DNA from: an uncultured Verrucomicrobiae bacterium
GTDB lineage: Bacteria > Verrucomicrobiota > Verrucomicrobiia > Chthoniobacterales > JAFAMB01
Direction of reading: 5' to 3'
Assembly: GCA_963762565.1 (NCBI GenBank)
Contig: CAVXLD010000001.1
Location: forward strand, 64,001-128,000
Length of the DNA: 64,000 nucleotides
Both the position numbers and the translations under genes were made by a program. Positions 1-64,000 of the stretch are shown piece by piece. The notes beneath the pieces were generated by a model. It was given only the letters and a program-made list of their open reading frames with translations, was not told the origin of the DNA and did not search any database. Within the stretch, counting starts at the first letter, position 1, and each line of letters starts with the position of its first letter.

Positions 1-681
1 CTACCCGGCCAAGGTGATTCAGATCGTCCCGCCGATGGCTATGACACTTCGACGGTCGCGAAACGACTCGATCTCTTCCTGGCAGAGCTCGGAGTTGACC
101 GTTTCCATCTAGTTGGACACGACGTGGGCGCCTGGGTAGCGTTTACTTACGCTGCCACCTTCCGATCTAAAATCGAGACTCTTACATTGATCGATGCCGG
201 CATCCCCGGAGTCAGTCTTCGGCCTCAGATCGGACTACAAGAGGCACGTAATCGCTGGCATTTTCTGTTTCAGCAAATCCCGGAGTTAGCGGAATCCTTG
301 GTTGCCGGGCGCGAGCAAGCGTATATCACATGGTTCTTCCGAAGTAAGACGGCGCGCGCCAATGCCTTCACTGACGAAGATGTCAATGAGTATACCCGAG
401 TCTATTCTGCCCCGGGAGCCATGGCAGCCAGCTTCAAATTCTACGAGGCCGTTCCGGAGTCGATGGAACAGAACCGGGCCCTGGCCGAAAAGAAGTTCTC
501 TTTCCCAGTTCTAGCCATCGGAGGGGAAAAAGGTTCCACTCCAAAAATCGGTGATGATCTCCGCCCTATCGCGCCAAACACTCGCGGCGTCGTGTTTCCC
601 TGCGGTCATTTCGTCCCGGAAGAGGAGCCGGACCGATTGGTGCGAGAGTTAAAGACGTTCTTCAGAGCGGCAGGCCGGTAA
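1..681 (+). CDS. Alpha/beta hydrolase (epoxide hydrolase-like), 5'-truncated by window edge
   Basis: Frame open from base 1: LPGQGDSDRP...LVGHDVGAW nucleophile elbow, WHFLFQ, C-terminal CGHFVPEE catalytic His. Confidence 0.9.
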   Translation, partial: LPGQGDSDRPADGYDTSTVAKRLDLFLAELGVDRFHLVGHDVGAWVAFTYAATFRSKIETLTLIDAGIPGVSLRPQIGLQEARNRWHFLFQQIPELAESLVAGREQAYITWFFRSKTARANAFTDEDVNEYTRVYSAPGAMAASFKFYEAVPESMEQNRALAEKKFSFPVLAIGGEKGSTPKIGDDLRPIAPNTRGVVFPCGHFVPEEEPDRLVRELKTFFRAAGR

Positions 682-688
682 CGAGGAC

Positions 689-922
689 CGGTAGGGCGAA
701 AAACTCGGCGCGCCGGGGACTCTGATTGCTCTATGGTTTGTCCGCGCCGGTTTTGAGCCGCGCCGTGGACTTGGTAGCTCTCGAAATTTCTAACTACCCG
801 GAAGCCCAGAATAGATGCACGCGGAGGGCGAGAATATCCGCACGCCGCGGCTCAAAACCGGCGCGATCTAGCCGAGAGGTCTAGGGAGTACCGTTGGGCG
901 CGCCGAGTTTTTCGCCCTACCG
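689..922. repeat. REPIN-like palindromic element, family A
   Basis: 26-bp perfect IR cggtagggcgaaaaactcggcgcgcc (689-714 / 897-922), inner 20-bp IR (743-762 / 846-865); homologous copy at 56858-57084. Confidence 0.85.
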
Positions 923-945
923 TCTTTTTGTGCAACTATAGCGAG

Positions 946-1905
946 ATGAGAACGCGCCCCATCCCGCACACAAATCTTAATGCGTCGGTGCTTTGCCTCG
1001 GCACCGCCGAGTTTGGTTCGGCGGTCGACGAATCGACCTCTGAAAAAATCCTCGAGACGTATCTTGATGCCGGCGGAAACGTGTTAGACACCGCGGAGAT
1101 TTACGCCGCGTGGCTCCCTAACGGTGAACATCGGAGCGAGACCTTTCTCGGTAACTGGTTGCGAAAAAACAAAAACCGGGACCAACTGATTATTTCGACA
1201 AAAGGCGCACACCCGCGACTCGAAAGCATGGACAAACCCCGCATGTCCAAGGCGGTCGTAGAATCCGATCTAAATTCAAGTCTGGAGCGCCTCGGGATTG
1301 ATTGCGCCGACATTTACTGGTTGCACCGCGATGATCCGAGTACGCCAGCCGAGGAGGTCATCTCGATGCTGGAAGACTTTCGAAAAGCAGGAAAGATCCG
1401 GTACAGCGGGTTGTCCAACTGGACACAACCTCGTGCGGAAGCGGCTAGAGAGGCGGCCGAAAAGGTTGGTGCGGAGACTTTCATCGGAGTCCAGAATCAG
1501 TGGTGCTTAGCCAAAGCGGATGCGTCTAAAGGGGATCCAACCTGGGCTTATACCGATGATTCTTTTGCTAAATGGCATGCCCGTTATGACATCGCCGCGT
1601 TCCCGTATACGACTCAAGCAAATGGATATTTCCGACGGCTGGAAAACGGCACGCTCGATCAGGCTCCCGAATTGGTGAGGGCGCTGTTTGACAGTCCAGA
1701 AAACCGGGAGCGCTATAAGCGGGTCAAAACGCTTGAAGCTGAGACCGGGCTAGATCTCGGAGTAATCGTATTGGGGTATCTGCTCGGCCAACCATTCCCG
1801 GCCTTTCCGATCATAGGACCAAAGAGGAGTGCTGATCTCCTCGATTCACTCGAAGCGACGAAAGCAGAACTTAGCCCGGAAAACATCGCGTTCCTGACCG
1901 CTTGA
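946..1905 (+). CDS. Aldo/keto reductase
   Basis: LCLGT, GGNVLDTAEIY, IISTKG, DIYWLHRDD, GLSNW motifs; ATG at 946 preferred over 928. Confidence 0.92.
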   Translation: MRTRPIPHTNLNASVLCLGTAEFGSAVDESTSEKILETYLDAGGNVLDTAEIYAAWLPNGEHRSETFLGNWLRKNKNRDQLIISTKGAHPRLESMDKPRMSKAVVESDLNSSLERLGIDCADIYWLHRDDPSTPAEEVISMLEDFRKAGKIRYSGLSNWTQPRAEAAREAAEKVGAETFIGVQNQWCLAKADASKGDPTWAYTDDSFAKWHARYDIAAFPYTTQANGYFRRLENGTLDQAPELVRALFDSPENRERYKRVKTLEAETGLDLGVIVLGYLLGQPFPAFPIIGPKRSADLLDSLEATKAELSPENIAFLTA

Positions 1906-1945
1906 AAGTGAGAGGTGAGAAGTGAGAAGTGAGAGGTAATTGGTA
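1906..1945. repeat. (GTGAGAA/G)n heptamer arm abutting AKR stop codon
   Basis: aaagtgagaggtgagaagtgagaagtgagagg directly after TGA. Confidence 0.8.
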
Positions 1946-1977
1946 AGAGGCGAATAGTTGCGGCTGAAGCTCAAAGC

Positions 1978-2510
1978 TGGTGGGGCGAGGCTCCTGAAAG
2001 ACCCAAAGGCAGCACCAAGGTTTGGATGCGCCGACGCCCCGACGTGACACTAGGCCGGAAATTGCGCCGAGCCGCTGGTCTATAGTGTGGCTAGGCGGTG
2101 AGGCGTGGCACATCATGGGAGACGGCTCGGCAAACTTCCTGGCCTAACATCGCTCCGGACGTCGGATCATCTTATCCCTCCGATTAACGCTGTAAGCCGT
2201 TCGGAGGGTCCGTGGTCAAGACATAGGTAACAAATCATGGTCAAGACATGGATAACAGGTACATACAAAAAATGACTGGGGTGACTCGGAGATCCGCCCA
2301 GCTGGCCGACGGAGGTCAGCTGATAAAAATCGCATGCCGATCGTTCGCGAGAATCGTCGCTTCTGCCCCTCTCACACATTTCACCCTCAAAAAGGACAAC
2401 CAAAGGAACCATACATTTTTTGATTGCCCAAGAATAGGTATATAAAAAGCACATTTTCTCGACAAAGTGTTACCTATGTCTTGACCACGTTCAGGAGCCT
2501 CGCCCCACCA
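1978..2510. repeat. REPIN-like element, family B, carrying an inserted MITE-like segment
   Basis: Outer IR tggtggggcgaggctcctgaa / ttcaggagcctcgccccacca; inner gccgagccg...cggctcggc shared with copies at 50394 and 62282. Confidence 0.8.
2207..2493. mobile_element. Putative MITE (IS481-like ends), no transposase
   Basis: 22-bp perfect IR cgtggtcaagacataggtaaca (2211-2232 / 2468-2489), a second subterminal copy at 2238-2257, GGAG on both flanks as possible target duplication. Confidence 0.6.
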
Positions 2511-2519
2511 AATTTGTTC

Positions 2520-3494
2520 TCAGCTGAATCCAAACAGGCGTTCCGCGTTGCCGTGCGCGATCTTCTCCCTGTCCGACGCGCTGACCGGAAGTTGATCAAG
2601 AAACGCACGCGCTTGCGGCATCGACTGGTAAGGATAATCAGCGGAGAACATAATCCGATCGACTCCCACTTCGAGTAACAGGTTCAGAAAGGTCGCAGTA
2701 AAATTGAAACCGCTGATCGTGTAATGGACGTTTTCCCGAAGGTAAGCGCTGATCGGGCGCTGGAGCTTTGTTAGCGCCATCGCCATTACGTCGAGCCGCG
2801 GCAACATAAAGGGTAACCCCTCTCCCAAATGCCCAATTACAAGTTGCAGCTTCGGATATCGATCGAACACTCCGCCCAGAATGAGGCGAATGACATGCAC
2901 CGCAGTTTCGATGTGCCAGCCCCAGCCTGGACCGGCCAGCATCTCGTTCACTATTGGCGAAAACCCGCTGTACGATGCTTCGATTACAGGCTTTGGCGGT
3001 TGGGTTGGATGAAGATAGATCGGAACGTTCAGCGATTCAGCACGCTCGAGCAGCGGGTAGAAAAACTTATCATCCAAATAGCGGCCCCGATGGTGACCGT
3101 TGATAACGGCGCCTTTGAAGCCGTACCCATTTACCATCCGCTCCAATTCGTCAGCCGCTTTGTCCGGACAGGCGGTTGGCAGCGTGGCGAAGCCCGCGAG
3201 CCGAGAGGGATGTTTCTTAATTGCTGCGGCCAGAAAATCATTGGCATCGAGCGCCACGCTCACGGCATCGGCCTCTTCTAATTGTTCGGTGCCGGGGGAA
3301 GTCAGTGATAACACCTGCACGTTGATACCGGCGCCGTCCATCTCTGCTATTCGATCGTCGCCAACGTCAGTGAGCTGGGCCAGGAGCTTGGCGGCGCGAT
3401 CGCCGAATTGCTGTGCCCGGGCCCTGAGGTCTCGACCCGGGCCCTCCAAGAAAACCGACGTGGCGAAATGTTCTTCCAAGGTGATTCGTCGCAT
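2520..3494 (-). CDS. Amidohydrolase_2 family protein (aromatic acid decarboxylase-like)
   Basis: ITLEEHF, PIYLHP, IGHLGEGLPF, IMFSADYPY motifs. Confidence 0.9.
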   Translation of the reverse strand: MRRITLEEHFATSVFLEGPGRDLRARAQQFGDRAAKLLAQLTDVGDDRIAEMDGAGINVQVLSLTSPGTEQLEEADAVSVALDANDFLAAAIKKHPSRLAGFATLPTACPDKAADELERMVNGYGFKGAVINGHHRGRYLDDKFFYPLLERAESLNVPIYLHPTQPPKPVIEASYSGFSPIVNEMLAGPGWGWHIETAVHVIRLILGGVFDRYPKLQLVIGHLGEGLPFMLPRLDVMAMALTKLQRPISAYLRENVHYTISGFNFTATFLNLLLEVGVDRIMFSADYPYQSMPQARAFLDQLPVSASDREKIAHGNAERLFGFS

Positions 3495-3503
3495 GCTGAA
3501 GTC

Positions 3504-4397
3504 TTACTTCTCGAAATACCGCGGATGGTCAAGATCGGCAATTAACCCGGGCTGCTCTGGCTGCCAGCCTAGGACTTTGCGAGTTCGCTCGCTCGAGCTC
3601 GCAAGGTCCATTGCAGCGAAAAATGCGAACCACCCAAAATGCTTAGCGGCTTCATCGGCATTCAGGCTAACAACCGGCAGGTTGAGACGGCGGCCGATCA
3701 CCTGAGCGATTTCTTTGAAAAGAATCCCCTCTTCGGCAACCCCGTGGTACGGACCATTGACGGCGTTTTGCTCGAGCCCCAGCCGGTAGATACGGGCAGC
3801 GTCGAGGTGATGTACCGCAGGCCATCGGTTGAGTCCTTCGCCTACGTAGGCTGAAACACCCTTCTCACGCGCAAGAGCAATCATGTGGGGAACGAATCCA
3901 TGATCTCCGTCGCCATGCACGGTGGGAGCAAGACGGACAGTCGAAGCACGTACGCCGCGCTCCGCTAGCGAAATAGCCGTCTCCTCAGAGACGCGAGGAA
4001 ACGAGTTCGACCTCGGAACCGGCGCATCTTCCTCGGTCGCGATGCGGCCCTTCGCTAGGAGCGCGAGGCCGGACGATACGAGCAATGGTCGGTCGGAACC
4101 TTCCAGTACGCTACCCAGCGTCTCGATTGCGCGCCGGTCAGCCTCGCAGTTCTTCGCGAATCTCGAAAAATCGTGGTTAAAAGCAGTGTGAATCACGCCA
4201 TCCGAGTTGGCGGCTCCGGTGCGTAAGCTTTTTAAGTCTTCAACATCACCTCGATGCACCTCAGCGCCGGCCGCGGCAAGAGACTTAGCACCCGCATCTG
4301 AGCGCGCGAGGCCGACTACCTGGTGCCCCCCATTTAGCAATTCCTGAACAACAGCAGAACCGACGAACCCTGTAGCCCCAGTAACAAAAACACGCAT
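3504..4397 (-). CDS. NAD-dependent epimerase/dehydratase (atypical SDR)
   Basis: [13 protein letters not shown]ossmann motif, [10 protein letters not shown]. Confidence 0.92.
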
Positions 4398-4552
4398 ACT
4401 CTGATTTCCTTTTCTAGGTTAATGATTACGGAGTCACTATGCCGTCTCCTTGTCCTCCCGTAAATCCACGGAAGTCCAAACTTATTGCCTAATCGTCCAA
4501 GAAGTGCTTTCGTTGTTTCTTAGACTCAGACTCCGGTCCGAGCATAGACTTC

Positions 4553-5452
4553 ATGAACACCTTTCGAGATAGCCTCTTAAACACGGTTAAATTCTTTTCT
4601 TCAGTTGAAGGACTAAACGCAACATCTGTTCCTGGTGTTTATTGCCTAAAAATCTCTCACCCGCACGATTTTATGAGAAGCCGCTGGCGTGCGTGTTTGG
4701 CTCTTATCGCGCAAGGTCGCAAGGAAATCGTTCTCGAGCGCGACGTTTACCGCTGCGACGAAAAGCATTACACCGCTACTCTGGTTGATCTCCCTGTGGT
4801 TAGCAGGGTCGCCTCGGCCTCGCCCCAGAAACCGTTTCTAGCTATGCTGATCGACTTGGATCCGATGATCCTAAGCGAAACCGCGGCTCAACCAAGCGAG
4901 GACAACCACGGAGAATCGGGGCAATCTTTGCGCGCTGTTTTCATTGGAGAAACGAGGGACGAAATGCTGGAAGGCGCCTTTCGACTGGGAAAGCTGTTTC
5001 ACACGCCCGAAGACGCGCGCGTGCTTGGCCCCTTAGTCGTCAGGGAAATGATTTATCATCTCCTGAAAGGGTCGGATGGAAACGCGATTCGGCGTTTTGT
5101 TCGTTCAGGAAGCAAAACGCACATTATCTCTCAATGCATCTATGGGCTGCAATCGGAGCTTACCCATGATGTTGATGTTCCCGCACTAGCAAAGGCGGCC
5201 CGTATGAGCCGGTCCGCTTTCTTTAAACATTTCAAAGAGGTTACGGCGATGAGCCCGATTCAGTATCAAAAGCGTCTCCGATTGCTGGAGGCCAGACGAC
5301 TTATGGTCGATGGAGGTGAAACCGCCGAAGCTTCAGCCTTCAAAGTTGGGTATAAAAGCGCATCCCACTTTAGTCGCGAGTATTCACGGATGTTCGGGGA
5401 CTCTCCCTTACGGGATGCAGCGAAGGTGAGGTCGACGGTTATTCGGGCTTAA
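4553..5452 (+). CDS. AraC family transcriptional regulator (AraC_N/YqhC-like), divergent from SDR gene
   Basis: C-terminal MSRSAFFKHFKEVTAMSPIQYQKRLRL...VGYKSASHFSREYSRMFG double HTH. Confidence 0.93.
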   Translation: MNTFRDSLLNTVKFFSSVEGLNATSVPGVYCLKISHPHDFMRSRWRACLALIAQGRKEIVLERDVYRCDEKHYTATLVDLPVVSRVASASPQKPFLAMLIDLDPMILSETAAQPSEDNHGESGQSLRAVFIGETRDEMLEGAFRLGKLFHTPEDARVLGPLVVREMIYHLLKGSDGNAIRRFVRSGSKTHIISQCIYGLQSELTHDVDVPALAKAARMSRSAFFKHFKEVTAMSPIQYQKRLRLLEARRLMVDGGETAEASAFKVGYKSASHFSREYSRMFGDSPLRDAAKVRSTVIRA

Positions 5453-5510
5453 TTCAGATCGAACCCGAAAATCGCAACACGCCGACCCGGTAACCAAAAT
5501 CAAGACGGCT

Positions 5511-5725
5511 CAACCGCAGATTAACGCAGATGTACGCAGATTTTTTCCACTTAAAGACAACACGCGGCGACACTAAAAGCCCAGTACAGGAGCGATATTC
5601 GTATCTCCTTGCCGGTAAGCGAATCCAAAGAAGTAATCTGTGCGATCTGCGGATCATCTATCTGCGTCAATCTGCGGTTGGACCGATTGTTCTCTGCTTC
5701 GCGTTGATTCATGTCCATTCGCGGT
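5511..5725. repeat. Inverted nonamer arms ((A)CGCAGATT-type)
   Basis: aaccgcagattaacgcagatgtacgcagattttt ... aatctgtgcgatctgcgg...atctgcgtcaatctgcggtt; same family nested at 32148-32299. Confidence 0.75.
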
Positions 5726-5758
5726 CACCGGGAAAAAGGCGCCTGGGACTAACTGCGG

Positions 5759-5956
5759 CTACGTGTTCGAGCGCAACTCGAGTCGTTCGTCCCATCGCGT
5801 GCCCAACATCTGCTCAAAGAACGAGATCGATACTTCGCTCACCGCTTCCGGCTCCACGTTATCGACTTCGTGAGGCGTGGTTCCCGTTTCCTTTAGGTGC
5901 TGCTTGTAGATTTCCTGGCGCACCCGGTATTCCTTCCAACGTACTGATTCACTCAT
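5759..5956 (-). CDS. Small hypothetical protein (65 aa)
   Basis: ATG-started ORF MSESVRWKEYRVRQEIYKQHL... with an upstream AAGGA; no family recognised. Confidence 0.45.
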   Translation of the reverse strand: MSESVRWKEYRVRQEIYKQHLKETGTTPHEVDNVEPEAVSEVSISFFEQMLGTRWDERLELRSNT

Positions 5957-6040
5957 AGTCACATCCTTTTGTGCATGCCTGCTCACCTACGCTCGGCCTC
6001 CGTTAGAATGCCGGAGCGCCGAATCGACGATTGAATTGCA

Positions 6041-6091
6041 TGCAAGCAAGTACTTGCACTCGATTTGCGCGATTGCAAGCGGATACTTGCA
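6041..6091. promoter_or_regulatory. Tandem palindromic operator pair TGCAAG-N6-CTTGCA
   Basis: TGCAAGCAAGTACTTGCA (6041-6058) and TGCAAGCGGATACTTGCA (6074-6091), 33 bp apart. Confidence 0.5.
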
Positions 6092-6342
6092 ATTATTCGA
6101 GATTTTGCCCATTTCTTTGATGACGTGTATAACAAACCAGGAAACGCCAGCCTTGTCTCCGACTTGGAATTTCCGAAATCAGCGTGTTTGCCGCCGCCAT
6201 CCCCGGCTCGGCCATGCTGCTTCATTAATTTGCCGGGTGAACCGTGGATGTGGTACGCGAATAGCCGGTTACGTTTTGGAGCCTCGCCCTACCAAAGTCG
6301 AGGACGAGGACGACCAGGCTGGCGAAGCTACCGTATGTTCAA

Positions 6343-6837
6343 ATGAATTGGTGCATTTTCAGCCCAGACCGGGTTTACCGGTACGTTTTACGGCGCCAAT
6401 GGCACAGCGGCACCTCCGAAGCTCCGAGGCGGATCGCTTGGATCGGACTAAACCCAAGTACCGCGGATGAAGTTACTCTCGATCAAACCTTGGCGGCTGT
6501 ATGCCGATACTCGAGAAACTGGGGCTTCTCCGATGTGGTAATGCTGAACCTGTTCGCGTTTCGCGCCACTGATCCTCGCGACCTGAAACGCGCCAGCGAT
6601 CCAATCGGACCTGACAACGACCAACATCTGCTAACCGAGGTTCGTAACGTTGAGCGGGTAATCGCCTGCTGGGGCGACCAGGGCAGATTTCTTGGGCGAG
6701 ACCGACACGTGTCGGATCTACTAGGCGTTTCGTTTGGATGTCTGCTCCAAAACAGGAGCGGAGCGCCCCATCACCCCCTATATCTAAAGTCCAGAATCAA
6801 GCCTAAGCCGTTCGGATTACATCAAACTCGAAACTGA
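6343..6837 (+). CDS. DUF1643 domain protein
   Basis: YRYVLRRQW, WIGLNPSTAD, NLFAFRATDP, PIGPDND, HPLY motifs. Confidence 0.88.
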   Translation: MNWCIFSPDRVYRYVLRRQWHSGTSEAPRRIAWIGLNPSTADEVTLDQTLAAVCRYSRNWGFSDVVMLNLFAFRATDPRDLKRASDPIGPDNDQHLLTEVRNVERVIACWGDQGRFLGRDRHVSDLLGVSFGCLLQNRSGAPHHPLYLKSRIKPKPFGLHQTRN

Positions 6838-6962
6838 GCGACCATTCCGATCCCTAATAGACAGAACAGGATCGTCGCCAGCAAGCCATACAACAACACA
6901 ACAAACCGAATCATTCTTCCCTTCCTATTGCGAAAACCTGCGACGACTTGGCAGGATTTGCA

Positions 6963-7161
6963 AGAGGAAGAGGAGTTCAATAAGTCCAAGGAGTACGAGG
7001 AGTATGAGGAGTATGAGGAGTTCAAGGAGACGGCATTCGGACGCTCTGGGGGAAGGACTCGCACCAGGCTGTCATTATGCTTGCAATCCTTGAGCTCCTT
7101 GAGCTCCTTGAACTCCTTAACTCCTTGAACTCCTTGAACTCCTTAGCTCCTTGAACTCCTT
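6963..7161. repeat. Inverted nonamer arms (GGAGTTCAA / CTCCTTGAA-type)
   Basis: gaggagttcaa...ggagtatgaggagttcaaggag ... (ctccttgaa)n variants. Confidence 0.85.
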
Positions 7162-7166
7162 GGACG

Positions 7167-8297
7167 CTACCGCTTTGCTAGCCAATCGCGCATCGCATCA
7201 AGCCCAGCCGGCACGTAAGATCTTGCGTAACCAATTCGGAAACGATCCTCCGGTAGCGGTGTAAGGTCTGACTGAAAGATGCTCGCCGGCAAAAGCAATA
7301 CGTTTGCTTCCTCGACTAACCGGCGCGCGAATGTTTCTACGCCATCAGCGCCTTTATAGCGTGGATATCCGACAGTGCCGGCGTCCGGTGTATCCCATTC
7401 AAATAGATCCGGAAACTCCGTGAAAAACTCGCCTACGCATTTGAGGTTAGCGTTGATCAGCGTCCGGTTACGATCAAGAATCCGCTCCTTCGCTCCGAGG
7501 GCGATAACGGCTAGAGCTTCACCGGGACCTGAGTTACAGATGGAGAGATAGTGTTTAATCCTCTCCATCCGCTGTAACAGGTCGCGGTCCTGAGCGGCAA
7601 CCCAGCCAATGCGTAGTCCAGACAAACCGTAAACCTTAGAAACCACACTAACCGAGAGACCCCGCTCATAATGATCAACCGCTGCAGGCAATCGAAGCGC
7701 CGGCGAACGCTCAATCAGCCGATAGACTTCGTCGGACAATAGCCATATGCCATGCGCACGGCAGATCTTGATCAGCTCGTCAAACTCCGCTGGAGACGGC
7801 AACTTACCAGTCGGATTGTTGGGAAAGTTAATCGCAATCAGCTTGGTGTTGGGCTTAATGCGATGGCGAACTTCATTGAGGTCGAGTTTCCACCCGTCAT
7901 CTGCATGCAGGCTGACACCGGTGACCGCGGATAGCGATAGGGTAATCGTCTCAAGTGACTGATAAGTCGGTGTGACGACGATGGCGTGGTCATCGGGTCC
8001 CAGCAAGGCGTGCAAGGCGACGTAAATGGCTTCCCCGCCACCTGCGAAAGCAAGCACGTTCTCCGCGGACACGGCCGAGTGGGTGGAGGCGACGGCGTGG
8101 CGCAGCGCTTCGCCGCCGAAGGTAGGAGTGTAACCCAGCCATAACCGCTCGAATGCCTCGCGATCGTCTGGGGCAGCCAAGCTCAGTAACTCCGCCAATG
8201 ACATGCTCTCGGCGTCTGACGCGGTCATATGAAATCGAGCGGCAAATTCCCAGCGAGCGAGATAGGTCTCGAGACGAAAATCGGGCAGGAGTGACAT
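7167..8297 (-). CDS. PLP-dependent aminotransferase class I/II
   Basis: INFPNNPTG, LLSDEVY, SKVYGLSGLRIGW (PLP lysine). Confidence 0.92.
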   Translation of the reverse strand: MSLLPDFRLETYLARWEFAARFHMTASDAESMSLAELLSLAAPDDREAFERLWLGYTPTFGGEALRHAVASTHSAVSAENVLAFAGGGEAIYVALHALLGPDDHAIVVTPTYQSLETITLSLSAVTGVSLHADDGWKLDLNEVRHRIKPNTKLIAINFPNNPTGKLPSPAEFDELIKICRAHGIWLLSDEVYRLIERSPALRLPAAVDHYERGLSVSVVSKVYGLSGLRIGWVAAQDRDLLQRMERIKHYLSICNSGPGEALAVIALGAKERILDRNRTLINANLKCVGEFFTEFPDLFEWDTPDAGTVGYPRYKGADGVETFARRLVEEANVLLLPASIFQSDLTPLPEDRFRIGYARSYVPAGLDAMRDWLAKR

Positions 8298-8298
8298 A

Positions 8299-8620
8299 GG
8301 TGATTGGTGAATGGTGATTGGTGATTAGTGATTAGTGATTAGTGGCGGCATCAGTAATCAGTAAGCAGTAGATCAGTAATCAGTGAAAGAAAGGGGGCGA
8401 CGCGGGGTTTATCTTTCAGAGAAAAATCGCGGTTCACATCTCCAATCGTTGACAAATCTCGAAACGCGTTGGCAGCGCACGATATCACCAATCACCAATC
8501 ACCAATCACCAATCACCAATCACCAATCACCAATCACCAATCACCAATCACCAATCACCAATCACCAATCACCAATCACCAATCACCAATCACCAATCAC
8601 GAATCACAATCACTCCATCA
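8299..8620. repeat. Inverted heptamer arms (GGTGATT)n ... (AATCACC)n
   Basis: Left arm 8299-8345 abuts the aminotransferase ATG; right arm about 16 near-perfect units at 8484-8620. Confidence 0.95.
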
Positions 8621-8839
8621 CTACTCTGGATACTCGGTTCACGAGACGAAGGTGCCACCGTCAGGGTCTGTTGGTACCCGAGACATGCTGCCATGCCCTG
8701 GCCAGTTCCATTTGCTTGTGGGCGGTGACAGAGACTCCGAGAGACCATAACCCCCTTCCCTTGTACATGGACCTCCAGGCTCTGATGCGTGACCTTTGGC
8801 GCCGAAGCGAACGTTTAGTGTATAATTCTTGAGAGATTC

Positions 8840-9238
8840 TCAACGACCCTTCTTCTCGTTCGCTGCGACTCGCGCTTTTACGATTTTCCTAAGCAGCGCG
8901 CGGGTAACGGCTTGTCTAAGGGGAAATGGATTGTTCCTTTCGCGACTGGATAGCGCTTCAGTTCATCCTTGAAGGTTTCCATAATTCCAGGCCCAGGAAA
9001 CAAACTACAATGGTCCGAGAACGCGGCGAACCAAACTAACACTCCCTTATACTTGATGCCGGGATCCGGTAACTAATGGCCTCGGTCGCCTCAGGCGGCA
9101 CAACGGAACGGATGACGGCACGGATCTGCTCCAACGTGCTGCGACCCGGTTCCGAACGCCGCCCAGATATTCATCAATACTCTTGGGCGCCTCCCGCTTT
9201 CTCCGGCGCTTTGCGACGATAGGCTTCACCGGTTTCAC
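8840..9238 (-). pseudogene. DUF1801/YdhG-like protein with three 1-bp frameshifts
   Basis: Joining frames gives PKSIDEYL..V(P)EPGRSTLEQIRAVIRSVVPPEATEAISYRIPA(F)KYKGVLVWFAAFSDHCSLFP...KGTIHFPLDKPLP..LLRKIVKARVAANEKKGR*. Confidence 0.8.
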
Positions 9239-9329
9239 AAAAGAGGTTTTTGTCTCATCTGCGGCCTGAGCCCCTGTGAAATGCCCGCCGCGGAGGGAAG
9301 GGGGGGGCTTTGTTTAACTGCCCCAGAGG

Positions 9330-10996
9330 TCACTGAGTTTTGCGCAGCGCCCGCAGGTTCTGACTGTTCTGATGCAGCATCACGGCAACCACCTTACCGC
9401 TCTTATCCCGTTCGAAATCCAATTGTGCATCCACAATCTTATAGAAGAACTTGTCCGCCGCGCTGGCGTAAATTGGAACAGCAGGTTGTCCCGTGACCTG
9501 TGCTTGAAGCTGGGCGTCCTTTACAGTGATATCCAGTAGGGCGCCGAATGAAAACTGATACTGGCCGACATAATCCTGCAACTTTGCCGGACTCAGCGCT
9601 GTTTCTTTCGGTTCAGGAGCTGCTCCAGTGATGCCAAGTTTCGGCAAGGTGTGATCACCATGCTGATGAATGACCATGCCGGCCACGGCTCCTTTGTCGT
9701 CACGTGTAAAACTGATGCGTATCAGGCCGACCCTGGCGAAGAATTCGTCATTGGCTGATGGAAAGATGGGGAACGCTTGTTCGCCGGTCCCCTGAGCGTA
9801 AAGCTGATTGCCGGTAAGGAATACCTTCACCTCAAGCTGGCCACCAAATTGATAGGTTCCCAGATATTCATTGAGAGCGGTGGCAGGCAGCTCGGTCGCT
9901 TTTTGCGCAGGCGCAAGAGGCGCATCGTCAAGCAGGCTAGCAAATCCCAAATCGTCCACATCAGTGGCCGTGTTAGTCAGAATAATCACCCCTTTGTGTC
10001 TATCCGCGGTGAACCCAAGGAAAGCTCGATAGCCGTCAGTGCCGCCGTTGTGCCAGGTAACCCCTTTACCGGTTGTAATCCAGGCTAGTCCCAGGCGCAT
10101 GTTGTCGGTCATTGCTCTGCGCGACTGTTGGGGTACTTCATCGCGGCCGTCAACGGAGTCTGATCAACGCCCAAATTGGCTTTCAAGTAGCGCAACATAT
10201 CGTTGGCGGTGCTACGAATTCCGCCGGCTCCGGCTAACACGTTCATTTCCCAATTCTTCGCGTCGACACCCATTTCGTCGTGGCCAAGCGCGAGGTGCGC
10301 CCGCATCGCTTTGGTAAACTCGGTCCCGCTCATGGTCATGCCCAGCGGTTGAAGAATCTTTTCGTTTACCAACTCCCAATAGGTTGTGTGCGCCGCTTGG
10401 GCGAGCGCGTAGCCGAGCAGCCCAAATGCTAGATTGGAATACTCGAATGATTCACCCGGATCACGCTCCAACTGATACCCCGCGAGGAAAGCCTTAAGTT
10501 TTTCCACGTTATAATCCGCATACGGATTAGCGGGATCTTTTGGCTTGAGGTTGGTAGGCATCCTGGGCAGCCCGGAGTATTGGGCGCCGATCTCTCCAAG
10601 AGTGATTTTCTTTCCGCTCCGTTCCGGGATTTTGAATTCGGGTAAAAGATCCGCGGCCGGCGTATTAAGCGTGAAAGTCTTGGAGAGTATGCCATCAGCT
10701 AGCAGCGTGGCGGTGAAGGTTTTGGTGATCGAACCGATCTCATACACGGTGTCGCCGTCCGGCGGCGTCCCATCGCTAAGCTTGCCAAAAGGGATGACTT
10801 CGCTTTTCCCATCAACTACGACTCCGAATATCAGCGTCTGATAGGTCCCGTCATCGGCCCGCTCCTGCGCGGCTTCCCTGACTCGTTCCGGTAGTAAGGC
10901 TGAATCCGCGAACGAAATGTTGGCCATGAGCTGTAGAAGTGCTAGTCCCAACCCGAAAGAAGCCAGTACCGAAAACAGACGCTGCTGCACGCGCAT
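9330..10996 (-). pseudogene. Serine hydrolase (beta-lactamase class C/AmpH-like) with two DUF3471-like C-terminal domains, frameshift near 10135
   Basis: Signal peptide, YEIGSITK (SxxK) and YSN in ORF 10109-10996; WHNGGT and repeated YxGxYQF domains in ORF 9330-10112. Confidence 0.85.
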
Positions 10997-11150
10997 AGAA
11001 ATTCAGATCTTAGCTCGATAAATCTGAAACGCATGCAGAACGCGTTTCTGTCGGTTGCGGATTGCCGGTTGAGCCCACTTGTATGTACTGCCCTTCAAGA
11101 AGACAAACGTTTCGTCTTGTCCTTCTCATATATGAGAATATTTTCCATAT

Positions 11151-11723
11151 ATGCAACAGGCGCCTCTCGAGCAATCGGCTACCGATACGCGCTTAGCCCG
11201 GCGATTACACCAACTTCGATTGGAACGTTCTTGGTCACTGGAGGATCTGGCTACAAAGAGCGGCGTCAGTCGGGCAACGCTTTCACGGATTGAAAATAAT
11301 GAAGTCAGCCCTACGGCTGCGGTGCTCGGCAGAGTGTGCGCAGCCTTCGAGCTCACCATCTCCAGATTGTTAGCTTATGTCGAATCAGACCTTCCGGCAT
11401 TAGTTCCGAGAGAGCAGCAACCCATCTGGATTGATCCTGAGACCGGTTTTCGGCGACGGTCGATCTCCCCGCCTTCGCCGGATTTCGAGTGTGAGTTTAT
11501 TCAGTGTGAATTGCCGGCTGGCGCTCAAATCGACTATCCCCTGGCGCCACGGCAAGGCTTGGAACACCACTTGTATTTAGACTCAGGAGCCTTGGAACTG
11601 ATCGTCGACGGATCGACTCATCGATTATCCGCAGGCGATTGCCTGCGTTACCGGTTACATGGGGCAAGCTCATTCAGGGTACTAAATCGACGTCCGGCTC
11701 GATACTTCCTGGTCATTCGATGA
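11151..11723 (+). CDS. XRE-family HTH/cupin transcriptional regulator
   Basis: WSLEDLATKSGVSRATLSRIE HTH; C-terminal cupin (LSAGDCLRY). Confidence 0.92.
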   Translation: MQQAPLEQSATDTRLARRLHQLRLERSWSLEDLATKSGVSRATLSRIENNEVSPTAAVLGRVCAAFELTISRLLAYVESDLPALVPREQQPIWIDPETGFRRRSISPPSPDFECEFIQCELPAGAQIDYPLAPRQGLEHHLYLDSGALELIVDGSTHRLSAGDCLRYRLHGASSFRVLNRRPARYFLVIR

Positions 11724-12313
11724 AGAAAACACCCACGAACCCAGTTCGGCCTTGCAAGCAAGGCGCGCTCCACGGAATCGAAATCTTCAGTCTCGATAGA
11801 GAGGGCCTAATACATCACTTGGCCCCCCTTGCCGAATTGCTGCACGCCTGCGTTCATGATGGCGCCAACGTTGGTTTCATCCTTCCATTCGATCTGGATC
11901 AAGCCCGCACCTTTTGGCTTCAGAAGATCGCGCTCGGGTTGGCTGCAAACACCCGCATTGTACTGGTGGCGAAGCTCGATAACCAAGTGGCAGGTACAGT
12001 CCAGTTAAACCTCGATACGCCACCCAATCAGCCTCACCGGGCGGATGTCTCCAAGCTTTTGGTGCATCCGAGTTATCGAATGCTTGGTGTCGGACGCGCT
12101 CTCATGCAGGAGATCGAATCGTACGGTGCGAATGCCGGACGCCGGCTTCTAACTTTGGATACGGCGACCGACATTGCCGAAACCCTTTATATCTCACTTG
12201 GATATGAACGCGCCGGTCACATTCCCGGTTATGCCCGCGAGCCAGACGAGGATCGGTTCGTTGGTACGACCATCATGTATAAAGTATTGGGAGGTAGGAA
12301 CGGAGCGGAGTGA
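11720..12313 (+). CDS. GNAT acetyltransferase (Ttr-like)
   Basis: ATGA overlap with upstream regulator; GTVQL..DTPPNQPHRADVSKLLVHP, LLTLDT motifs. Confidence 0.88.
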   Translation: MKKTPTNPVRPCKQGALHGIEIFSLDREGLIHHLAPLAELLHACVHDGANVGFILPFDLDQARTFWLQKIALGLAANTRIVLVAKLDNQVAGTVQLNLDTPPNQPHRADVSKLLVHPSYRMLGVGRALMQEIESYGANAGRRLLTLDTATDIAETLYISLGYERAGHIPGYAREPDEDRFVGTTIMYKVLGGRNGAE

Positions 12314-12560
12314 TGGAGTGATGGAGTGATGGAGTGTTGGAGTGTTGGAGTGTTGGAGTGTTGGAGTGTTGGAGTGATGGAGTGATGGAGTGATGGAGTG
12401 TTGGAGTGTTGGAGTGTTGGAGTGTTGGGGCGGCGAAAGTTAGGGAAGCCGGGATCTTGGCCGCTCGTAAGAATTCGTGGTCCTTCGCGTTGACTGATCC
12501 TCCGAATTGTAAGCACCGACAAACCGCTATACTCCATTACTCCATTACTCCATTACTCCG
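12302..12560. repeat. Inverted octamer arms (GGAGTG(A/T)T)n ... (TACTCCAT)n
   Basis: About 15 units at 12302-12427 including the GNAT stop codon; reverse arm 12529-12560. Confidence 0.92.
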
Positions 12561-12571
12561 GTTTCGAATGT

Positions 12572-13312
12572 ATGTTCAAAGATCATTTCTCGCAGTCTGC
12601 GGCAGGTTATGCCGCTTATCGTCCGACCTATCCAATCGAATTGGTGACCTTTCTGGCCGATACAGCGGGCCGAAATGAATTCGCATGGGACTGCGGCTGT
12701 GGTTCCGGGCAGCTATCGACCTTGCTAGCCGAAAGGTTTGCCCAGGTTACCGCGACGGATGCCAGTGCTAAACAAATCGCAAATGCGGCCCCTCACCCAC
12801 ATGTCCGTTATGCTTGCGTGCCGGCTGAAGCGAGTGGGCTAGGCGATCACGTCGCTGACCTGATTGTAGCCGCACAAGCAGCACATTGGTTTGATCTCCC
12901 TGCTTTTTATCGGGAGGTACGCCGGGTGGGACGTCCGGAAGCAGTCATCGCACTAGTGTCTTACGGGATCGTCAAAGTGGATGAAGAATTGGATCCCATC
13001 ATCGGACGATTTTATTGGGATGTGCTCGGACCCTATTGGCCACCGGAACGCAAACTTGTGGAAGAGGGCTACCGTTCACTCGATTTTCCATTCAGCGAAA
13101 TCCAAGCGCCGGATATGGCGATGAGCGCCGCTTGGCCGCTGCCGGATTTTCTCGGGTACCTGAGCACCTGGTCTTCTGTCACCGCTATGGAGCGTGCGAT
13201 CGGCCCGGAAGCACGTGAGCGGTTTAGCCAGGAACTGGGCGACGCCTGGGGCCCGGCGGAGCTGAAGCGCACGATTCGCTGGCCGATATCTTTGAGAGCA
13301 GGGATGGTTTAG
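12572..13312 (+). CDS. Class I SAM-dependent methyltransferase
   Basis: FKDHFS, YAAYRPTYP, WDCGCGSGQ, AQAAHWFD. Confidence 0.92.
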   Translation: MFKDHFSQSAAGYAAYRPTYPIELVTFLADTAGRNEFAWDCGCGSGQLSTLLAERFAQVTATDASAKQIANAAPHPHVRYACVPAEASGLGDHVADLIVAAQAAHWFDLPAFYREVRRVGRPEAVIALVSYGIVKVDEELDPIIGRFYWDVLGPYWPPERKLVEEGYRSLDFPFSEIQAPDMAMSAAWPLPDFLGYLSTWSSVTAMERAIGPEARERFSQELGDAWGPAELKRTIRWPISLRAGMV

Positions 13313-13314
13313 GC

Positions 13315-13597
13315 TGGAGTGGAGCCGCTTTAGAGCGCCCTTGAGCACCCGACGATAGTTTGTACAGCACATGTCTGGCCGAAACGTAAACCAATCAGGC
13401 GGCTCCCGGGAATGACCCAACGCCCGACTGTTCCATGACGCGGGCTCGATCCGTTACCCGACGAACCAGAACCGCTGGAACGAGATATTGTGTTGGGAAA
13501 TTCGCGGGAGCCGCCTGCCAGGATATCTTTCGGCTGGACTAATCCTGAGGTCAATACGTGAGATCCTCAGGTCAGCACCCAAAGCGGCTCCCCTCCA
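13315..13597. repeat. REPIN-like element, family C
   Basis: Outer IR tggagtggagccgcttt / aaagcggctcccctcca; inner IR caggcggctcccgggaat / attcgcgggagccgcctg. Confidence 0.8.
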
Positions 13598-13615
13598 TTT
13601 ACCAATCCCCTTCCC

Positions 13616-14467
13616 TTGAACATCCTATCCATCCAATCCAGCGTCGTTTACGGGCACGTCGGTAACAGTGCGGCGGTATTCCCTTTGCAACGACTAGGGG
13701 TCGAAGTCTGGCCGATTAATACCGTCCATTTTTCGAACCACACGGGATACGGCAGTTGGGGCGGCGGAGTGCTGCCGACACCTGTGGTTGAAGATATCGT
13801 ACGCGGTTTGACTGAGCGCGGTGTGCTACCGCTTTGCGACGGTCTGCTGAGCGGGTATATGGGAGACGTTACACTTGGGCGCGTTATCCTCGATTTAGTA
13901 CAGCAGGTCCGAGCAGTGAACCCGCCGGCCGCTTACTGCCTGGACCCCGTCATGGGCGACACTGATCGCGGCTTTTACGTGCGCCCAGGGATCAGCGAGT
14001 TGATGAGAGACGAGGCGCTCCCCTTAGCGACGGTTATCACACCGAACCAATTCGAGCTGGAGTTTTTGGTGGGTCATCCGGTGGTCGATCTTGAGTCGAC
14101 TCTTACCGCGGTTAAACGCCTTCGGGATCGTGGCCCCGCGGTCGTGTTGGTGACTAGTTTAACTCGCGAAGATAGCGATCCTAACATGATCGAGGTACTC
14201 GCTGCGGACGCTCAATCCGCTCACCTGATTGCTACTCCCCGGCTTCCTCTTGCAGTTAACGGAGCGGGTGACGCCACCGCAGCCATTTTCTTCGCCCATT
14301 GGCTGATGAGAAAACCGCTCAGTGAAGCGCTAGAGAGAACGGTGAACTCAATCTTCGCAGTTCTTGCGCTAACCGCAGAAAGAAACGCTAAGGAGATCCA
14401 ACTCATCGGAGCCCAAGATCAGATCGCCAATCCGCCGACGAGGTTTAAGGCGGTCAAGATCCCGTGA
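13616..14467 (+). CDS. pdxY: Pyridoxal kinase
   Basis: ILSIQSSVVYGHVGNSAAVFPLQRLG, FSNHTGY, LDPVMGD, TPNQFELE, NGAGD. Confidence 0.93.
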   Translation: MNILSIQSSVVYGHVGNSAAVFPLQRLGVEVWPINTVHFSNHTGYGSWGGGVLPTPVVEDIVRGLTERGVLPLCDGLLSGYMGDVTLGRVILDLVQQVRAVNPPAAYCLDPVMGDTDRGFYVRPGISELMRDEALPLATVITPNQFELEFLVGHPVVDLESTLTAVKRLRDRGPAVVLVTSLTREDSDPNMIEVLAADAQSAHLIATPRLPLAVNGAGDATAAIFFAHWLMRKPLSEALERTVNSIFAVLALTAERNAKEIQLIGAQDQIANPPTRFKAVKIP

Positions 14468-14470
14468 TGG

Positions 14471-14660
14471 AGGCGTTTGGCGTTTGGCGTTTGGCGTTTG
14501 GCGTTTGGCGTTTGGCGTGTGGCGTTTGGCGTGTGGCGTGTGGCGTGTGGGTGTGGCGTGTGGCGTGTGGCGTGTGGCGTGTGGCGTGTGGCTGTGGCTG
14601 TGGCGTGTGGCGTGTGGTGTGGCGTGTGGCGTGTGGCGTGTGGCGTGTGGGCGTGTGGGC
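14471..14660. repeat. (GGCGTTT)n grading into (GGCGTGT)n heptamer array
   Basis: About 27 units directly downstream of pdxY stop. Confidence 0.95.
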
Positions 14661-14956
14661 GATAGCGCCCGGAGGGGAGCCGCTTTGGCGCATGCCTAAA
14701 AACTCACGACCATTTGCTCTGTGATGACCGCAGCCGAGAAAGGTGCTCAACAGGCGGCTCCCGCGAACTGCCCAGCGCTGCGCAGTTCTGTCGGTCGCAT
14801 AGAAGACGAATCAATGAAGCCGTGGGTGAAACCTCGCGCTGGGTAACTCCCGGGAGCCGCTTGCTTTCGCGTTTTCAGGTCACGGTCGCGATATAACAAA
14901 GATCGGGAGGTCGCTAGGCGCGCGCCAAAGCGGCTCCCCTCCAGGCGTTATGGCCC
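14657..14956. repeat. REPIN-like element, family C (second copy)
   Basis: ggaggggagccgctttggcgc (14671-14691) / gcgccaaagcggctcccctcc (14922-14942), inner gcggctccc / gggagccgc pair. Confidence 0.82.
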
Positions 14957-14993
14957 GACTCGCCGCTTCGCCTATTCTCGGTAGAGTCTGATC

Positions 14994-15881
14994 ATGTCTG
15001 AGCAATTGAAGCGTTCCATTGTTATCACCGGCACTTCGTCCGGCATCGGCTACGCTGTGGCCAAAGTGCTGGCAGAACGCGGTTTTCAAGTGTTCGGTAG
15101 CGTTCGATCAGAGACAGACGCTAATCGTACGAGCCAGGAGCTTGGCCCCAATTTTTGCCCGTTGATCTTCGACGTAACGGACCAGCAAGCTGTCCGCAGA
15201 GCATCCGATTTGGTTTCCGAAAAAATCGGCCAGAATCACTTATACGCGTTGATTAATAATGCCGGGATCGAAATGGCCGGTCCGCTGGCTTATCTCCCTT
15301 TGGAAGGGTTTCGGCTCCAACTCGAAGTCAATCTGATCGGGGTGCTTTCTGTTACTCAAGCATTCTTACCATTGTTAGGCACTGAGCCCGGTCGGCTCGG
15401 ACGTCCGGGCCGGATCATCAACATCAGTTCGATGATGGGTCGCCTGGCCGTTCCCTTTATTGGCGCCTATTGTGCATCGAAATTCGGGCTCGAAGGTCTC
15501 TCAGATAGTCTTCGCCGCGAAATGAGGTTGTTTGGTATCGACGTCATTGTGGTCGAACCGGGAGCCGTGATAACGCCGATTTGGGATAAAGCTGAGGGGA
15601 AACTTTTGCATGACTATCCCAATACACCCTACCAGGATTCGCTCACAAAGTTTGTGGAGACTGCGATGAAATCTGGGGCTGAAGGCTTTCCACCGAGTAA
15701 AGTGGCTCAATTGATCGCCCGCATTTTATCGACCAAAAAACCAAAGGCTCGCTACACGCTGATACCCAAACACTTCGTTGAATTTACCATCCCACGCCTT
15801 TTACCGACGCGGACGCTTGATTATCTCATGGGCAAGTATCTTGGTATCGGCGCCGTCAGGGAGACGATACGTGAGAAGTGA
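14994..15881 (+). CDS. SDR family oxidoreductase
   Basis: VITGTSSGIG, LINNAG, YCASK (YxxxK), VVEPG. Confidence 0.93.
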   Translation: MSEQLKRSIVITGTSSGIGYAVAKVLAERGFQVFGSVRSETDANRTSQELGPNFCPLIFDVTDQQAVRRASDLVSEKIGQNHLYALINNAGIEMAGPLAYLPLEGFRLQLEVNLIGVLSVTQAFLPLLGTEPGRLGRPGRIINISSMMGRLAVPFIGAYCASKFGLEGLSDSLRREMRLFGIDVIVVEPGAVITPIWDKAEGKLLHDYPNTPYQDSLTKFVETAMKSGAEGFPPSKVAQLIARILSTKKPKARYTLIPKHFVEFTIPRLLPTRTLDYLMGKYLGIGAVRETIREK

Positions 15882-16052
15882 GAGGTGATTGGTGAGAAGT
15901 GATTGGTGGCCTACCCAATTGCGCAGTCGCCATCCAAGCGCTGGGATGGCGACTGCGCGCTGGACGTTTTCTATCGGGCCACATCGGACAGCACCGCTAC
16001 CGAGGGTGCGCCCAGACTCCCACTTCTCACTTCTCACTTCTCACTTCTCACT
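15872..16052. repeat. Inverted heptamer arms (GTGAGAA)n ... (CACTTCT)n
   Basis: Left arm contains the SDR stop codon; right arm 16021-16052. Confidence 0.88.
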
Positions 16053-16074
16053 CTATTCTCCGGTACTTTAATCA

Positions 16075-16530
16075 ATGATCCTCCGTCTTTTTTTCCCTCC
16101 CCTCGTGGCCGGTCTGATGGTGGTGGTAGCCAGTGGATGCTTTTCCTATGCGAAAGACTATCGCGATTACACCATGGCGGTTGGCGCTGCTTATCCCAAT
16201 GAGGCAAACCTCGCGCAGGAACGGGTAGACAAATATCTGGCGCGTTTGAGCCCTGAGAAGAGAGCACGAATCGAGCAACATGAATATATCGCGGTCGAAG
16301 CAACGGAAGTCTCGGTCGCCGAGGTGCCTGGACTGAGTGAGAAATTCGCCGGCCAAACCGGCGGTTTAACCGATCGCGCCAACCAAATGGCCAAATTCAT
16401 CATGATCTTTGACGCGAAGACCGGCAAGCCGGTGGCTAACGAAGGCTACATCATCGTCGATTATCCGGCGAGAGGGGAGCTTGGCGTTTTTGGCGGCTAT
16501 ACTGCAGTGTACATTGGAACCGGCAGATGA
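16075..16530 (+). CDS. Hypothetical exported protein (possible lipoprotein)
   Basis: Hydrophobic N-terminus ending VVASGC; paralogous to next gene. Confidence 0.75.
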   Translation: MILRLFFPPLVAGLMVVVASGCFSYAKDYRDYTMAVGAAYPNEANLAQERVDKYLARLSPEKRARIEQHEYIAVEATEVSVAEVPGLSEKFAGQTGGLTDRANQMAKFIMIFDAKTGKPVANEGYIIVDYPARGELGVFGGYTAVYIGTGR

Positions 16531-16994
16531 AACAGCTCACGATTTCTCTGGTACTCGGGTTTCTGGTCTTGTCGGCCGTCGCGACCCCGGCTAAGGCTGA
16601 AGAGAAAGACTACGGTGTCATGACTGCGAAGCCGTACCGGGCCGAGATTCAGCGGGGTCAACAACGTTTGGCGAAGTTTCTGTCGCGTTTGAACCCCAAA
16701 CGCAAAGCACTGCTGGATCAAACACCCTATGTCGCGGTCGAAGTTTATGTGCTGACTGCGGGAGAGGTTCCAGGACTTACCGAGCGTTTGGGCCTAGGGT
16801 CCGTCGGTTCGGGTCAGTTCTCCCAGGACATTCAGAGCGGTGCGAACGTTCAGGTGCAATTCCTTCTCATCTACGATTCGCGCACCCAAAAACTGGTCGG
16901 CGACGACGGCGTCCTGGTGACCGATACGCCGTCAAAGAACAAGGTCGGTCTTTTTGAAGGAACGCGTGCCGTCTACGTAGGGACCGGCTCGTGA
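16527..16994 (+). CDS. Hypothetical exported protein, paralog of upstream gene
   Basis: Signal peptide (AKA-EE); shared DYxxMxxxxxYxxE, YxAVE, EVPGLxE, AVYxGTG; ATGA overlap. Confidence 0.78.
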   Translation: MKQLTISLVLGFLVLSAVATPAKAEEKDYGVMTAKPYRAEIQRGQQRLAKFLSRLNPKRKALLDQTPYVAVEVYVLTAGEVPGLTERLGLGSVGSGQFSQDIQSGANVQVQFLLIYDSRTQKLVGDDGVLVTDTPSKNKVGLFEGTRAVYVGTGS

Positions 16995-17007
16995 GACGAG
17001 GTTCTCC

Positions 17008-17170
17008 GTTGGCGGTTGGCGGTTTGCGCTTGTTCAGCGGTAAAGATTCGCGATGGACCGTGGAGCGGATGGGACTTATGGGACAAATGGGACTTATGAG
17101 ACGATCTTTTTCGCAAGTGGATGATACGATTGCGAAAGCGCGAACTGCTAACGGCTAACTGCTAACTCCT
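17008..17170. repeat. Inverted heptamer arms (GCGGTT-type) enclosing an (ATGGGACNN) nonamer tract
   Basis: gttggcggttggcggtttgcg ... atgggacttatgggacaaatgggacttatg ... aactgctaacggctaactgctaac. Confidence 0.75.
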
Positions 17171-17892
17171 TAACGCAATAAGCCTCCCACGGCTTGGATT
17201 GGGATTAATGAACCGGCTCGGGTGACCCACACAGCAAGAGCGTCCGCCTTATCAGTCGGACAGGAAATGTCGGCTGCAAAATTTTCTCCGGACTGGCTGA
17301 GATCTGTTTTCACCAGATTCATCGCGATAAACTGATGGATCAGCGTCCGCCCCTGGTTCTCGCCTCGGGTAACACGCGAAGTTTCATTCATCTTTAGGGG
17401 AACGATCTCCACTGAGTAAGGTCCGCCAGATCGTGAAGGCGAATAGGTGATTTTAATTTCGTTGCCGGCCGTTAAAACGACCAGTTTGCCGGCATCAGGA
17501 TTCTCATTGCCTGGAAGCGCGCGACCCCACGCTTGCCATTCAGCACCGTTCAGGACAAATGCCGGTGTATAAACAGATCCAGATCCCCAATCTGCCGCAT
17601 AACGACGTTGGCGCTGGGTGTAATCCCGGCTCGAAAACGAGTCTTTCCAACCAAGGTTATCCCAGTAATCCACGTGAAAGGCCACCGGAACAACCATCTT
17701 CCATAGTGCCGGGTTTTGAGCCAAGGCGCCAAGCCAAGCTTCGGCGGGTGGACAACTGCTGCAGCCTTCCGACGTATAGAGTTCCAGTAGCGAAACCTGA
17801 GCCGGCCCGCTTTCGAACCGGGTAGAGGTCTGTCCCTGCAAGTTCATTTCGAGGCCAAGAATAGAGGCGGTCAGCAAAAGAAGCGTTCTCAC
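17170..17892 (-). CDS. DUF1223 thioredoxin-like secreted protein
   Basis: LLELYTSEGCSSCPPAE, FHVDYWD, VYTP, RGENQGRTL motifs. Confidence 0.9.
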   Translation of the reverse strand: MRTLLLLTASILGLEMNLQGQTSTRFESGPAQVSLLELYTSEGCSSCPPAEAWLGALAQNPALWKMVVPVAFHVDYWDNLGWKDSFSSRDYTQRQRRYAADWGSGSVYTPAFVLNGAEWQAWGRALPGNENPDAGKLVVLTAGNEIKITYSPSRSGGPYSVEIVPLKMNETSRVTRGENQGRTLIHQFIAMNLVKTDLSQSGENFAADISCPTDKADALAVWVTRAGSLIPIQAVGGLLR

Positions 17893-17935
17893 TGACCTGG
17901 ATGATGCGGGGACAGGTCTGGTTATTCCGGAAACC

Positions 17936-18146
17936 GTGGAGCGCTGCCTCGCTTGCGAGGCCGTGGTGAACAGTGAAGAACAGGGTGATAGGTGAAAAGT
18001 GAAAGGAATGCTACCAGCCAGCAGACAAATTCGGCGCTGTTGCCCTAAAAATCATTGACGCTAATGATTCCTCGTTAGGCCCACGATTTCACCTTTCACC
18101 TTTCACCCTGATCACCAACGGCCTCGCAAGCGAGGCAGCGCTCCAC
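17936..18146. repeat. REP doublet, family E, enclosing (GGTGAAA)/(TTTCACC) heptamer arms
   Basis: 29-bp perfect IR gtggagcgctgcctcgcttgcgaggccgt (GTGG foot plus hairpin). Confidence 0.85.
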
Positions 18147-18188
18147 TCTGTACTCCTTTTCTCATTTGCGGTAAATTTCCCCAAGTTT

Positions 18189-18713
18189 GTGGAAACTCTG
18201 CTGCTTTCGCCTATTACGATTGCTTTGGCCGCCGTTTTCGTACTGGGTTGCATACTCGTTTTGATCTGGGTATTCCGGGGTTCGGGTCGTCCGGCGGTTT
18301 ATTTGTCCGTTGTGGACAGCCTGCTCACGCCGGCGGAAAAGCTCTTTTACGAGCAGCTAGACCTGGTTATCGACGGCCGGCTACAAATTCTCTGCAAGGT
18401 GCGGCTGGCAGACTTGATCGAAGTCGAAAGCCGGCAACCGGAGGAACGAAACCGCGTTTTTCGCCGGATCTCTTCCAAGCATATCGACTTCGTCTTAGCT
18501 GAACCCGGCAATCTGACGCCTGTGCTGGCCATTGAACTCGACGACAGCTCTCACGACCGAGCTGATCGAAGAGAGCGCGACGAATACCTACAGGAATTGT
18601 TCGAGACGGTCCGGTTCCCTTTATTGCGAATCAAAGCTTCTGCTAGCTACAACCGAAGAGCATTAGTGGATGCTCTCGAACAATCGTTGAGACGCCGGTT
18701 CCAGCCCTATTAG
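18189..18713 (+). CDS. DUF2726 domain protein
   Basis: N-terminal TM; LLTPAEKLFY, KVRLADL, KHIDFVL, AIELDDSSH. Confidence 0.9.
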   Translation: METLLLSPITIALAAVFVLGCILVLIWVFRGSGRPAVYLSVVDSLLTPAEKLFYEQLDLVIDGRLQILCKVRLADLIEVESRQPEERNRVFRRISSKHIDFVLAEPGNLTPVLAIELDDSSHDRADRRERDEYLQELFETVRFPLLRIKASASYNRRALVDALEQSLRRRFQPY

Positions 18714-18862
18714 GTTGCGTTCGCAGTTCGCAGTTCGCGGTTAACGGTTCGCGCCGGGAGTGGAACGGATAGGATCCGCCTCCGCAAAGCCTACGGCGCG
18801 ACTGGCTCTATGGGACCAATGGGACCTATAGGACCCAACTGGTAACTGCTAACCGCTAACCA
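18714..18862. repeat. Inverted heptamer arms with nonamer tract and ~30-bp hairpin insert
   Basis: gttcgcagttcgcagttcgcgg ... tccgcctccgcaaagcctacggcgcgactgg ... atgggaccaatgggacc ... aactgctaaccgctaacc. Confidence 0.72.
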
Positions 18863-20298
18863 TTCACGCTAGCCGTCGCCGGTTCTGCATGATTTCCGTT
18901 TAGCTCCCGGTTGTCCGCCCGTTTGGCGGTCTTTGATTTGGCGGTGTTCAGCGCTAATTCCAACATAGGGCCGGGGAATTGCCGGCATGCTTTCAGCGTC
19001 TCATCGAATGCGTTAACAAAATAATCGACCTCTTTTTCGCCGATCATCAGGGGTGGCAGTATCTTGATCACATCCATGTTATGCCCAGCCACCTGAGTTA
19101 GCACTCGATGTTTGCTGACCAACGGCACCACCACCATCTGGGGAAAGAGCGCTCGATCGATTTTATGCAAGAGGCGCCAAGCTAACTTCAAGCTAAGCTC
19201 GGGCGGTTCGGCGAATTCGATCGCGATCATAAGACCTTTACCTCGCACCTCCTTTAGAAACGTATGCTTACGCCGAAGCGCGTCCAAACGTTCAACCAGC
19301 AAGTCTCCCATCCGGGCTGAGTTCTCGATCAGATTTTCCGATTCTAACACGGCCAAACTGGCCAGTCCGCAGGTCATGGCGAGGTTATTACGTCCGAACG
19401 TACTGGAGTGGACGACGCAACGATCCAGCCGGCTAAAGACTTTTTGGTAGATGGCTCGCCTCGTAATGATCGCACCGCACGGCACGTAGCCGCCGCTTAA
19501 GCTCTTAGCCACTGTAACAATATCTGGCTCTAGGCCCCAGTGCTCGAAGGCCCACCATTTTCCAGTACGTCCAAGGCCGGTTTGAATCTCATCACAAATA
19601 AATAATGTCCCGTACTTCCGGCAAAGAATCTGAGCCTGAATAAAAAAATCGTCTTTAGGGCATTTGACTCCTTTGCCCTGGACCGGCTCGACCAAAAAAG
19701 CGGCCACATTCTTTCCGCGCAGAAGCCGATCGAGCGTCGCCAAATCTCCGATCTTGACTCGCTCAACGTTCGGCATCAATGGGCCGAATCCTTCCTGAAA
19801 GTTAGTGATCCCGGTGACCGAGAGTGAGCCATAACTTAGCCCGTGGTAACCTCCATGGAGAGCGACCAACCCGGGACGACCGGTCGCTGCACGCGCAAAT
19901 TTTAACGCTCCCTCAATGGCCTCGGTTCCGGAGTTGCAGAAAAAGATGGCCTCAAGATGCGGCGGAGTCTTCTTTAACAGCGCTTCGGCCAAAAGACCGC
20001 TCAACAGCGAGCAATCCATTTGCACCATATTGGGCAGGTCCAGATCAAGGGCGTCCCGAATTGCTTGCTTAATGACGGGATGGTTGCGTCCCATATTGAA
20101 GACGCTGTAACCGCTTAAAAAATCAAGGTAAGCATTGCCGGCTGCATCGTAGAGGTAGGCCCCCTCTGCTCGCGTATAAACCCGGTCAAACCCAGTGATA
20201 CGCAAAACTTCAACCAGCGTCGGATTCAGGTGCTTGGCATGAAGCTGATAATTGTCACCCATGCGTGATGACACCAAGCTCTTAAGATCAAAGGACAT
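18856..20298 (-). CDS. Class III aminotransferase, HpnO-like
   Basis: DFLSGY, NSGTEA, DEIQTGLGRTG, AKSLSGG; N-terminal LHAKHLNP and C-terminal VLTQVAGH..VIKILPPL resemble HpnO. Confidence 0.85.
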   Translation of the reverse strand: MSFDLKSLVSSRMGDNYQLHAKHLNPTLVEVLRITGFDRVYTRAEGAYLYDAAGNAYLDFLSGYSVFNMGRNHPVIKQAIRDALDLDLPNMVQMDCSLLSGLLAEALLKKTPPHLEAIFFCNSGTEAIEGALKFARAATGRPGLVALHGGYHGLSYGSLSVTGITNFQEGFGPLMPNVERVKIGDLATLDRLLRGKNVAAFLVEPVQGKGVKCPKDDFFIQAQILCRKYGTLFICDEIQTGLGRTGKWWAFEHWGLEPDIVTVAKSLSGGYVPCGAIITRRAIYQKVFSRLDRCVVHSSTFGRNNLAMTCGLASLAVLESENLIENSARMGDLLVERLDALRRKHTFLKEVRGKGLMIAIEFAEPPELSLKLAWRLLHKIDRALFPQMVVVPLVSKHRVLTQVAGHNMDVIKILPPLMIGEKEVDYFVNAFDETLKACRQFPGPMLELALNTAKSKTAKRADNRELNGNHAEPATASVNG

Positions 20299-20340
20299 TT
20301 TGGTATGAAACTGATGAACCGTAGGCGAGTTCCCAGCAAT

Positions 20341-20545
20341 GGCAAGGCGAGACGAGAGGCGAAACGGCGAAACGGCGTATGGGCGAAACGGCGTATGGCG
20401 TACCGGCTGTGGGCGCTTGGAGGCGCATAGCGCTGAAGTGAATTTAGCTTAGAGGCTAAATTCTTCGCGGCCCGAAGGCTTTCGGGGCCAGGGGTTCGCG
20501 CTGTCGATCGCCGTTTCGCCCAATCGCCCATTCGCCGTTTCGTTC
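20341..20545. repeat. Inverted octamer arms (GGCGAAAC/GGCGTATG) ... (CGCCGTTT/CGCCCATT)
   Basis: Left arm 20345-20400, right arm 20509-20541. Confidence 0.8.
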
Positions 20546-20581
20546 CGCGTGGCGCGATTATGGCTATTATTGCCGGATCGT

Positions 20582-20899
20582 ATGCAATTTATTCCTTGGA
20601 TGGCATTCCTCCTGGCGGCAATTTTTGAGGTGGGCGGCGACGCCGTGATCCGGATGGGGATAAAGAGCAATAACCTTGTGCTGATGTTGCTAGGCGCTGC
20701 AACGCTCGGCGGGTACGGCCTTATCGTAAACTCCGTTGATTGGAGCTTCGCAAAGATCTTCGGCGTTTACGTCGGCGCGTTTGCCCTGGTTGCAGTTCTT
20801 TTCGGCAAATTCTTATTCCGGGAACAGATCCCGCTCAGTACCTGGATCGGGCTGGCCATTATCGTCACGGGTGGATTGGTCATTCAGTTTGGAAGGTAA
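20582..20899 (+). CDS. Small 4-TM membrane protein (YnfA/SMR-like)
   Basis: FLLAAIFEVGGD, GVYVG, four hydrophobic segments. Confidence 0.75.
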   Translation: MQFIPWMAFLLAAIFEVGGDAVIRMGIKSNNLVLMLLGAATLGGYGLIVNSVDWSFAKIFGVYVGAFALVAVLFGKFLFREQIPLSTWIGLAIIVTGGLVIQFGR

Positions 20900-20914
20900 C
20901 ACCCGCACCGCCAA

Positions 20915-21015
20915 AGTAAGCAGTAAGCAGTAAGCAGTAAGCGGTAAGCAGTACGGAGGTGTTCCGACGCGTTCTGGACTGATTACTGACACACTGCTAC
21001 TCCTTACTGCTTACT
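20915..21015. repeat. Inverted heptamer arms (CAGTAAG)n ... (TTACTG-type)
   Basis: agtaagcagtaagcagtaag... / ttactgac...ttactgcttact. Confidence 0.8.
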
Positions 21016-21020
21016 TTTCC

Positions 21021-22811
21021 CTAGTGGTGGCATCTCGCCACCGCCAGTGCCACGACGAAAGCCACAATCGGAATAGTCGCCGAGATGACGACCAGACGGA
21101 CGCCTCGCCAGCGCGTCTTCCACATTTTTGGCGAGCGCAGACGACTGCTCCGGCCGGTTAACCGGACCGAGTCCGGGTCGTCCAGCTCCGCTTTCATGGC
21201 GGCTGCGGTCTGATAACGTTTGGACGGTTCGCGCTCCATCGCGTGGAGAATAATCTCCTCCAGCTGCTCGCTAATTTGCGGATTTCGTTTGCGCGGTGCC
21301 ACTGGGTCACCGGCGATCCGCGAGTTCATGACAATAAAGGGGTTCGGTCCCTCGAAGGGGACTCGCCCGGTTGTCATTTCGTACAGCATCGCGCCAAGGC
21401 TATAAATATCAGTTCGCTCATCTCCCCGGCGGCCTTTCACCTGTTCGGGAGCCATATAATCCGGTGTCCCCATGGCCGGACTTAATCCGGCGAACGTGAT
21501 GCGCCTCATCTCGGTCGCTTTAGCAATTCCGAAGTCCATGATTCGAATTGAGCCGTCCTCACAGACCATCACATTTTGAGGTTTGAGATCCCGATGCACC
21601 ACCTTTTGCTCGTGCATATGAGAAAGCGCATCACAGAGGGCGCTGGCGATCTGAACTGCGTCCGAGATCGGAAGCGGGCGAATCTCCTGCATGACTTCGC
21701 TTAGGGTTCGCCCCTGCAAATACTCCATCACGATGTACGGGCGACTCTGATCCGGTACCGTGACGAATCGTAGGATATTGGGATGGTTCAGGCGTCTGCC
21801 GATCTCGGCCTCCCGCTGGAATCTTGCAAATGTTCCGGGATCGGATTCGTACTGCATGTAGGGAACTTTGACCGCGACAGTATCTCCATTTGAAAGGTCG
21901 GTAGCCTTATAGATCGACGCCATGCCGCTGCGATTAACCACGCTTTCGATGCGAAAGCGGCTGTCTAGAACATCCCCGACCTGGACTTCGTGTTGCATGC
22001 GGTTTTCCAGCTCCCCCTGGGAGTTCTTCAGAAACGAGATGGGTGAGTCATACTTCGGGTCAACTAGACGGTCAATCTGGATCACCTGGGCGGTCAGGTT
22101 GTCATCTGTAACCCGTCTTTCCGCTAAGGAAATCAGATATGGACAGATCTCGTCCATATTTAATCGATCGACCCCTTCGGATATTTCTCCGTCGTTTACA
22201 AAGCAGTAAAGCCCGTCGGTGCACAGGAGGACCCTGTCGCGCGACATCAATTTGATCCGCTTGAAATCGCAACGAACAACGGGCTCATGTCCGACCGTCC
22301 GGGTTAACATCGACCGAAGATTACTGGCGCGGGCTTCGTGTTCGGTGATCAACCGGAGTTTCAATTGTAGCCCGGTGTAAGAATGATCATCCGTCAATCT
22401 CTTGATCTGCTCGTTTCGGACTAGATAAGCCCGGGAATCCCCGACGTGGCCAATCGACAGCTCTCTGTCGCGAAAGATGCAGACGGTTAAAGTTGTAGCC
22501 ATGCGTCCGCCCTGTGGGTTTTCCATACCCGACTCGTAAATGGCTAAATTTGCCCGCAGGAAAATCTCTTTTAGAATCTGTCTGGTTGTAAGCGAAGGGC
22601 TCGCTTGGCGAAAAACCTCCAGCGCGACATTCACAGCTAATTGGCTGGCGACGTCACCGTTACTCTGGCCGCCGACACCATCGGCAATGATCGCTACCGA
22701 GCCTTGTTGGCGCCGGACCTGGTCGTCCGCAGGTTCCCAAAAAGCGATTGCGTCTTCGTTGCGATCTCGCTTCGGACCGGGGGAAGAGAGCGAGAATTGG
22801 CTGAGGCGCAT
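21021..22811 (-). CDS. Bifunctional PP2C phosphatase / Ser-Thr kinase with C-terminal TM
   Basis: RNED, ADGVGG, HVGDSRAY, LCTDGL, DDNLT; then VAVK, HRDLKPQN, DFG, GTPDYMAPEQ, DIYSLG. Confidence 0.93.
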   Translation of the reverse strand: MRLSQFSLSSPGPKRDRNEDAIAFWEPADDQVRRQQGSVAIIADGVGGQSNGDVASQLAVNVALEVFRQASPSLTTRQILKEIFLRANLAIYESGMENPQGGRMATTLTVCIFRDRELSIGHVGDSRAYLVRNEQIKRLTDDHSYTGLQLKLRLITEHEARASNLRSMLTRTVGHEPVVRCDFKRIKLMSRDRVLLCTDGLYCFVNDGEISEGVDRLNMDEICPYLISLAERRVTDDNLTAQVIQIDRLVDPKYDSPISFLKNSQGELENRMQHEVQVGDVLDSRFRIESVVNRSGMASIYKATDLSNGDTVAVKVPYMQYESDPGTFARFQREAEIGRRLNHPNILRFVTVPDQSRPYIVMEYLQGRTLSEVMQEIRPLPISDAVQIASALCDALSHMHEQKVVHRDLKPQNVMVCEDGSIRIMDFGIAKATEMRRITFAGLSPAMGTPDYMAPEQVKGRRGDERTDIYSLGAMLYEMTTGRVPFEGPNPFIVMNSRIAGDPVAPRKRNPQISEQLEEIILHAMEREPSKRYQTAAAMKAELDDPDSVRLTGRSSRLRSPKMWKTRWRGVRLVVISATIPIVAFVVALAVARCHH

Positions 22812-22965
22812 TGGACAATCAGATAGCCTGGATCGGCCACAAATCGCCAGCGATTTGTGGCCGATCCAGGCTACAGGCTTCTAGGACCGGGGCATCTGCA
22901 CATGCAGTACCCCGGTCCTAATGAAAACCTCACGAGCGACGGAGTAGCACGTGGCGTGCCACCGG

Positions 22966-23225
22966 GGCGTTTGGCGTTTGGCGTTTGGCGTTTGGCGTTC
23001 GGCGTATCGGCGTGCCGGCGATGGGGAGGGATCGCGTCCTCGCGATCCGTTGTGACCGGAACACGCTTGCCGAACCCAAGGTTAGCTAGGTCCTGGGCTT
23101 TGACCTCGCCTTTAAAGCGCGCGGGGACGCGCGCCCTCCCCGAAAACCGACCTTTCGCCGTTTCGCCGGGCTTCGCGCCGGTTTCGCCGGTGCGCCGTTT
23201 CGCCCCCTCGCCGACACGCCCCATC
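22966..23225. repeat. Composite: (GGCGTTT)n and octamer arms enclosing REP family D
   Basis: ggagggatcgcgtcctcgcgatccg hairpin at 23025, closing gcggggacgcgcgccctccc, then cgccgttt-type arm. Confidence 0.78.
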
Positions 23226-23284
23226 GCCAACAAACCACACCCAAAACGCTGATCGGGGTTGCGCTGTCGTTTGGCTGCGCAACA

Positions 23285-24049
23285 ATGAATATCAGATCTG
23301 TGAACCCAAAATCTGCTCCTGTTTCTGTTGCTGAACACTACCAGAGCCTCTTGGCCGACCGATACAGCTGGATGTTTGGTTCGTTTGAGCAAAAGGCGGC
23401 CGAACAAGAGGCGTTGTTCAAAAGGTTAAGCCTCCACCATGATCCCAAAGGTCCGGCGCTCGACCTCGGCTGCGGCTCCGGCTTTCAATCGATAGCCTTG
23501 GCCCGACTCGGATTTGAAGTAACCTCTATCGACTTTAGTGAACGGTTACTGGAAGAATTGACCCAACACCAAGGCTCGCTTCCGATCACGGCTTTACACG
23601 GCGATTTCCGCGATCTCAGGGAATTTCCCGATGATTCGAACGAAGTCGTGGCTTGCATGGGAGACAGTCTCATCCATTTGCCAGCGAGATCCGATATCCC
23701 CGAGCTCTTCCGTGAAATAAAAAGAATACTGAAGCCCGGGGGCAAGGTGATCATCAGCTTCCGGGACGTAAACGCCGAGCTGAAAGGTTTAGACCGGTTC
23801 ATCCCGATAAAATCTGATGCCGAGCGGATCATGACTTGCGTCTTGGAATATGAAACCGAGACGGTCGTGGTGACCGACCTTTTCTACGAGCGCACCCAAT
23901 CCGGGTGGTCTTTCCACAAGAGCTCCTATCGCAAACTTCGGATTGCTCCCAGCGCCGTGGCCGAAGAACTGCGCGGCGCAGGTTTGGCGGTGACATTCCG
24001 CGATGTCATCGCCGGGTTTCAGATTCTGGCGGCGGTGAAAAACCCGTGA
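23285..24049 (+). CDS. Class I SAM-dependent methyltransferase
   Basis: ALDLGCGSG, IDFSERLL, ACMGDSLIHL, LKPGG. Confidence 0.9.
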   Translation: MNIRSVNPKSAPVSVAEHYQSLLADRYSWMFGSFEQKAAEQEALFKRLSLHHDPKGPALDLGCGSGFQSIALARLGFEVTSIDFSERLLEELTQHQGSLPITALHGDFRDLREFPDDSNEVVACMGDSLIHLPARSDIPELFREIKRILKPGGKVIISFRDVNAELKGLDRFIPIKSDAERIMTCVLEYETETVVVTDLFYERTQSGWSFHKSSYRKLRIAPSAVAEELRGAGLAVTFRDVIAGFQILAAVKNP

Positions 24050-24051
24050 GG

Positions 24052-24320
24052 GGCGTGTCGGCGAAACGGCGAATGGGCGAATGCGAATGGGCGAATGGGT
24101 ATCGGCGACGGGAGGGATCGCGTCCTCGCGATCCGTTGTGACCGGAGGAATGCGCTTGACGGTCCAAGGGCGATGCGATGCGCACGCATAGCTCAAATCC
24201 GGCCCGGTTGAGCTAGCGAAGTCGTTGCCGTAGGGCGCGCCGAGATTTTCGCCCCAACAGGCGCTTCGCCCACTCGCCCATTCGCCCATTCGCCGTTTCG
24301 CCCTTTCGCCCACTCGCCTC
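24052..24320. repeat. Composite: octamer arms enclosing REP family D left arm and family A right arm
   Basis: gggagggatcgcgtcctcgcgatccgttgtgaccgga (24110-24146) identical to 23024-23060; gggcgcgccgagattttcgccc at about 24233. Confidence 0.78.
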
Positions 24321-24981
24321 ACTTCTCCATCCAACCGTCCTTCAGCCGCACGATGCGCTTGCCGTAGGACGCATTTTCCTCAGAGTGCGTTACCTGTATG
24401 ATTGTCGTACCCTCAGAGTTAAGCCGCTTAAAGAGCTCCATTATCTCGCGGGCCTGATCCGAATGCAGGTTACCGGTCGGCTCATCGGCCAGAATCAGCT
24501 CCGGATTGGCCACAATGGCTCGGACAACCGCCACCAATTGTTGTTGGCCGCCGGACAATTGGCTGGGGAAAAGATCACGTTTGCCTACGATATTGAACCG
24601 ATCCAAAGCGTCACAAACAATTGACTCCCGTTGGGATGGCAGCACATCCCGGTACGATAATGGTAACTCTATATTCTCGTAAACGGTTAGATCATCCAAA
24701 AGATGATAGGACTGAAACACGAAACCGGTATGCTTCTTGCGAAGGTTTACGCGTTCTTTCTGTTTCAGTTTATGGACCGGTTGCTCCAGTAGATAAAATT
24801 CCCCTTCCCATTCTGCGTCATGCAAACCGAGGATATGCAGAAGAGTGGATTTGCCCGCGCCGGAAGGCCCCATGACCGACACAAAATCACCGGGTTCAAC
24901 GGTCAGATTGATCTGACGTAACACGTAATAAAACCCGTTCTTCAGTTTATAACTTTTCTCGACGTTCTTAAGCTCAATCAT
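24319..24981 (-). CDS. ABC transporter ATP-binding protein (MacB/LolD-type)
   Basis: [26 protein letters not shown]. Confidence 0.95.
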
Positions 24982-24984
24982 TTT

Positions 24985-25068
24985 AAAATTTCACCACAAA
25001 GACACAGAGATCAAGAAGGTCAATCCACAGAATTAATCGCGAATGGACACGAATCGACACGAAATTTT
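24985..25068. repeat. Solo GxxExxY-type nonamer arm plus CACGAAT-type arm
   Basis: aaaatttcaccacaaagacacagagatc; cgcgaatggacacgaatcgacacgaaat. Confidence 0.7.
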
Positions 25069-25070
25069 CT

Positions 25071-27506
25071 TCATTCTCGCAGCGTTTTTATTGGATCTAT
25101 CTGAGTCGCTCGCAGCGCCGGCACCAAGCATGCCACTGAAGCGGCAAAACCGAGTACCGCTACACTTGCGCAGAAAGAAATCGGGTCGACCGCGGAGACG
25201 CCGAACAACATGCTTTCGATTAGCCGACTTAGAAGTAGCGCAGTCATAAGTCCAATCATCAATCCGATACCAGCGATCTTTAGGCCGCTTCCAACAATTA
25301 ACCGGAGAATATCGGAGAGTTGCGCTCCCAGAGCGATCCTCACGCTTAGTTCCCGTTTTCGGAGACTGACTGAATACGAAAGCACGCCGTACAAGCCGAC
25401 GACGGCAAGAACCAGAGCAGCAGCCGAAAACACACCAACTAGCGCCATCTGCAGCCGGCGCGATGCAAACGAATCATAAATCACCTGATTGAACGGGTAA
25501 ATACTGGTTAACGGTAAGTTAGGATCAATCTCGGCAAGTGCTTCTCGCAGACCGTTGACTAAAGCATGTGGATCATTCTGGGTATGAAGCAAAAGGGTAA
25601 AGTCGTTCGTTATCCGCGGCGCGAAAGGAGACTGCGAGTAAAGAAAGTAAACCTGATACGGCGCCCGTGGAGAATCGGGACGATCATGTTGAATCACCGG
25701 AACAAGCCCGACGATCGTATAAACGTTTGGCCTGAGCCCGATACTGTTCACATCGTGAATCTGTTTTCCGATCGGATCCTGCCCGGGGAAAAACCGGTCC
25801 GCGAACTCGGTACTGACAACGATTACTTTTCCTTTATCGGGCCCGTCCTCTTGGTTAAACAGTCGCCCGTGCAACAACGGTATCCCAAACGTACGAAAAT
25901 AATCGATCGATACGATCTGGCTGCGCAAGGCAGGCATATCTTTTAATGGAGGATCGGGCTGACCAACGATGCCAAAAGCATTGGTACCAAACCCGCCGCT
26001 AAAGGGTAAATCATCGACCAGCGCGGTCGATATCACGCCGGGCAGCTGTTGGACTTTATCCAACAGCTTATCCAAGAAAACCTTACACGCGGCTTGGGTC
26101 GGATACTTTGCATCAGCGAGATAAACTTCAGCAGTCAAAATATGATCTGTCCTGAAGCCGAGAGAGACGCTCTGGATAGCCTGCAGGCTTCGCATGAGCA
26201 AGCCTGCCCCGGTCAAAAGAAGGCAGCTAAGAGCGACCTGCACTGCGACCAATATCGCCTGGGTTCGTTGCCGGTGACCGGACCTTCCAGCCCGCTCGCT
26301 TTCCCGGCTTAACGCGGAAGCGAGATTGACGCCAGTCCAAGCCGGGAAGAGCCCGGATGCAAGCGCCGTTAACAACATGATTAGCAGAACGAACGCCAGC
26401 GAACCGTTATCAACCGTAACCTCATGTACACGCGGGATGTTGGACGAATCCGCAGTCTTGATCGCCTGCAATGACCAAACCGCTATCCCAACACCGAGTA
26501 TGGCTCCGCCCACGGACAGCACAGCGCTTTCAGTTAGCAGCTGTAAGACCAACCGGGAACGACTCGCACCGAGGGCGGCTCGGATACTGACTTCCTTGAG
26601 ACGTTCTTGAGCTCGCGCCAAAAGCAGGTTCGCGACATTGGCGCAGGTAATCAGCAACAAACAAGCGACCGCCCCTTCTAATAACCACACGGTGGTCGAG
26701 TAATCGCTCACTACTCCCACAAGATAGGGTGCAATCCGAACCCCAAATCCGGCATCCGTGGCTGGATACGTCGCAATCAGATTTTGCTGAATCACCTCGA
26801 GGTCCGCCTGAGCCTGTTGGAGCGTGACCCCCTCTTTCAACCGGCCAACACATTCATAATAGGGGGCTCCGCGCCGGATCTTTTTGTTTGGGGCAAAGTC
26901 CGGGTCTTGGGTTGTCGGTGCATAAAGCTCAACATTGAACTCCTCGTCTGCTTGCCCTGGGGTAACGCCTACAACCTGGAAACTCCGGGAGCCTAATAGG
27001 ATGCTTCTCCCGATAACGGTTGGATCCGAGTTGAAGTGTGTCCGCCATAGATGTTCGCTAAGAACAACGACAGCGGCTGCACCCGGCCGATCGTCTTCCT
27101 CATCTAAAGGGCGTCCAAGAATTAACGGCCGCCCCATCACTCCAAAGAATGCTCCCGAGACATACAAACCCGGAATTTGCTCGGCGGGACCTCTCCCAGT
27201 TAGGTCGAACCAATCAAGATCGAAGGCAGCTAATCCGCTGAATGATTGTTGCGAGGCGCAGTAGTCAGCAAAATCGGGATAGTCAAAACCCCACGCGTTA
27301 TCGTTTTTGACAGTTCGGTCCAAACGGAACAACCGATCCGCATTTGGATAAGGCAACGGCTTTAACAGTACTCCATTAACCAAGCTGAATATCGCCGTGT
27401 TCGCTCCCATGCCCAGTCCAAGAATCAGCACCGCCATCAGGGTAAAGCCAGGCGATTTAAGTAATTGCCGGATCGTGTAGCGGAGATGGGAAACCAGGCT
27501 TCGCAT
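25071..27506 (-). CDS. MacB/FtsX-type duplicated ABC permease (ADOP family), copy 7
   Basis: LLKSPGF..LGLGMGANTAIFS, CANVANLLLAR, IRAALGASR, IDPIKTLRE. Confidence 0.93.
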   Translation of the reverse strand: MRSLVSHLRYTIRQLLKSPGFTLMAVLILGLGMGANTAIFSLVNGVLLKPLPYPNADRLFRLDRTVKNDNAWGFDYPDFADYCASQQSFSGLAAFDLDWFDLTGRGPAEQIPGLYVSGAFFGVMGRPLILGRPLDEEDDRPGAAAVVVLSEHLWRTHFNSDPTVIGRSILLGSRSFQVVGVTPGQADEEFNVELYAPTTQDPDFAPNKKIRRGAPYYECVGRLKEGVTLQQAQADLEVIQQNLIATYPATDAGFGVRIAPYLVGVVSDYSTTVWLLEGAVACLLLITCANVANLLLARAQERLKEVSIRAALGASRSRLVLQLLTESAVLSVGGAILGVGIAVWSLQAIKTADSSNIPRVHEVTVDNGSLAFVLLIMLLTALASGLFPAWTGVNLASALSRESERAGRSGHRQRTQAILVAVQVALSCLLLTGAGLLMRSLQAIQSVSLGFRTDHILTAEVYLADAKYPTQAACKVFLDKLLDKVQQLPGVISTALVDDLPFSGGFGTNAFGIVGQPDPPLKDMPALRSQIVSIDYFRTFGIPLLHGRLFNQEDGPDKGKVIVVSTEFADRFFPGQDPIGKQIHDVNSIGLRPNVYTIVGLVPVIQHDRPDSPRAPYQVYFLYSQSPFAPRITNDFTLLLHTQNDPHALVNGLREALAEIDPNLPLTSIYPFNQVIYDSFASRRLQMALVGVFSAAALVLAVVGLYGVLSYSVSLRKRELSVRIALGAQLSDILRLIVGSGLKIAGIGLMIGLMTALLLSRLIESMLFGVSAVDPISFCASVAVLGFAASVACLVPALRATQIDPIKTLRE

Positions 27507-27515
27507 TGGGGACTA

Positions 27516-27625
27516 GGAAATTTCACCACAAAGACACAAAGGTCACGAAGGTCAGAAATCTGTTTAGACGAAGGCTTTCATTATTTCGAAACTTCGTGTT
27601 CTTCGTGTCTTTGTGGTGGAATATT
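27516..27625. repeat. Gene-less GxxExxY-type palindromic element
   Basis: ggaaatttcaccacaaagacacaaaggtcacgaag / cttcgtgttcttcgtgtctttgtggtggaatatt. Confidence 0.82.
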
Positions 27626-30075
27626 CACTCTCTGAGTGTCTTCATCGGATCGATTCTGGCCGCCTTGAGAGCTGGTAATAAACAAGCCAAGAGCGCCGCC
27701 AGTCCCAGCACGAACACTGCGGCTAGCAATGACAACGGATCGCTTCCGGATACTCCATATAAGACTCCTTGAATCAGCCGGGTAAGAACCAGAGCTGCCC
27801 CGATCCCGATGAGGAGTCCGGCTCCGACAATCTTCAATCCATGTCGCACAACCAGGCGTAAGATATTTGCAGTCTGGGCTCCCAGCGCGATCCGGACACC
27901 GATCTCGCGTTTCCTTTGTGTCACCGAATAGGCTAGCACTGCGTATAGGCCTACAGCAGATAAGAGCAGGGCCGAACCTGAAAACAGACCCACTAAGAAT
28001 ACCCCTAGTCTTCGAGTTGCAGATCTTTCAGCCAGCAAATCATCAAAAGTTGTCGTGTCCGAAACCAGGACGTCGGAGTCGATTGAGGCAACGAGTTTGC
28101 GAATCGCAGGAATCAGGTCATGCGGATCACCAGCCGAACGCAGCAACAGAGTTTCACTAAACCAGGGACCTTGAGCATCAGGAAAATAGGCCTGATAAGT
28201 GGGCTGAGCGTCATCCGGATTGGCCACCCGAACGTTCTGGGCGACACCAACTATCGTATAATCAAGCTTCTTAAATCCGGAGATTACACCGTTGAAGGCT
28301 ATTTGTTCGCCAATCGGGCTTTTGTCTGGAAAGTAATGCTGCGCGATCGCTTCATCGATGATGACGACAAGTCGGCTATCGACTCGGTCGGCCGAATCGA
28401 AATCTCTTCCCGCTAACAGCGGGATTCGCAGGGTTTGAAAGTAGTCAGTCGAAATCGATTGGGTACCGCATACCGGGACCGGATCCGGGTTAGGGTCGCC
28501 CGGCACGTAAAAGCGGTCACTCAAAAAGTTATGAAATGGTGGAATAGAATTTAGCGCAGCAGACGTCACGCCGGGCAAAGATCGCGCTCGATCAAGCAAC
28601 GTGTTGAGAAATGCCACCATGTTAGCCGTGTGCGCCGCCCGCACGGACGGTTCAGTCTTAGCGGTGCGTGTATATTTGCTGCCATTTAATGACATTCCAG
28701 CGAGAAGGACATGATCGGGATCAAACCCGAGCGGAACGGCTTGGGCGATCTGAAGGCTGCGGGCAAGCAGTCCCGCGCAGATCAGCAGCACACAAGCAAA
28801 AGCGACCTGGAGGGTGACTAAGCCAGTTTGGGTACGCAGCCTTTTTCGGCCGATGGTAGTAGTGTTGCCTTCGTCTTTGAGAGTCGAGCCTAAGTCCGTC
28901 GTGGTAAGGGTCCAAGCCGGAAAAACGCCGAGCAATATTGAACTCAATACCGTGGTTCCTGCGAAAAAGCAGAGGGTCTCAATATTAAAACCGACCTCCT
29001 GGAATCGGGCCGGGGCGTTCGCGGGAGTGAGTACTCGAATAATTTCAAGGCCAAAGAAACCGAAAACCAACCCGGCAACGGCGCCAAACAAGGACAGGCA
29101 AGCACTTTCTAGCAGGGATTCGCCAATTAAATGGAATCGAGCGGCGCCGAGCGCGGTTCGAACCGCGGCTTCCTTCCGCCGGTCCAGCGTCCGAGTCAGG
29201 ATCAGGTTTGCGATATTGGCTGCAGCAATCAGAAACATGCATCCCACTGCGGCGGCGACGAGCCAGAGCGTTGTAGAATAATTACCCACCTCAGTATCTA
29301 AGAGCCCTGCAACGCGAATCCTGTAACCTTTATCGGTCGCCGGGTAGCGATTTATGAGGCCCTGGTGGATACTCTCCAATTCCGCTTGAGCTTGTGAAAG
29401 ACTGACCCCCGGCCTTAGACGCCCCATGCAGAGGAAAGGGTGCCGATCGCGGGCGTTGAAATCTGTTCCCCGCATCAGATGAATCGGCAAGTAAACGTCT
29501 ATTGACTGGCGTTCCACGGTTTGTCTTGGAACAACCCCGATTACCTCCAAGGCTCTCCCACTGATCATCAGTGTCGTCCCAATTACCCCGGGGTCAGCGT
29601 TGAAGTGAGTTCTCCAGAATTTCTCACCTAGCACGACGATGTTAGGTCCTCCTTCTTTGCCTTCAGCACTTGTGAAAGGACGTCCCAGGAGAAAACGGTG
29701 GCCGGAGATCGCAAACATTTCAGGCGAAACGAATTCTCCGCCGATTTGCTCTGCCGCTCCCCGGCCCGTAAGAATCATTTGGCCGCCGGTAAATATCGCT
29801 AGTTCCTGAAAACTGTGTTGGGCGGCCCTGATATCCTCATAGTCAGGGTAATCAAAACCATTGTATTCATCTCTCTGAATCGGCATGAAGAGCACGACCA
29901 ACCTCCCCGGATCAGGAAACGGCAGCGGCTTGAGGATCACCGCGTTAACCAGACTGAAGATTGCCGTATTAAGCGCCAATACCAAGCCCTAGAATTAGCA
30001 CCGCGATGATAGTAAATCCCGGCGACTTAGCGAGTAGCGGAGCGTATAGCGGAGATGAGAGATCAAACCGCGCAT
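27625..30075 (-). pseudogene. ADOP permease copy 6, N-terminus broken by a compensating -1/+1 indel pair
   Basis: Start MRGLISHLRYTLR at 30075 is in frame with the 786-aa ORF, but the intervening AKSPGFTIIAVLILGLGIGA lies in a shifted frame, creating a stop at 29995. Confidence 0.8.
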
Positions 30076-30089
30076 CCCACGCGTAGGGC

Positions 30090-30105
30090 TGCAGCATCCA
30101 TGCCA
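30090..30105 (-). promoter_or_regulatory. Putative sigma-54 promoter
   Basis: TGGCATGGATGCTGCA = GG-N10-GC, about 15 nt upstream of the permease ATG. Confidence 0.55.
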
Positions 30106-30242
30106 TGTACACCCAAAAAAAAGAGCATCCACTACCTCACACTGTAGAGGAAACGCCGACAGCGCCGGCATCGCCGAGAGCGCCGACAACATGTCTGATC
30201 GCGCTCGACCACTGGTTGGCGCGCAGTTCCGCACCTACATGT

Positions 30243-30431
30243 TCTATCTTTCTTGGCGTCTTTGTGCCTTTGTGTGAGATTTCGATTCTGGCCTGTAGTT
30301 TCAAAATGAGAAACCAGCGTCTCAGTTTGAGACAAAGTGCCTCGCGCAGAGGACGCAAAAGCCGCGGAGATCAAAAGCTCGAGGATCTCCTGCTTCTTTA
30401 CCTCTGCGTCCGCGGCGACCTTTGCGCGAGG
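30243..30431. repeat. Nonamer-type arms and IR pair
   Basis: tctttcttggcgtctttgtgcctttgtgtgagattt; ctcgcgcagaggacgcaaaagccgcggag / ctctgcgtccgcggcgacctttgcgcgag. Confidence 0.7.
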
Positions 30432-30555
30432 CTCTTCTCGTTGTACGTCGTCTCCGTACCGGTGGCGTACTGATATTGAGCAATCGCGGGTCGTTGAAGT
30501 GTGGTTCCGGTTCGTTTCGGTAGCAGTCAGACCCATAAATATGGTATCTGCACCC

Positions 30556-30813
30556 ATGAAGACTACTGTGGAGATTCCGGATGACTTGTTCAAGCGGGCC
30601 AAGGTGCTGGCCGCTCAAGAAGGAGTATCGATGAAGCAGCTCATTACAGAATCTCTTCAGCAAAGAGTCGCTAGACATTCGGCAGAAACCACGCTCGAGC
30701 CGGCTTGGAAGCGAGCATTCGGAGCTATGCGCGCCTATCGCAAGGAAAATCGGCGGATTGAGAAAATCATCGAGCAGGAATTCGAACAAATTGAGCCAGA
30801 GGACCGCAGATGA
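30556..30813 (+). CDS. vapB: VapB-like RHH antitoxin
   Basis: MKTTVEIPDDLFKRAKVLAAQEGVSMKQLI RHH; ATGA overlap with PIN gene. Confidence 0.8.
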   Translation: MKTTVEIPDDLFKRAKVLAAQEGVSMKQLITESLQQRVARHSAETTLEPAWKRAFGAMRAYRKENRRIEKIIEQEFEQIEPEDRR

Positions 30814-31187
30814 TTTTAGACACGAACGCATTCTCTTCTTTGGCTGATGCAGATGAGACCCTTTTATCGGTATTGGAAGGGACCGAGGAATTGTGTCTTC
30901 CCGTGATCGTACTCGGGGAATATCGCTACGGAATCTTTAGCTCCCGGTATCGCACAAGGTACCAGCAATGGCTGGCACGTGATCTTCAGCTCTTCCGGCT
31001 CCTGGAGATTGTTGAGTCGACCACCGTTCATTACGCGACGATTCGTTCATCGCTAAAAACGCAAGGGACGCCGATTCCGGCGAACGATTGCTGGATTGCC
31101 TCCTTAGCCAAAGAACACCGTTTACCGATCGTCAGTCGAGACACACATTTCGACTTGGTGAAAGGTATTCGGCGCGTCGAGTGGTAG
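30810..31187 (+). CDS. vapC: VapC PIN-domain toxin
   Basis: MILDTNA, IVLGE, PIPANDCWIA, SRDTHF. Confidence 0.92.
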   Translation: MILDTNAFSSLADADETLLSVLEGTEELCLPVIVLGEYRYGIFSSRYRTRYQQWLARDLQLFRLLEIVESTTVHYATIRSSLKTQGTPIPANDCWIASLAKEHRLPIVSRDTHFDLVKGIRRVEW

Positions 31188-31206
31188 ACCGGCGCGAGGT
31201 ACATGG

Positions 31207-31318
31207 ATCGCGCTGGGTAATTCGCGGGGGCCGCCCGATTTCACATGTATCCGTTACACCCACGCTGCTGGGAACACGCGAGGGTAAACGAAATACGTAC
31301 CAAAGCGGCTCCCCTCCA
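31207..31318. repeat. Right half of a family C REPIN
   Basis: atcgcgctgggtaattcgcgggggccgcc ... ccaaagcggctcccctcca, homologous to 14832-14943. Confidence 0.7.
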
Positions 31319-31391
31319 AGTCGCTTTTTTTGCATTCTTTGCGGCCACGCCGCAACGCTTCGCATAGCGATGCGGGCAGGGTCTTTCGCGG

Positions 31392-32090
31392 CTATTCCAT
31401 GAGATCTGGTCGAACCACCGTTTCAACCACCTGTCCGTTTGTCAGCGCGACACGATAAGCACGCGCGTCCGGTCGTGAAGTCACCAGATTGACAAGCTTT
31501 GTCCCTTGGAAATGGAGCGCAGCGCTGTTATCGATGCCATACCCTGCGCTTACATCACCGGCGGCTAAACACCGATGAAACGTCTCGCGTCGCCCTGCTT
31601 CATCATAGTGCGGACAACTGGTTCCCGGAAGGAAACCGAGACATTTTAGCGGATGTGGTTCTCCTTCCACCACAGAATCACTGATCGCCTGCTCGAACCA
31701 GCAGATCGCACCGGCGCTAATCCCGCAAAGGATCTTGCCTGCTTGCCAAGCCTCTCTCAGCGCTCGGTCCAATCCGTGTTCCCGCCAAATGGCTAACATC
31801 TTGCGGGTATTCCCGCCCCCGACGTAAAGAATATCGTTCTGGGAAACAGCGGCGATCGGATCTGACGTTTCTGAGCCGGTCAGGCTCAAATGCGTTGGCC
31901 GGCAAGGTAATTTCTCAAATGCGGTATAAAAGCGGTGGATATAATCATCGCTGTGTTCAGGAGGAATGAAACAGACCCGTGGCTCCGGGACAGATCCTCG
32001 CCATAAAGAAAGGATGTACCGGTCCAACGCCGGGTTGTGCGGCTCCATGGAAAAGCCGCCTCCACCCAGTGCTACGATATGACCACGCAT
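31392..32090 (-). CDS. Peptidase E (S51 family)
   Basis: IVALGGGGFSME, LYVGGGNT, GISAGAICWF, CPHYD. Confidence 0.9.
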   Translation of the reverse strand: MRGHIVALGGGGFSMEPHNPALDRYILSLWRGSVPEPRVCFIPPEHSDDYIHRFYTAFEKLPCRPTHLSLTGSETSDPIAAVSQNDILYVGGGNTRKMLAIWREHGLDRALREAWQAGKILCGISAGAICWFEQAISDSVVEGEPHPLKCLGFLPGTSCPHYDEAGRRETFHRCLAAGDVSAGYGIDNSAALHFQGTKLVNLVTSRPDARAYRVALTNGQVVETVVRPDLME

Positions 32091-32100
32091 GAAGGAAAGC

Positions 32101-32346
32101 GGAATTTCACCACAGAGGCACAGAGAACACAAAGAACAGATAATAAAATCCGCAGATTACGCAGATTACACAGATTTCGTTTTGAGCTTCGGATAGCGGC
32201 CAAGTACTCAACGAAACGGCAGCATACCTGGACGACTTTTTTCCCTGCGGCTGGATTCAATCTTTAACGTAATCTGCGTAATCTGTGAAATCTGCGGATC
32301 CTAATGTCTGTCTCTGTGTCCTCTGTGTCTCTGTGGTGAAATTTCC
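32101..32346. repeat. Gene-less GxxExxY-type element with a nested CGCAGATT-type element
   Basis: Right arm ctctgtgtcctctgtgtctctgtggtgaaattt differs by 1 nt from 53274-53306; inner IR 32148-32176 / 32271-32299. Confidence 0.88.
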
Positions 32347-32350
32347 GAAT

Positions 32351-34792
32351 TTATTCCCGCAGGGCGATCATTGGATCGATCCGGATCGCGCGCCAAGCGG
32401 GCACCACGCAGGCGAGAAAAGCGGCTAATCCCAATACCCCGATAGCCGTCAGAAGCGCAATCGGGTCGGTACCAGAAACACCGTAAAGCAAGCTTTGGAT
32501 CAGATGCGTTAAAATCACTGAGCCGAGGATACCGGCCGCCAAACCGATCCCGACGATCATTAAACCCTGGCGAACCACTAAATTAAGGATGCTCCCAGAC
32601 TCTGCGCCCAGAGCAATCCTGATTCCAATCTCCCTGGTACGCTGAGCAATCGAATACGCCAATACGCCGTATAAACCAACCGCAGCCAAGAGCAGCGCAA
32701 GAACCGAAAACAGACTGACTAACACAACTGAAAGCCGCTGCGTAACTAACTCCTTGCTGAGCTGGCTTTCCATGGTTCTGATATTAAAGACAGGCAGACT
32801 GGGATCGGACGATTGTACCGCTTCGCGGACGGCGGACACCAACCCTTGCGGATCACCCTTAGCCCGAAGTAAGACCGTCATCAGTAGCTCAGGCCTCTGC
32901 GAAACCGGGAAATAAAGCTCCGCAAGTTTCGGCTCACTCGCTAAATCATCATGCCTTACGGTCCGTACCATTCCTACAATGGTGTATTTTACGGAGTTAG
33001 CTTTGTGGGCATCCTCAGAGAGCTGTTTACCAATTGGATCCTGACCGGGGAAACAGCGATTCGCCAGTTTTTCGTCAATGATAACGACCGGCGTTTTACC
33101 GACTCTGTCTTCGGCATCGAAAGTGCGGCCGCGGATCAATTGGATCTTAAGCGTTTTGAAATAATCGGGCGAGACAGATGCATATTCCGCCGTCGGTTCT
33201 TCTCCGAGTCGAGGTTCGGGCTGGCCGACAACGCCAAAGTCCATTGAGTAGTTGTTACCATTAAATGGCGCATTACTTCCCAGTGCTGATGCTTCCGTAC
33301 CCGGAACGCTTCGAATTCGTTGCAGGAGCGATTCATAAAAGGCTGCCATTTCGGTTTTCGTCGTTTGGTCAGCCTGGTTCTGATACTTCGAGCTCGACAG
33401 TTTAATCTCGACCATAAGCATGTTATGCGGATCAAAACCAAGCGGGACCTTTTGCAGCTGCTGGAAACTTTGGATGAGTAAGCTGGAAGCCACCAAAAGC
33501 AGACTAGCTAGAGCGACCTGCCCGATCACTAATAGTCCTTGGCTTCGTTGGCGCGCGGCGCCGGCAGTAGTGCCTCGACCGCCGGCAGCATCCAGAGTTT
33601 CCCTGAGGTTAACTCGAGACGTCTTCAAAGCGGGCCACAAACCAAATACCAGGCCGCTACCTAAAGTCACGATCGTGGTGAAGAGCAGAACCATCCCATT
33701 CAGATGAACGTGCTCGAATCGGCCAACATCATGAGGTGTTAATACCACAATCGCATCCAGGCTGGTCTGTGCCAATAGTAAGCCGAGAACTCCACCTAAT
33801 ATCGCCAGCACTACACTCTCGAATAGCAACTGATTAACCAAGCGGGCACGGCTTGCTCCCAAAGCCGCCCGGAGCGAAATCTCTCGTTGCCGAACAATCG
33901 CCCGGCCTAATAAGAGATTCGCCACATTGGCACAACCAATCAAGAGCACGAGACCAACGACAGCTAATAATAGATAAAGCGTCATTCGATATTGACCAAC
34001 CACGTCTTCCAGAAGAGGCGTGACTTTGGCTGAGATGTTAGAATTAGTGTCCGGGTACTGTAATTCCAGGTTTCGCGCGATAACTCGAAACTCGGCTCCC
34101 GCAGCTTCCCGCGAAACGCCCGGATTAAGCCGGCCTAGACAATTCAAACCCGGATGCTGACCCCGATCGGTCAAGGCCGCAGGCACTGGAAAATGGCCCA
34201 TGGTTACATAAACATCCATGTTTTCCGGATTCATGATCTGAGGTGGAGCGATGCCGATGACTTCGTAGCTCACGTCATTCAGCACTAGTGTACGGCCGAT
34301 GATCTTCGGATCCGCTGCGAAACGATTTCGCCAGAATTTATCGCTCAAAAGAATAACGCCAGCCTCTCCAGTGCGGTCGTCACTTTCAGCAAAGAATCGT
34401 CCGATTTCCGGTGTGACCCCAAGCACTCGAAAATAGCTCGCAGTGACAATTGCCCCGCTTACCCGCTCCGGATCGCCATTCCCAGTTAAGTTAAAATTAT
34501 CGCGGCGAAATACGGCGATTTCTTCAAAGGAATGCTGGTTCGTTCGCCAATCTAGATAGTCGGGATAATCGAGTGATATTTTAGGGTAGACCGGGCTGGT
34601 TTCCGAAATCGTGAATAACCTCCCCGGATCCGGGTACGGTAACGATTCCAGCAGAACCGCATCGACCAGACTAAAAATTGCGGTATTCGCCCCTATCGCG
34701 AGCCCCATGATCAAGATGGTAGTGATAGTGAATCCAGGCGATTTCAACAACAGCCGGATGGTATAACGGAGATGAGAAATCAGGGTTCGCAT
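32351..34792 (-). CDS. ADOP permease copy 5
   Basis: MRTLISHLRYTIRLLLKSPGF...IDPMIALRE. Confidence 0.93.
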   Translation of the reverse strand: MRTLISHLRYTIRLLLKSPGFTITTILIMGLAIGANTAIFSLVDAVLLESLPYPDPGRLFTISETSPVYPKISLDYPDYLDWRTNQHSFEEIAVFRRDNFNLTGNGDPERVSGAIVTASYFRVLGVTPEIGRFFAESDDRTGEAGVILLSDKFWRNRFAADPKIIGRTLVLNDVSYEVIGIAPPQIMNPENMDVYVTMGHFPVPAALTDRGQHPGLNCLGRLNPGVSREAAGAEFRVIARNLELQYPDTNSNISAKVTPLLEDVVGQYRMTLYLLLAVVGLVLLIGCANVANLLLGRAIVRQREISLRAALGASRARLVNQLLFESVVLAILGGVLGLLLAQTSLDAIVVLTPHDVGRFEHVHLNGMVLLFTTIVTLGSGLVFGLWPALKTSRVNLRETLDAAGGRGTTAGAARQRSQGLLVIGQVALASLLLVASSLLIQSFQQLQKVPLGFDPHNMLMVEIKLSSSKYQNQADQTTKTEMAAFYESLLQRIRSVPGTEASALGSNAPFNGNNYSMDFGVVGQPEPRLGEEPTAEYASVSPDYFKTLKIQLIRGRTFDAEDRVGKTPVVIIDEKLANRCFPGQDPIGKQLSEDAHKANSVKYTIVGMVRTVRHDDLASEPKLAELYFPVSQRPELLMTVLLRAKGDPQGLVSAVREAVQSSDPSLPVFNIRTMESQLSKELVTQRLSVVLVSLFSVLALLLAAVGLYGVLAYSIAQRTREIGIRIALGAESGSILNLVVRQGLMIVGIGLAAGILGSVILTHLIQSLLYGVSGTDPIALLTAIGVLGLAAFLACVVPAWRAIRIDPMIALRE

Positions 34793-34799
34793 GATAAGA

Positions 34800-34920
34800 A
34801 GGAGCTAGGAGCTAGAAGATGGCGTTGCATTTCCTGCGGGGCGTCTTCTCTAAAAACAGGTTATCCGACATTGGTTGCGATCTCATTTTTCAGTTGTAGT
34901 CGTGATCTACTAGCTCCTAC
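34800..34920. repeat. (GGAGCTA)-arm palindromic element between permeases
   Basis: aggagctaggagctagaag ... ctactagctccta. Confidence 0.75.
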
Positions 34921-37363
34921 TCCCGTAGGGCCGTTATCGGGTCGATGCGGCTGGCTCGGAAGGCAGGGAGGAAACAAGCGATCAGCCCAGTAATGACAAG
35001 GACGACTGCGCTCGCTGCAATCGAAAGCGGATCCGTGGCCGAAACTCCATACAAGATGCCAGCGATTAGTCCGGATAGCGCCAAAGCGATCGCCAATCCG
35101 ATCAAAAGTCCGATGCCGACAATCCTTAAGCCCTGTCTAATGACTAACTGTAGTATGGCCGTGGATTGGGCGCCGAGAGCAATCCTGACCCCAATCTCGC
35201 GCTTCTTCTGACTAACCGAATAGGAAAGCACTCCGTATAAACCAATCGCGGCCAATAGCAAAGCGACGGCGGAAAACGCGCTGACTACAATTGACGCTAA
35301 CTGCCGGATGGCAAACGATCTGGCCACCACCTCTTCCAATCGTCCGATGTTCGAGACGGCCAGGTTCGGATCAAGATCCGCCACCACCTTGCGAAGCGGC
35401 TCGATCACCAAGCTCGGATTATTCTCGGTATGGAGCACTAATGTCGCAAAATTGATCCGATTCGGTTCAGTATTTTGGGCGTAGGGATAGTAACATTGGT
35501 ACGGTGTTGGTTGCGATTCAGGATTGTCATATTGAACAGTGCCAACGACGCCCACAATGGTGTAGAAGTTCCGCTTGAGTCCGACCCGATCATGAAAGTC
35601 GTAGAGCTGTTTTCCAAGCGGATCCTGATCGGGAAAGAATGCCTGGGCCACACTCTGGCTAATTATCACGACTTTCTCTTTTTCCGGGCCATCCTGGTTA
35701 GTAAAAGTTCTACCGCGAATCTGCGGAATGCCCATGCTCCGGAAGTAATCCGGCGAGATAAACTGGATTTGCCAAGCCGGAAGTTGGCTTTGGGGTGGCT
35801 CCCGGCGTCCCGAAATCCAGAAGCCGTCAAGGTTGCTGGCCGGCGAAGAGGGCATGAAGGGTAAGGCACTGTTCAGGCCGGCCGAGGTAACTCCGGGCAA
35901 CGTTTTTACCCGATCGAGCAATTTGTCAAAGAATTGGCGATACGCAGTCTGGTCCGAATAGTTGGCGTTGGTTAGATAGAGATCCGCAGCCAATCGGTTA
36001 ACCGCTTCGAATCCTAGCGGGGTGTGCTGCAATGCCTGGAAACTTCTGGCCATGAGACCGGCGCTGATTAACAGGATAACGGTAAGAGCGACCTGACCAG
36101 AGACGAGCACGGCTTGACCCAGATTACGAGCCCGGCCCGCCGTAACCCGCTCCCTTCTCGTTTGAGGGCTGACGCTAGATTGGTCCGAGAATTGACCAGA
36201 GCGGGGAACAATCCGGAAAATGCCGCAGTGACTAGAGTAATCAACAAGACAAAGATCAGAGCGCCGGTATCAAGCCGGACCTCCTGAAAACGTGCGAACT
36301 CATCCGGCGCGAGCGTTCTGATGACGTGAAGCGACCAAGCAGCAGCGGCCAGACCGACGGCGGCGCCGGCCAGAGTCAGGACCGAATTTTCGATAAGGAG
36401 TTGCGCGATCAGCCTTCTCCGATTTGCTCCCAGCGCAGCGCGCACACTCATTTCTCTTGCCCGTTCCTGCGCCCGAACGAGCAACAGTGTGGCTACATTC
36501 GCGCAGGTGATAACCAGCAGACACGCTACCGCCGCTTCCACCAGCCATAACGATCCGGAATAGCTGCCAATCACCGTATCGAGATAAGGAACCGCCCGGA
36601 TCCCGAATCCAATATCCTCAGGATATCGGCTTACGAGGTTCTGTTGGATGACCTCTAAATCGGCTTTGGCCGCTTCTAAGGTGGCGCCGTCTTTAAGGCG
36701 GCCAAAGCAAGCACAATCGTGGTTGAGCCGTTGGGTCATCTCGAGGGTCCCATAAAAACGGCTTTGATTTAGCGGGACATACACATCGATCCTAGCCGAC
36801 TCGCTGGCCACAGAAGGGGTCACGCCGATCACTTGAAGACTTCTCCCGTTTAACGACAAACTCGCGCCGACGACATTCGGATCGCCGTGGAACATCGTCC
36901 GCCAAAAATGTTCACTCACTATCACGACACCCGGCGCATCGGGCCGATCGTCGGCTACCTCTATCGGGCGACCAAACAGCATGGGACGTCCAAATAGCTG
37001 GAAAAATGTTCCCGAAACATAAGCGCCGCTGATTAACTCCGGGTTGCCACGTCCTGTCAGCGTAAAATCATCGTTGAGCGAGAGCGCCATTTCCTGGAAC
37101 GAATGTTGGCCGGCTTTGAGATCGACGTAATCAGGATAATCGAGCGGTAATCGCTCGAAGCTCCGAAAAGACTGGTATACCTGCACTAACTGTCCCGGAT
37201 GCGGGTACGGAAGCGGCTTCAACAGGACTGCTTCAATCACACTGTAGATAGCGGTATTCCCTCCAATCCCCAGTCCTAGAATCAAAATCGCAGTAATCAT
37301 GAATCCAGGCGATTTAACCAGTAGCCGGATTGTACGCCGGAGATGGGAAATTAGGCTTCGCAT
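34917..37363 (-). pseudogene. ADOP permease copy 4, split by a 1-bp frameshift near 36150
   Basis: ORF 36068-37363 (N-half) and 34917-36110 (C-half) join as KREG(E)RVTAGRARNLGQAVLVSGQVAL; the deletion lies in a G run. Confidence 0.85.
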
Positions 37364-37369
37364 ACAGGT

Positions 37370-37520
37370 AGAGTTAGGAGGTAGAATCTAGGAGCTAGTG
37401 CGTCGCCGCGACTTCTAAATTCTTACTGTTGCTCTGTCGTTTATTCGTTTAAATTTAAGGGCATCTATTAGTCAGGTATTTTTCCTTCTAGATCCTAGAT
37501 TCTGGCTCCTAGCTCCTACT
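37370..37520. repeat. (GGAGCTA)-arm palindromic element between permeases
   Basis: gagttaggaggtagaatctaggagctag ... ctagatcctagattctggctcctagctccta. Confidence 0.85.
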
Positions 37521-39933
37521 CCCGCAGCGCGTTGATCGGGTTGACTTTGGTAGCGCGGACCGCAGGCACTAAGCAGGCGGCTAAGGCCGTCAAACTCAGC
37601 ACGATCATAGCGGAAAGGATCGCTGCGGGATCGTAAGCTGAGATGCCATAGAGACTGGCTTGAACCAGAGGCCCAATGGCGAGTGTCGCGGCCAGACCGG
37701 CTAAGAGGCCAACGCCTACTAGCGACAAGCCTCTGGTAATGACCAGACGTAGGATATTGGTAGATTCGGCGCCGAGGGTGATGCGAACTCCGATCTCTCG
37801 TGTTCGCTGGCCTACGATGTAGGACAACACGGCGTACAGTCCGACGGCAGCCAGGAGAAGGGCGGTGCCAGACAACAGGCCAACCACAAGAACGGATAAT
37901 CTCCTAGCGTTGAATCTCTTGGCGATCGCCTCCTGAAAACTCTGGAGATTAGACACAGGGAGATTGGAATCTAACGCAGTAACGCTCCTTTGTAGCGCAG
38001 GGATAAACGATCGCGGATCGCCTTCGGTTCGCACAACCAGGGAGCCAAAGTTCCTTGGCGATTGCGCGGACGGGTAGTATACCTGGAAAGAGGTTTGCTG
38101 TATCTCCGGACTATTATGTTGGATGTCCGCTACGACCCCGACGATGGTATAGAGTGTTGGTTTGGTTCTCCCTGGCCGGTAGATCTGTTTCCCAACAGGA
38201 TCCTGGTTATGGAAGAAGCGCTCAGCAATGGCCTGATTGATAACGACAACTTTGTCGCTACTCGGCTGATCTCTGTCGTCAAGAAAACGCCCCCGAATCA
38301 GCGGTATCTGTAGGCTGCGAAAGAATCCTGGAGACACGTACTGAGGTTCCGCTCCGGGCATTTGGTTTAATTCCTTGTATTCTTGGCCGGGGATACCAAA
38401 TACGTTTATCTGAAGACCAACGAAAGGTGGATCACTGTCGAAGCCGGCATCCACAATTCCAGGTAGCTTTCGCAGGTTGCTAAGCAGCGAATCAAAGAAG
38501 AGTTTGCACTTCGTCTCGTCCCCGTACCTGGTTTCAGGAAGATAGATATCCGCCAAGAGCACATGGTCGGGCTTAAACCCCAAGGGCACGTTCTGCAGAG
38601 TCTGAAAACTTCGGGACAACAGAGCCGTCCCGATTAAAAGGACCACGGTGAGTGCTACCTGTCCGCCGACTAACCAAGCCTGGGCACGATGCTTCCCTCG
38701 CCCATCGGTTTGCCCACGGCCGGCCTCCTCGCTCAGCCCGGAAGCCGGATCAGATCGTAAATTAGCCCAGATGGGAACAATTCCGGCTACTAACGCCGTC
38801 AAAGAACTCACCACAATCGTGAACAGAAGCACTGGGCCATCGATGTTCACCTCTTGGAAACGAGTTTCGCTTTCGAGAACAAGAGACTTTATGACGCCTA
38901 AAAGACTCCACGCTAATACCAAGCCGATTGCGGCTCCGGCAATCGCCAGGACCAAGCTCTCCCCGAGCATTTGGGCTCCAAGCCGGATTCGACCGGCACC
39001 GAGCGCCGCTCGGATACTTGCTTCTCTGTGGCGGCCTTGGGCCCTAGCCAAGAGCAGATTCGCTACGTTCGCACAGGCAATCACCAACAGACATCCAACC
39101 GCTGCCTCCAAAATCCAAAGCGTCCCCGCATAGTCGCTAATCACGGTGTCCAGGTACGGCACCAGGCGGATACCGAACCCTTTGTCCGTAGCCGGGTATT
39201 GAGCAATTAAGTTCTGATTGATCCGCTCGAGATCGGATCGCGCTTGGATCAAACTAACACCCTCCTTTAGCCGGCCGATGCAGGGAAAATCGTGGCCGCC
39301 GCGACTCGCCTGCATCACTTTGAAATCCGGCGCGAAAGGCAATGGAATATAAACGTCGATCTTATTTGATTCGTTGCAGACCTCGGGAGTCACACCGATG
39401 ACCTGGAAGCTTTTGTCGTTCAGCGCTATCTTGGTACCGATGATATTTGGGTCCGCCTGGAAATGTTTTCGCCAAAACCGATCACTCAAAACGACTACCG
39501 GCGCCGTGTCTGATTTATCTTGGCCTTTGTCGAAGGGACGACCGAGCAAGAACGTCCTCCCAAAGACCTCAAAGAACGATCCACCGACATAGAAACAATC
39601 GATCCTTTGCGCTTCACCTCTTCCGGTAAGATTTACCTGATCCGGTAAAACCAGCGTCAAGTTTTGAAAGCTGTGCTGCGCAGCCGTATAATCGAGAAAG
39701 TCGGGATAATCGAACGGAAATTCGTTGTAGCCTCTAAACGGTTGAAATAACTGGACCAATTGAGCCGAATCCGGATAGGATAACGGCTTAAGTAATAACC
39801 CGTTAATCAAGCTGAACACCGCAGTATTGGCGCCAATACCTAATGCCAGAATTACGATGGCATTGACAGTAAATGCGGGCGATTTCGTTAATCGCCGGAT
39901 CGTAGGCAAGAGATGGGAAATTAGGCTGCGCAT
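37516..39933 (-). CDS. ADOP permease copy 3
   Basis: MRSLISHL..KSPAF, ACANVANLLLAR, VNPINALRE. Confidence 0.93.
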   Translation of the reverse strand: MRSLISHLLPTIRRLTKSPAFTVNAIVILALGIGANTAVFSLINGLLLKPLSYPDSAQLVQLFQPFRGYNEFPFDYPDFLDYTAAQHSFQNLTLVLPDQVNLTGRGEAQRIDCFYVGGSFFEVFGRTFLLGRPFDKGQDKSDTAPVVVLSDRFWRKHFQADPNIIGTKIALNDKSFQVIGVTPEVCNESNKIDVYIPLPFAPDFKVMQASRGGHDFPCIGRLKEGVSLIQARSDLERINQNLIAQYPATDKGFGIRLVPYLDTVISDYAGTLWILEAAVGCLLVIACANVANLLLARAQGRHREASIRAALGAGRIRLGAQMLGESLVLAIAGAAIGLVLAWSLLGVIKSLVLESETRFQEVNIDGPVLLFTIVVSSLTALVAGIVPIWANLRSDPASGLSEEAGRGQTDGRGKHRAQAWLVGGQVALTVVLLIGTALLSRSFQTLQNVPLGFKPDHVLLADIYLPETRYGDETKCKLFFDSLLSNLRKLPGIVDAGFDSDPPFVGLQINVFGIPGQEYKELNQMPGAEPQYVSPGFFRSLQIPLIRGRFLDDRDQPSSDKVVVINQAIAERFFHNQDPVGKQIYRPGRTKPTLYTIVGVVADIQHNSPEIQQTSFQVYYPSAQSPRNFGSLVVRTEGDPRSFIPALQRSVTALDSNLPVSNLQSFQEAIAKRFNARRLSVLVVGLLSGTALLLAAVGLYAVLSYIVGQRTREIGVRITLGAESTNILRLVITRGLSLVGVGLLAGLAATLAIGPLVQASLYGISAYDPAAILSAMIVLSLTALAACLVPAVRATKVNPINALRE

Positions 39934-39939
39934 AAGGGA

Positions 39940-40102
39940 GGAGTTAGGAGCTAGAATCTAGGAGCTAGGAGGGAGACTCTTTTTCTGATTCGTGCGTTGC
40001 TCCAACGACTGGTTTTGTCAGCTGACTTATGCAGATTCGATTCAGTTTTGTTCGCGATATCGTCATCTCTTCTAGATCCTAGATTCTAGCTCCTCGCTCC
40101 TA
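39940..40102. repeat. (GGAGCTA)-arm palindromic element between permeases
   Basis: gagttaggagctagaatctaggagctagg ... tctagatcctagattctagctcctcgctccta. Confidence 0.87.
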
Positions 40103-42544
40103 GTCTCGTAGCGCCGTGATGGGATCGATGCGCGTCGCTCGGAATGCGGGTAGCAGACAGGCGAGGAGCGCAGCCGTGGAGAGTACCAGGGCACTGGTCA
40201 ACACCGCCGCAGGATCACTCGCCGATACGCCATAAAGGACGCTTCCGATGATTTGTCCCAGTACGATCCCCGCGCCTATGCCGACAATGAGTCCCACGCA
40301 AATAATGCGCAGTCCCTGATAAGTAACCAATTTAATGATATTCGTTGCTTCGGCCCCTAAAGCCATTCTAACGCCGATCTCCCGGACCCGCATGCTTACC
40401 GAGTAGGAAAGAACTGCGTATAACCCAATTGCAGCCAACAAGAGCGCGACACAGGAGAACAACCCCACTACGACCAATGAGAGGCGCCTAGTTGTGAAAC
40501 TTTTAGCAATCAGATTGTCGTAGGCGCTGACGTTGGCCAGGGGAAGATCGGGATCAAGCGTGCCGATCGTGTTTCGCAAAGCCGGAATCACCGACTGAGG
40601 GTCAACGGTTGTATGCAGAACCAGTGTTTCGAACTTCGTGAATTCGCCGAAGCCTCCTGCCGTCTGCGAGTACGAGAAATAGGATTGAAACGGCGTTTGG
40701 CCGTGCCCGGGGTCGTTGTGTTGTACGTCAGCCACAACCCCAATGATCGTAGTAATATGGCGCGGCCGATTGAATAAATGTCCGACGTCGTCAAGCTGTT
40801 TCCCGATGGGATCTTCACCGTGGAAAAAGCGTTGGGCAATGCTCTGGTTGATAATAACGACATTTTCGGAGTTGGGTTGATCTCGATCGTCAAAGAAACG
40901 CCCTCTTAGCAATGGAATACCAAGCGCGCGAAAATAACCGGGCGAGACGATCTGGTGAATCATCCATGGCAGGCGGCTGACGTCCGTTACCGGTTGGCCC
41001 GCTATGATCAGAGTTTCATGATCGTTATTGTCACCAAAAGGAACGCAATCGTTCAGCCCAAGATCGGTCACACCTGGTATTTGACGAGCCTTATCTAGCA
41101 ATGAATCGAAGAACGCCTTCCGCTTTTCGCCGTCAGCGTACTTCGTACTCGCCAGATAAACGTCCGCCACCAGAACCTGATGACTTTTGAATCCCAATGG
41201 AACACCTTGGACAGCCAAAAAGCTTCGTAAAAGCAATCCTGCTCCGATCAAAAGCACTGAGGCCAGGGCGACCTGCCCGATTACCAGAATGCTTTGGCTG
41301 CGTTGGCGTTCTCGCCCGACCGTACCAGTCCGTCCTCCTTCATCGCGAAGTGCGGAAGCTAAATTTGCCCTCGACAGAACGAGGGCAGGAAAAAGTCCAA
41401 AAAGCAGGGCGGTTAGCAAGGTCAGACCGAAAACAAATAACAGGGCCGTACCATCAATCGCGATGTTCTGCAGGCGACTGATGTCGCCCGGATCGAGCAT
41501 TTTGATTAAGGAGACGCCCCAACAAGCCGTTAACAATCCAATTCCACCACCCATCAGCGCAAGTACTAGGCTCTCGCTTAGCAGCTGTACCAATAAGCGT
41601 TCCCGGCTCGCTCCGAGCGCAGCCCGGACCGTTATCTCTTTGCTTCGTTCACGTGCCCTTGCCAGCAGTAGGTTCGCGGTGTTAGCACAGGTAATTAGTA
41701 GCAAACAAATTACCGCCCCACCGAGCAGCCAGAGCGTGGTCGCATAGTCACTCACGACGCTGGCGAGGAAGGGCTCGATCCTGACTCCAAACGGGGCGCT
41801 CGTGTCCGGATATTGAGTGATCAGATTTCGATTGAGGACTTCAAAGTCGGCTTGCGTCTGCGCAATTGTGACCGCGTCCTTCAATCGGCCAACACAGAGA
41901 AACATGTGGCCGCTACGGCGAGAGCTAACGTCTTGGTAGCGAGGATCAAGAGTAAACGGTATGTACAGGTCGATTCTTGCGATTTCATTGGCCTGCGCCG
42001 GCGTAACCCCGATGATCTCGAAATTGCGTCCGTTCAAAGTGATGTTTTTGCCGATCACCTTCGGGTCCGCGTGAAACCGTTTTCGCCAGAGCACATCGGT
42101 AATCACAACGACGCTGGCCGCGATTTTGTCTTCCTTTTCTCCGAACGGCCGGCCCAGCAGTAGCGGTCTGCCCATAAGGGCAAAGAAATTGCCGGTCACA
42201 TAGGCGCCATCTATACGCTCGGGTTCAGTATCCCCGGTGACCTGGAAATCGTCCGGCTGGATCAGCGCCAAATCCTGGAGCGTATGTTGGCCAGACTTGA
42301 AATCGACGTAGTCACTGTAGGCCATGTCCATTCGCGGAACGTCTTGTGTTGGCTGAAAAATTCTGACCAACCTGTCCCCTTGCGGATATGGAAGCGGCTT
42401 GAGCAGAACGCCATTGATAAGGCTGAAGATGGCAGTGTTGGCGCCAATGCCCAAGCCCAGGATCACGATCGCGGTAATGGTAAATCCAGGTGATTTCAGC
42501 AAGAGCCGAACGGTGAGGCGGAGATGGGAAATTAGGCTGCGCAT
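40100..42544 (-). CDS. ADOP permease copy 2
   Basis: MRSLISHLRLTVRLLLKSPGF...IDPITALRD. Confidence 0.93.
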   Translation of the reverse strand: MRSLISHLRLTVRLLLKSPGFTITAIVILGLGIGANTAIFSLINGVLLKPLPYPQGDRLVRIFQPTQDVPRMDMAYSDYVDFKSGQHTLQDLALIQPDDFQVTGDTEPERIDGAYVTGNFFALMGRPLLLGRPFGEKEDKIAASVVVITDVLWRKRFHADPKVIGKNITLNGRNFEIIGVTPAQANEIARIDLYIPFTLDPRYQDVSSRRSGHMFLCVGRLKDAVTIAQTQADFEVLNRNLITQYPDTSAPFGVRIEPFLASVVSDYATTLWLLGGAVICLLLITCANTANLLLARARERSKEITVRAALGASRERLLVQLLSESLVLALMGGGIGLLTACWGVSLIKMLDPGDISRLQNIAIDGTALLFVFGLTLLTALLFGLFPALVLSRANLASALRDEGGRTGTVGRERQRSQSILVIGQVALASVLLIGAGLLLRSFLAVQGVPLGFKSHQVLVADVYLASTKYADGEKRKAFFDSLLDKARQIPGVTDLGLNDCVPFGDNNDHETLIIAGQPVTDVSRLPWMIHQIVSPGYFRALGIPLLRGRFFDDRDQPNSENVVIINQSIAQRFFHGEDPIGKQLDDVGHLFNRPRHITTIIGVVADVQHNDPGHGQTPFQSYFSYSQTAGGFGEFTKFETLVLHTTVDPQSVIPALRNTIGTLDPDLPLANVSAYDNLIAKSFTTRRLSLVVVGLFSCVALLLAAIGLYAVLSYSVSMRVREIGVRMALGAEATNIIKLVTYQGLRIICVGLIVGIGAGIVLGQIIGSVLYGVSASDPAAVLTSALVLSTAALLACLLPAFRATRIDPITALRD

Positions 42545-42551
42545 GACAAGC

Positions 42552-42748
42552 AGGAGCTAGGAGCTAGAATCTAGGAGCTAGAAGTTCGCTTCGGGGTTTT
42601 TGGATAGTGCAATCGAGGGACAGATTTCGTGCCGTCATTTAACATTCGTTGTGTAAGATTCGCGCTCATTTTGATGTCTCCTAGATCCTAGATTCTAGCT
42701 TCTAGCTTCTAGCTCTCTAGCTCCTAGCTCCTAGCTTCTAGCTCCTAC
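42552..42748. repeat. (GGAGCTA)-arm palindromic element
   Basis: aggagctaggagctagaatctaggagctag ... ctagatcctagattctagcttctagct...(ctcctag)n. Confidence 0.88.
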
Positions 42749-42864
42749 AGCGACCAACAGCCGATAGCCAACGGGTAGGAGCCAGGTCTGCGCGCACGAG
42801 TGGAACTTCGATTGGCTGGGATGAACGACGTTCCCGCTCCATACGCTTTCCGGTTAAGGTTCAT
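42745..42864 (-). CDS. Putative 39-aa small peptide (below ORF-track cutoff)
   Basis: AGGAG 7 nt before ATG; MNLNRKAYGAGTSFIPANRSSTRARRPGSYPLAIGCWSL; stop abuts the repeat arm like neighbouring genes. Confidence 0.4.
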   Translation of the reverse strand: MNLNRKAYGAGTSFIPANRSSTRARRPGSYPLAIGCWSL

Positions 42865-42942
42865 GCTGGATCTCCTATGCCTTTTTCCCTTGGCTACCGG
42901 CTGTTAGTCACTGGGAGTTGCCACAGCAAGGTAACGGGGATT

Positions 42943-43062
42943 CTTTCACAACAAGGCCACAAAGGCGCCAAGACTGAACAGGTTCAAAAAAAGGCTTTTT
43001 TCGAAATCCACTATCTGTCTCAGTCGTTTTGTCTCTGCGGCCTTTGCGACCTTGCTGTGAAC
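42943..43062. repeat. Degenerate nonamer-arm palindromic element
   Basis: tttcacaacaaggccacaaaggcgccaag / ctctgcggcctttgcgaccttgctgtgaa. Confidence 0.7.
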
Positions 43063-43220
43063 TATTCTGTCTCCTTGTTGCGTTCTAAAAATTCACTGAT
43101 CATGATCAGCACACAAAGTTCGCGAAGCTGGGTCCGCTCTTCCGAACTGAGGCCGTCATCGTTTCCCGCCGATTCTTCCTGCCCCATGACCAATGGGTTT
43201 ATTTCATGTAATGGCTTCAT
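43062..43220 (-). CDS. Putative 52-aa acidic small protein
   Basis: MKPLHEINPLVMGQEESAGNDDGLSSEERTQLRELCVLIMISEFLERNKETE, upstream AAGGA, co-oriented after the ATPase. Confidence 0.4.
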   Translation of the reverse strand: MKPLHEINPLVMGQEESAGNDDGLSSEERTQLRELCVLIMISEFLERNKETE

Positions 43221-43263
43221 TATTTTATTCGGTCCTTGAGACACCCATCTTCGTGGCTGAAAT

Positions 43264-44013
43264 TCATCCACCCACAACCCGAGGGGTAGGTTCTCCTTCG
43301 TTTTCGTTGTTCTCGGCCACGATCTGACCGTCGAAGAGATGCACGGTTCGGTCCGCATAACCGGCAAATCGTGGATCATGGGTTACCATACAAATGGTAG
43401 CGCCGCCCTGATGCAATTCGGATAGCAAATCCATTACGGCGTCACCGTTTTTGCTATCCAAGTTACCCGTTGGCTCGTCGGCCAGCAGGATCGATGGTGA
43501 ACCAACCAACGCTCGGGCTACCGCCACGCGCTGTTGTTGTCCACCACTCAGCTGATTCGGATAGTGCCGTTGCCGATGGCTCATCCCGACTCGATCCAAG
43601 GATTGCAGAACCCGCTGTTTACGTTCGCTCCTGGGCATCTCGCCGCGATAGGTCAATGGTAGTTCGACGTTCTCGTATACCGTCAAGTCACCGATCAGGT
43701 TGAAACTCTGAAAAATGAATCCGATTTCCCGGTTACGGATCCTGGCTCTCTCGGACAGCTTCAGTTGTTCAACTTGCCGCCCATTCAGCCGGTAGGCCCC
43801 TTCCGAAGGCGAGTCTAGCAGACCTAGAATCGATAGGAGCGTCGATTTGCCGCAACCGCTCTGGCCGGCGATCGCCACATATTCGCCCTTCAAAATCTCG
43901 AGATAGATACCGGCTAACGCATGGGTTTCAATCTCGTCAGTAAGAAAGACTTTCTTTATCGCGTCTAGGTGGATGAGGGGTTCTGGGTTCACGTTTGGCA
44001 GTTCGCTGTTCAC
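43264..44013 (-). CDS. ABC transporter ATP-binding protein (MacB/LolD-type)
   Basis: [33 protein letters not shown]; start codon uncertain. Confidence 0.95.
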   Translation of the reverse strand: MNSELPNVNPEPLIHLDAIKKVFLTDEIETHALAGIYLEILKGEYVAIAGQSGCGKSTLLSILGLLDSPSEGAYRLNGRQVEQLKLSERARIRNREIGFIFQSFNLIGDLTVYENVELPLTYRGEMPRSERKQRVLQSLDRVGMSHRQRHYPNQLSGGQQQRVAVARALVGSPSILLADEPTGNLDSKNGDAVMDLLSELHQGGATICMVTHDPRFAGYADRTVHLFDGQIVAENNENEGEPTPRVVGG

Positions 44014-44320
44014 GGTTGAGGTTGGCGGTTAGCGGTTTGCAGTTGTCGGTTAGCGGTTTCAATCGTTCTCGTCCTCGCTCTCGTAATCGTCCTCGTCCTC
44101 GATTCGCTTTGGTTTCTGTTCACGGTGGGCGTTTTAGCGTGGTAGGCACGAAATAGTAATCGGTGCTCGTGTTTCGCGCTGGGTAGCCGGTTAGCGACCG
44201 TTGAACCACTTTCACTACACATGCGTGGTAACCAAAGTTTCGGATTCATTTGAAATTTTTTCGGAGTTTTATTTTTCCGTACCAATCACCAATCACTTCT
44301 CACCTCTCACGTTCCCTCAC
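44014..44320. repeat. Mixed heptamer/hexamer repeat arms
   Basis: ggttagc-type left arm, ctcgtc hexamer tract 44068-44103, accaatc/cttctca right arm. Confidence 0.75.
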
Positions 44321-46743
44321 TCCTGCCGCAATGCGGTCACGGGATCTATATTCATCGCTCGTCGTGCAGGTAAATAATTCGCGAGTAGACCAACCGCGAT
44401 TAAAAGGAAAATCACTCCCAGGAAAGTCTCTGGATCGGTTGCTCTAACACCGTAAAGCAGGCCTTGGATCAGTTGGGTCAGGCAGACAGCCGCGAACAAA
44501 CCGATGGCAATCCCGAGCCCGATCAGCTTTCCTGCTTGAACCAAAAGCAGGAAGAACAGATCTCGCCGTTGGGCGCCGATAGCGGCGCGCACCGCGATTT
44601 CCCGGGTTCGCTGCGCGACTCCGTATGATATAACGCTGTAGATTCCCATCGCGGCCAGGATCAGCGCTACTACTGCAAAACTACCAACAAAGCAGAGGTT
44701 TAGGCTCCGATCACCTATGGATTCCGCAATCAATTGGGACCACGGTTTAACCCTGTCCAGCGGCACCATAGGATCGATCTCGGCGATCTTCTGCCGTATA
44801 GGATTAACGAGAGTTTGAGGATCGATTGAATCTGCCGCCCGAACAACCAAGACCATACCCAGTGCCAGATTTGATCCTCCAAGCCCGTAATGCGGCGCCT
44901 GGCTTACCGGATAATAGAATTCATCGCGAACCGGGGCCGTTAATCCAAAGTGATGGACGTCGCCGACAACGCCAACAATGGTCCCGGTCCAACCGCTTTC
45001 GTTATCGATCTTATTTCCAATCGCGTCTTGAGGGCTCTTCCAGAACCGAAGCGCCATCGAACGGTTGATAAGAATTCTTGGAGGAACATCCGGCCCGTCT
45101 TCTGGGCTAAAAAGGCGTCCAGCAATTAGCGGAATGCCGGCGGATCGAAAATAGTCACCATTGATCACGCGGAATTGGGCAACCGGTTCATGGCCTGGAG
45201 CAAACGCAGGTCTGCCCACAATCTGGAATCCAGTATCGGTATCTCCCCCAGTTAATGGTAACAAAGTAATTGCTCCAGCTGCGGTTACTCCGGGGATCCC
45301 AGCCATCTTTTGTTGGATCGATTGATAAAAGGACCGAACGGATTCATCCGTGGGATAGCGGGCAGGCGGCAACGAAAGCGAAGCGGTTAAGATTTTCTCA
45401 GGGTGTTGTATACCGGAATCGGTTTCCTCTACCTTAAGAAAAGAACGGAGTAGCAGGCCGGCGCAACTGAGCACAACCAGCGCGCAGCTAATCTCGGCGA
45501 TGACCAGCCCATTTCTTATCAGGGCTTGACGGATCCCACCCGCTGAGCCGCGCGAGGTCTCTCGGAGCACATGCTGCGGTCCTACTCGGTCGGCCACCGC
45601 GAGCGCCGGCACTAGTCCACAAACGGTTCCAATCAGAAGGGTAAGCACCAATGAAAACAGAAGACCAAGCGCATTCATGTGGATTTCGGATGCGCGAGCC
45701 AAATGGTCTTGGGCTAGAAATGTGAATACTCTTGTCCCCCAACCAGCTAAAATGATTCCCAGGAGCCCTCCGCTAATGCCCAGCAAGAGACTCTCCGCCA
45801 GCGACTGTCGGGCTAACCGCCAACGGCTTGCACCAAGCGAAGCTCGAATGGCGAACTCTCGCCTTCGGTTCAACGCCCGCGACAACAACAGATTCGCCAA
45901 ATTGAACGACGCGATCAGCAGCATGCAGGCAACCGCCCCTTGCAGCATCAAGAGCCCGGCACGCTGGCTGCCAACCATGTCCTCCTGCAGCGGAACCAGT
46001 CGCACGCCAAAGCCGGTATTATTCTTCTGGTCTTCGCGCGCAAGATCAGCAGCGATTTCCGACATCTGGTTCCTGGCTTGGGTGATATTCACACCCGGTT
46101 TCAGTCTTCCGTAAATCTGAAGCCAACGATTTCCCCGATCCGCGCTTTGCCCCGGATTGAATACTAGCGGTATCCAGAGTTGAACCGTTTCATCTGGAAA
46201 ATGAAACCAGCCCGGCGCAATCCCAACGACCGAATAAGTCTCCGCATTTAATTGAATGCGCTTCCCAAGAGCTGCTTCGGCAGATCCAAATAACTCCCGG
46301 CCCAGACCTTCGCCCAGAACGACAACATGCCCTTGTCCGGGGTTATCTTCATTCGGCAAAAAGCTCCGACCTAGGTGTGGGCTAACGCCCATCAAGTTAA
46401 AATAATTTGGCGAGACAGCTGCGATCGAAATTTCTTGGGCGCCTTGATTACTCTCCAGAGCAATTTTTCGCGTTCGGCAGGCCGCCATCTCATCGAAGAC
46501 AGTGTTTCGGTCCCTCCAATCCTGGAAGTCTAAAACTGAAACCTCGCTGTACGGCCAAGCCGGTTCCCAGTCAGAGTAAATGTGCACCAGTTGTTTAGGC
46601 TGAGAGACTGGAAGTGACCTGAGTAATACCGCGTCGACTATACTGAACACGGTGACATTCGCCCCAATGCCAATCCCCAGCGTCAACACCGCCATGGCTG
46701 TAAAGCCGGGGGATTTCGCTAAGAGGCGTAGGGCATGGCGCAT
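44317..46743 (-). CDS. ADOP permease copy 1 (most divergent N-terminus)
   Basis: MRHALRLLAKSPGF...IDPVTALRQE. Confidence 0.93.
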   Translation of the reverse strand: MRHALRLLAKSPGFTAMAVLTLGIGIGANVTVFSIVDAVLLRSLPVSQPKQLVHIYSDWEPAWPYSEVSVLDFQDWRDRNTVFDEMAACRTRKIALESNQGAQEISIAAVSPNYFNLMGVSPHLGRSFLPNEDNPGQGHVVVLGEGLGRELFGSAEAALGKRIQLNAETYSVVGIAPGWFHFPDETVQLWIPLVFNPGQSADRGNRWLQIYGRLKPGVNITQARNQMSEIAADLAREDQKNNTGFGVRLVPLQEDMVGSQRAGLLMLQGAVACMLLIASFNLANLLLSRALNRRREFAIRASLGASRWRLARQSLAESLLLGISGGLLGIILAGWGTRVFTFLAQDHLARASEIHMNALGLLFSLVLTLLIGTVCGLVPALAVADRVGPQHVLRETSRGSAGGIRQALIRNGLVIAEISCALVVLSCAGLLLRSFLKVEETDSGIQHPEKILTASLSLPPARYPTDESVRSFYQSIQQKMAGIPGVTAAGAITLLPLTGGDTDTGFQIVGRPAFAPGHEPVAQFRVINGDYFRSAGIPLIAGRLFSPEDGPDVPPRILINRSMALRFWKSPQDAIGNKIDNESGWTGTIVGVVGDVHHFGLTAPVRDEFYYPVSQAPHYGLGGSNLALGMVLVVRAADSIDPQTLVNPIRQKIAEIDPMVPLDRVKPWSQLIAESIGDRSLNLCFVGSFAVVALILAAMGIYSVISYGVAQRTREIAVRAAIGAQRRDLFFLLLVQAGKLIGLGIAIGLFAAVCLTQLIQGLLYGVRATDPETFLGVIFLLIAVGLLANYLPARRAMNIDPVTALRQE

Positions 46744-46751
46744 GGCGGGGG

Positions 46752-47043
46752 AAGTGATTAGTGATTAGTGATTGGTGGTGCTGCGCTCACGCCGATCGGC
46801 CGTTTTTTGCGTTCTCACGAAAAAAGCAACCTCACAGACCGGCAGCGAATACACTGGAAAGGGCGAATCGATTAGTCCTCTGGAGTCGTGGCGTTTCCAA
46901 AAGCTCTCACGATGCGCGATTTGTTTATTGAAAATTTTCATTTTGTTAGCTCCATCACGCTCACCAATCACCAATCACCAATCACCAATCACCAATCACC
47001 AATCACCAATCACCAATCACCAATCACCAATCACCAATCACCT
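46752..47043. repeat. Inverted heptamer arms (GTGATTA/G) ... (AATCACC)n
   Basis: Right arm about 11 units; includes the adaptor gene stop codon. Confidence 0.92.
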
Positions 47044-48366
47044 CAGTTGTATGCGTTCATGACTATCAAAGGCGCTGGTATCGGACAGAATCACGTGGTC
47101 ACCCGGCGTTAGGCCATTTAGGATTACAACTTTGGTGGCGGAACCACGACCCAACTGGACCTTAGTTCTGGTGGCGGTGACACCATCTGCACTCAACCGG
47201 AACAAACCGATAGTAGAATCATCCTGGCCGAAAGCGGGTCGACCGACGTAGATGGCATCAGCTAAACGTTCGAGTTCGATGGTTCCTTCCACACTCAGGT
47301 CGGGTCTAGCTCCTTTAGGTAGTTCGATCCCGTGAAAGGTAACATCGACGAGCACGGTCCCTTCGCTCACCGCCGGATCGATTCGAGCCACCGTACCGCT
47401 GACGATACTGCCGTTGCGCATATCAACTTGCGCGGTCTGCCCGATGGCAATGTCCCGGGCTTGAGTTTCCGGGATTTTGATTTGTGCTTTCAGCTTGGTG
47501 TTGTCCGCCACTCGGGCAAGGTTGGTGCCGGCAGAAACCCGCTGCCCGACCTCGACAGCGATTTGCTGGAGGACACCGTTCATTCCGGCTCGCACCTGTA
47601 GGGCATCGACCTGTCCATGGCGTAATTCGGCTTGGGCTTCGGCCTGTTCGAGATCCGTTTGGGCAACTGCCATTCGCGGCGCCATGGATCTCTTCGCGAA
47701 TTCGTAACGCTGTTTCTGTACCTCAAAATTCGCGGATAATTCCGTGGCTGCGATCTTCGCCTTCTGAAAGTCGAGAGTCGAAATCAGGCCGCCTTTCGAC
47801 AACCGTTCATCTGCCTCAAACTCGGCCTGAGCGGTGTCGCGATCGGCCTGAGCTTTGGTCAAGTTGGCCTGTTGCTCCAGCATTTCTCCTTCTAGCTCCG
47901 CTTGTAGCTGGGTCAGTTTCGCTTGAGCGCTCTTGGCTGCGGCATCCGCGTCCCTCGCTTCTTGCTCTAACTCGGCGCTGCTCAACTTCAATATCACGGA
48001 ATCCGCGGTTACTTCTGTTCCCGGCCAGATCACGATTTGCTCGACTCGGGCGTCGGTTCGGGCAGGGATCCAACGGACGTCTTCGGGAACTAGCGTTCCG
48101 ATTCCACGCACGTCGCGAATCAGCGGTCCGCGCGACACGGTATCAATCCAGACCGAGCTTCGGTCTACCGAGGGCAGAGCCGGTTCAAGCCGGGCAACAA
48201 AAATACTAACTCCGGTCACCACCGCTGCCGCCAGCAAAAGCAGCAACACATTTCTGCGCCATTTCTTTTGGCGGTAACCGATTCGCGGAATGTCCATCCG
48301 AGAACCGTCCGCCGGGACAGAGAAAACTGGTTCTACTTTCTTTTTTGGCAGCACGCTGAGCGTCAC
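47038..48366 (-). CDS. HlyD-family periplasmic adaptor (MacA-like)
   Basis: N-terminal TM, VRGIGTLVP, coiled hairpin, VRAGMNGVLQ, GARPDLSVEG; alternative start 48297 (MDIPR). Confidence 0.9.
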   Translation of the reverse strand: MTLSVLPKKKVEPVFSVPADGSRMDIPRIGYRQKKWRRNVLLLLLAAAVVTGVSIFVARLEPALPSVDRSSVWIDTVSRGPLIRDVRGIGTLVPEDVRWIPARTDARVEQIVIWPGTEVTADSVILKLSSAELEQEARDADAAAKSAQAKLTQLQAELEGEMLEQQANLTKAQADRDTAQAEFEADERLSKGGLISTLDFQKAKIAATELSANFEVQKQRYEFAKRSMAPRMAVAQTDLEQAEAQAELRHGQVDALQVRAGMNGVLQQIAVEVGQRVSAGTNLARVADNTKLKAQIKIPETQARDIAIGQTAQVDMRNGSIVSGTVARIDPAVSEGTVLVDVTFHGIELPKGARPDLSVEGTIELERLADAIYVGRPAFGQDDSTIGLFRLSADGVTATRTKVQLGRGSATKVVILNGLTPGDHVILSDTSAFDSHERIQLR

Positions 48367-48368
48367 GG

Positions 48369-48611
48369 TTAAGTATTTTGGACAAAGCAGACCGGTTGGA
48401 TATTCTGTTGATCAGCGACGACTGCAGAAGCTCTCGGAGAGTAGGATTGCGCAGAAGCCGGTGTGATCTGAGACAGACTGAAGAGAATGCTGATCGCGGT
48501 GCTTGCGGCAAAGACCGCCCACACGGCGGACTCTACGAAACCAGTACTACGAACCGCTTTTTGGGATTCTCGTTGAAATTCCATGATCGAAGAGAATGGG
48601 ATGATTTTCAT
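48369..48611 (-). CDS. Small single-TM hypothetical protein (80 aa), first gene of the transporter operon
   Basis: MKIIPF...VESAVWAVFAASTAISILFSL; lies just downstream of a sigma-54 site, stop 2 nt from the adaptor start. Confidence 0.55.
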   Translation of the reverse strand: MKIIPFSSIMEFQRESQKAVRSTGFVESAVWAVFAASTAISILFSLSQITPASAQSYSPRASAVVADQQNIQPVCFVQNT

Positions 48612-48636
48612 AATAACAGCCTTCGTCCATCCCATA

Positions 48637-48652
48637 GGCATTTGCCGTGCCA
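48637..48652 (-). promoter_or_regulatory. Sigma-54 (-24/-12) promoter
   Basis: TGGCACGGCAAATGCC, close to TGGCAC-N5-TTGC; cognate bEBP gene adjacent. Confidence 0.75.
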
Positions 48653-48729
48653 AGCCAGAAAGTCGCTATCTAAGCGGCTTTCTATGAACGACTTATAAAA
48701 AGTCGTTATTTTAGAACCCTATGGAAAAC

Positions 48730-48768
48730 GATCTCAAAATAGGATTGCGATTCTCAATTTGAGACGGA
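48730..48768. promoter_or_regulatory. Putative bEBP upstream activator sites
   Basis: Two related sites atctcaaaataggat and the palindrome tctcaatttgaga, 80-115 bp upstream of the sigma-54 site. Confidence 0.45.
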
Positions 48769-48769
48769 A

Positions 48770-48930
48770 GGGTGAGGGCAAAAGGGCGAAGGGGCGAGGT
48801 TTAAGTGGACTCAGTGGACGGAGTGCACGAAGTGTGCCGCGCCAAACGCCAAACGCCAAACGCCAAACGCCAAACGCCAAACGCCAAACGCCAAACGCCA
48901 AACGCCTTTCACCTTTCACTCTTCACCTTG
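48770..48930. repeat. (CGCCAAA)n array with GGTGAAA-type arms
   Basis: About 9 cgccaaa units at 48840-48906; tttcacctttcactcttcacc overlaps the kinase 3' end. Confidence 0.9.
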
Positions 48931-50300
48931 CCTTCCGCGGCGAGCAGAGGTAGACGCAGTTCGGCAATGCAGCCGATGATTCCGTCGATGCGATTCTCGA
49001 GTGTCAGGCTGCCGCCATGGGCTTCTGCGATTTGGCGGCAGAGGACCAGGCCGATTCCGGAACCACCGGACTTGGTCGTGAAGAATGGGACGAACAAGTT
49101 TGTGGGATTAGCGATTCCGCTGCCTTCGTCGATGACCTGGACTAGCCAATCGTTTTGTGACCTGTTCCAGGCGATTTCCACGTCTCGACCTTTCTCTAAA
49201 CTGGCATCAACGGCGTTCTTCACCAGATTGATCAAGAGTTGCTCTATTTGATCGCGATCAATATTGACCACGGCTTTCTCCGTCGACGCCATTTTCACCG
49301 TGAGACGCGTCTCCAAGGCGACTACCTGGCGGACGATTGGGCCAAGCTCGACCGGACGTAAGGTCGGGGGAGGCAACCGGGCCAGCCGGGCATAGGCGGT
49401 CATAAAGCGACCTAACGCTGAGGCCCGATCCCTAATGATCCCCATCCCACCCCGTAGGTCACTTTCCCAAGAGCTTGGCCGGGCGGCCGGGGTGAGGGTG
49501 AGCAGATCGCTTAAACTCTCGGCAATCGACTGGATCGGAGCTAAAGAATTGTTAATTTCATGGCCAAGGACTCGGATCAATCTTTGCCAGGCAATCCGTT
49601 CCTCTTCGCGCAAGGCGCGGCCGAGATCGGTTAGCACTAATAGTTGATGAGGGCGACCGCCTTCGCGGAAAGTGCTACGGCGCAGACCTAAGCGAGTTCC
49701 GGATCGACCAGGAAAATCTCGATCTATGAGACGAACCGGATCTCCAACCAGACAATCATCGAGACCTAACTCAATTGCATCATGTCCGAGAGCATGTTCC
49801 TCACGGCGCATTAACAGATGGGCGCCGGCATGGTTCATCAGTCGTAGCTTTCCGTCTTCGTCGAAGGTAAAAACCGCGATTTCGACAGCGTCGATTACCG
49901 CTTTTAACAATGCGCTCGCTTCGGTGGCTTGTCGTCTTTCGACTAACAATTGGTCGCCCAACGCGTTGACTTCCCGCATGACTTCACCCAAAGAATCGGC
50001 TTGGCGAGCTGCCCGGGCGCGCAACGAATAATCACCTTCGCGGAGTGCAGCGAGTAAATTTGTCAACGTGCGGATAGGAAAAAGCACCTGTTGCCGCACA
50101 GCAGAAACGGCAGCGATCCAAATTCCGACCGCAACAACGCCGATAGTAACCCGGACTGACAAAGGCCAGGATGAATGCCAGAGCAAGAACAATGTTGCGG
50201 CCACTGCAGGCCCACCCGCAACGAAGGTAAGAACCTGGACGGAGCTTTCAAATGGTAGATTCCGCCAGCGGAGTAATGGACGTCGCGAGGAGTCGTGCAT
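48909..50300 (-). CDS. Sensor histidine kinase (2 TM, HAMP/PAS, NtrY-like)
   Basis: RVLGHEINNSLAPI H-box, INLVKNAVDA, DEGSG, FFTTK, GSGIGL. Confidence 0.94.
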   Translation of the reverse strand: MHDSSRRPLLRWRNLPFESSVQVLTFVAGGPAVAATLFLLWHSSWPLSVRVTIGVVAVGIWIAAVSAVRQQVLFPIRTLTNLLAALREGDYSLRARAARQADSLGEVMREVNALGDQLLVERRQATEASALLKAVIDAVEIAVFTFDEDGKLRLMNHAGAHLLMRREEHALGHDAIELGLDDCLVGDPVRLIDRDFPGRSGTRLGLRRSTFREGGRPHQLLVLTDLGRALREEERIAWQRLIRVLGHEINNSLAPIQSIAESLSDLLTLTPAARPSSWESDLRGGMGIIRDRASALGRFMTAYARLARLPPPTLRPVELGPIVRQVVALETRLTVKMASTEKAVVNIDRDQIEQLLINLVKNAVDASLEKGRDVEIAWNRSQNDWLVQVIDEGSGIANPTNLFVPFFTTKSGGSGIGLVLCRQIAEAHGGSLTLENRIDGIIGCIAELRLPLLAAEGKVKSER

Positions 50301-50312
50301 TTAGAAGAGGTA

Positions 50313-50651
50313 ATTTCACGCCAAGACGCAAAGACGCAAAGGTGATTCGTGATTCGTGATTAGTGATTAGTGATTGGTGATTGGTGGAGGCACTTGGTGG
50401 GGCGAGGCTCCCGAAAGAGTAAGAAGTTCTATCAGAGCTCCCGATGTTTCGCCGCTAAAGAGTTTGTTAGGCCTATTGACGCGCCGAGCCGGGGCCCAGC
50501 GATAGACCACGGCTCGGCGCCCTTAACGGCCTAGCATCGCGGGTCGGCGGGGTTAACCGCAAGGGCTTCGCTATCGCGATGGACCTTTCGGGAGCCTCGC
50601 CCCACCAATCACTTCTCACCAATCACCGATCACGTCTCGCCCTACCAATCA
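50313..50651. repeat. Nested composite: nonamer arm, GTGATT heptamer arms and family B REPIN
   Basis: 24-bp perfect IR ttggtggggcgaggctcccgaaag (50394-50417 / 50585-50608) inside heptamer arms. Confidence 0.85.
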
Positions 50652-52064
50652 CAGCCCATATTGCTGCAACCGCCGGTAAAATGTGCTACGACTCAAACCG
50701 AGAGCTTCCGCAGCGCGTCGAGCATTACCACCGTACCGATTAAGCGCTTTCTTGATTAACAACTTCTCGATGTCCTCCAAGGTCATTTCATCGAGGCGCG
50801 ATGAATCAGACGGAGTTTGTCCTCCGATATCGGCCAAGCCGAGATCCGGAGGCCGGATCTGAGCACTGTCTGTCATCAGAACGGCGCGTTCTATGGTGTG
50901 ATCGAGTTCCCGCACGTTCCCCGGCCACCGATGATAGGTGAGAGCCTTCTCGGCAGCAGGGTCAATCCCGGTAATCCGCTTAGCGTACCGGCTAGCATGA
51001 CGGTCCAAGAAGTGTTGGGCCAACGGAACGATGTCTTCCGGCCGGTCGCGCAAAGGCGGAATCTGAATCTCGACTGTTCGCAGTCGGAAATAGAGGTCTC
51101 GCCTGAACCGGCCCGATTCAACCTCAGCCGGTAAATCGGAATTCGTCGCCGACAAAAGCCTGACACTCGCGCGCCGAGTTTTGGAAGAACCGAGCCGCTC
51201 AAACTCGCCGGTCTCAACCGTGCGCAAAAGTTTGGCCTGTTGCGAGAGTGGAATATTCCCGATCTCATCCAGAAATAAGGTCCCTCCGTCGGCGATCTCG
51301 AAACGTCCGGCCCGCTCACTCTTGGCGTCCGTAAAGGCTCCTTTCATGTGGCCGAACAGTTCGCTTTCAAACAGGTTCTCGTTCAGGCCTCCCATGTTGA
51401 CTGTCACAAAGGCCTTTTCAGCTCGCTGACTGGCGACATGAATCGCTCGCGCCACCACGCCCTTTCCCGTCCCGTTTTCGCCGGTGACCAAGACATTCGC
51501 ATCAGAAGGCGCAATTCGTTGGATCGTCTCGACGACGGCGCGCATTCCCGATGATTGGGCGATTAGTCCAGTGGTCGCTAACGCCGTTTTCCGACTGGGC
51601 ATCAGGCCGGCATCTCCGCGAAGGACCTGATTTTCCGACTCCAATCGCTCGCCGCGCAGCTCGGCAGCCGAAAAATCAAGCTGCGTGCGCACAATGGCCG
51701 AGACGCGCGAATTTTCCCAGGGCTTTTCAAAGAAGTCCCGAGCGCCGGTTCGCATGGCAGCAACCGCCAGATCGACCGTCGCCCACGCCGTCATGACTAC
51801 AATTGGTGGAGCGCCCTCGATTTTTTTGATCTGGGCGATAAGCTCGAGACCTTCCTGGCCGCCCGTCGTATCACGAGCGTAATTGAGGTCCAACAATATC
51901 AGCGAGACCTCGCTATTTTCGAGAGTCTCCATCACCTCTTTAGGAGAAGTCGCCAACGCAGTCTCGTACCCTTCCTTCGCGAGAAGTATTCGGAGCGCCT
52001 CCCGGACAGCGGCTTGGTCATCGGCGATCAGGATGCGGGGTTTTTTTGCGGGTTCTCGGTTCAC
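50649..52064 (-). CDS. Sigma-54-dependent response regulator (NtrC/AtoC family)
   Basis: RILIADD receiver, GENGTGK, ESELFGH..GAFTDA, FLDEIG, WPGNVREL, Fis HTH; GTG at 52064 preferred because upstream is repeat-derived. Confidence 0.93.
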   Translation of the reverse strand: MNREPAKKPRILIADDQAAVREALRILLAKEGYETALATSPKEVMETLENSEVSLILLDLNYARDTTGGQEGLELIAQIKKIEGAPPIVVMTAWATVDLAVAAMRTGARDFFEKPWENSRVSAIVRTQLDFSAAELRGERLESENQVLRGDAGLMPSRKTALATTGLIAQSSGMRAVVETIQRIAPSDANVLVTGENGTGKGVVARAIHVASQRAEKAFVTVNMGGLNENLFESELFGHMKGAFTDAKSERAGRFEIADGGTLFLDEIGNIPLSQQAKLLRTVETGEFERLGSSKTRRASVRLLSATNSDLPAEVESGRFRRDLYFRLRTVEIQIPPLRDRPEDIVPLAQHFLDRHASRYAKRITGIDPAAEKALTYHRWPGNVRELDHTIERAVLMTDSAQIRPPDLGLADIGGQTPSDSSRLDEMTLEDIEKLLIKKALNRYGGNARRAAEALGLSRSTFYRRLQQYGL

Positions 52065-52360
52065 GGTTCGCAGTTCACGGTTGGCGGTTGCGGTTGGAGT
52101 TGTTCCTCGTCCTCGTTCACGTCGTCGTCCTCGTCCTCGAAAGGTTTGCACCGGGACCCAGCGGCAACATCCGCTCTATGTTGATACAGGAAATAACAAT
52201 CATCGAAAAAGCCTTACAAGATACGCGTGACCAGTAGAAAGGCCCATTCGCGAAGAATTAGCAACAACTTCTCATTGGTTGCGTGAGGATAACCGAGGGG
52301 ACAACCGCAAACTGCAAGCCGCTAACCTTGACACCCTCGAGGACGAGGACGAGAACGATT
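52050..52360. repeat. GGTT-type heptamer arms and CTCGTC/GAGGAC hexamer arms
   Basis: ggttcacggttcgcagttcacggttggcgg; ctcgtcctcg...; aaccgcaaactgc; tcgaggacgaggacgag. Confidence 0.78.
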
Positions 52361-52430
52361 ATCAGCCAGCAGCCGTGCCCCGCACTGTGTGCATTGACGA
52401 CGCTGAGGGTGTTAGTAGACTCCGCAACCA

Positions 52431-52793
52431 ATGGAAGTGATTAATCGTAACGAGGTCGCGGCATTCGTCGGACCGGATGGCGGCATTATCCGGGAGCTTG
52501 CTGCTAGCCGGAATTCATCGGCCCGAAAACAGAGTTTGGCCGAGGCTACGATTCCGGTCGGAGGAACGGTTACCGAACATTTTCACAAAACCACAGAAGA
52601 GTTTTACTACATCCTCAGCGGAACCGGCCTGATGAAGATCGAGGACGAACTGAGAGAAGTGGGTCCGGGAGACACGGTTATTATCATTCCCGGTAAACGC
52701 CACAAGATCACAAACAACGGCCAAGTTCCGTTAGTTCTGCTGGCGTGCTGTTCACCTGAATGGACTGCAGAAGATCAGGTGCTGGTGGACTGA
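52431..52793 (+). CDS. Cupin domain protein
   Basis: SLAEAT, EHFHKTTEEFYYILSGTG, IPGKRHKITN. Confidence 0.9.
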   Translation: MEVINRNEVAAFVGPDGGIIRELAASRNSSARKQSLAEATIPVGGTVTEHFHKTTEEFYYILSGTGLMKIEDELREVGPGDTVIIIPGKRHKITNNGQVPLVLLACCSPEWTAEDQVLVD

Positions 52794-52801
52794 TTAAAAC
52801 C

Positions 52802-53306
52802 AAATTTCACCACAGAGACACAGAGGACACGGAGAACTGATCACAGACTAATTATAACACTTTACATTTATGGTGTGTATGCGATGATCGGAATATGGAA
52901 GGGTTTAGAAATGACCTAACGCATGCCGCAATCGGCATGGCCATCGAAGTACACCGGGAGCTCGGCCCCGGGCTCCTCGAATCGGCTTACGAAGAATGCC
53001 TCGCCTACGAGTTGCACCAATCCTCCTTGAGATTTGTTCGACAAAATCCCTTGCCTATCAAATACAAAGGCTTGGAGCTAGAATGCGGCTACCGGGTAGA
53101 CCTCCTCATTGAAGATGAGCTAGTTATCGAGTTAAAGAGCGTCGAAGAGCTGCTCCCGATCTTCGATGCCCAAGTCTTAACCTACATGAAGTTGGCCGAC
53201 AAGCATTTAGGGCTGTTGATCAATTTTAACGTGCCAATGCTGAAAACGGGAATCAAAAGATTTGTCCGTTGAGCTCCGTGTCCTCTGTGTCTCTGTGGTG
53301 AAATTT
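52802..53306. mobile_element. Putative autonomous palindromic element: GxxExxY gene between 33-bp perfect inverted arms
   Basis: aaatttcaccacagagacacagaggacacggag (52802-52834) / exact reverse complement 53274-53306. Confidence 0.7.
52895..53272 (+). CDS. GxxExxY protein (PD-(D/E)XK nuclease superfamily)
   Basis: VHRELGPGLLESAYEECL, YRVDLLIE, VIELKSV, AQVLTY, GLLINFN. Confidence 0.93.
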   Translation: MEGFRNDLTHAAIGMAIEVHRELGPGLLESAYEECLAYELHQSSLRFVRQNPLPIKYKGLELECGYRVDLLIEDELVIELKSVEELLPIFDAQVLTYMKLADKHLGLLINFNVPMLKTGIKRFVR

Positions 53307-53310
53307 TGTT

Positions 53311-54672
<1,362 letters not shown>

Positions 54673-54881
54673 GAGAAACGGGGAGCAGATTTTATCCCAA
54701 ACTGTTTAAGCAATCGGTGAGTTATTAGAAAAGGATAAAAAAGAACGAACGCAGCAAATGATGGGCAACTGTGCATTATTCTAAGCGAGGCGCTCCGGAA
54801 ACTGGGTAACAAAGCCGCCTAGAAACGGTCTGGCTTAAGCAGAAAGCGATTTTCCCCTCGTCGTGCGCGCACCCCGGTTTT

Positions 54882-55560
54882 TACCCCAAAGGGGTAATAG
54901 GACTCAGCCTGGGGTTTTAACCCCAGGAATGCGCCAAAAAAAAGACCCCCGCCCTGAAAGGGCGGCAGATTTTTGGAATGACAAATACATCAATATATTA
55001 TGTAATAGATACAATGTCTTAATCACTGGCACGCATCTTGATTCACCTTGTCTTTTCGACCAAGAACCGGGTCGCGTTCTTGCAATCTCAACAGCTCCGA
55101 TCTGAAGTTCACGCGTATCTTACTGCGACTTTACGCGCCCTGGATTGCGAACCCGTTCAGGTCGGCGGAGTCAGCGATCACGTACATCTACTCTTTGGTC
55201 TTTCCCGAACCGTCTCGCTGGTAGATGTAGTTAAACAGCTTAAAACCAGCTCCACGAAGACGATTCGAGAGAAAGGTCATCACGCTTTCAGTTGGCAAAC
55301 CGGCTACGGCGCCTTCTCAGTCAGCGAATCGAATAAAAGCGCAGTCATCGACTACATCATCAATCAAGAAATCCACCATCGTAAGATGACATTCCAAGAA
55401 GAAATCAGGGTGCTTCTAACCAAGCACAGTATGCGTTTCGATGAGCGATACGTCTGGGATTGAGACACTCTCAATCTGCCGCCCTTTCAGGGCGGGGCAT
55501 TTTTGGGGCGCATTCCTGGGGTTAAAACCCCAGGCTGAGTCCTATTACCCCTTCGGGGTA
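54882..55560. mobile_element. IS200/RAYT-like element with ~90-bp multi-hairpin inverted arms
   Basis: Arms 54882-54971 and 55473-55560, each with taccccNNNggggta, cctgggg-N6-ccccagg and cgccct-N4-agggcg-type hairpins. Confidence 0.85.
55014..55463 (+). pseudogene. tnpA: HUH Y1 transposase (IS200/IS605 TnpA, RAYT-like) with TAA at codon 3
   Basis: MS*SLARILIHLVFSTKNR, DHVHLL (HUH), FSWQTGYGAFSVS, YIINQEIHH; in-frame TTG at 55038 could restart. Confidence 0.8.
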
Positions 55561-55632
55561 CAACCCCAACGTCCGAAAGATCGGCGCTTCGTTAGAACCT
55601 GACGTTCTTTCGGGAGGCGCACCCTAGCAACG

Positions 55633-56730
55633 TCACAAATTCCCTCGTTTTGCCTGCTCGCGTTCTAACGCTTCAAACAACGCTTTGAAATTACCTGCTC
55701 CGAAACCCTGACTGCCATGACGGCGGATAACTTCATAAAACACTGTTGGCCGATCCTCAACGGGTTGGCTGAAAATCTGAAGCAGGTAACCTTCTTCATC
55801 TCGGTCGACAAGAATGCCCCGACGCCCTAATTCGCGATAGTCTTCTTCAATCTCGCCGATCCGTGACGGTAGTTCTTCGTAGTAGGTCTCCGGCACCCGC
55901 AGAAAGTCGACTCCTGCCGCGCGTAAAGCATCAACCGTGGCAATGATATCTTTCGTCGCTAGAGCGATATGTTGCACCCCGGGCCCGCCGTAGTGAATCA
56001 GGTATTCCTCGATCTGGCTGCGCCTTTTTCCTTCCGCTGGTTCATTAATCGGAAACTTGATGCGTCCGGAACCGTTTTGCATGACTTTGCTCATCAGGGC
56101 CGAATAGTCAGTACTGATGTCTTTATCGCTGAAGTGGGTTAGCTGGCTAAACCCAAGGACTTCACGATAGAAATCAACCCAATGATTCATCTGCCCTAAT
56201 TCGACGTTCCCAACGATGTGGTCGATGGCCGCGATCCCGGTCTCTGGCGCCGGAGGCTGATTGGCGATTTCTTTAAAGCCTGGAAAGATCCCGCGATAGT
56301 TTCGGCGCTCAATGAAACTGTGTACCGTGTCTCCATAGGTAGCGATCGAGGCTCGCACGAAGCGTCCGCTGCCGTCCTCAAATTCTTGTGGTTCTTGAAC
56401 ACCTTTGGCGCCTCGGCGCAAAGCCTCTTGATAAGCAGCTCGAGCATCACTAACTCTCAATGCGATATCGCGAACGCCATCGCCATGACGCGCAATGTGT
56501 CGTGATACGTCTGGCGCAGAATCCGGAGCAAGTGGTGAAGTTAAGAGAAAATGAACCTGGCCTTTTTTTAGCAACCAGGAGGCGCGATCTCGCACTCCGG
56601 TTTCCAGACCTGAGTAGGCAATTGGAACCAAGCCGAGGGCCGTGCGGTAGTAATGAGCGGCTTGCCGAGCATTTGATACGTAGAACTCGACGTAATCAAT
56701 TCCGTGAAAATCGAAAGGATCTGAACTCAT
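55633..56730 (-). CDS. hppD: 4-hydroxyphenylpyruvate dioxygenase
   Basis: HGDGVRDIA, IDHIVGNV, FPINEP, GVQHIAL, GYLLQIF, GFGAGNFKALFEALE. Confidence 0.96.
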   Translation of the reverse strand: MSSDPFDFHGIDYVEFYVSNARQAAHYYRTALGLVPIAYSGLETGVRDRASWLLKKGQVHFLLTSPLAPDSAPDVSRHIARHGDGVRDIALRVSDARAAYQEALRRGAKGVQEPQEFEDGSGRFVRASIATYGDTVHSFIERRNYRGIFPGFKEIANQPPAPETGIAAIDHIVGNVELGQMNHWVDFYREVLGFSQLTHFSDKDISTDYSALMSKVMQNGSGRIKFPINEPAEGKRRSQIEEYLIHYGGPGVQHIALATKDIIATVDALRAAGVDFLRVPETYYEELPSRIGEIEEDYRELGRRGILVDRDEEGYLLQIFSQPVEDRPTVFYEVIRRHGSQGFGAGNFKALFEALEREQAKRGNL

Positions 56731-56857
56731 ATGGGCTTCTTCGGTTTTGAGTGACGCGTACTCCCAGACGCATCATTGGAGGTGATATTCAGGCTATCAT
56801 TAAGTAGAGAATGAAACAACGGAAAGGACGACCTTTGGTGGGGCGAGCCTCCGGAAA

Positions 56858-57084
56858 GACCGGTAGGGCGAAAATCTCGGCGCGCCCAACGGAAACCATT
56901 TTTTTTGTGACTCAATCGCGCCGGATTTGAGCCATGCGTGGGCCCTGCATCGTCCGGGACGCAATCGTTCTGTGGCGTGTCGAACCGTCGGAAGTTGCGG
57001 CTCCACGGAGCGGCTCAAATCCGGCGCGGTTAGACGTTTTAAAAAACGCATCCTGGGCGCGCCGAGATTTTCGCCCTACCGGTC
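56858..57084. repeat. REPIN-like element, family A, preceded by a family B arm (56836-56858)
   Basis: 31-bp perfect IR gaccggtagggcgaaaatctcggcgcgccca; inner cgcgccggatttgagcc / ggctcaaatccggcgcg. Confidence 0.87.
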
Positions 57085-57639
57085 CTGGGTCGGCAAAGCG
57101 TGGGTACCCAAGATTCCGCGATCCGGAATACCATACGCCGTGCGCGACTCTGCAATGATACCAAGAGTATCTTTCGACTCGGGGACGAGACGATAAATAC
57201 GCCCTTTGGGGATAATCACATAATCACCGGGACGATAAGGCAGGATGCCGAACTCGGTCTCGAAGACACCAACCCCACGATGGAAGAAATAGAGTTCGTC
57301 GCCATCGACCGTTCGATAGAGGAACGGCATTGCCTCACGCCTCCGAGTTAAATAGAGCGAGAACGAACGCCGGGCACATGCCGCCATGGATTGCATCAAC
57401 AAGGCCGGCGTTCCTTTCGGGTCCGCTAAATCCAGCGTCTCGATCGTCCGGCAATCCATAGCGATCGGCTTTAGAGAACCTTCAATCCGCTTCCAGGCCG
57501 AGGGCATCTCTTTAGCGTAAAGATGGGTGGCTTCACCAAAAAAGCCTTCGCGGCCATACTCCATTTCATAGGTCCCTTCCGGGACACCAACGTGCGCCTG
57601 ATTCGGATAAACGCCGTTTTTAAGGGGGAAGCGCTGCAT
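57076..57639 (-). pseudogene. hmgA: Homogentisate 1,2-dioxygenase, N-terminal half only
   Basis: QAHVGVPEGTYEMEYGREGFFG, DGDELYFFHRG, ETEFG..YRPGDYVIIPKG; upstream of hppD; ends at a TAG inside the family A element. Confidence 0.78.
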
Positions 57640-57704
57640 GCTGGCAATGTATTCCGGGGGCCGGGGAGCACAAGAGCGTGGCACGCGGTAAGGGGTGGCA
57701 GCAC

Positions 57705-57935
57705 AAGTAAGCAGTAAGCAGTTTAGGAGCTAGAATCTAGGAGCAAGGAGGGCGGGGGCTTGGCAGCCGACGGTGCGGGTGGCATGCGAGTAATCAGTGA
57801 TCGGTAAGTCAGTAGTCAGTGCTGAAGGCGGATCGATCACTGCTTACTGCTTACTTTGAGACTCCTGGCTATCTTTCGTCCAACGTCCGCCAGACCCCCG
57901 ACCCGTTAGCTCCTAGATTCTAGCTCCTAGCTCCT
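57705..57935. repeat. Composite CAGTAAG and GGAGCTA arms
   Basis: agtaagcagtaagcag, aggagctagaatctaggagc ... ctgcttactgcttact, tagctcctagattctagctcctagctcct. Confidence 0.85.
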
Positions 57936-57978
57936 CTTTTTTCGAGCTTTCTGAACGATTCCGGCTATAAACCCTGGC

Positions 57979-58392
57979 GTGAACCTTTGGCAAAAATTGA
58001 GCTTATTGGCTGTGGTCGCCTTGCTCTTACCCTTCGTCGCTTCAGCTCAAGAGCAGGCAAGTAAGTATCATTACGACGGGATCTACAAAGGGACGGTCCT
58101 GATCGACCTTTTGGTGAACGGAAATGACAAGCAACGGGCTAAGGCCCAGGCCGTTTTTTATCCGGACGGGCGCCTGCTCGTGTTGACGGTCGAATCGCCG
58201 CAAGTTCGCAACCCGATGAATATCAAAGGCGTGCTCCGAAAAAACGTCTTTACCGGAAACTGGAAGAAAGGGCTCTTCGGGACTGATCTTTCTGTCGAAG
58301 CCACCTTCCACAGTGGCTCCGCTGTACTCATCGTTACCGAGAAAAACAAGAAACCTGAGAAATGGTTCTTTACGAAGGTAAGCGGAGCGTGA
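57979..58392 (+). CDS. Hypothetical secreted protein
   Basis: Signal peptide ending ASA-QE; beta-rich mature part. Confidence 0.75.
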   Translation: MNLWQKLSLLAVVALLLPFVASAQEQASKYHYDGIYKGTVLIDLLVNGNDKQRAKAQAVFYPDGRLLVLTVESPQVRNPMNIKGVLRKNVFTGNWKKGLFGTDLSVEATFHSGSAVLIVTEKNKKPEKWFFTKVSGA

Positions 58393-58451
58393 CTTCGTTG
58401 TGAGAAGTGATGGTGAGGCGAGGCGGCCTCCTGGCTCCTAGATTCTAGCTT

Positions 58452-59093
58452 CTAGCTTCTAGCTCCTTTTTTGGATCGCTTCGGCGCTGTTTCTTGGGCC
58501 TGGTGCAAGCGCGCGAGCATCATCTCGATAGCTGTGTCCAGACAATGTTGCGCGGAGTATAACGTTAGGGCCCCATGGCTTCGCCGGAGAGAATCTATGA
58601 AGATGACTCCTTCCAGCATATCGATGAGCATCTCAACGTCCGCGCCGCGCCGCGGTTTTTTTTGCTGCGAGGTCAACAGCGTGTTCATCGCCGAACGCAT
58701 CGGCCTGAAAACGTCGTGCAAGACGTCGCGATGATCTTTGCTGAAATGATGCAACTCACCGAGCAGTACCCGGATGATAGGCAGACTCTCATCCATTAGC
58801 CGGTGTTGAAGCTTGGCGTAATGTAATAAAGCGGCGCGCAGGTCGCCGGGTGGCTCGTGCACAACAGGCGGCTCAATCCGCCGCGCAAAAAAACGTTCTA
58901 CTACGGCGCGCAAAAGCTTTTCCTTCGTGCCAAAGCGGCGAAAGAGCGTCATTTCGCTGAGGCCGGCTTCGATGGCGATTTCCCGGGTGGTAGCGCCTTT
59001 TAGGCCTTTACGCGCAAATACCCGGGCGGCAGCATCAAGAAGTCTTTCTGCAGCGTTGCTTCTTTGGGGGGTCTGACTCTGGGGTCGACGCAC
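58452..59093 (-). CDS. TetR/AcrR family regulator
   Basis: RLLDAAARVFARKGLKGATTREIAIEAGLSEMTLFRRFGTKEKL. Confidence 0.93.
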   Translation of the reverse strand: MRRPQSQTPQRSNAAERLLDAAARVFARKGLKGATTREIAIEAGLSEMTLFRRFGTKEKLLRAVVERFFARRIEPPVVHEPPGDLRAALLHYAKLQHRLMDESLPIIRVLLGELHHFSKDHRDVLHDVFRPMRSAMNTLLTSQQKKPRRGADVEMLIDMLEGVIFIDSLRRSHGALTLYSAQHCLDTAIEMMLARLHQAQETAPKRSKKGARS

Positions 59094-59183
59094 TGATTAC
59101 CGCAAGCAAAGTCGCAAATGCTAGGCGCAAGTCAACTTTTAATCATACTTAACCTCTTACATCGGTTGATATTACGTTGAGGG

Positions 59184-59265
59184 GTTTGCAGTTTGCGGTT
59201 GACGGTTGGGGGTGGCGGCTTCGGCCGTCAATGAACCGCTAACGGCAAACCGCCAACCGCCCAAC
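59184..59265. repeat. Inverted GCGGTT-type heptamer arms
   Basis: gtttgcagtttgcggttgacggttgg / aaccgctaacggcaaaccgccaaccg. Confidence 0.72.
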
Positions 59266-59272
59266 CCTCAGG

Positions 59273-59294
59273 CCGTCACAGAAATGTCACAAAG
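59273..59294 (+). promoter_or_regulatory. Putative PHO box
   Basis: 11-bp-spaced direct repeat ccGTCACAgaa atGTCACAaag upstream of pstS. Confidence 0.65.
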
Positions 59295-59349
59295 CAGAGT
59301 TTGCCCGAAGCGCGACTTTCGATCAGTGGAAGAATGACTGCTTCAGACT

Positions 59350-60366
59350 ATGAAAACTACCTCATCACGGTTTGCCGGGTTGATCGCGCTGATCGCGATT
59401 TCGCCTCTGTCAGTTCACGCAGCTACCCAGCTGCAGGGAGCGGGAGCAACCTTTCCGGCACCACTCTATCAGCGTTGGATCGCTGAGTTCTCCAAAGCAA
59501 ACCCAGGAATTCAGATCAATTATCAAGGCGTTGGGAGCGGCGCGGGTATCAAGCAATTCACAGACGGTCTGGTGACGTTCGGCGCAAGCGATGCCGCAAT
59601 GACTGACGCACAAATTGCTAAAGTAAAGCAAGGCGCGGTGCTGATTCCAGCGACCGCCGGCAGCATTGTATTGGCCTACAACCTCCCTGGGGTTGAAACT
59701 CTGAAGTTGTCTCGCGACGCATACGCCGGGATCTTCTTGGGCAAGATCACCAAATGGAGCGACCCGGCTATAACGAAGACCAACGAGGGGGTAAAGCTTC
59801 CAGATTTGAACATTACGGTTTGCACCCGCTCTGACAGCAGCGGCACAAACTTTGTATTTACGGGCCACTTGTCTGCTATAAGCGCCGATTTTAAGAACCA
59901 AGTTGGACAGGGAACGTCTGTGACCTGGCCTGCGGGTGTGGCCGGCCAAGGCAATGACGGCGTCACCGCGCTCATTAAACAAACCCAAGGCGCCATCGGT
60001 TACGTCGAGTACGGTTACGCAAAGAATAACAAGATTCCTTTCGCACAACTACAGAACAAAGCAGGCGAGTTCGTAGAGGCCACCCCGGCGTCTGGAGCAG
60101 CAACGCTAAATACTACTGAGTTCCCGCCGAATATTCTGCGCGCTTGGCCGAGCGATCCTGCTGCGAAAGATGCTTATCCAATCGCCACGTTCACTTGGCT
60201 TCTCCTGTACAAGACCTACAGCGACAAAGACAAGCTCGCAGAGCTAAAGAAGTTCGTAACATATGGGTTGACCGATGGCCAGAAACTGTCCGACTCTCTC
60301 GGGTATATACCTATGCCTCCTGAGGTAGTGCAGAAGTGTGAGGCTGCGTTGGCCACCGTTCAATAG
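59350..60366 (+). CDS. pstS: Phosphate ABC transporter substrate-binding protein
   Basis: GAGATFPAPLY, GSGAGIKQF, FGASD, RSDSSGT, GNDGV, AYPIATFTW. Confidence 0.96.
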   Translation: MKTTSSRFAGLIALIAISPLSVHAATQLQGAGATFPAPLYQRWIAEFSKANPGIQINYQGVGSGAGIKQFTDGLVTFGASDAAMTDAQIAKVKQGAVLIPATAGSIVLAYNLPGVETLKLSRDAYAGIFLGKITKWSDPAITKTNEGVKLPDLNITVCTRSDSSGTNFVFTGHLSAISADFKNQVGQGTSVTWPAGVAGQGNDGVTALIKQTQGAIGYVEYGYAKNNKIPFAQLQNKAGEFVEATPASGAATLNTTEFPPNILRAWPSDPAAKDAYPIATFTWLLLYKTYSDKDKLAELKKFVTYGLTDGQKLSDSLGYIPMPPEVVQKCEAALATVQ

Positions 60367-60388
60367 AGCCCTTACTATAACGAATCCA

Positions 60389-61345
60389 ATGACAGACGGA
60401 GCCGAGTCCCCGACGCCAAGCTTTCACCGAAAAGGGTTTCGGTTCGACTTGTTCCGTGTATTTACGTGGGTGGCCTCCGTGGCAACGGTTGCCACCCTCG
60501 TTTGTATTGCCGCCAGTATTCTGATCCAGGCGTGGCCGGCCATTGCTCGCTTTGGCCTGGGCTTTTTTACCACTGTCGCGTGGAAGACCAGCGATCCGGA
60601 GAACTATGGAGTGCTTCCGTACCTGGTGGGGACAGCCCTCAGCTCGCTGATCGCTCTGTTACTGGCTTTACCGCTTGGCGTTCTTATTGCGATTTTCTTG
60701 AGTGAAAATTTCTTGGCGCTTCCTCTGCGTCATACGGTTCGGTTTGTGGTAGAGCTGCTAGCGGCGATTCCCAGTGTTATATACGGATTATGGGGTATCG
60801 CAGTGGTGATCCCCATTGTTCAGCGGATCGGCGGATCCATCGCCGGAGCGCTTGGGTTCCTGCCCCTGTTTGCAGGTCCGTCTTCCGGAAACAGCATGCT
60901 AACCGCAAGTTTGGTTCTAGCGTTGATGGTATTGCCAACCATCACGGCGATCTCAAGAACCGCGCTGGTAGCCGTGCCTGGGCAATTGCGAGAGGGATCG
61001 TACGCGATTGGCGCGACCCGCTGGGAGACAATTTTTGGTGTCTTGTTACCGACGGCTGCCCCCGGCATCGTGGCGGCCACGATTCTGGCGTTTGGCCGCG
61101 CCATGGGTGAAACCATGGCTGTCGCCATGCTCATTGGAAATAGCCCTCGACTGACTTGGTCGCTGCTTTCGCCGGCTGGAACACTGGCCAGTTTAATTGC
61201 CAATAAGTTTGGTGAAGCAGAGGACTTGCAAGTGAGCGCGCTTTTGTACGCCGCATTTGCTCTGATGCTCTTTACCTTGCTGGTGAACGTTATCGGCGAG
61301 TTGGTACTACGCCGAGCCCAAAAATCAATCAGCGGGTTGCGCTAA
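60389..61345 (+). CDS. pstC: Phosphate ABC transporter permease
   Basis: ELLAAIPSVIYGLWG, EGSYAIGATRWETI, GRAMGETMAV. Confidence 0.95.
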   Translation: MTDGAESPTPSFHRKGFRFDLFRVFTWVASVATVATLVCIAASILIQAWPAIARFGLGFFTTVAWKTSDPENYGVLPYLVGTALSSLIALLLALPLGVLIAIFLSENFLALPLRHTVRFVVELLAAIPSVIYGLWGIAVVIPIVQRIGGSIAGALGFLPLFAGPSSGNSMLTASLVLALMVLPTITAISRTALVAVPGQLREGSYAIGATRWETIFGVLLPTAAPGIVAATILAFGRAMGETMAVAMLIGNSPRLTWSLLSPAGTLASLIANKFGEAEDLQVSALLYAAFALMLFTLLVNVIGELVLRRAQKSISGLR

Positions 61346-61349
61346 CATC

Positions 61350-62240
61350 ATGTCGACCGCAGTTTTCAATCAAAATCTAGCGCCGGAAATGAAGGCCCAG
61401 AGCATCAGAGATCGGTTGCGCTTGGGTCGAAACCTATTTTGGACGGTGATCTGCGTCCTGGCTTCGTTTCTAACGCTGATCCCTCTCTTCTCGATCATAT
61501 TTCTGGTGGTCAGCAACGGGATTGGTTTGCTGACACCCAGCGTGTTTTTCCAGCTCCCGCCAGCTCCTGGACAAGAAGGAGGCGGTCTAGGAAATGCGAT
61601 TCAGGGCACAGCGCTTATGGTCGGAATTGCGATTTTCATCGCCGCGCCTCTTGGCATTTTATCCGCCGTCTATATTTCCGAATATGACAAGCGTTCCGTG
61701 CTGGCGGCGACAGTCAGATTCATTGCCAAACTGTTGACCGGCATCCCGTCGATCATTTGTGGTATGTTCGCGTTTGCGACCATCGTCGTAAGCACCCATA
61801 CAAAATCGTCTATTGCCGGCGGCGTTGCGCTGGCGGTTCTGGCTTTGCCCACAATCCTCTTAACGGCAGAACAAGCTCTGCTAGGAGTACCGCATGCTTT
61901 GCGCGAGGCCTCGTACGGTATGGGCGCGACGAAATTTCAAACCATCTTTCGCGTGGTTTTGCCCGAAGCCGTCCCGGCAATCATGACTGGGTTAATGTTG
62001 GCAATAGCCCGAGCTGCTGGCGAAACTGCACCGGTCCTGTTCACGGCGACTTCCAGCGCGTATTGGCTCTCGTCCCTGATGGAACCGACCCAATCGCTGG
62101 CAGAGCTCATTTATCGGTTCGGTAAATATCCATACCCTCACCTGATCCAGCTGGCCTGGACCGCTTCACTGGTGCTCGTCGTTCTCGTCACCCTGACGAA
62201 TGTGACCGCCCAGTTAGTGTTTGCTAAGCGGAGACGGTAA
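61350..62240 (+). CDS. pstA: Phosphate ABC transporter permease
   Basis: GGLGNAIQGT, GIPSII, REASYGMGAT, ARAAGETAP. Confidence 0.95.
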   Translation: MSTAVFNQNLAPEMKAQSIRDRLRLGRNLFWTVICVLASFLTLIPLFSIIFLVVSNGIGLLTPSVFFQLPPAPGQEGGGLGNAIQGTALMVGIAIFIAAPLGILSAVYISEYDKRSVLAATVRFIAKLLTGIPSIICGMFAFATIVVSTHTKSSIAGGVALAVLALPTILLTAEQALLGVPHALREASYGMGATKFQTIFRVVLPEAVPAIMTGLMLAIARAAGETAPVLFTATSSAYWLSSLMEPTQSLAELIYRFGKYPYPHLIQLAWTASLVLVVLVTLTNVTAQLVFAKRRR

Positions 62241-62281
62241 AAGACAGCGAATGGGCGAGTAGGCGCACCGGCGAAAGGGCG

Positions 62282-62552
62282 TGGTAGGGCGAGGCTCCCG
62301 AACACCAAGGGGTTTTCGCGGAGCTGGGATCGGACCAGACACCCATTATCGTTGCGACGCCTTAAATCCCGCCGAGCCGTGGTCCCAGCGCTCGCCAAAC
62401 CGATGGGATCAGCTTCATTTTTCGGCCGTGCGCGGGGGGTGGCACGTTGAATATCCGCGGCTCGGCATTTCTAGCGGCCTTTGATCACGACGGGCAGCAC
62501 ACGTCGTGGTCCTTGGAAAAAGGTTTGGAAATGCGGGAGCCTCGCCCTACCA
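62282..62552. repeat. REPIN-like element, family B
   Basis: tggtagggcgaggctcccg / cgggagcctcgccctacca; inner gccgagccg / cggctcggc. Confidence 0.83.
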
Positions 62553-62558
62553 AACTGC

Positions 62559-64000
62559 TCACTTCGCATACCCCACGGGCGACTTGCCGCCGGGCTCGAG
62601 CTGAGCGGACGGCTTGGGGCCGCCCCAAAGGAACGTGATGGCGGCACTAACGACGTCGATGCTGACGCCGAACTTCCCGCTGACGTTATGGCCTAGGCTG
62701 TCGGTAAAATTGACCGCCGCGTCTTGCGCAAAAAGGTGGGCATAACCAACGTCGAACGCGACGAAAGAGCACGGCTGCCAGCGGAGCCCGGCAGAGAGGA
62801 AATAACGGCTGTTATCCGGGATCCGGGGATCTCGAGTCTGGGCGCTCTGGATCGGGGTTTCATCGTAAGCGAAGCCGGCGCGGAGCGTGAGTTGTTTTAG
62901 GGCATACCATTCAAAGCCGATCGAATAACGGAGCGAATCATCGTACTGAAGATTCAAGACGTTCGTTGGAGTAGATGGATTGCTAAAGGTGATATCGACC
63001 TGTTGCAGCCGGTTCCAGCGAGTCCACTCAATGTCACCCATCACGGCAAATTTCTGGAGAAATCGTTGGTAGAGGCTGAAGTGATAGATCGCCGGAAGAT
63101 CCAACCCGGCGCTGGCGTTTTGATTAAAGAACACATCTTGCAGTGCGCTGGGGAAAGGGAATTGGACCGGTGCTCCGATCGCGTTGAGACTCGGAACTCC
63201 CCGAAATTCGCCAGTCCCTTGCAAAGTATGGTCGATGGCGGAGCGATAGCTAAACCCGAATCGGCCATCCTGCAGAAACTCGAGTTCGTTACCTTTGAGG
63301 TATTCGAAGATGAATCCAACAGTAAACCCCACGCTCCAATCGTCCCCTTGAACCTCGGCCACCCCATCGCGCCCTTGGGGCACGAAACCGGCCGCAGAAT
63401 AGGCCCGCTCCGTCGCTGCCACCACCCCGGGGATAGCGGCCAACGGGACTCCGGAGGCGGCAAGTCGCGCCGGGAGCGCAGCATAGAAAGGAGCCAAGGT
63501 TTCCGCCCCGATCTCGCCAAAATCAATCGCTTGGGTGAGCCGGGCTGAGGCGTATTGGACGTCTAGTCCGGCTCCGATGGAAATTCTATCAAGGAAACGG
63601 TAAGCGATAGTCGGCTGGATATCGAACGTTGTTAGTTTAGTCCTCAGCGCTGCATAGCGACCCACCCAATCGGGTTCATAGTTTGTCTCAAGACCGAAGG
63701 GAACAGTAAGTCCGATCCCGACACTCAAATCGCCGTAAACAGGACTCCGGAACAATGGTTGAGAAAGATAAACATTCGGAATCAGATGATCGACGCCAGG
63801 GTCGCCGCCATTTCCTCCGGTTAGCGGTTCATTGTTGAACGGAGTTCCGGGCGCGACTAAGTGAGAGCCCTGATTCTGGAAGGTGGCGTTGGGGATAATA
63901 AATTGTCCGCCGATTTGCAACTGGCCCTGGTCGAGCAACGCAAGTCCGGCCGGATTGAAAAAGATGGTTGAGGCGTCCTCGGCCTGAGCAGCGCCACCGG
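62559..64000 (-). CDS. OmpP1/FadL-family outer-membrane transporter, 5'-truncated by window edge
   Basis: Frame open to edge: GGAAQAEDASTIFFNPAGL; VPFGL.T.Y, LRAGFAYDETP, PRIPD. Confidence 0.9.
   Translation of the reverse strand, partial: GGAAQAEDASTIFFNPAGLALLDQGQLQIGGQFIIPNATFQNQGSHLVAPGTPFNNEPLTGGNGGDPGVDHLIPNVYLSQPLFRSPVYGDLSVGIGLTVPFGLETNYEPDWVGRYAALRTKLTTFDIQPTIAYRFLDRISIGAGLDVQYASARLTQAIDFGEIGAETLAPFYAALPARLAASGVPLAAIPGVVAATERAYSAAGFVPQGRDGVAEVQGDDWSVGFTVGFIFEYLKGNELEFLQDGRFGFSYRSAIDHTLQGTGEFRGVPSLNAIGAPVQFPFPSALQDVFFNQNASAGLDLPAIYHFSLYQRFLQKFAVMGDIEWTRWNRLQQVDITFSNPSTPTNVLNLQYDDSLRYSIGFEWYALKQLTLRAGFAYDETPIQSAQTRDPRIPDNSRYFLSAGLRWQPCSFVAFDVGYAHLFAQDAAVNFTDSLGHNVSGKFGVSIDVVSAAITFLWGGPKPSAQLEPGGKSPVGYAK

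Follow-up and report, generated by a model that had tools for sequence, protein, structure and literature searches.

Gaps between genes in the genome of a soil bacterium, which is a Chthoniobacterales-type member of the Verrucomicrobiota, carry mirrored arms of short tandem repeats; these are real and occur far above chance. Genome-wide, 435 of the 1438 adjacent array pairs (≤400 bp apart) were inverted pairs of the same unit, while shuffling gave a mean of 35 and a maximum of 49. The inverted pairing described in the initial annotation is thus far beyond expectation. Chances are about even, in our judgement, that the gaps hold a lineage-specific set of foldback/REPIN-type repeats, which are non-coding and able to form hairpins, with mirrored arms around ordinary unrelated DNA.

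Abundance and reality of the arrays

The genome contained 3749 arrays with periods of 6–10 bp, representing 1071 distinct canonical units that were grouped into at least 12 word superfamilies. The window, i.e. the whole 64,000-nucleotide stretch analysed, yielded 94 TRF rows, or 70 arrays of period 6–10 once redundancy was removed (Table 1). TRF recovered here all ten repeat units named previously. On contig C1, 936 TRF rows of period 6–10 and 374 of period 7 were observed, versus 133 and 20, respectively, after local shuffling. With gene models based on our own crude ORF calls, any array was present in 1551 and strict inverted pairs in 371 of the 3930 gaps. The gaps had been described as filled by arrays; arrays are indeed present, but the genome-wide extent was overstated, as only ~5–8% of gap bases are covered. 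The very unequal arms reported for two elements were reproduced by TRF (6.6 vs 18.7 units at 8299–8613; 15.2 vs 3.8 at 12307–12559), and arms of different families were seen in one gap, 43995–44296, as claimed.

Table 1. Repeat arrays and associated features in the window.
Position	Strand	Arrays (copies)	Remarks
6989–7162	.	AGGAGTACG ×4.6, then TCCTTGAAC ×8.7	9-mers; purine-rich arm first
8299–8613	.	GGTGATT ×6.6, core, ATCACCA ×18.7	Unequal inverted pair; left arm adjoins start of gene 7167–8297 (−)
8350–8384		ATCAGTA	Unpaired; inside element 8299–8613
12307–12559	.	GGAGTGWT ×15.2, 101-bp core, TACTCCAT ×3.8	Unequal inverted pair; stop codon of ORF 11639–12313 within left arm; orthologous gap in congeners: ~2 units or different element
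14472–14658	+	GGCGTTT/GGCGTGT ×27	Long single array; begins 5 nt past stop codon; followed by ~290-bp dispersed repeat; other families in orthologous gap of congeners
15871–16052	.	GTGAGAA/GGTGATT words, core, CACTTCT ×4.6	Core with own hairpin; arms kept in two congeners, cores not
17008–17167	.	GTTGGCG ×3.6, ATGGGACTT ×3.8, AACTGCT ×3.6	Three arrays
17984–18107	.	GGTGAAA ×3.3, TTTCACC ×3.0	Inverted pair nested in copy of REPIN-like family; ~40-nt ends at ~17940–17983 and 18108–18150
18719–18860	.	GTTCGCA ×3.4, ATGGGACCA ×2.9, AACTGCT ×3.4	Three arrays; GGTTCTA-type arms in this gap of congeners
20358–20536	.	GGCGAAAC ×4.5, TTCGCCCA ×2.8	Outer arms common to two congeners, whose inner layers differ
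20915–20953	+	AGTAAGC ×5.6	Degenerate mirrored partner ahead of gene 21021–22811 (−)
22966–23228	.	GGCGTTT ×5.7, then TTTCGCCG / TCGCCCCC	
24060–24318	.	GGCGAATG ×5.2, 165-bp core, TTCGCCCA ×6.8	Pair
32119–32335	.	CACAAAGAA, CGCAGATTA; CGTAATCTG, TGTCTCTG	Two concentric layers
37366–37518	.	GGAGCTA-family words	Flanked by MacB-type permease paralogues in tandem; three gaps of this kind
39939–40103	.	AGGAGCT ×4.7, CTAGATC ×4.6	Pair
42552–42747	.	AGGAGCT ×4.3, CTCCTAG ×9.9	Unequal pair
43995–44296	.	Left, GGTTNNN heptads and TCGTCC hexamers; right, CCAATCAC/TTCTCAC words	Mixed-family gap
46753–47042	.	AGTGATT ×3.6, 183-bp core, TCACCAA ×11.7	Unequal pair; adjacent TCACCAA copies match 100%
48775–48929	.	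AGGGCGAA, AAGTGGACG; CGCCAAA ×9.6, CCTTTCA	
50318–50633	.	ACGCAAAG, GTGATTA ×6.4, then CACCAAT ×4.4	
52051–52358	.	GGTTCAC-type heptads, then TCCTCG ×6, CGAGGA ×3.5	Hexamer pair of reversed polarity
54876–55566	+	None (context)	IS200/RAYT-like Y1 transposase gene 55038–55463, flanked by 73–95-nt REP-like inverted repeats
57706–57935	.	AGTAAGC, ACTGCTT, then TAGCTCC ×4.1	

It is extremely improbable that the arrays are assembly artefacts. Short-read contigs do break at arrays, where apparent depth rises 10- to 400-fold. Nevertheless, independent soil-metagenome contigs, drawn from the runs of three studies, span three short-arm gaps (16994–17170, 18713–18856, and 20298–20549) with 0–8 differences, and the mirrored-arm architecture recurs in 61 of 80 related loci and in congeners that were assembled separately.

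Polarity and structure of the arms

Direct pairs of the same unit were not in excess among adjacent arrays ≤400 bp apart (14 vs 17 expected). The excess of inverted pairs was short-range only, with 28 vs 5.6 expected at 400–800 bp and values near chance across genes. The purine-rich arm lay on the left in 371 of the 435 inverted pairs; the order G-rich then C-rich occurred 298 times and the opposite order 55 times. Within families, arm order was constant in 335 of 338 pairs, and neighbouring families shared polarity on 24 edges vs 2. The initial annotation had the purine/G-rich strand running from each flanking gene into the gap irrespective of gene orientation. This non-random polarity holds genome-wide: counts for a strand directed away from the closest gene were 1008 vs 371, and the bias was present in all four flank-orientation classes. 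Arms of 7–10-mers have the purine/G-rich strand 5'. The exception noted for the CTCGTC hexamers is correct and general, polarity being reversed in 31 of 31 hexamer pairs.

The arm pattern is independent of gene orientation, gap class, and replication strand. Inverted pairs occupied 8.8% of tandem, 12.2% of convergent, and 8.3% of divergent gaps, arms were as frequent at 5' as at 3' gene ends, and replication strand had no effect on arm polarity (25 vs 25). Same-family arms located 400–4000 bp apart displayed no polarity preference (126 vs 111).

Each arm, 20–130 bp in size, is a stereotyped string of ~3–6 related words of 6–10 nt, ~90% like the family consensus, and a variant unit takes the mirrored position in the two arms. 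Identical word strings, including the positions of variant units, are common to hundreds of loci. Arms were as similar to each other within one element as between different elements (identity 0.87–0.94). Arms keep near the family consensus instead of complementing their own partner, and comparison of arm identities revealed no compensatory, pairing-preserving changes. Arm length shifts by whole units and independently on the two sides (correlation within pairs 0.19). Core length is bimodal, 20–50 nt and 80–300 nt. Cores within a family were unrelated (AAATGAC: best local score 19 vs 18 for shuffled cores), comparison within families yielded no conserved internal sequence, and the degree of structure in cores did not exceed that in gaps free of arrays (median z −0.32 vs −0.87).

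At 409 gene 3' ends, arms begin a median of 13 nt past stop codons, 69% of them within 30 nt. The arms are able to pair, and whole gaps fold strongly (15871–16052 as DNA: −59.8 kcal/mol, z −10.2; 42552–42747 as minus-strand RNA: −74.7 kcal/mol, z −4.3). Both features favour a purely local origin, in which short inverted repeats (3' hairpins or insulators) arise in place, their stems slip longer, and nothing is mobile. The arrays would then be kept by selection for a host function, such as mRNA 3' protection, termination, or insulation of neighbours. Also in line with this are the slightly higher occupancy of convergent gaps (12.2% vs 8–9%), single-unit differences between strains, and the retention of arms in some orthologous gaps while cores diverge. 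Canonical terminator-like sites were not enriched between 7 and 25 kb (16 vs 20.4 expected), so that another 3' structure could be useful. Yet we regard origin in place as unlikely, since independent local events cannot yield identical word strings and variant positions at hundreds of loci. Pairing-preserving covariation is absent, the arms are no rarer at 5' than at 3' gene ends and occur in divergent gaps, and orthologous gaps often differ in content.

Turnover among genomes and origin of the elements

Inverted pairs made up 27 of the 59 adjacent pairs in congener G002 vs 2.8 expected; the purine-rich arm came first in 26 of these 27, and the sole exception belonged to the same hexamer family. 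A unit that forms a family in G000 was used by 121 of the 181 G002 arrays, with a third-codon identity of only 0.65 between these genomes, which differ in the ranking of family abundance. The comparison of orthologous gaps called for in the initial annotation showed that occupancy turns over between congeners, these gaps often holding a different family or none. Among strains, two other soil runs gave contigs lacking a 142-bp block (17010–17151, left arm plus core), and one soil run contained an additional 7-nt unit at 18843. The comparisons made yielded no clean contrast of filled and empty site in which the element boundaries were exact.

Alternatively, the arms may serve as tandem binding sites that proteins or RNAs recognise by sequence (nucleoid, regulatory, or secondary transposase sites), with the word and not the pairing under selection. 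Each arm does track its family consensus and not its partner, and words are conserved in congeners despite the low third-codon identity. Precedents appear in two papers: subterminal tandem repeats of foldback-like elements are proposed secondary transposase-binding sites (PMC3573991), and TAACTGA repeats were suggested by MacGregor to bind protein (PMC4679880). We consider this explanation unlikely, slightly more so than origin in place. Many binders would be needed for 1071 units in at least 12 superfamilies. The analysis turned up no candidate binder, orthologous gaps do not keep their occupancy, and there is no link to any gap class.

Twelve Pfam Y1_Tnp matches were found in the genome. No word arrays flank the Y1 transposase gene of the window, and the flanks of the eight Y1 loci examined consist of other REP-like hairpins, none with word arms. 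Examination of Y1 loci and of same-family arm spacing linked no autonomous partner or mobilising gene to the arms. Crude consensus sequences displayed neither a target-site duplication nor a conserved non-repeat terminus. A survey for genes enclosed by arm families, advised at the outset, found none.

Two interpretations had been offered initially. One, telomerase-like templated synthesis reiterated on both 3' ends of a break and sealed around captured DNA, agrees with the geometry of two facing G-rich 3' ends, with conserved arms around unrelated cores, and with the presence or absence of one arm plus core between strains. It is unsupported and, in our view, highly unlikely, given the lack of polar decay, of a suitable reverse transcriptase, and of arm-enclosed genes. 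Unit quality was 0.877 at the outer and 0.819 at the inner end of 71 arms, without proximal-to-distal decay, and the only intact reverse transcriptase in the genome is a group II intron maturase. The large number of units and superfamilies and the reversed hexamers also speak against it, as do the arms, which consist of fixed word strings, with variants in a set order, instead of open-ended runs, and which can bear different variants within one pair.

The other interpretation, non-autonomous elements with expandable ends, here of a foldback/REPIN-like kind, gives the best fit. It is supported by stereotyped arms, a vocabulary common to congeners with differing family abundances, turnover of gaps, strain differences of one unit or 142 bp, and arm lengths that vary independently. 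Of the features to be expected in such elements, an autonomous partner, a target-site duplication, and a conserved internal sequence were looked for and not found. If whole elements were simply copied and pasted, cores of one family should be related, and no such relation was found.

Relation to known repeats and possible mode of spread

The elements resemble a published Xanthomonas repeat type more closely than a telomerase-like repair scar. The geometry has already been published for one Xanthomonas heptamer, GGGAATC (Rehm et al. 2015; PMC4692102), with 70–75 convergent plus/minus pairs per genome that sit nearer the 5' neighbouring ORF at any ORF orientation. Repeat length there varies between species while the single or paired type is retained; Nostoc GGGGA(C/T)T arrays form only a few inverted pairs. 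Our arrays are likewise tandem and ~90% intergenic. The Xanthomonas repeats, however, are one family with G3–4 tracts forming quadruplexes; the verrucomicrobial ones fall into at least 12 superfamilies with 1071 units, most of which have only GG, and show periods of 6–10, reversed hexamers, and stereotyped multi-word arms. TAACTGA repeats occur as direct sets (169 direct vs one indirect; PMC4679880), in contrast to the inverted pairs found here. The comparison with cyanobacterial STRR made initially stands as a resemblance only, the host being no cyanobacterium: STRR are likewise described as short heptamers in tandem that lie mostly between genes, are confined to certain lineages, and are mechanistically unexplained.

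Foldback-type elements of Drosophila are eukaryotic and have ends of hundreds of base pairs and a known transposase; here, arms measure 20–130 bp, and neither a transposase partner nor a target duplication was found. In Galileo, with its foldback-like TIRs, the internal tandem repeats of one TIR change independently of those in the other (PMC3573991). Inverted ends of tandem sub-repeats, their independent expansion or contraction, and many copies made of two ends plus a spacer are shared with our elements. REPINs have inverted ends that are conserved and a spacer that is less so (Bertels and Rainey 2011; PMC3116915). Our elements are similarly inverted, extragenic, hairpin-capable doublets in many-copy families, in a genome with RAYT/IS200-like genes. 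They differ in that REPIN ends are self-palindromic REPs and not tandem words, in their unrelated spacers of variable length, and in the absence of word arms from all eight Y1 loci examined. REPINs also show compensatory arm changes and these elements do not, which counts against the element interpretation.

Fixed polarity may be inherited within families, while the bias across families, with the purine/G-rich arm transcribed first from either side, could reflect a common constraint. Our favoured guess involves Rho, for which the genome has a gene: Rho would be loaded by an untranslated, pyrimidine/C-rich arm if this emerged first, whereas a C-rich arm emerging second would be masked through pairing with the first. 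This does not explain the opposite order of the hexamers, the third most abundant family, or the pyrimidine-rich reading of arrays in 5' leaders. Replication slippage may account for the occasional long, unequal arrays. Under the foldback/REPIN-like interpretation, families would be amplified or homogenised in trans, by a mobilising activity or by conversion among copies, and the elements would persist in expendable DNA between gene ends and regulatory cores.

Number and placement of the arrays

The host genome assembly (6.12 Mb, 15 contigs, 54% G+C) contains 4547 non-redundant tandem arrays, which together occupy 2.3% of the genome; 3749 of them have a period of 6–10 nt. Heptamers are the most common (1562 of the 4547 arrays), followed by 9-mers (823), 8-mers (648), 10-mers (382), and hexamers (334). 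On contig C1, from which the window was taken, 936 rows of period 6–10 were observed versus 133 in a local shuffle, and the corresponding numbers for heptamers were 374 and 20. The 94 TRF rows of the window, which include all ten repeat units named in the initial annotation, were reduced to 70 non-redundant arrays of period 6–10. In total, 1071 distinct canonical units were recognized in the genome, and the word families fall into about 12 superfamilies.

According to the crude ORF-based gene calls made for this analysis, 2452 of the 3749 arrays are intergenic, 528 are located at ORF edges, and 769 inside ORFs. The arrays had been described as filling the intergenic gaps. They are real, but this wording is too strong genome-wide: they account for ~5–8% of gap bases, and strict pairs are present in 371 of the 3930 gaps. 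The unequal arms and the gap with arms of mixed families reported for the window match their original description (see table).

The nearest database records are metagenome-assembled genomes of Verrucomicrobiota/Chthoniobacterales (97% and 96% amino-acid identity); the identity to Chthoniobacter flavus is 69%. Genes of the window include those for a sigma-54 activator and for seven MacB/FtsX-type permeases, and GGAGCTA-family arms occupy three of the gaps between the permease ORFs.

Features located in the window (contig C1, positions 64,001–128,000); one further position refers to the whole contig
Feature	Position	Strand	Remarks
Unequal arms	8299–8613		6.6 versus 18.7 units
Unequal arms	12307–12559		15.2 versus 3.8 units
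Dispersed repeat, ~290 bp	14660–14950		at least eight further copies in the host genome at ~80% identity; copies in congeners
Left arm, core, and 9-mer array	17010–17151		142 bp; missing from some soil contigs
REPIN-like family copy	17940–18150		further copy at C1:987540–987710
GGTGAAA pair	17984–18107		
MacB_PCD+FtsX permease ORFs, seven in a row	25071–46743	minus	six of ~790–815 aa, one split in two
Split permease, two overlapping ORFs	34917–36110 and 36068–37363	minus	
Gap with arms of mixed families	43995–44296		
IS200/RAYT-like gene (Y1_Tnp)	55038–55463		
Acido-Lenti-1 RNA	55515–55560		RF01687, 38.3 bits; only Rfam gathering-score match in the window

Pairing and strand polarity

Pairing was examined for adjacent arrays no more than 400 bp apart, with one mismatch allowed between units and shuffled partners as a control. 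Inverted copies of the same unit were found in 435 of 1438 adjacent pairs (shuffle mean 35, maximum 49), while direct pairs of the same unit were as rare as expected (14 versus 17). An excess of inverted pairs was also seen at 400–800 bp (28 versus 5.6 expected). Across genes, inverted pairs were near chance (14 versus 9.5, 15 versus 9.1, and 6 versus 5.9). As the excess does not extend beyond short distances, the gap rather than the gene is the unit. The suggestion that the arm families enclose genes was not borne out: among same-family inverted arms 400–4000 bp apart, 126 were purine-first (left arm with the purine/G-rich strand 5') and 111 pyrimidine-first, which is near chance.

The order of the arms is constant in 335 of the 338 pairs from families with at least five pairs. 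A purine-rich left arm characterizes 371 of the 435 pairs; by base count, G exceeds C in the left arm of 242 pairs and falls below it in 56. Purine-first pairs comprise 255 heptamers, 56 8-mers, 49 9-mers, and 11 10-mers, with 28 exceptions in this range of periods, 17 of which are G-rich GGCGTTT-type units. Word families separated by one mutation have the same polarity on 24 edges and differing polarity on two. The claim that the purine/G strand is directed away from the nearest gene holds genome-wide (1008 versus 371) and in all four flank-orientation classes. Pairs are present in 8.8% of tandem, 12.2% of convergent, and 8.3% of divergent gaps.

Hexamers follow the opposite rule: all 31 inverted hexamer pairs of the host genome are pyrimidine-first. 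The 9-mers do not share this behaviour. A Shine–Dalgarno cause of the reversal was rejected, as divergent gaps contain no excess of hexamer pairs (4 of 22); the 9 of 22 located in convergent gaps are suggestive at most. Two further pyrimidine-first hexamer pairs of unrelated sequence were noticed in Chthoniobacter records (locus L088, 68–143, and locus L095, 2932–3008).

Signals at gene ends were considered as a source of the polarity. Stop codons favour the observed arm order in 219 pairs and the opposite order in 48, with 168 ties. A stop- or start-codon signal was rejected as the driver because polarity is equally strong at both gene ends: in isolated arrays, the purine/G strand points away from the gene in 149 versus 71 cases at 3' ends and in 108 versus 52 cases at 5' ends. 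No replication-strand bias was detected among arrays of at least eight units, where the G-rich strand was leading and lagging in a 25:25 ratio. In 20 of 30 unequal inverted pairs (arm-length ratio of at least 1.8), the arm replicated first, as judged by local GC skew, was the longer one; this weak trend is not significant. Canonical promoter and terminator signals seem to be rare in the gaps at 7000–25000 of the window: one sigma-70-type promoter-like site was found versus 9.9 expected from shuffles, and terminator-like sites were not enriched (16 versus 20.4).

Anatomy of the elements and tests of mobility

The outer arm edge lies at a median distance of 13 nt from the stop codon (409 ends) and 52 nt from the maximal ORF start (345 ends). 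Core length is bimodal, with classes of 20–50 nt and 80–300 nt. Arms of the compact class are stereotyped strings of about four words rather than free microsatellites; a variant word keeps a constant position within an arm and is mirrored in the other one. Hexamer-like words are often located outside heptamer words in the arms. The lengths of the two arms are poorly correlated (0.19), and the 90th percentile of the longer-to-shorter ratio is 1.7.

Cores of the same family are unrelated; in the AAATGAC family, the best local score was 19 versus 18 for shuffled cores. A weak shared central palindrome was recognized in AAATAGC cores, and 130 of the 382 cores, about one third, have other dispersed repeats in common. 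Whole gaps are capable of strong folding (z of −10.2 and −4.3). An origin of the cores by nested insertion into hairpin tips was rejected, as structure is not stronger in cores than in array-free gaps (median z −0.32 versus −0.87; values below −2 in 22% versus 23%). The counts of seven nested, zero crossing, and five side-by-side arrangements are small numbers.

The initial annotation had proposed two origins for this geometry, the first being telomerase-like templated addition of repeats to both ends of a DNA break. Such a process would be expected to use few unit types and a dedicated reverse transcriptase, and to leave old, degenerate units near the gene and clean ones at the growing end. 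The large number of units and the reversal of the hexamers speak against it. None of the four RVT_1 matches in the genome qualifies as a dedicated enzyme; the sole match that is intact is the maturase of a group II intron (TIGR04416, 382 bits). Also, no such gradient of unit quality was seen in 71 arms of at least six units (identity of outer units 0.877, of inner units 0.819). Templated addition of this kind is therefore not supported.

The second proposal, non-autonomous elements with expandable ends, fared better in part. Family structure, turnover, and independent change of arm length fit it, but no partner enzyme and no relatedness among the cores were found. No autonomous copy with a transposase was found between same-family ends 400–4000 bp apart. 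The genome has 12 Y1_Tnp matches, one of them in the window; the eight examined possess their own REP-like inverted repeats, and no main-family 6–10-nt array lies beside any of these. Neither a target-site duplication nor a conserved terminus emerged from the flank consensus, which yielded degenerate units only; the method mixed repeat phases and would overlook short duplications. A search for paralogous empty sites mostly returned copies of one REPIN-like family.

The GGTGAAA pair of the window sits within a copy of this REPIN-like family, which is represented by dozens of further copies and has inverted ends of ~40 nt and a ~110-bp spacer with a semi-conserved centre. At locus L022, a 43-bp tandem array of the REPIN-like end motif was observed ~700 bp from a 352-aa ORF containing a Y1 domain. 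The Acido-Lenti-1 match lies inside the right REP-like inverted repeat flanking the IS200/RAYT-like gene; owing to this location, the motif may be a transposase-associated repeat in this genome rather than a free-standing sRNA.

Turnover among relatives and possible origin of the arms

Congeneric genomes share 75–87% nucleotide identity in genes and the same gene order. The comparison of orthologous gaps called for by the initial annotation gave a divided picture: about four of nine gaps inspected by eye keep arms of the same family with differing copy numbers, and the remaining gaps are empty or carry either a REP-like element or another family. The gap at 12.3 kb has 15 units here versus about two in congeners, and outer arms are retained at 15.9 and 20.3 kb. 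The cores of orthologous gaps are mostly not alignable. An element resembling the dispersed ~290-bp repeat was seen by eye to fill other orthologous gaps in relatives. When 81 syntenic gaps of the host and the congener G002 were compared by a crude automatic procedure, none shared a family, 37 had arrays in neither genome, 29 only in the host, five only in G002, and 10 had different families in both; the rate of turnover is uncertain since short arms escape the detector.

An arbitrary 313-kb sample of G002 contains 576 arrays per Mb, and the density in this genus is ~600 per Mb with dozens of word families. Inverted pairs account for 27 of 59 adjacent pairs in this sample (2.8 expected) and 26 of them are purine-first; the sole exception is a hexamer family that is also reversed in the host genome. 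The unit forms a host family in 121 of the 181 G002 arrays, with a third-codon identity of 0.65 in one conserved gene. The two genomes are not dominated by the same families. Within the order, the commonest heptamer was found as a trimer in five of 121 genomes (116, 26, 12, 2, and 1 matches). In 400 kb of a related genus, ~200 arrays per Mb and three pairs, too few for replication, were detected. Around one orthologous gene, arrays occur in 61 of 80 Chthoniobacterales records, with nine inverted pairs; six are purine-first and three pyrimidine-first, two of the latter being hexamers of other sequence. In Chthoniobacter flavus, a culturable relative, a hexamer pair adjoins this gene.

Three short-arm gaps are spanned by soil contigs, obtained from four runs in three studies, that show few differences; one run has an extra 7-nt unit at 18843. 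Two soil runs of other studies yielded contigs that lack the segment at 17010–17151 and retain the right arm and both flanking genes.

To our knowledge, short tandem heptamers in bacterial intergenic DNA, such as STRRs and the Xanthomonas repeats, have remained without a mechanism for decades. The STRRs are repeats of (heterocystous) cyanobacteria, a group to which the host examined here does not belong. For Xanthomonas, Rehm et al. (2015) describe the same geometry for one heptamer, with 70–75 convergent pairs; its repeats lie nearer to the 5' neighbouring ORF whatever the ORF orientation, and repeat length varies between species (PMC4692102). In both systems, tandem and mostly intergenic units of ~7 nt form convergent inverted pairs whose G-rich strand is the one nearer to the adjacent ORF and is directed away from it in either ORF orientation. 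In contrast to the quadruplex-type repeats of Xanthomonas, the units found here mostly have no G tracts of three or more but GG or single G (GGTGATT, GGAGCTA, AAATGAC); GGG occurs only in the GGGCGAAA-type unit. Conserved inverted ends with a looser spacer are shared with REPINs (PMC3116915). Unlike in REPINs, compensatory changes that keep the hairpin are absent: in 10 families, an arm matches the partner arms of other elements just as well as its own partner (complementarity 0.87–0.94), which means that covariation preserving the pairing is absent. Galileo/Foldback elements are described as having internally repetitive ends, each of which varies independently (PMC3573991). The elements studied here likewise have the terminal inverted repeats with independent end length characteristic of MITE/foldback elements. 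Our literature search, which covered few subscription journals, did not turn up any account of a multi-family, period-dependent polarity rule.

We read these elements as foldback/REPIN-like, hairpin-capable repeat families. Such families would have been amplified or homogenized in trans, followed by length drift through slippage, and each family would hand down its own polarity. A common cause is required for the purine-first rule that families share. As a hypothesis, we favour avoidance of a C-rich untranslated arm that would emerge first and load Rho; Rho is encoded in the genome.

Conserved arms around unrelated cores, reversed hexamers, and words shared across species leave a little room for a different origin, which we regard as improbable. 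Arms would then not be inherited with cores; instead, a polarity-aware process would write or re-write them on both sides of pre-existing intergenic DNA, possibly by directed conversion or by reiterative copying, primed at hairpins or breaks, from master copies specific to each family. If true, this would explain why arms are ~90% conserved while the cores they surround are unrelated, why at least 11 unrelated word families obey one strand rule and every hexamer family, also in two other Chthoniobacterales lineages, obeys its opposite, and why words are kept across species with diverged neutral sites.

Because the arrays break short-read assemblies and inflate apparent depth, soil metagenome-assembled genomes are biased. 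This genus represents an extreme natural data set, with one strand rule, an exception that depends cleanly on period, and arrays that turn over fast from congener to congener and from strain to strain. These properties make the question of mechanism testable in this genus.

Follow-up and report, generated by a model that had tools for sequence, protein, structure and literature searches.

A small gene for a GxxExxY protein and the inverted repeat arms that enclose it form one compact, widespread cassette, and positions 52793-53315 of the window (the whole stretch of 64,000 nucleotides analysed here, from an uncultured Verrucomicrobiae bacterium) are one copy of it. That the gene-plus-arms cassette is a conserved entity is practically certain, and the occurrence of such packages between housekeeping genes probably points to an undescribed selfish, mobile DNA element. 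Literature searches on GxxExxY, PDDEXK_3, PF13366 and TIGR04256 returned no description of arms, repeats or mobility, and arm 15-16-mers had no match in paper texts; the cassette is thus undescribed in the literature found.

A GxxExxY gene enclosed by inverted arms

The window element consists of the following parts.

52793-52834, plus strand: left arm, with a perfect core at 52802-52834 and a weaker outer extension of 9 nt (52793-52801)
52835-52894, plus strand: 60-nt leader, from the left arm to the ATG
52895-53272, plus strand: GxxExxY / PDDEXK_3 ORF of 125 aa, identified by profile matches, motif and model
53274-53315, minus strand: right arm, the reverse complement of the left arm, with a perfect core at 53274-53306

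The preliminary description of this DNA had placed the ORF within a perfect 33-bp inverted repeat between two convergent stop codons, and both statements were confirmed. The 33-nt arm at 52802-52834 recurred as a perfect reverse complement at 53274-53306 and with one mismatch at 32312-32344, and 0 of 100 dinucleotide shuffles gave such a match. The left arm carries three CRCRRAG units at 52811-52834, preceded by a AAATTTCAC-C end, and the right arm begins 1 nt past the stop codon of the GxxExxY ORF. The inverted repeat can be extended to 42 nt at 95% (52793-52834 / 53274-53315), and the extensions overlap the stop codons of the two convergent genes that enclose the element, a cupin gene on the left (52431-52793) and an NCS2-type permease gene on the right (53311-54672). 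Within the leader, one weak sigma-70-like site was found at 52861-52888 (TTTACA, a 16-nt spacer and GATGAT, with TG before the second hexamer); most relatives have no 60-nt leader, and there the arm adjoins the start codon. A direct target duplication was looked for at both outer ends of the window element and none was seen; AAATTT stands at either outer end but, being palindromic, is indistinguishable from an extension of the repeat.

Arms beside GxxExxY genes in other genomes

Relatives were collected from 80 loci in at least 20 named phyla among the matches listed. After three of the 85 tblastn rows had been dropped (less than 50% identity or shorter than 100 aa), 82 GxxExxY genes were retained. 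The flanking inverted repeats seen in the window turned out to be general: a forward arm upstream together with a reverse arm downstream, both within 150 nt, accompanied 51 of the 82 genes versus 1 of 568 control ORFs, and at least one arm lay within 150 nt of 80 of them. For one of the two armless genes (L067), a variant unit forms a 25-nt inverted repeat. A Smith-Waterman comparison of the flanks, which is independent of the arm-unit count, gave a score of at least 30 for 50/81 GxxExxY genes versus 14/665 control ORFs, and of at least 40 for 34/81 versus 7/665.

The cassettes are tightly packed, with a median of 1 nt from the arm end to the inferred codon 1 and of 10 nt from the stop codon to the arm, and have a median length of 445 nt (range 400-582). 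The opposite arrangement, in which the gene lies between two complete hairpins, was found for 8 of the 82 genes. One locus (L063) holds two identical tandem copies of the cassette, and another (L029) holds one full and one partial copy. More distant members of the GxxExxY family do not have the arms: a Treponema member (41% identity) shows just an 11-nt inverted repeat, a Prevotella member (42% identity) shows direct repeats, and the second copies in L024 and L035 (31-34% identity) have no arms nearby.

The GxxExxY protein as a predicted nuclease

The translated ORF matched PF13366 PDDEXK_3 (E 9.3e-42, 142.5 bits versus a cut-off of 22) and TIGR04256 GxxExxY (E 4.7e-44, 149.5 bits versus a cut-off of 35). 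PDDEXK_3 was the sole domain in the cassette ORF, which belongs to no DDE, HUH, serine or tyrosine transposase class. The motif G26-L-L-E29-S-A-Y32 is followed by D69 and by E79-L-K81; in an alignment of 78 sequences, E29, Y32, D69 and E79 were invariant and K81 was at least 90% conserved. The AlphaFold model built from this alignment (pLDDT 96.6) has a PD-(D/E)XK-like fold and supersedes an unusable model from a shallow alignment of 21 sequences (pLDDT 52.7). The best structural matches in the PDB were all PD-(D/E)XK nucleases, though weak ones (E 2.9e-3 and worse, TM 0.4-0.5), and among them were Hjc junction resolvases from archaea, similar in size (TM 0.43-0.47). A sequence search of the PDB gave no match at E up to 0.01, and none of the PADLOC defence models matched. 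From motif and model, the protein is predicted to be a minimal PD-(D/E)XK nuclease with E29, D69, E79 and K81 as catalytic residues. The fold had been named beforehand together with the lack of an assigned role, which agrees with the accessible text of PMC3424549, where the PDDEXK_3 entry reads 'unknown, multiple transfers' and the PDDEXK_2 entry 'putative transposase'. The PDDEXK_3/GxxExxY family comprises 20,763 clusters at 50% identity (E up to 0.001).

The GxxExxY protein is under purifying selection, with dN/dS of 0.04-0.21 in 7 of 12 pairs, namely those for which dS could be computed.

Conservation of the arm sequence

An arm usually consists of three 8-9-nt units with the consensus CRCRRAG, which follow an outer end of (T)TCAC-C or AAC-C. 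Among 54 right arms located solely through similarity to the left arm, the first unit had the C in 54/54, the C at position 3 in 53/54, the A in 54/54 and the G in 54/54, and the base(s) before this unit included A in 47 and C in 45. What is conserved in the arms is hence the sequence itself, beyond pairing. The major unit was alike in both arms of 38 of 51 pairs, versus a mean of 10.8 and a maximum of 19 in 2000 shuffles of the partners. Arm type also follows the protein phylogeny: it required 26 changes on the protein tree versus a mean of 44.8 after shuffling, and 0 of 200 shuffles were as low. A clade with CACGAAG units comprised 16 rows from Planctomycetota and at least six other phyla. 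No Rfam family matched the arms, either in the window at gathering scores or in six loci at E up to 1. Arm sequence and protein are both under constraint.

Gene-less partners

Arms of the same kind occur in the window away from the GxxExxY gene.

24985-25019, plus strand: solo arm with no partner; AAAATTTCACC and CACAAAG/CACAGAG units
27520-27559 / 27583-27622: gene-less hairpin; 40-nt arms (83%) with CACAAAG / CACGAAG units and a 23-nt loop
30252-30274, minus strand: solo arm of three diverged units
32103-32344: gene-less hairpin; left arm 32103-32134, right arm 32312-32344
42958-42972 (forward) and 43033-43048 (reverse): diverged gene-less pair; CACAAAG/CGCCAAG units in the forward arm
50319-50341, plus strand: solo arm of three units, CGCCAAG/CGCAAAG, adjoining a GTGATTR-type hairpin arm

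Alignment recovered, at nearly the same coordinates, the gene-less sister arms first placed at 32101-32346 and 27516-27625 and the solo arm at 24985, and the diverged relatives reported near 30243, 42943 and 50313 correspond to 30252-30274, 42958-43048 and 50319-50341. The right arm at 32312-32344 is identical to the arm of the gene-bearing element at 32 of 33 positions. An unrelated inverted repeat of GCAGATTAC-type units (32136-32181 / 32266-32311) is nested directly inside this hairpin, whose fold as single-stranded DNA had a z of -9.96; nested gene-less hairpins were also found among the related loci. The hairpin at 27520-27622 is placed between two duplicated-permease genes. The proposal that the same system gave rise to the remaining repeat-arm families seen in the window (GTGATTR, TAGGAGC, CGAAACGG and CAGTAAG) was not supported; these families contain no CRCRRAG unit, and none of them was found around any GxxExxY gene examined.

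The related loci and the window together contained 415 arms, versus 16-30 in ten Markov-2 simulations, and 35 gene-less forward-reverse pairs had no GxxExxY gene within 400 nt. In genomes that have the cassette, gene-less hairpins with such arms are thus frequent.

Location and probable movement of the cassette

Between non-syntenic genomes, nucleotide similarity was confined to a segment from about -20 to -45 nt through about +30 to +52 nt around the ORF, that is, homology ends at the arm ends. On the protein tree, phylum labels were mixed, with 35 changes for 20 groups. Arms and ORF stay together as one unit in inheritance and exchange.

The cassette occupies short intergenic spacers, often within housekeeping operons, and a junction of this kind may have it or lack it. 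Sphingomonas parapaucimobilis has the order fabD, cassette, fabG with a spacer of 464 nt, whereas in S. paeninsulae the spacer measures 32 nt and contains no arms, a comparison that is a single case of two species with about 72% identity, not of strains. The fabD-fabG span was about 1670-1702 nt in six other listed Proteobacteria versus 2159 nt with the cassette. Deletion in the other lineages is unlikely, being excluded by parsimony alone. Movement of the cassette as a unit between loci and lineages is very probable.

The cassette was found at other junctions, too, some of which are kept for long. The order carA-cassette-carB was found in three loci from different alphaproteobacterial families (L004, L017 and L051), trpD-cassette-trpC in L039 and rlmB-cassette-rarA in L043, and same-junction retention was also seen in L047/L054, L011/L061/L056, L060/L073 and L043/L076. 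In several lineages, the cassette stayed at one locus and the arms were retained though synonymous sites are saturated (dS 2.4 in the pair L004/L017). Such long syntenic retention fits a domesticated as well as a selfish function.

The missing target duplication remarked on for the window element was borne out more widely, as flanking 4-mers at offsets of 0-8 matched in just 0-4 of 51 elements. The GxxExxY gene was rare on plasmids (7 of 72,556 records) and was found in 0 of 50,697 members of a phage collection, so that no vehicle for transfer across phyla was identified. Arm-like DNA was present in 18 of the 72,556 plasmid records, two of which also have the GxxExxY gene. All plasmids with arm-like DNA came from Bacteroides, Gemmatirosa and filamentous cyanobacteria, whose phyla are also cassette-bearing among the loci; this is a suggestive but uncontrolled co-occurrence.

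Candidate explanations

The explanation that we favour is a mobile-type cassette with an arm-reading nuclease and non-autonomous hairpins; taken as a whole, its chances are about even. The GxxExxY nuclease, probably as a dimer, would recognise the repeated units at both ends and cut in or close to them. Because PD-(D/E)XK enzymes form no covalent intermediate when they hydrolyse DNA, the movement or copying of the cassette would then be completed by recombination or repair functions of the host. The gene-less hairpins would be non-autonomous and depend on the nuclease in trans, as REPINs depend on RAYTs. That the cassette is moved by its own nuclease, through action on the arms, is plausible, if slightly short of an even prospect. 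The wider proposition, that GxxExxY cassettes are a new class of autonomous element whose sole protein, the nuclease, reads the units and moves or copies the cassette and, in trans, the hairpins with no target duplication, is doubtful; if true, it would establish a class of transposase or homing enzyme not known so far, at work in about twenty phyla, and would name the source of a large share of the intergenic hairpin repeats in those phyla.

The nuclease may instead belong to a domesticated, RAYT-like module that is inherited vertically, has lost self-movement and acts on the structures that CRCRRAG hairpins form, by processing or resolving them, or maintains the population of these hairpins. 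This would suit the carA-carB junction and other locus sets kept across families, the strong purifying selection, the arms retained at saturated dS and the weak structural likeness to Hjc resolvases, and RAYTs are themselves described as single-copy and vertically persistent in the accessible text of PMC5581495 and 10.1101/2021.07.10.451892. It is opposed by the restriction of homology to the cassette in non-syntenic genomes of different phyla, by the mixing of phylum labels on the protein tree and by the presence and absence at fabD-fabG, which implies that the unit moved, at least in the past. We consider a purely domesticated module unlikely, and the domesticated and mobile readings are not mutually exclusive. 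A different role for the arms, as an RNA or expression device that pairs in the transcript and controls the nuclease mRNA and the host operon, would leave movement to another agent and would mean that the arms are not the DNA substrate of the nuclease. As RNA, the window element folds with its full terminal stem (z -9.65), and purine-rich inner units stand directly before the ATG, at the position expected of a ribosome-binding site. The gene is co-oriented with its upstream neighbour in 54/71 cases (54/71 and 51/71 for co-orientation with neighbours), but ordinary bacterial genes are about similar in this respect, and the counts were not taken as evidence. The architecture is also nearly that of the Coxiella 23S rRNA intervening sequence (IVS), which measures 428-444 nt and has a 28-bp terminal stem around a single ORF (accessible text of PMC4990558). 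Arm mismatches on the sense strand are, however, unbiased (G.U 41 versus A.C 41, in the 36 of 51 pairs with at least 22/30 identity), the unit sequence is conserved across phyla and does not drift with compensatory changes, and there is nothing for gene-less hairpins and solo arms to regulate. An RNA device is distinctly unlikely.

The preliminary remark that no transposase is evident was wrong, since an IS200/RAYT-like gene (PF01797 Y1_Tnp) is present at 55038-55463, 1.7 kb from the GxxExxY element. Were its enzyme the one that spread the CRCRRAG arms, these would be ordinary REP-type or terminator hairpins in which the GxxExxY gene was merely caught, and the proximity of the two genes, as well as the gene-less hairpins that lie directly past stop codons as REPs or terminators do, would agree with this. 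The Y1_Tnp gene, however, has its own, unrelated 73-nt inverted repeat with a GGGGTTTTAACCCCAGG core, which within the window is found only beside it; it has no homologue in any of the 80 related loci, and CRCRRAG arms stand beside GxxExxY genes in at least 20 phyla among the matches listed. A link between the GxxExxY arms and this gene was rejected on account of the different arms and the missing homologues; spread of the arms by the neighbouring enzyme is already contradicted and extremely improbable.

Comparison with known systems

The likeness to RAYT/REPIN systems, drawn at the outset from the anatomy, fits well. In both, a small enzyme gene lies between inverted short repeats, gene-less doublets and solo repeats occupy intergenic positions of the same genome, and some lineages show long vertical retention. 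The inverted repeats that flank the GxxExxY gene also occur as gene-less doublets, as in RAYT/REPIN systems, whereas the gene that they flank is not a PF01797 member. The RAYT enzyme is an HUH/Y1 transposase, whereas that of the cassette is a predicted PD-(D/E)XK nuclease; a REP is a single GTAG-type palindrome, whereas the cassette arms are tandem 8-9-nt units; and the cassette, unlike RAYT/REPIN, has homology limited to itself across phyla (RAYT features as given in the accessible parts of PMC3116915, PMC3337134, PMC5581495 and 10.1101/2021.07.10.451892).

The 23S rRNA IVS with an S23p ORF (Coxiella, Leptospira), which RNase III excises from the RNA, resembles the cassette in its length of about 430-500 nt, its inverted repeat of about 28-33 bp and its single small ORF in the loop; in the accessible text of PMC4990558, it is a suspected selfish element of unknown mechanism. 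Rfam found no rRNA in the window, where its lone match, Acido-Lenti-1, lay outside the element. An IVS sits in helix 45 or 25 of 23S rRNA, and its S23p ORF encodes a four-helix bundle, whereas the cassette sits between protein-coding genes and encodes a predicted nuclease.

Like IS/MITE systems, the cassette has one gene between terminal inverted repeats, along with short derivatives that lack the gene but keep these ends. Unlike an IS, it lacks both a transposase of any known class and a target-site duplication, and at about 445 nt it is, to our knowledge, smaller than any known IS. With free-standing homing endonuclease genes it has in common a small nuclease gene that possibly spreads via cutting and host repair, presence or absence at a fixed locus (one between-species case, fabD-fabG) and a patchy distribution across phyla, and one homing endonuclease family (I-Ssp6803I) has the PD-(D/E)XK fold. 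Unlike homing genes, the cassette is intergenic, not in an intron or intein, and has conserved inverted arms of its own; the empty fabD-fabG site shows no arm-like target. TnsA of Tn7 and the Rpn/YhgA-like PDDEXK_2 proteins belong to the same nuclease superfamily as GxxExxY. TnsA works solely together with a DDE transposase, and Rpn proteins have about 300 aa; we know of no such arms around the latter.

Implications

A large family with no known function, according to the accessible text of PMC3424549, is here tied to a defined DNA partner, the CRCRRAG arms, which provides a first testable function. The link to the cassette also makes sense, in many phyla, of a class of intergenic hairpin repeats, and small foreign cassettes inside core operons (carAB, trpDC and fabDG) may affect their expression. 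If the nuclease reads tandem short units and moves DNA, it would represent a new and very small class of DNA-mobility enzyme. The arms further account for annotation artefacts, namely 163-aa 'proteins' that start and end with arm-like units in translation (MNHRGTEAQRR..., ...LLCASVPLWFK).

Inverted arms around the GxxExxY gene of the window

A GxxExxY/PDDEXK_3 ORF lies between perfect inverted arms, and arms of the same kind occur elsewhere in the window.

GxxExxY gene and related arms in the window
52895-53272, + strand: GxxExxY/PDDEXK_3 ORF, 125 aa (PF13366, E 9.3e-42; TIGR04256 'GxxExxY protein', E 4.7e-44)
52802-52834 / 53274-53306: perfect 33-nt inverted repeat around this ORF
32103-32134 / 32312-32344: gene-less copy of the window cassette arms, right arm 32/33 identical
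27520-27622: gene-less copy with CRCRRAG-type arms
24985-25019: solo arm
30252-30274; 42958-43048; 50319-50341: diverged arms

None of 100 dinucleotide shuffles reproduced the 33-nt arm match. In its longer form the repeat measured 42 nt with 95% identity (52793-53315) and covered the stop codons of both convergent neighbors, a cupin gene (52431-52793) and a xanthine/uracil-type permease gene (53311-54672). The right arm is positioned 1 nt past the GxxExxY stop codon, and the left arm ends 60 nt 5' of the ATG. The gene-less copy at 32103-32344 directly encloses a second inverted repeat of unrelated sequence. With the gene found in perfect arms and with gene-less, solo and diverged arms located, the observation made in the preliminary description is confirmed. 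Its remark that no transposase was evident is wrong, since the nearby ORF 55038-55463 matches PF01797 Y1_Tnp (E 1.6e-21) and, more weakly, IS200 and REP-tyrosine-transposase models; this IS200/RAYT-like ORF is flanked by its own 73-nt, 90% inverted repeat (54876-55566), unlike the cassette arms.

Association of gene and arms across phyla

The first hint of these arms in other organisms came from annotated relatives of 163 aa, whose MNHRGTEAQRR-like N-terminal and LLCASVPLWFK-like C-terminal peptides were read as translated arm-like units. Genomes were scanned with an alignment of 21 relatives, and the best 80 of at least 601 stretches were used as loci (56-67% identity to the window protein; source genome of the window absent from these 80). 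According to their titles, these loci come from 20 phyla, and one is archaeal (Methanothrix). From 85 tblastn rows, 82 genes were kept after two divergent second copies (31-34% identity) and one 42-aa fragment were dropped. Two or more units C[AG][CT]N[AG]AG, 1-3 nt apart, counted as an arm, either on the gene strand (F) or as the reverse complement (R), and the nearest arms within 150 nt of each gene were recorded.

Arm layout around the 82 genes of the best 80 loci
F upstream and R downstream: 51/82
R-gene-F: 8/82
F-F: 6/82
R downstream only: 5/82
F downstream only: 4/82
R-R: 3/82
F upstream only: 2/82
R upstream only: 1/82
None: 2/82

Among 568 further ORFs of 100 aa or longer from these sequences, one had F...R flanking; the flanking inverted repeats thus recur at GxxExxY loci across genomes. 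When one flank was aligned with the reverse complement of the other irrespective of the motif, a Smith-Waterman score of at least 30 was reached by 50 of 81 GxxExxY genes and 14 of 665 control ORFs. One of the two loci without arms, L067, carries a 25-nt inverted repeat built of a variant unit.

Other flank layouts were observed in two more distant family members (41-42% identity): the Treponema gene of L083 (1430-1890) has an 11-nt inverted repeat only, and the Prevotella gene of L084 (1340-1960) has a direct repeat of ~60 nt on both sides in place of inverted arms. At locus L002, a 127-aa DUF2513 ORF (5548-5931) sits between two R arms directly 5' of the GxxExxY gene and may be another small gene dwelling among CRCRRAG hairpins.

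Anatomy of the cassette and sequence of its arms

The elements measured 400-582 nt from first to last unit (median 445 nt). Three units were present in 72 of 102 arms, 159 of 178 unit periods were 8 or 9 nt long, and the unit variants were CACAGAG, CACGAAG, CACGGAG, CGCAGAG, CGCAAAG, CGCCGAG and CATGAAG, with an outer arm end of (T)TCAC-C or (G/T)AAC-C. Arms lay a median 1 nt from the first codon, as inferred by homology, and a median 10 nt past the stop codon; in many elements the ATG directly follows the last unit. No target duplication was found at the elements' ends.

In 54 right arms found solely through an ungapped match to the left arm, the first unit had its C in 54/54, C at position 3 in 53/54, A in 54/54 and G in 54/54, and it was preceded by A in 47 and C in 45; thymine accounted for 78 of 1404 arm bases. 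These near-invariant first-unit bases indicate a sequence pattern conserved across phyla, beyond mere complementarity. The main unit was equal in both arms of 38 of 51 elements, compared with a mean of 10.8 and a maximum of 19 for shuffled partners (2000 shuffles).

Tandem arrangements were also seen: a ~225-nt repeat array with R and F arms alternating around the GxxExxY gene (L034, 4900-7365), two identical tandem cassettes (L063, 5967-7046), and a complete cassette with a 3' gene fragment behind it that has an R arm of its own (L029, 5963-6604).

The GxxExxY protein

Residues E29, Y32, D69 and E79 were invariant in 78 diverse sequences and K81 was at least 90% conserved, giving an E...D...ExK signature. 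The best PDB matches of an AlphaFold model built from the 78-sequence alignment (pLDDT 96.6) were PD-(D/E)XK nucleases throughout, namely lambda-type exonucleases, Cas4, AdnAB/AddAB nuclease domains and archaeal Hjc resolvases. All of them score weakly (E 2.9e-3 at best, TM 0.4-0.5), and the protein thus has no close solved relative. Fused two-domain GxxExxY proteins (P0121-P0131, 240-295 aa) keep D...ExK in the first domain, and the second, inspected by eye, appears to be without these residues; such pseudo-dimer-like forms hint that the enzyme may be dimeric. A table row in PMC3424549 lists PDDEXK_3 with function unknown and 'multiple transfers'.

Movement of the cassette as a unit

All loci were compared pairwise by blastn. 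Between pairs in unrelated contexts, similarity was limited to the arms and ORF, from ~20-45 nt before the ORF through ~30-52 nt after it, as in L026/L029 (88.6% over 464 nt) and in L018 of Planctomycetota against L066 of Lentisphaerota (74.5% over 436 nt). The cassette occupies short spacers in housekeeping clusters.

Insertion sites of the cassette
carA-[cassette]-carB: L004, L017 and L051, three alphaproteobacterial bins
trpD-[cassette]-trpC: L039
rlmB-[cassette]-rarA: L043
Upstream of lysS: L049
radA-[cassette]-FAD protein: Bacteroides finegoldii record
fabD-[cassette]-fabG: Sphingomonas parapaucimobilis

An empty fabD-fabG site was found in S. paeninsulae, with a 32-nt spacer containing nothing arm-like, against 464 nt in the filled spacer; this is a single between-species case at ~72% identity, not a strain polymorphism. 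The fabD-fabG span was ~1670-1702 nt in the six further Proteobacteria listed and 2159 nt when filled. The lack of arms at the empty site speaks for arms that move along with the gene and against a pre-existing target. Together, these comparisons show that the conserved cassette of putative nuclease gene and arms has, as read from homology limits, been inserted as one piece at different intergenic sites and in different lineages.

The arm unit type required 26 changes on the protein tree against a shuffled mean of 44.8, with 0 of 200 shuffles as low; the tree came from a quick IQ-TREE search (LG+G4) and has weak resolution, with 7 of its 78 inner branches starred. In a 16-row CACGAAG-type clade, seven Planctomycetota stand together with representatives of six or more other phyla, and six unit types occur within Acidobacteriota alone. 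The co-variation of arm sequence with protein phylogeny raised in the preliminary description is therefore seen, and it means co-inheritance of arms and gene rather than co-adaptation, since common ancestry of adjacent rows can yield such clustering.

The carA-carB cassette is common to bins whose titles give different families and whose flanks are ~73-83% identical, and further syntenic sets are L047/L054, L011/L061/L056, L060/L073 and L043/L076. The dN/dS ratio was 0.044-0.205 in the 7 of 12 pairs with computable dS, dS being saturated in the other 5. L004 and L017 differ by a dS of 2.4, yet both retain three CACAGAG units per side; with the low dN/dS, this indicates purifying selection on both protein and arms.

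Gene-less partners

In total, 415 arms were counted in the loci and window, whereas ten Markov-2 simulations gave 16-30. At distances above 400 nt from every GxxExxY gene, 777 kb contained 159 arms, among them 35 gene-less F-R pairs (median loop 60 nt, range 3-177); in 19 of these pairs the main unit matched that of the gene's arms in the locus. The betaproteobacterial locus L061 has hairpins of four unit types with arms matched within each, and nested hairpins occur in L074, a Gemmatirosa replicon and the window. These counts show gene-less hairpins, identified by their cassette-type arms, accompanying the cassette. In the plasmid collection, arm-like DNA was present in 18 of 72,556 records, all from Bacteroides, Gemmatirosa or filamentous cyanobacteria, and the GxxExxY gene in 7, with both together in 2.

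Possible mechanism and relation to known elements

The unit sequence is fixed across twenty phyla beside one protein, for which reading and cutting by that protein would be the most economical reason. The protein would read the conserved units at both cassette ends and cut there; we give such action of the nuclease on the arms slightly less than an even chance. PD-(D/E)XK-fold enzymes only hydrolyze DNA, so the joining step would fall to host repair or recombination, which would fit the lack of target duplications. One of two main rivals is that the cassette is domesticated, with a RAYT-like maintenance role. The other gives the arms a role in RNA or expression; arm-arm transition mismatches on the sense strand were equal (A.C 41, G.U 41; 36 pairs with at least 22/30 identity), which gives no indication that an RNA stem is selected for.

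In anatomy, the nearest systems are RAYT/REPIN and the ORF-bearing 23S rRNA intervening sequences, for which an excerpt of PMC4990558 gives 428-444 nt, a 28-bp stem and a single loop ORF. Unlike these, the cassette has no HUH enzyme and is located outside rRNA, respectively; unlike insertion sequences, it has neither a known transposase class nor target duplication, and unlike homing endonuclease genes it lies outside any intron or intein. A literature search whose reach excluded subscription journals and database family notes found no account of arms or mobility for GxxExxY. Since every family considered has a defining feature that is missing here and no published account was found, the cassette was rated as probably outside the described kinds of element, with a mechanism that we infer.

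Other hairpins and genes of the window

The sole Rfam match of the window, the Acido-Lenti-1 'sRNA' (RF01687, 55515-55560, 38.3 bits, cut-off 37), belongs to the right arm of the Y1 element, so this motif is perhaps no sRNA but a REP-like transposase end. Other intergenic hairpin families have arms of tandem 7-8-nt units (GTGATTR/CACCAAT, TAGGAGC/TAGAATC, CGAAACGG and CAGTAAG), often nested in or abutting each other and CRCRRAG arms, and have no associated gene in the window.

Window sites of the other unit-hairpin families
8289-8611; 50341-50641; 39939-40101; 42553-42750; 57724-57929; 20347-20555; 57705-57870

Two further inverted repeats are unrelated in sequence to unit-type arms: one is perfect, with 31-nt arms around a 165-nt loop (56858-57084), and the other has 42-nt arms at 88% around a 216-nt loop (14657-14956). 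The window holds many ~810-aa MacB_PCD+FtsX permeases, of a type that suggests an acidobacterial genome; at 25071-46743, about eight such duplicated genes of ~800 aa form a run with ABC ATPases, nearly all spacers are packed with hairpin elements, and one permease is apparently split (ORFs 34917-36110 and 36068-37363). Small nuclease-type genes unrelated to the cassette are a DUF2726 ORF with a weak restriction-endonuclease-like match (18189-18713) and a PIN-domain ORF (30810-31187).
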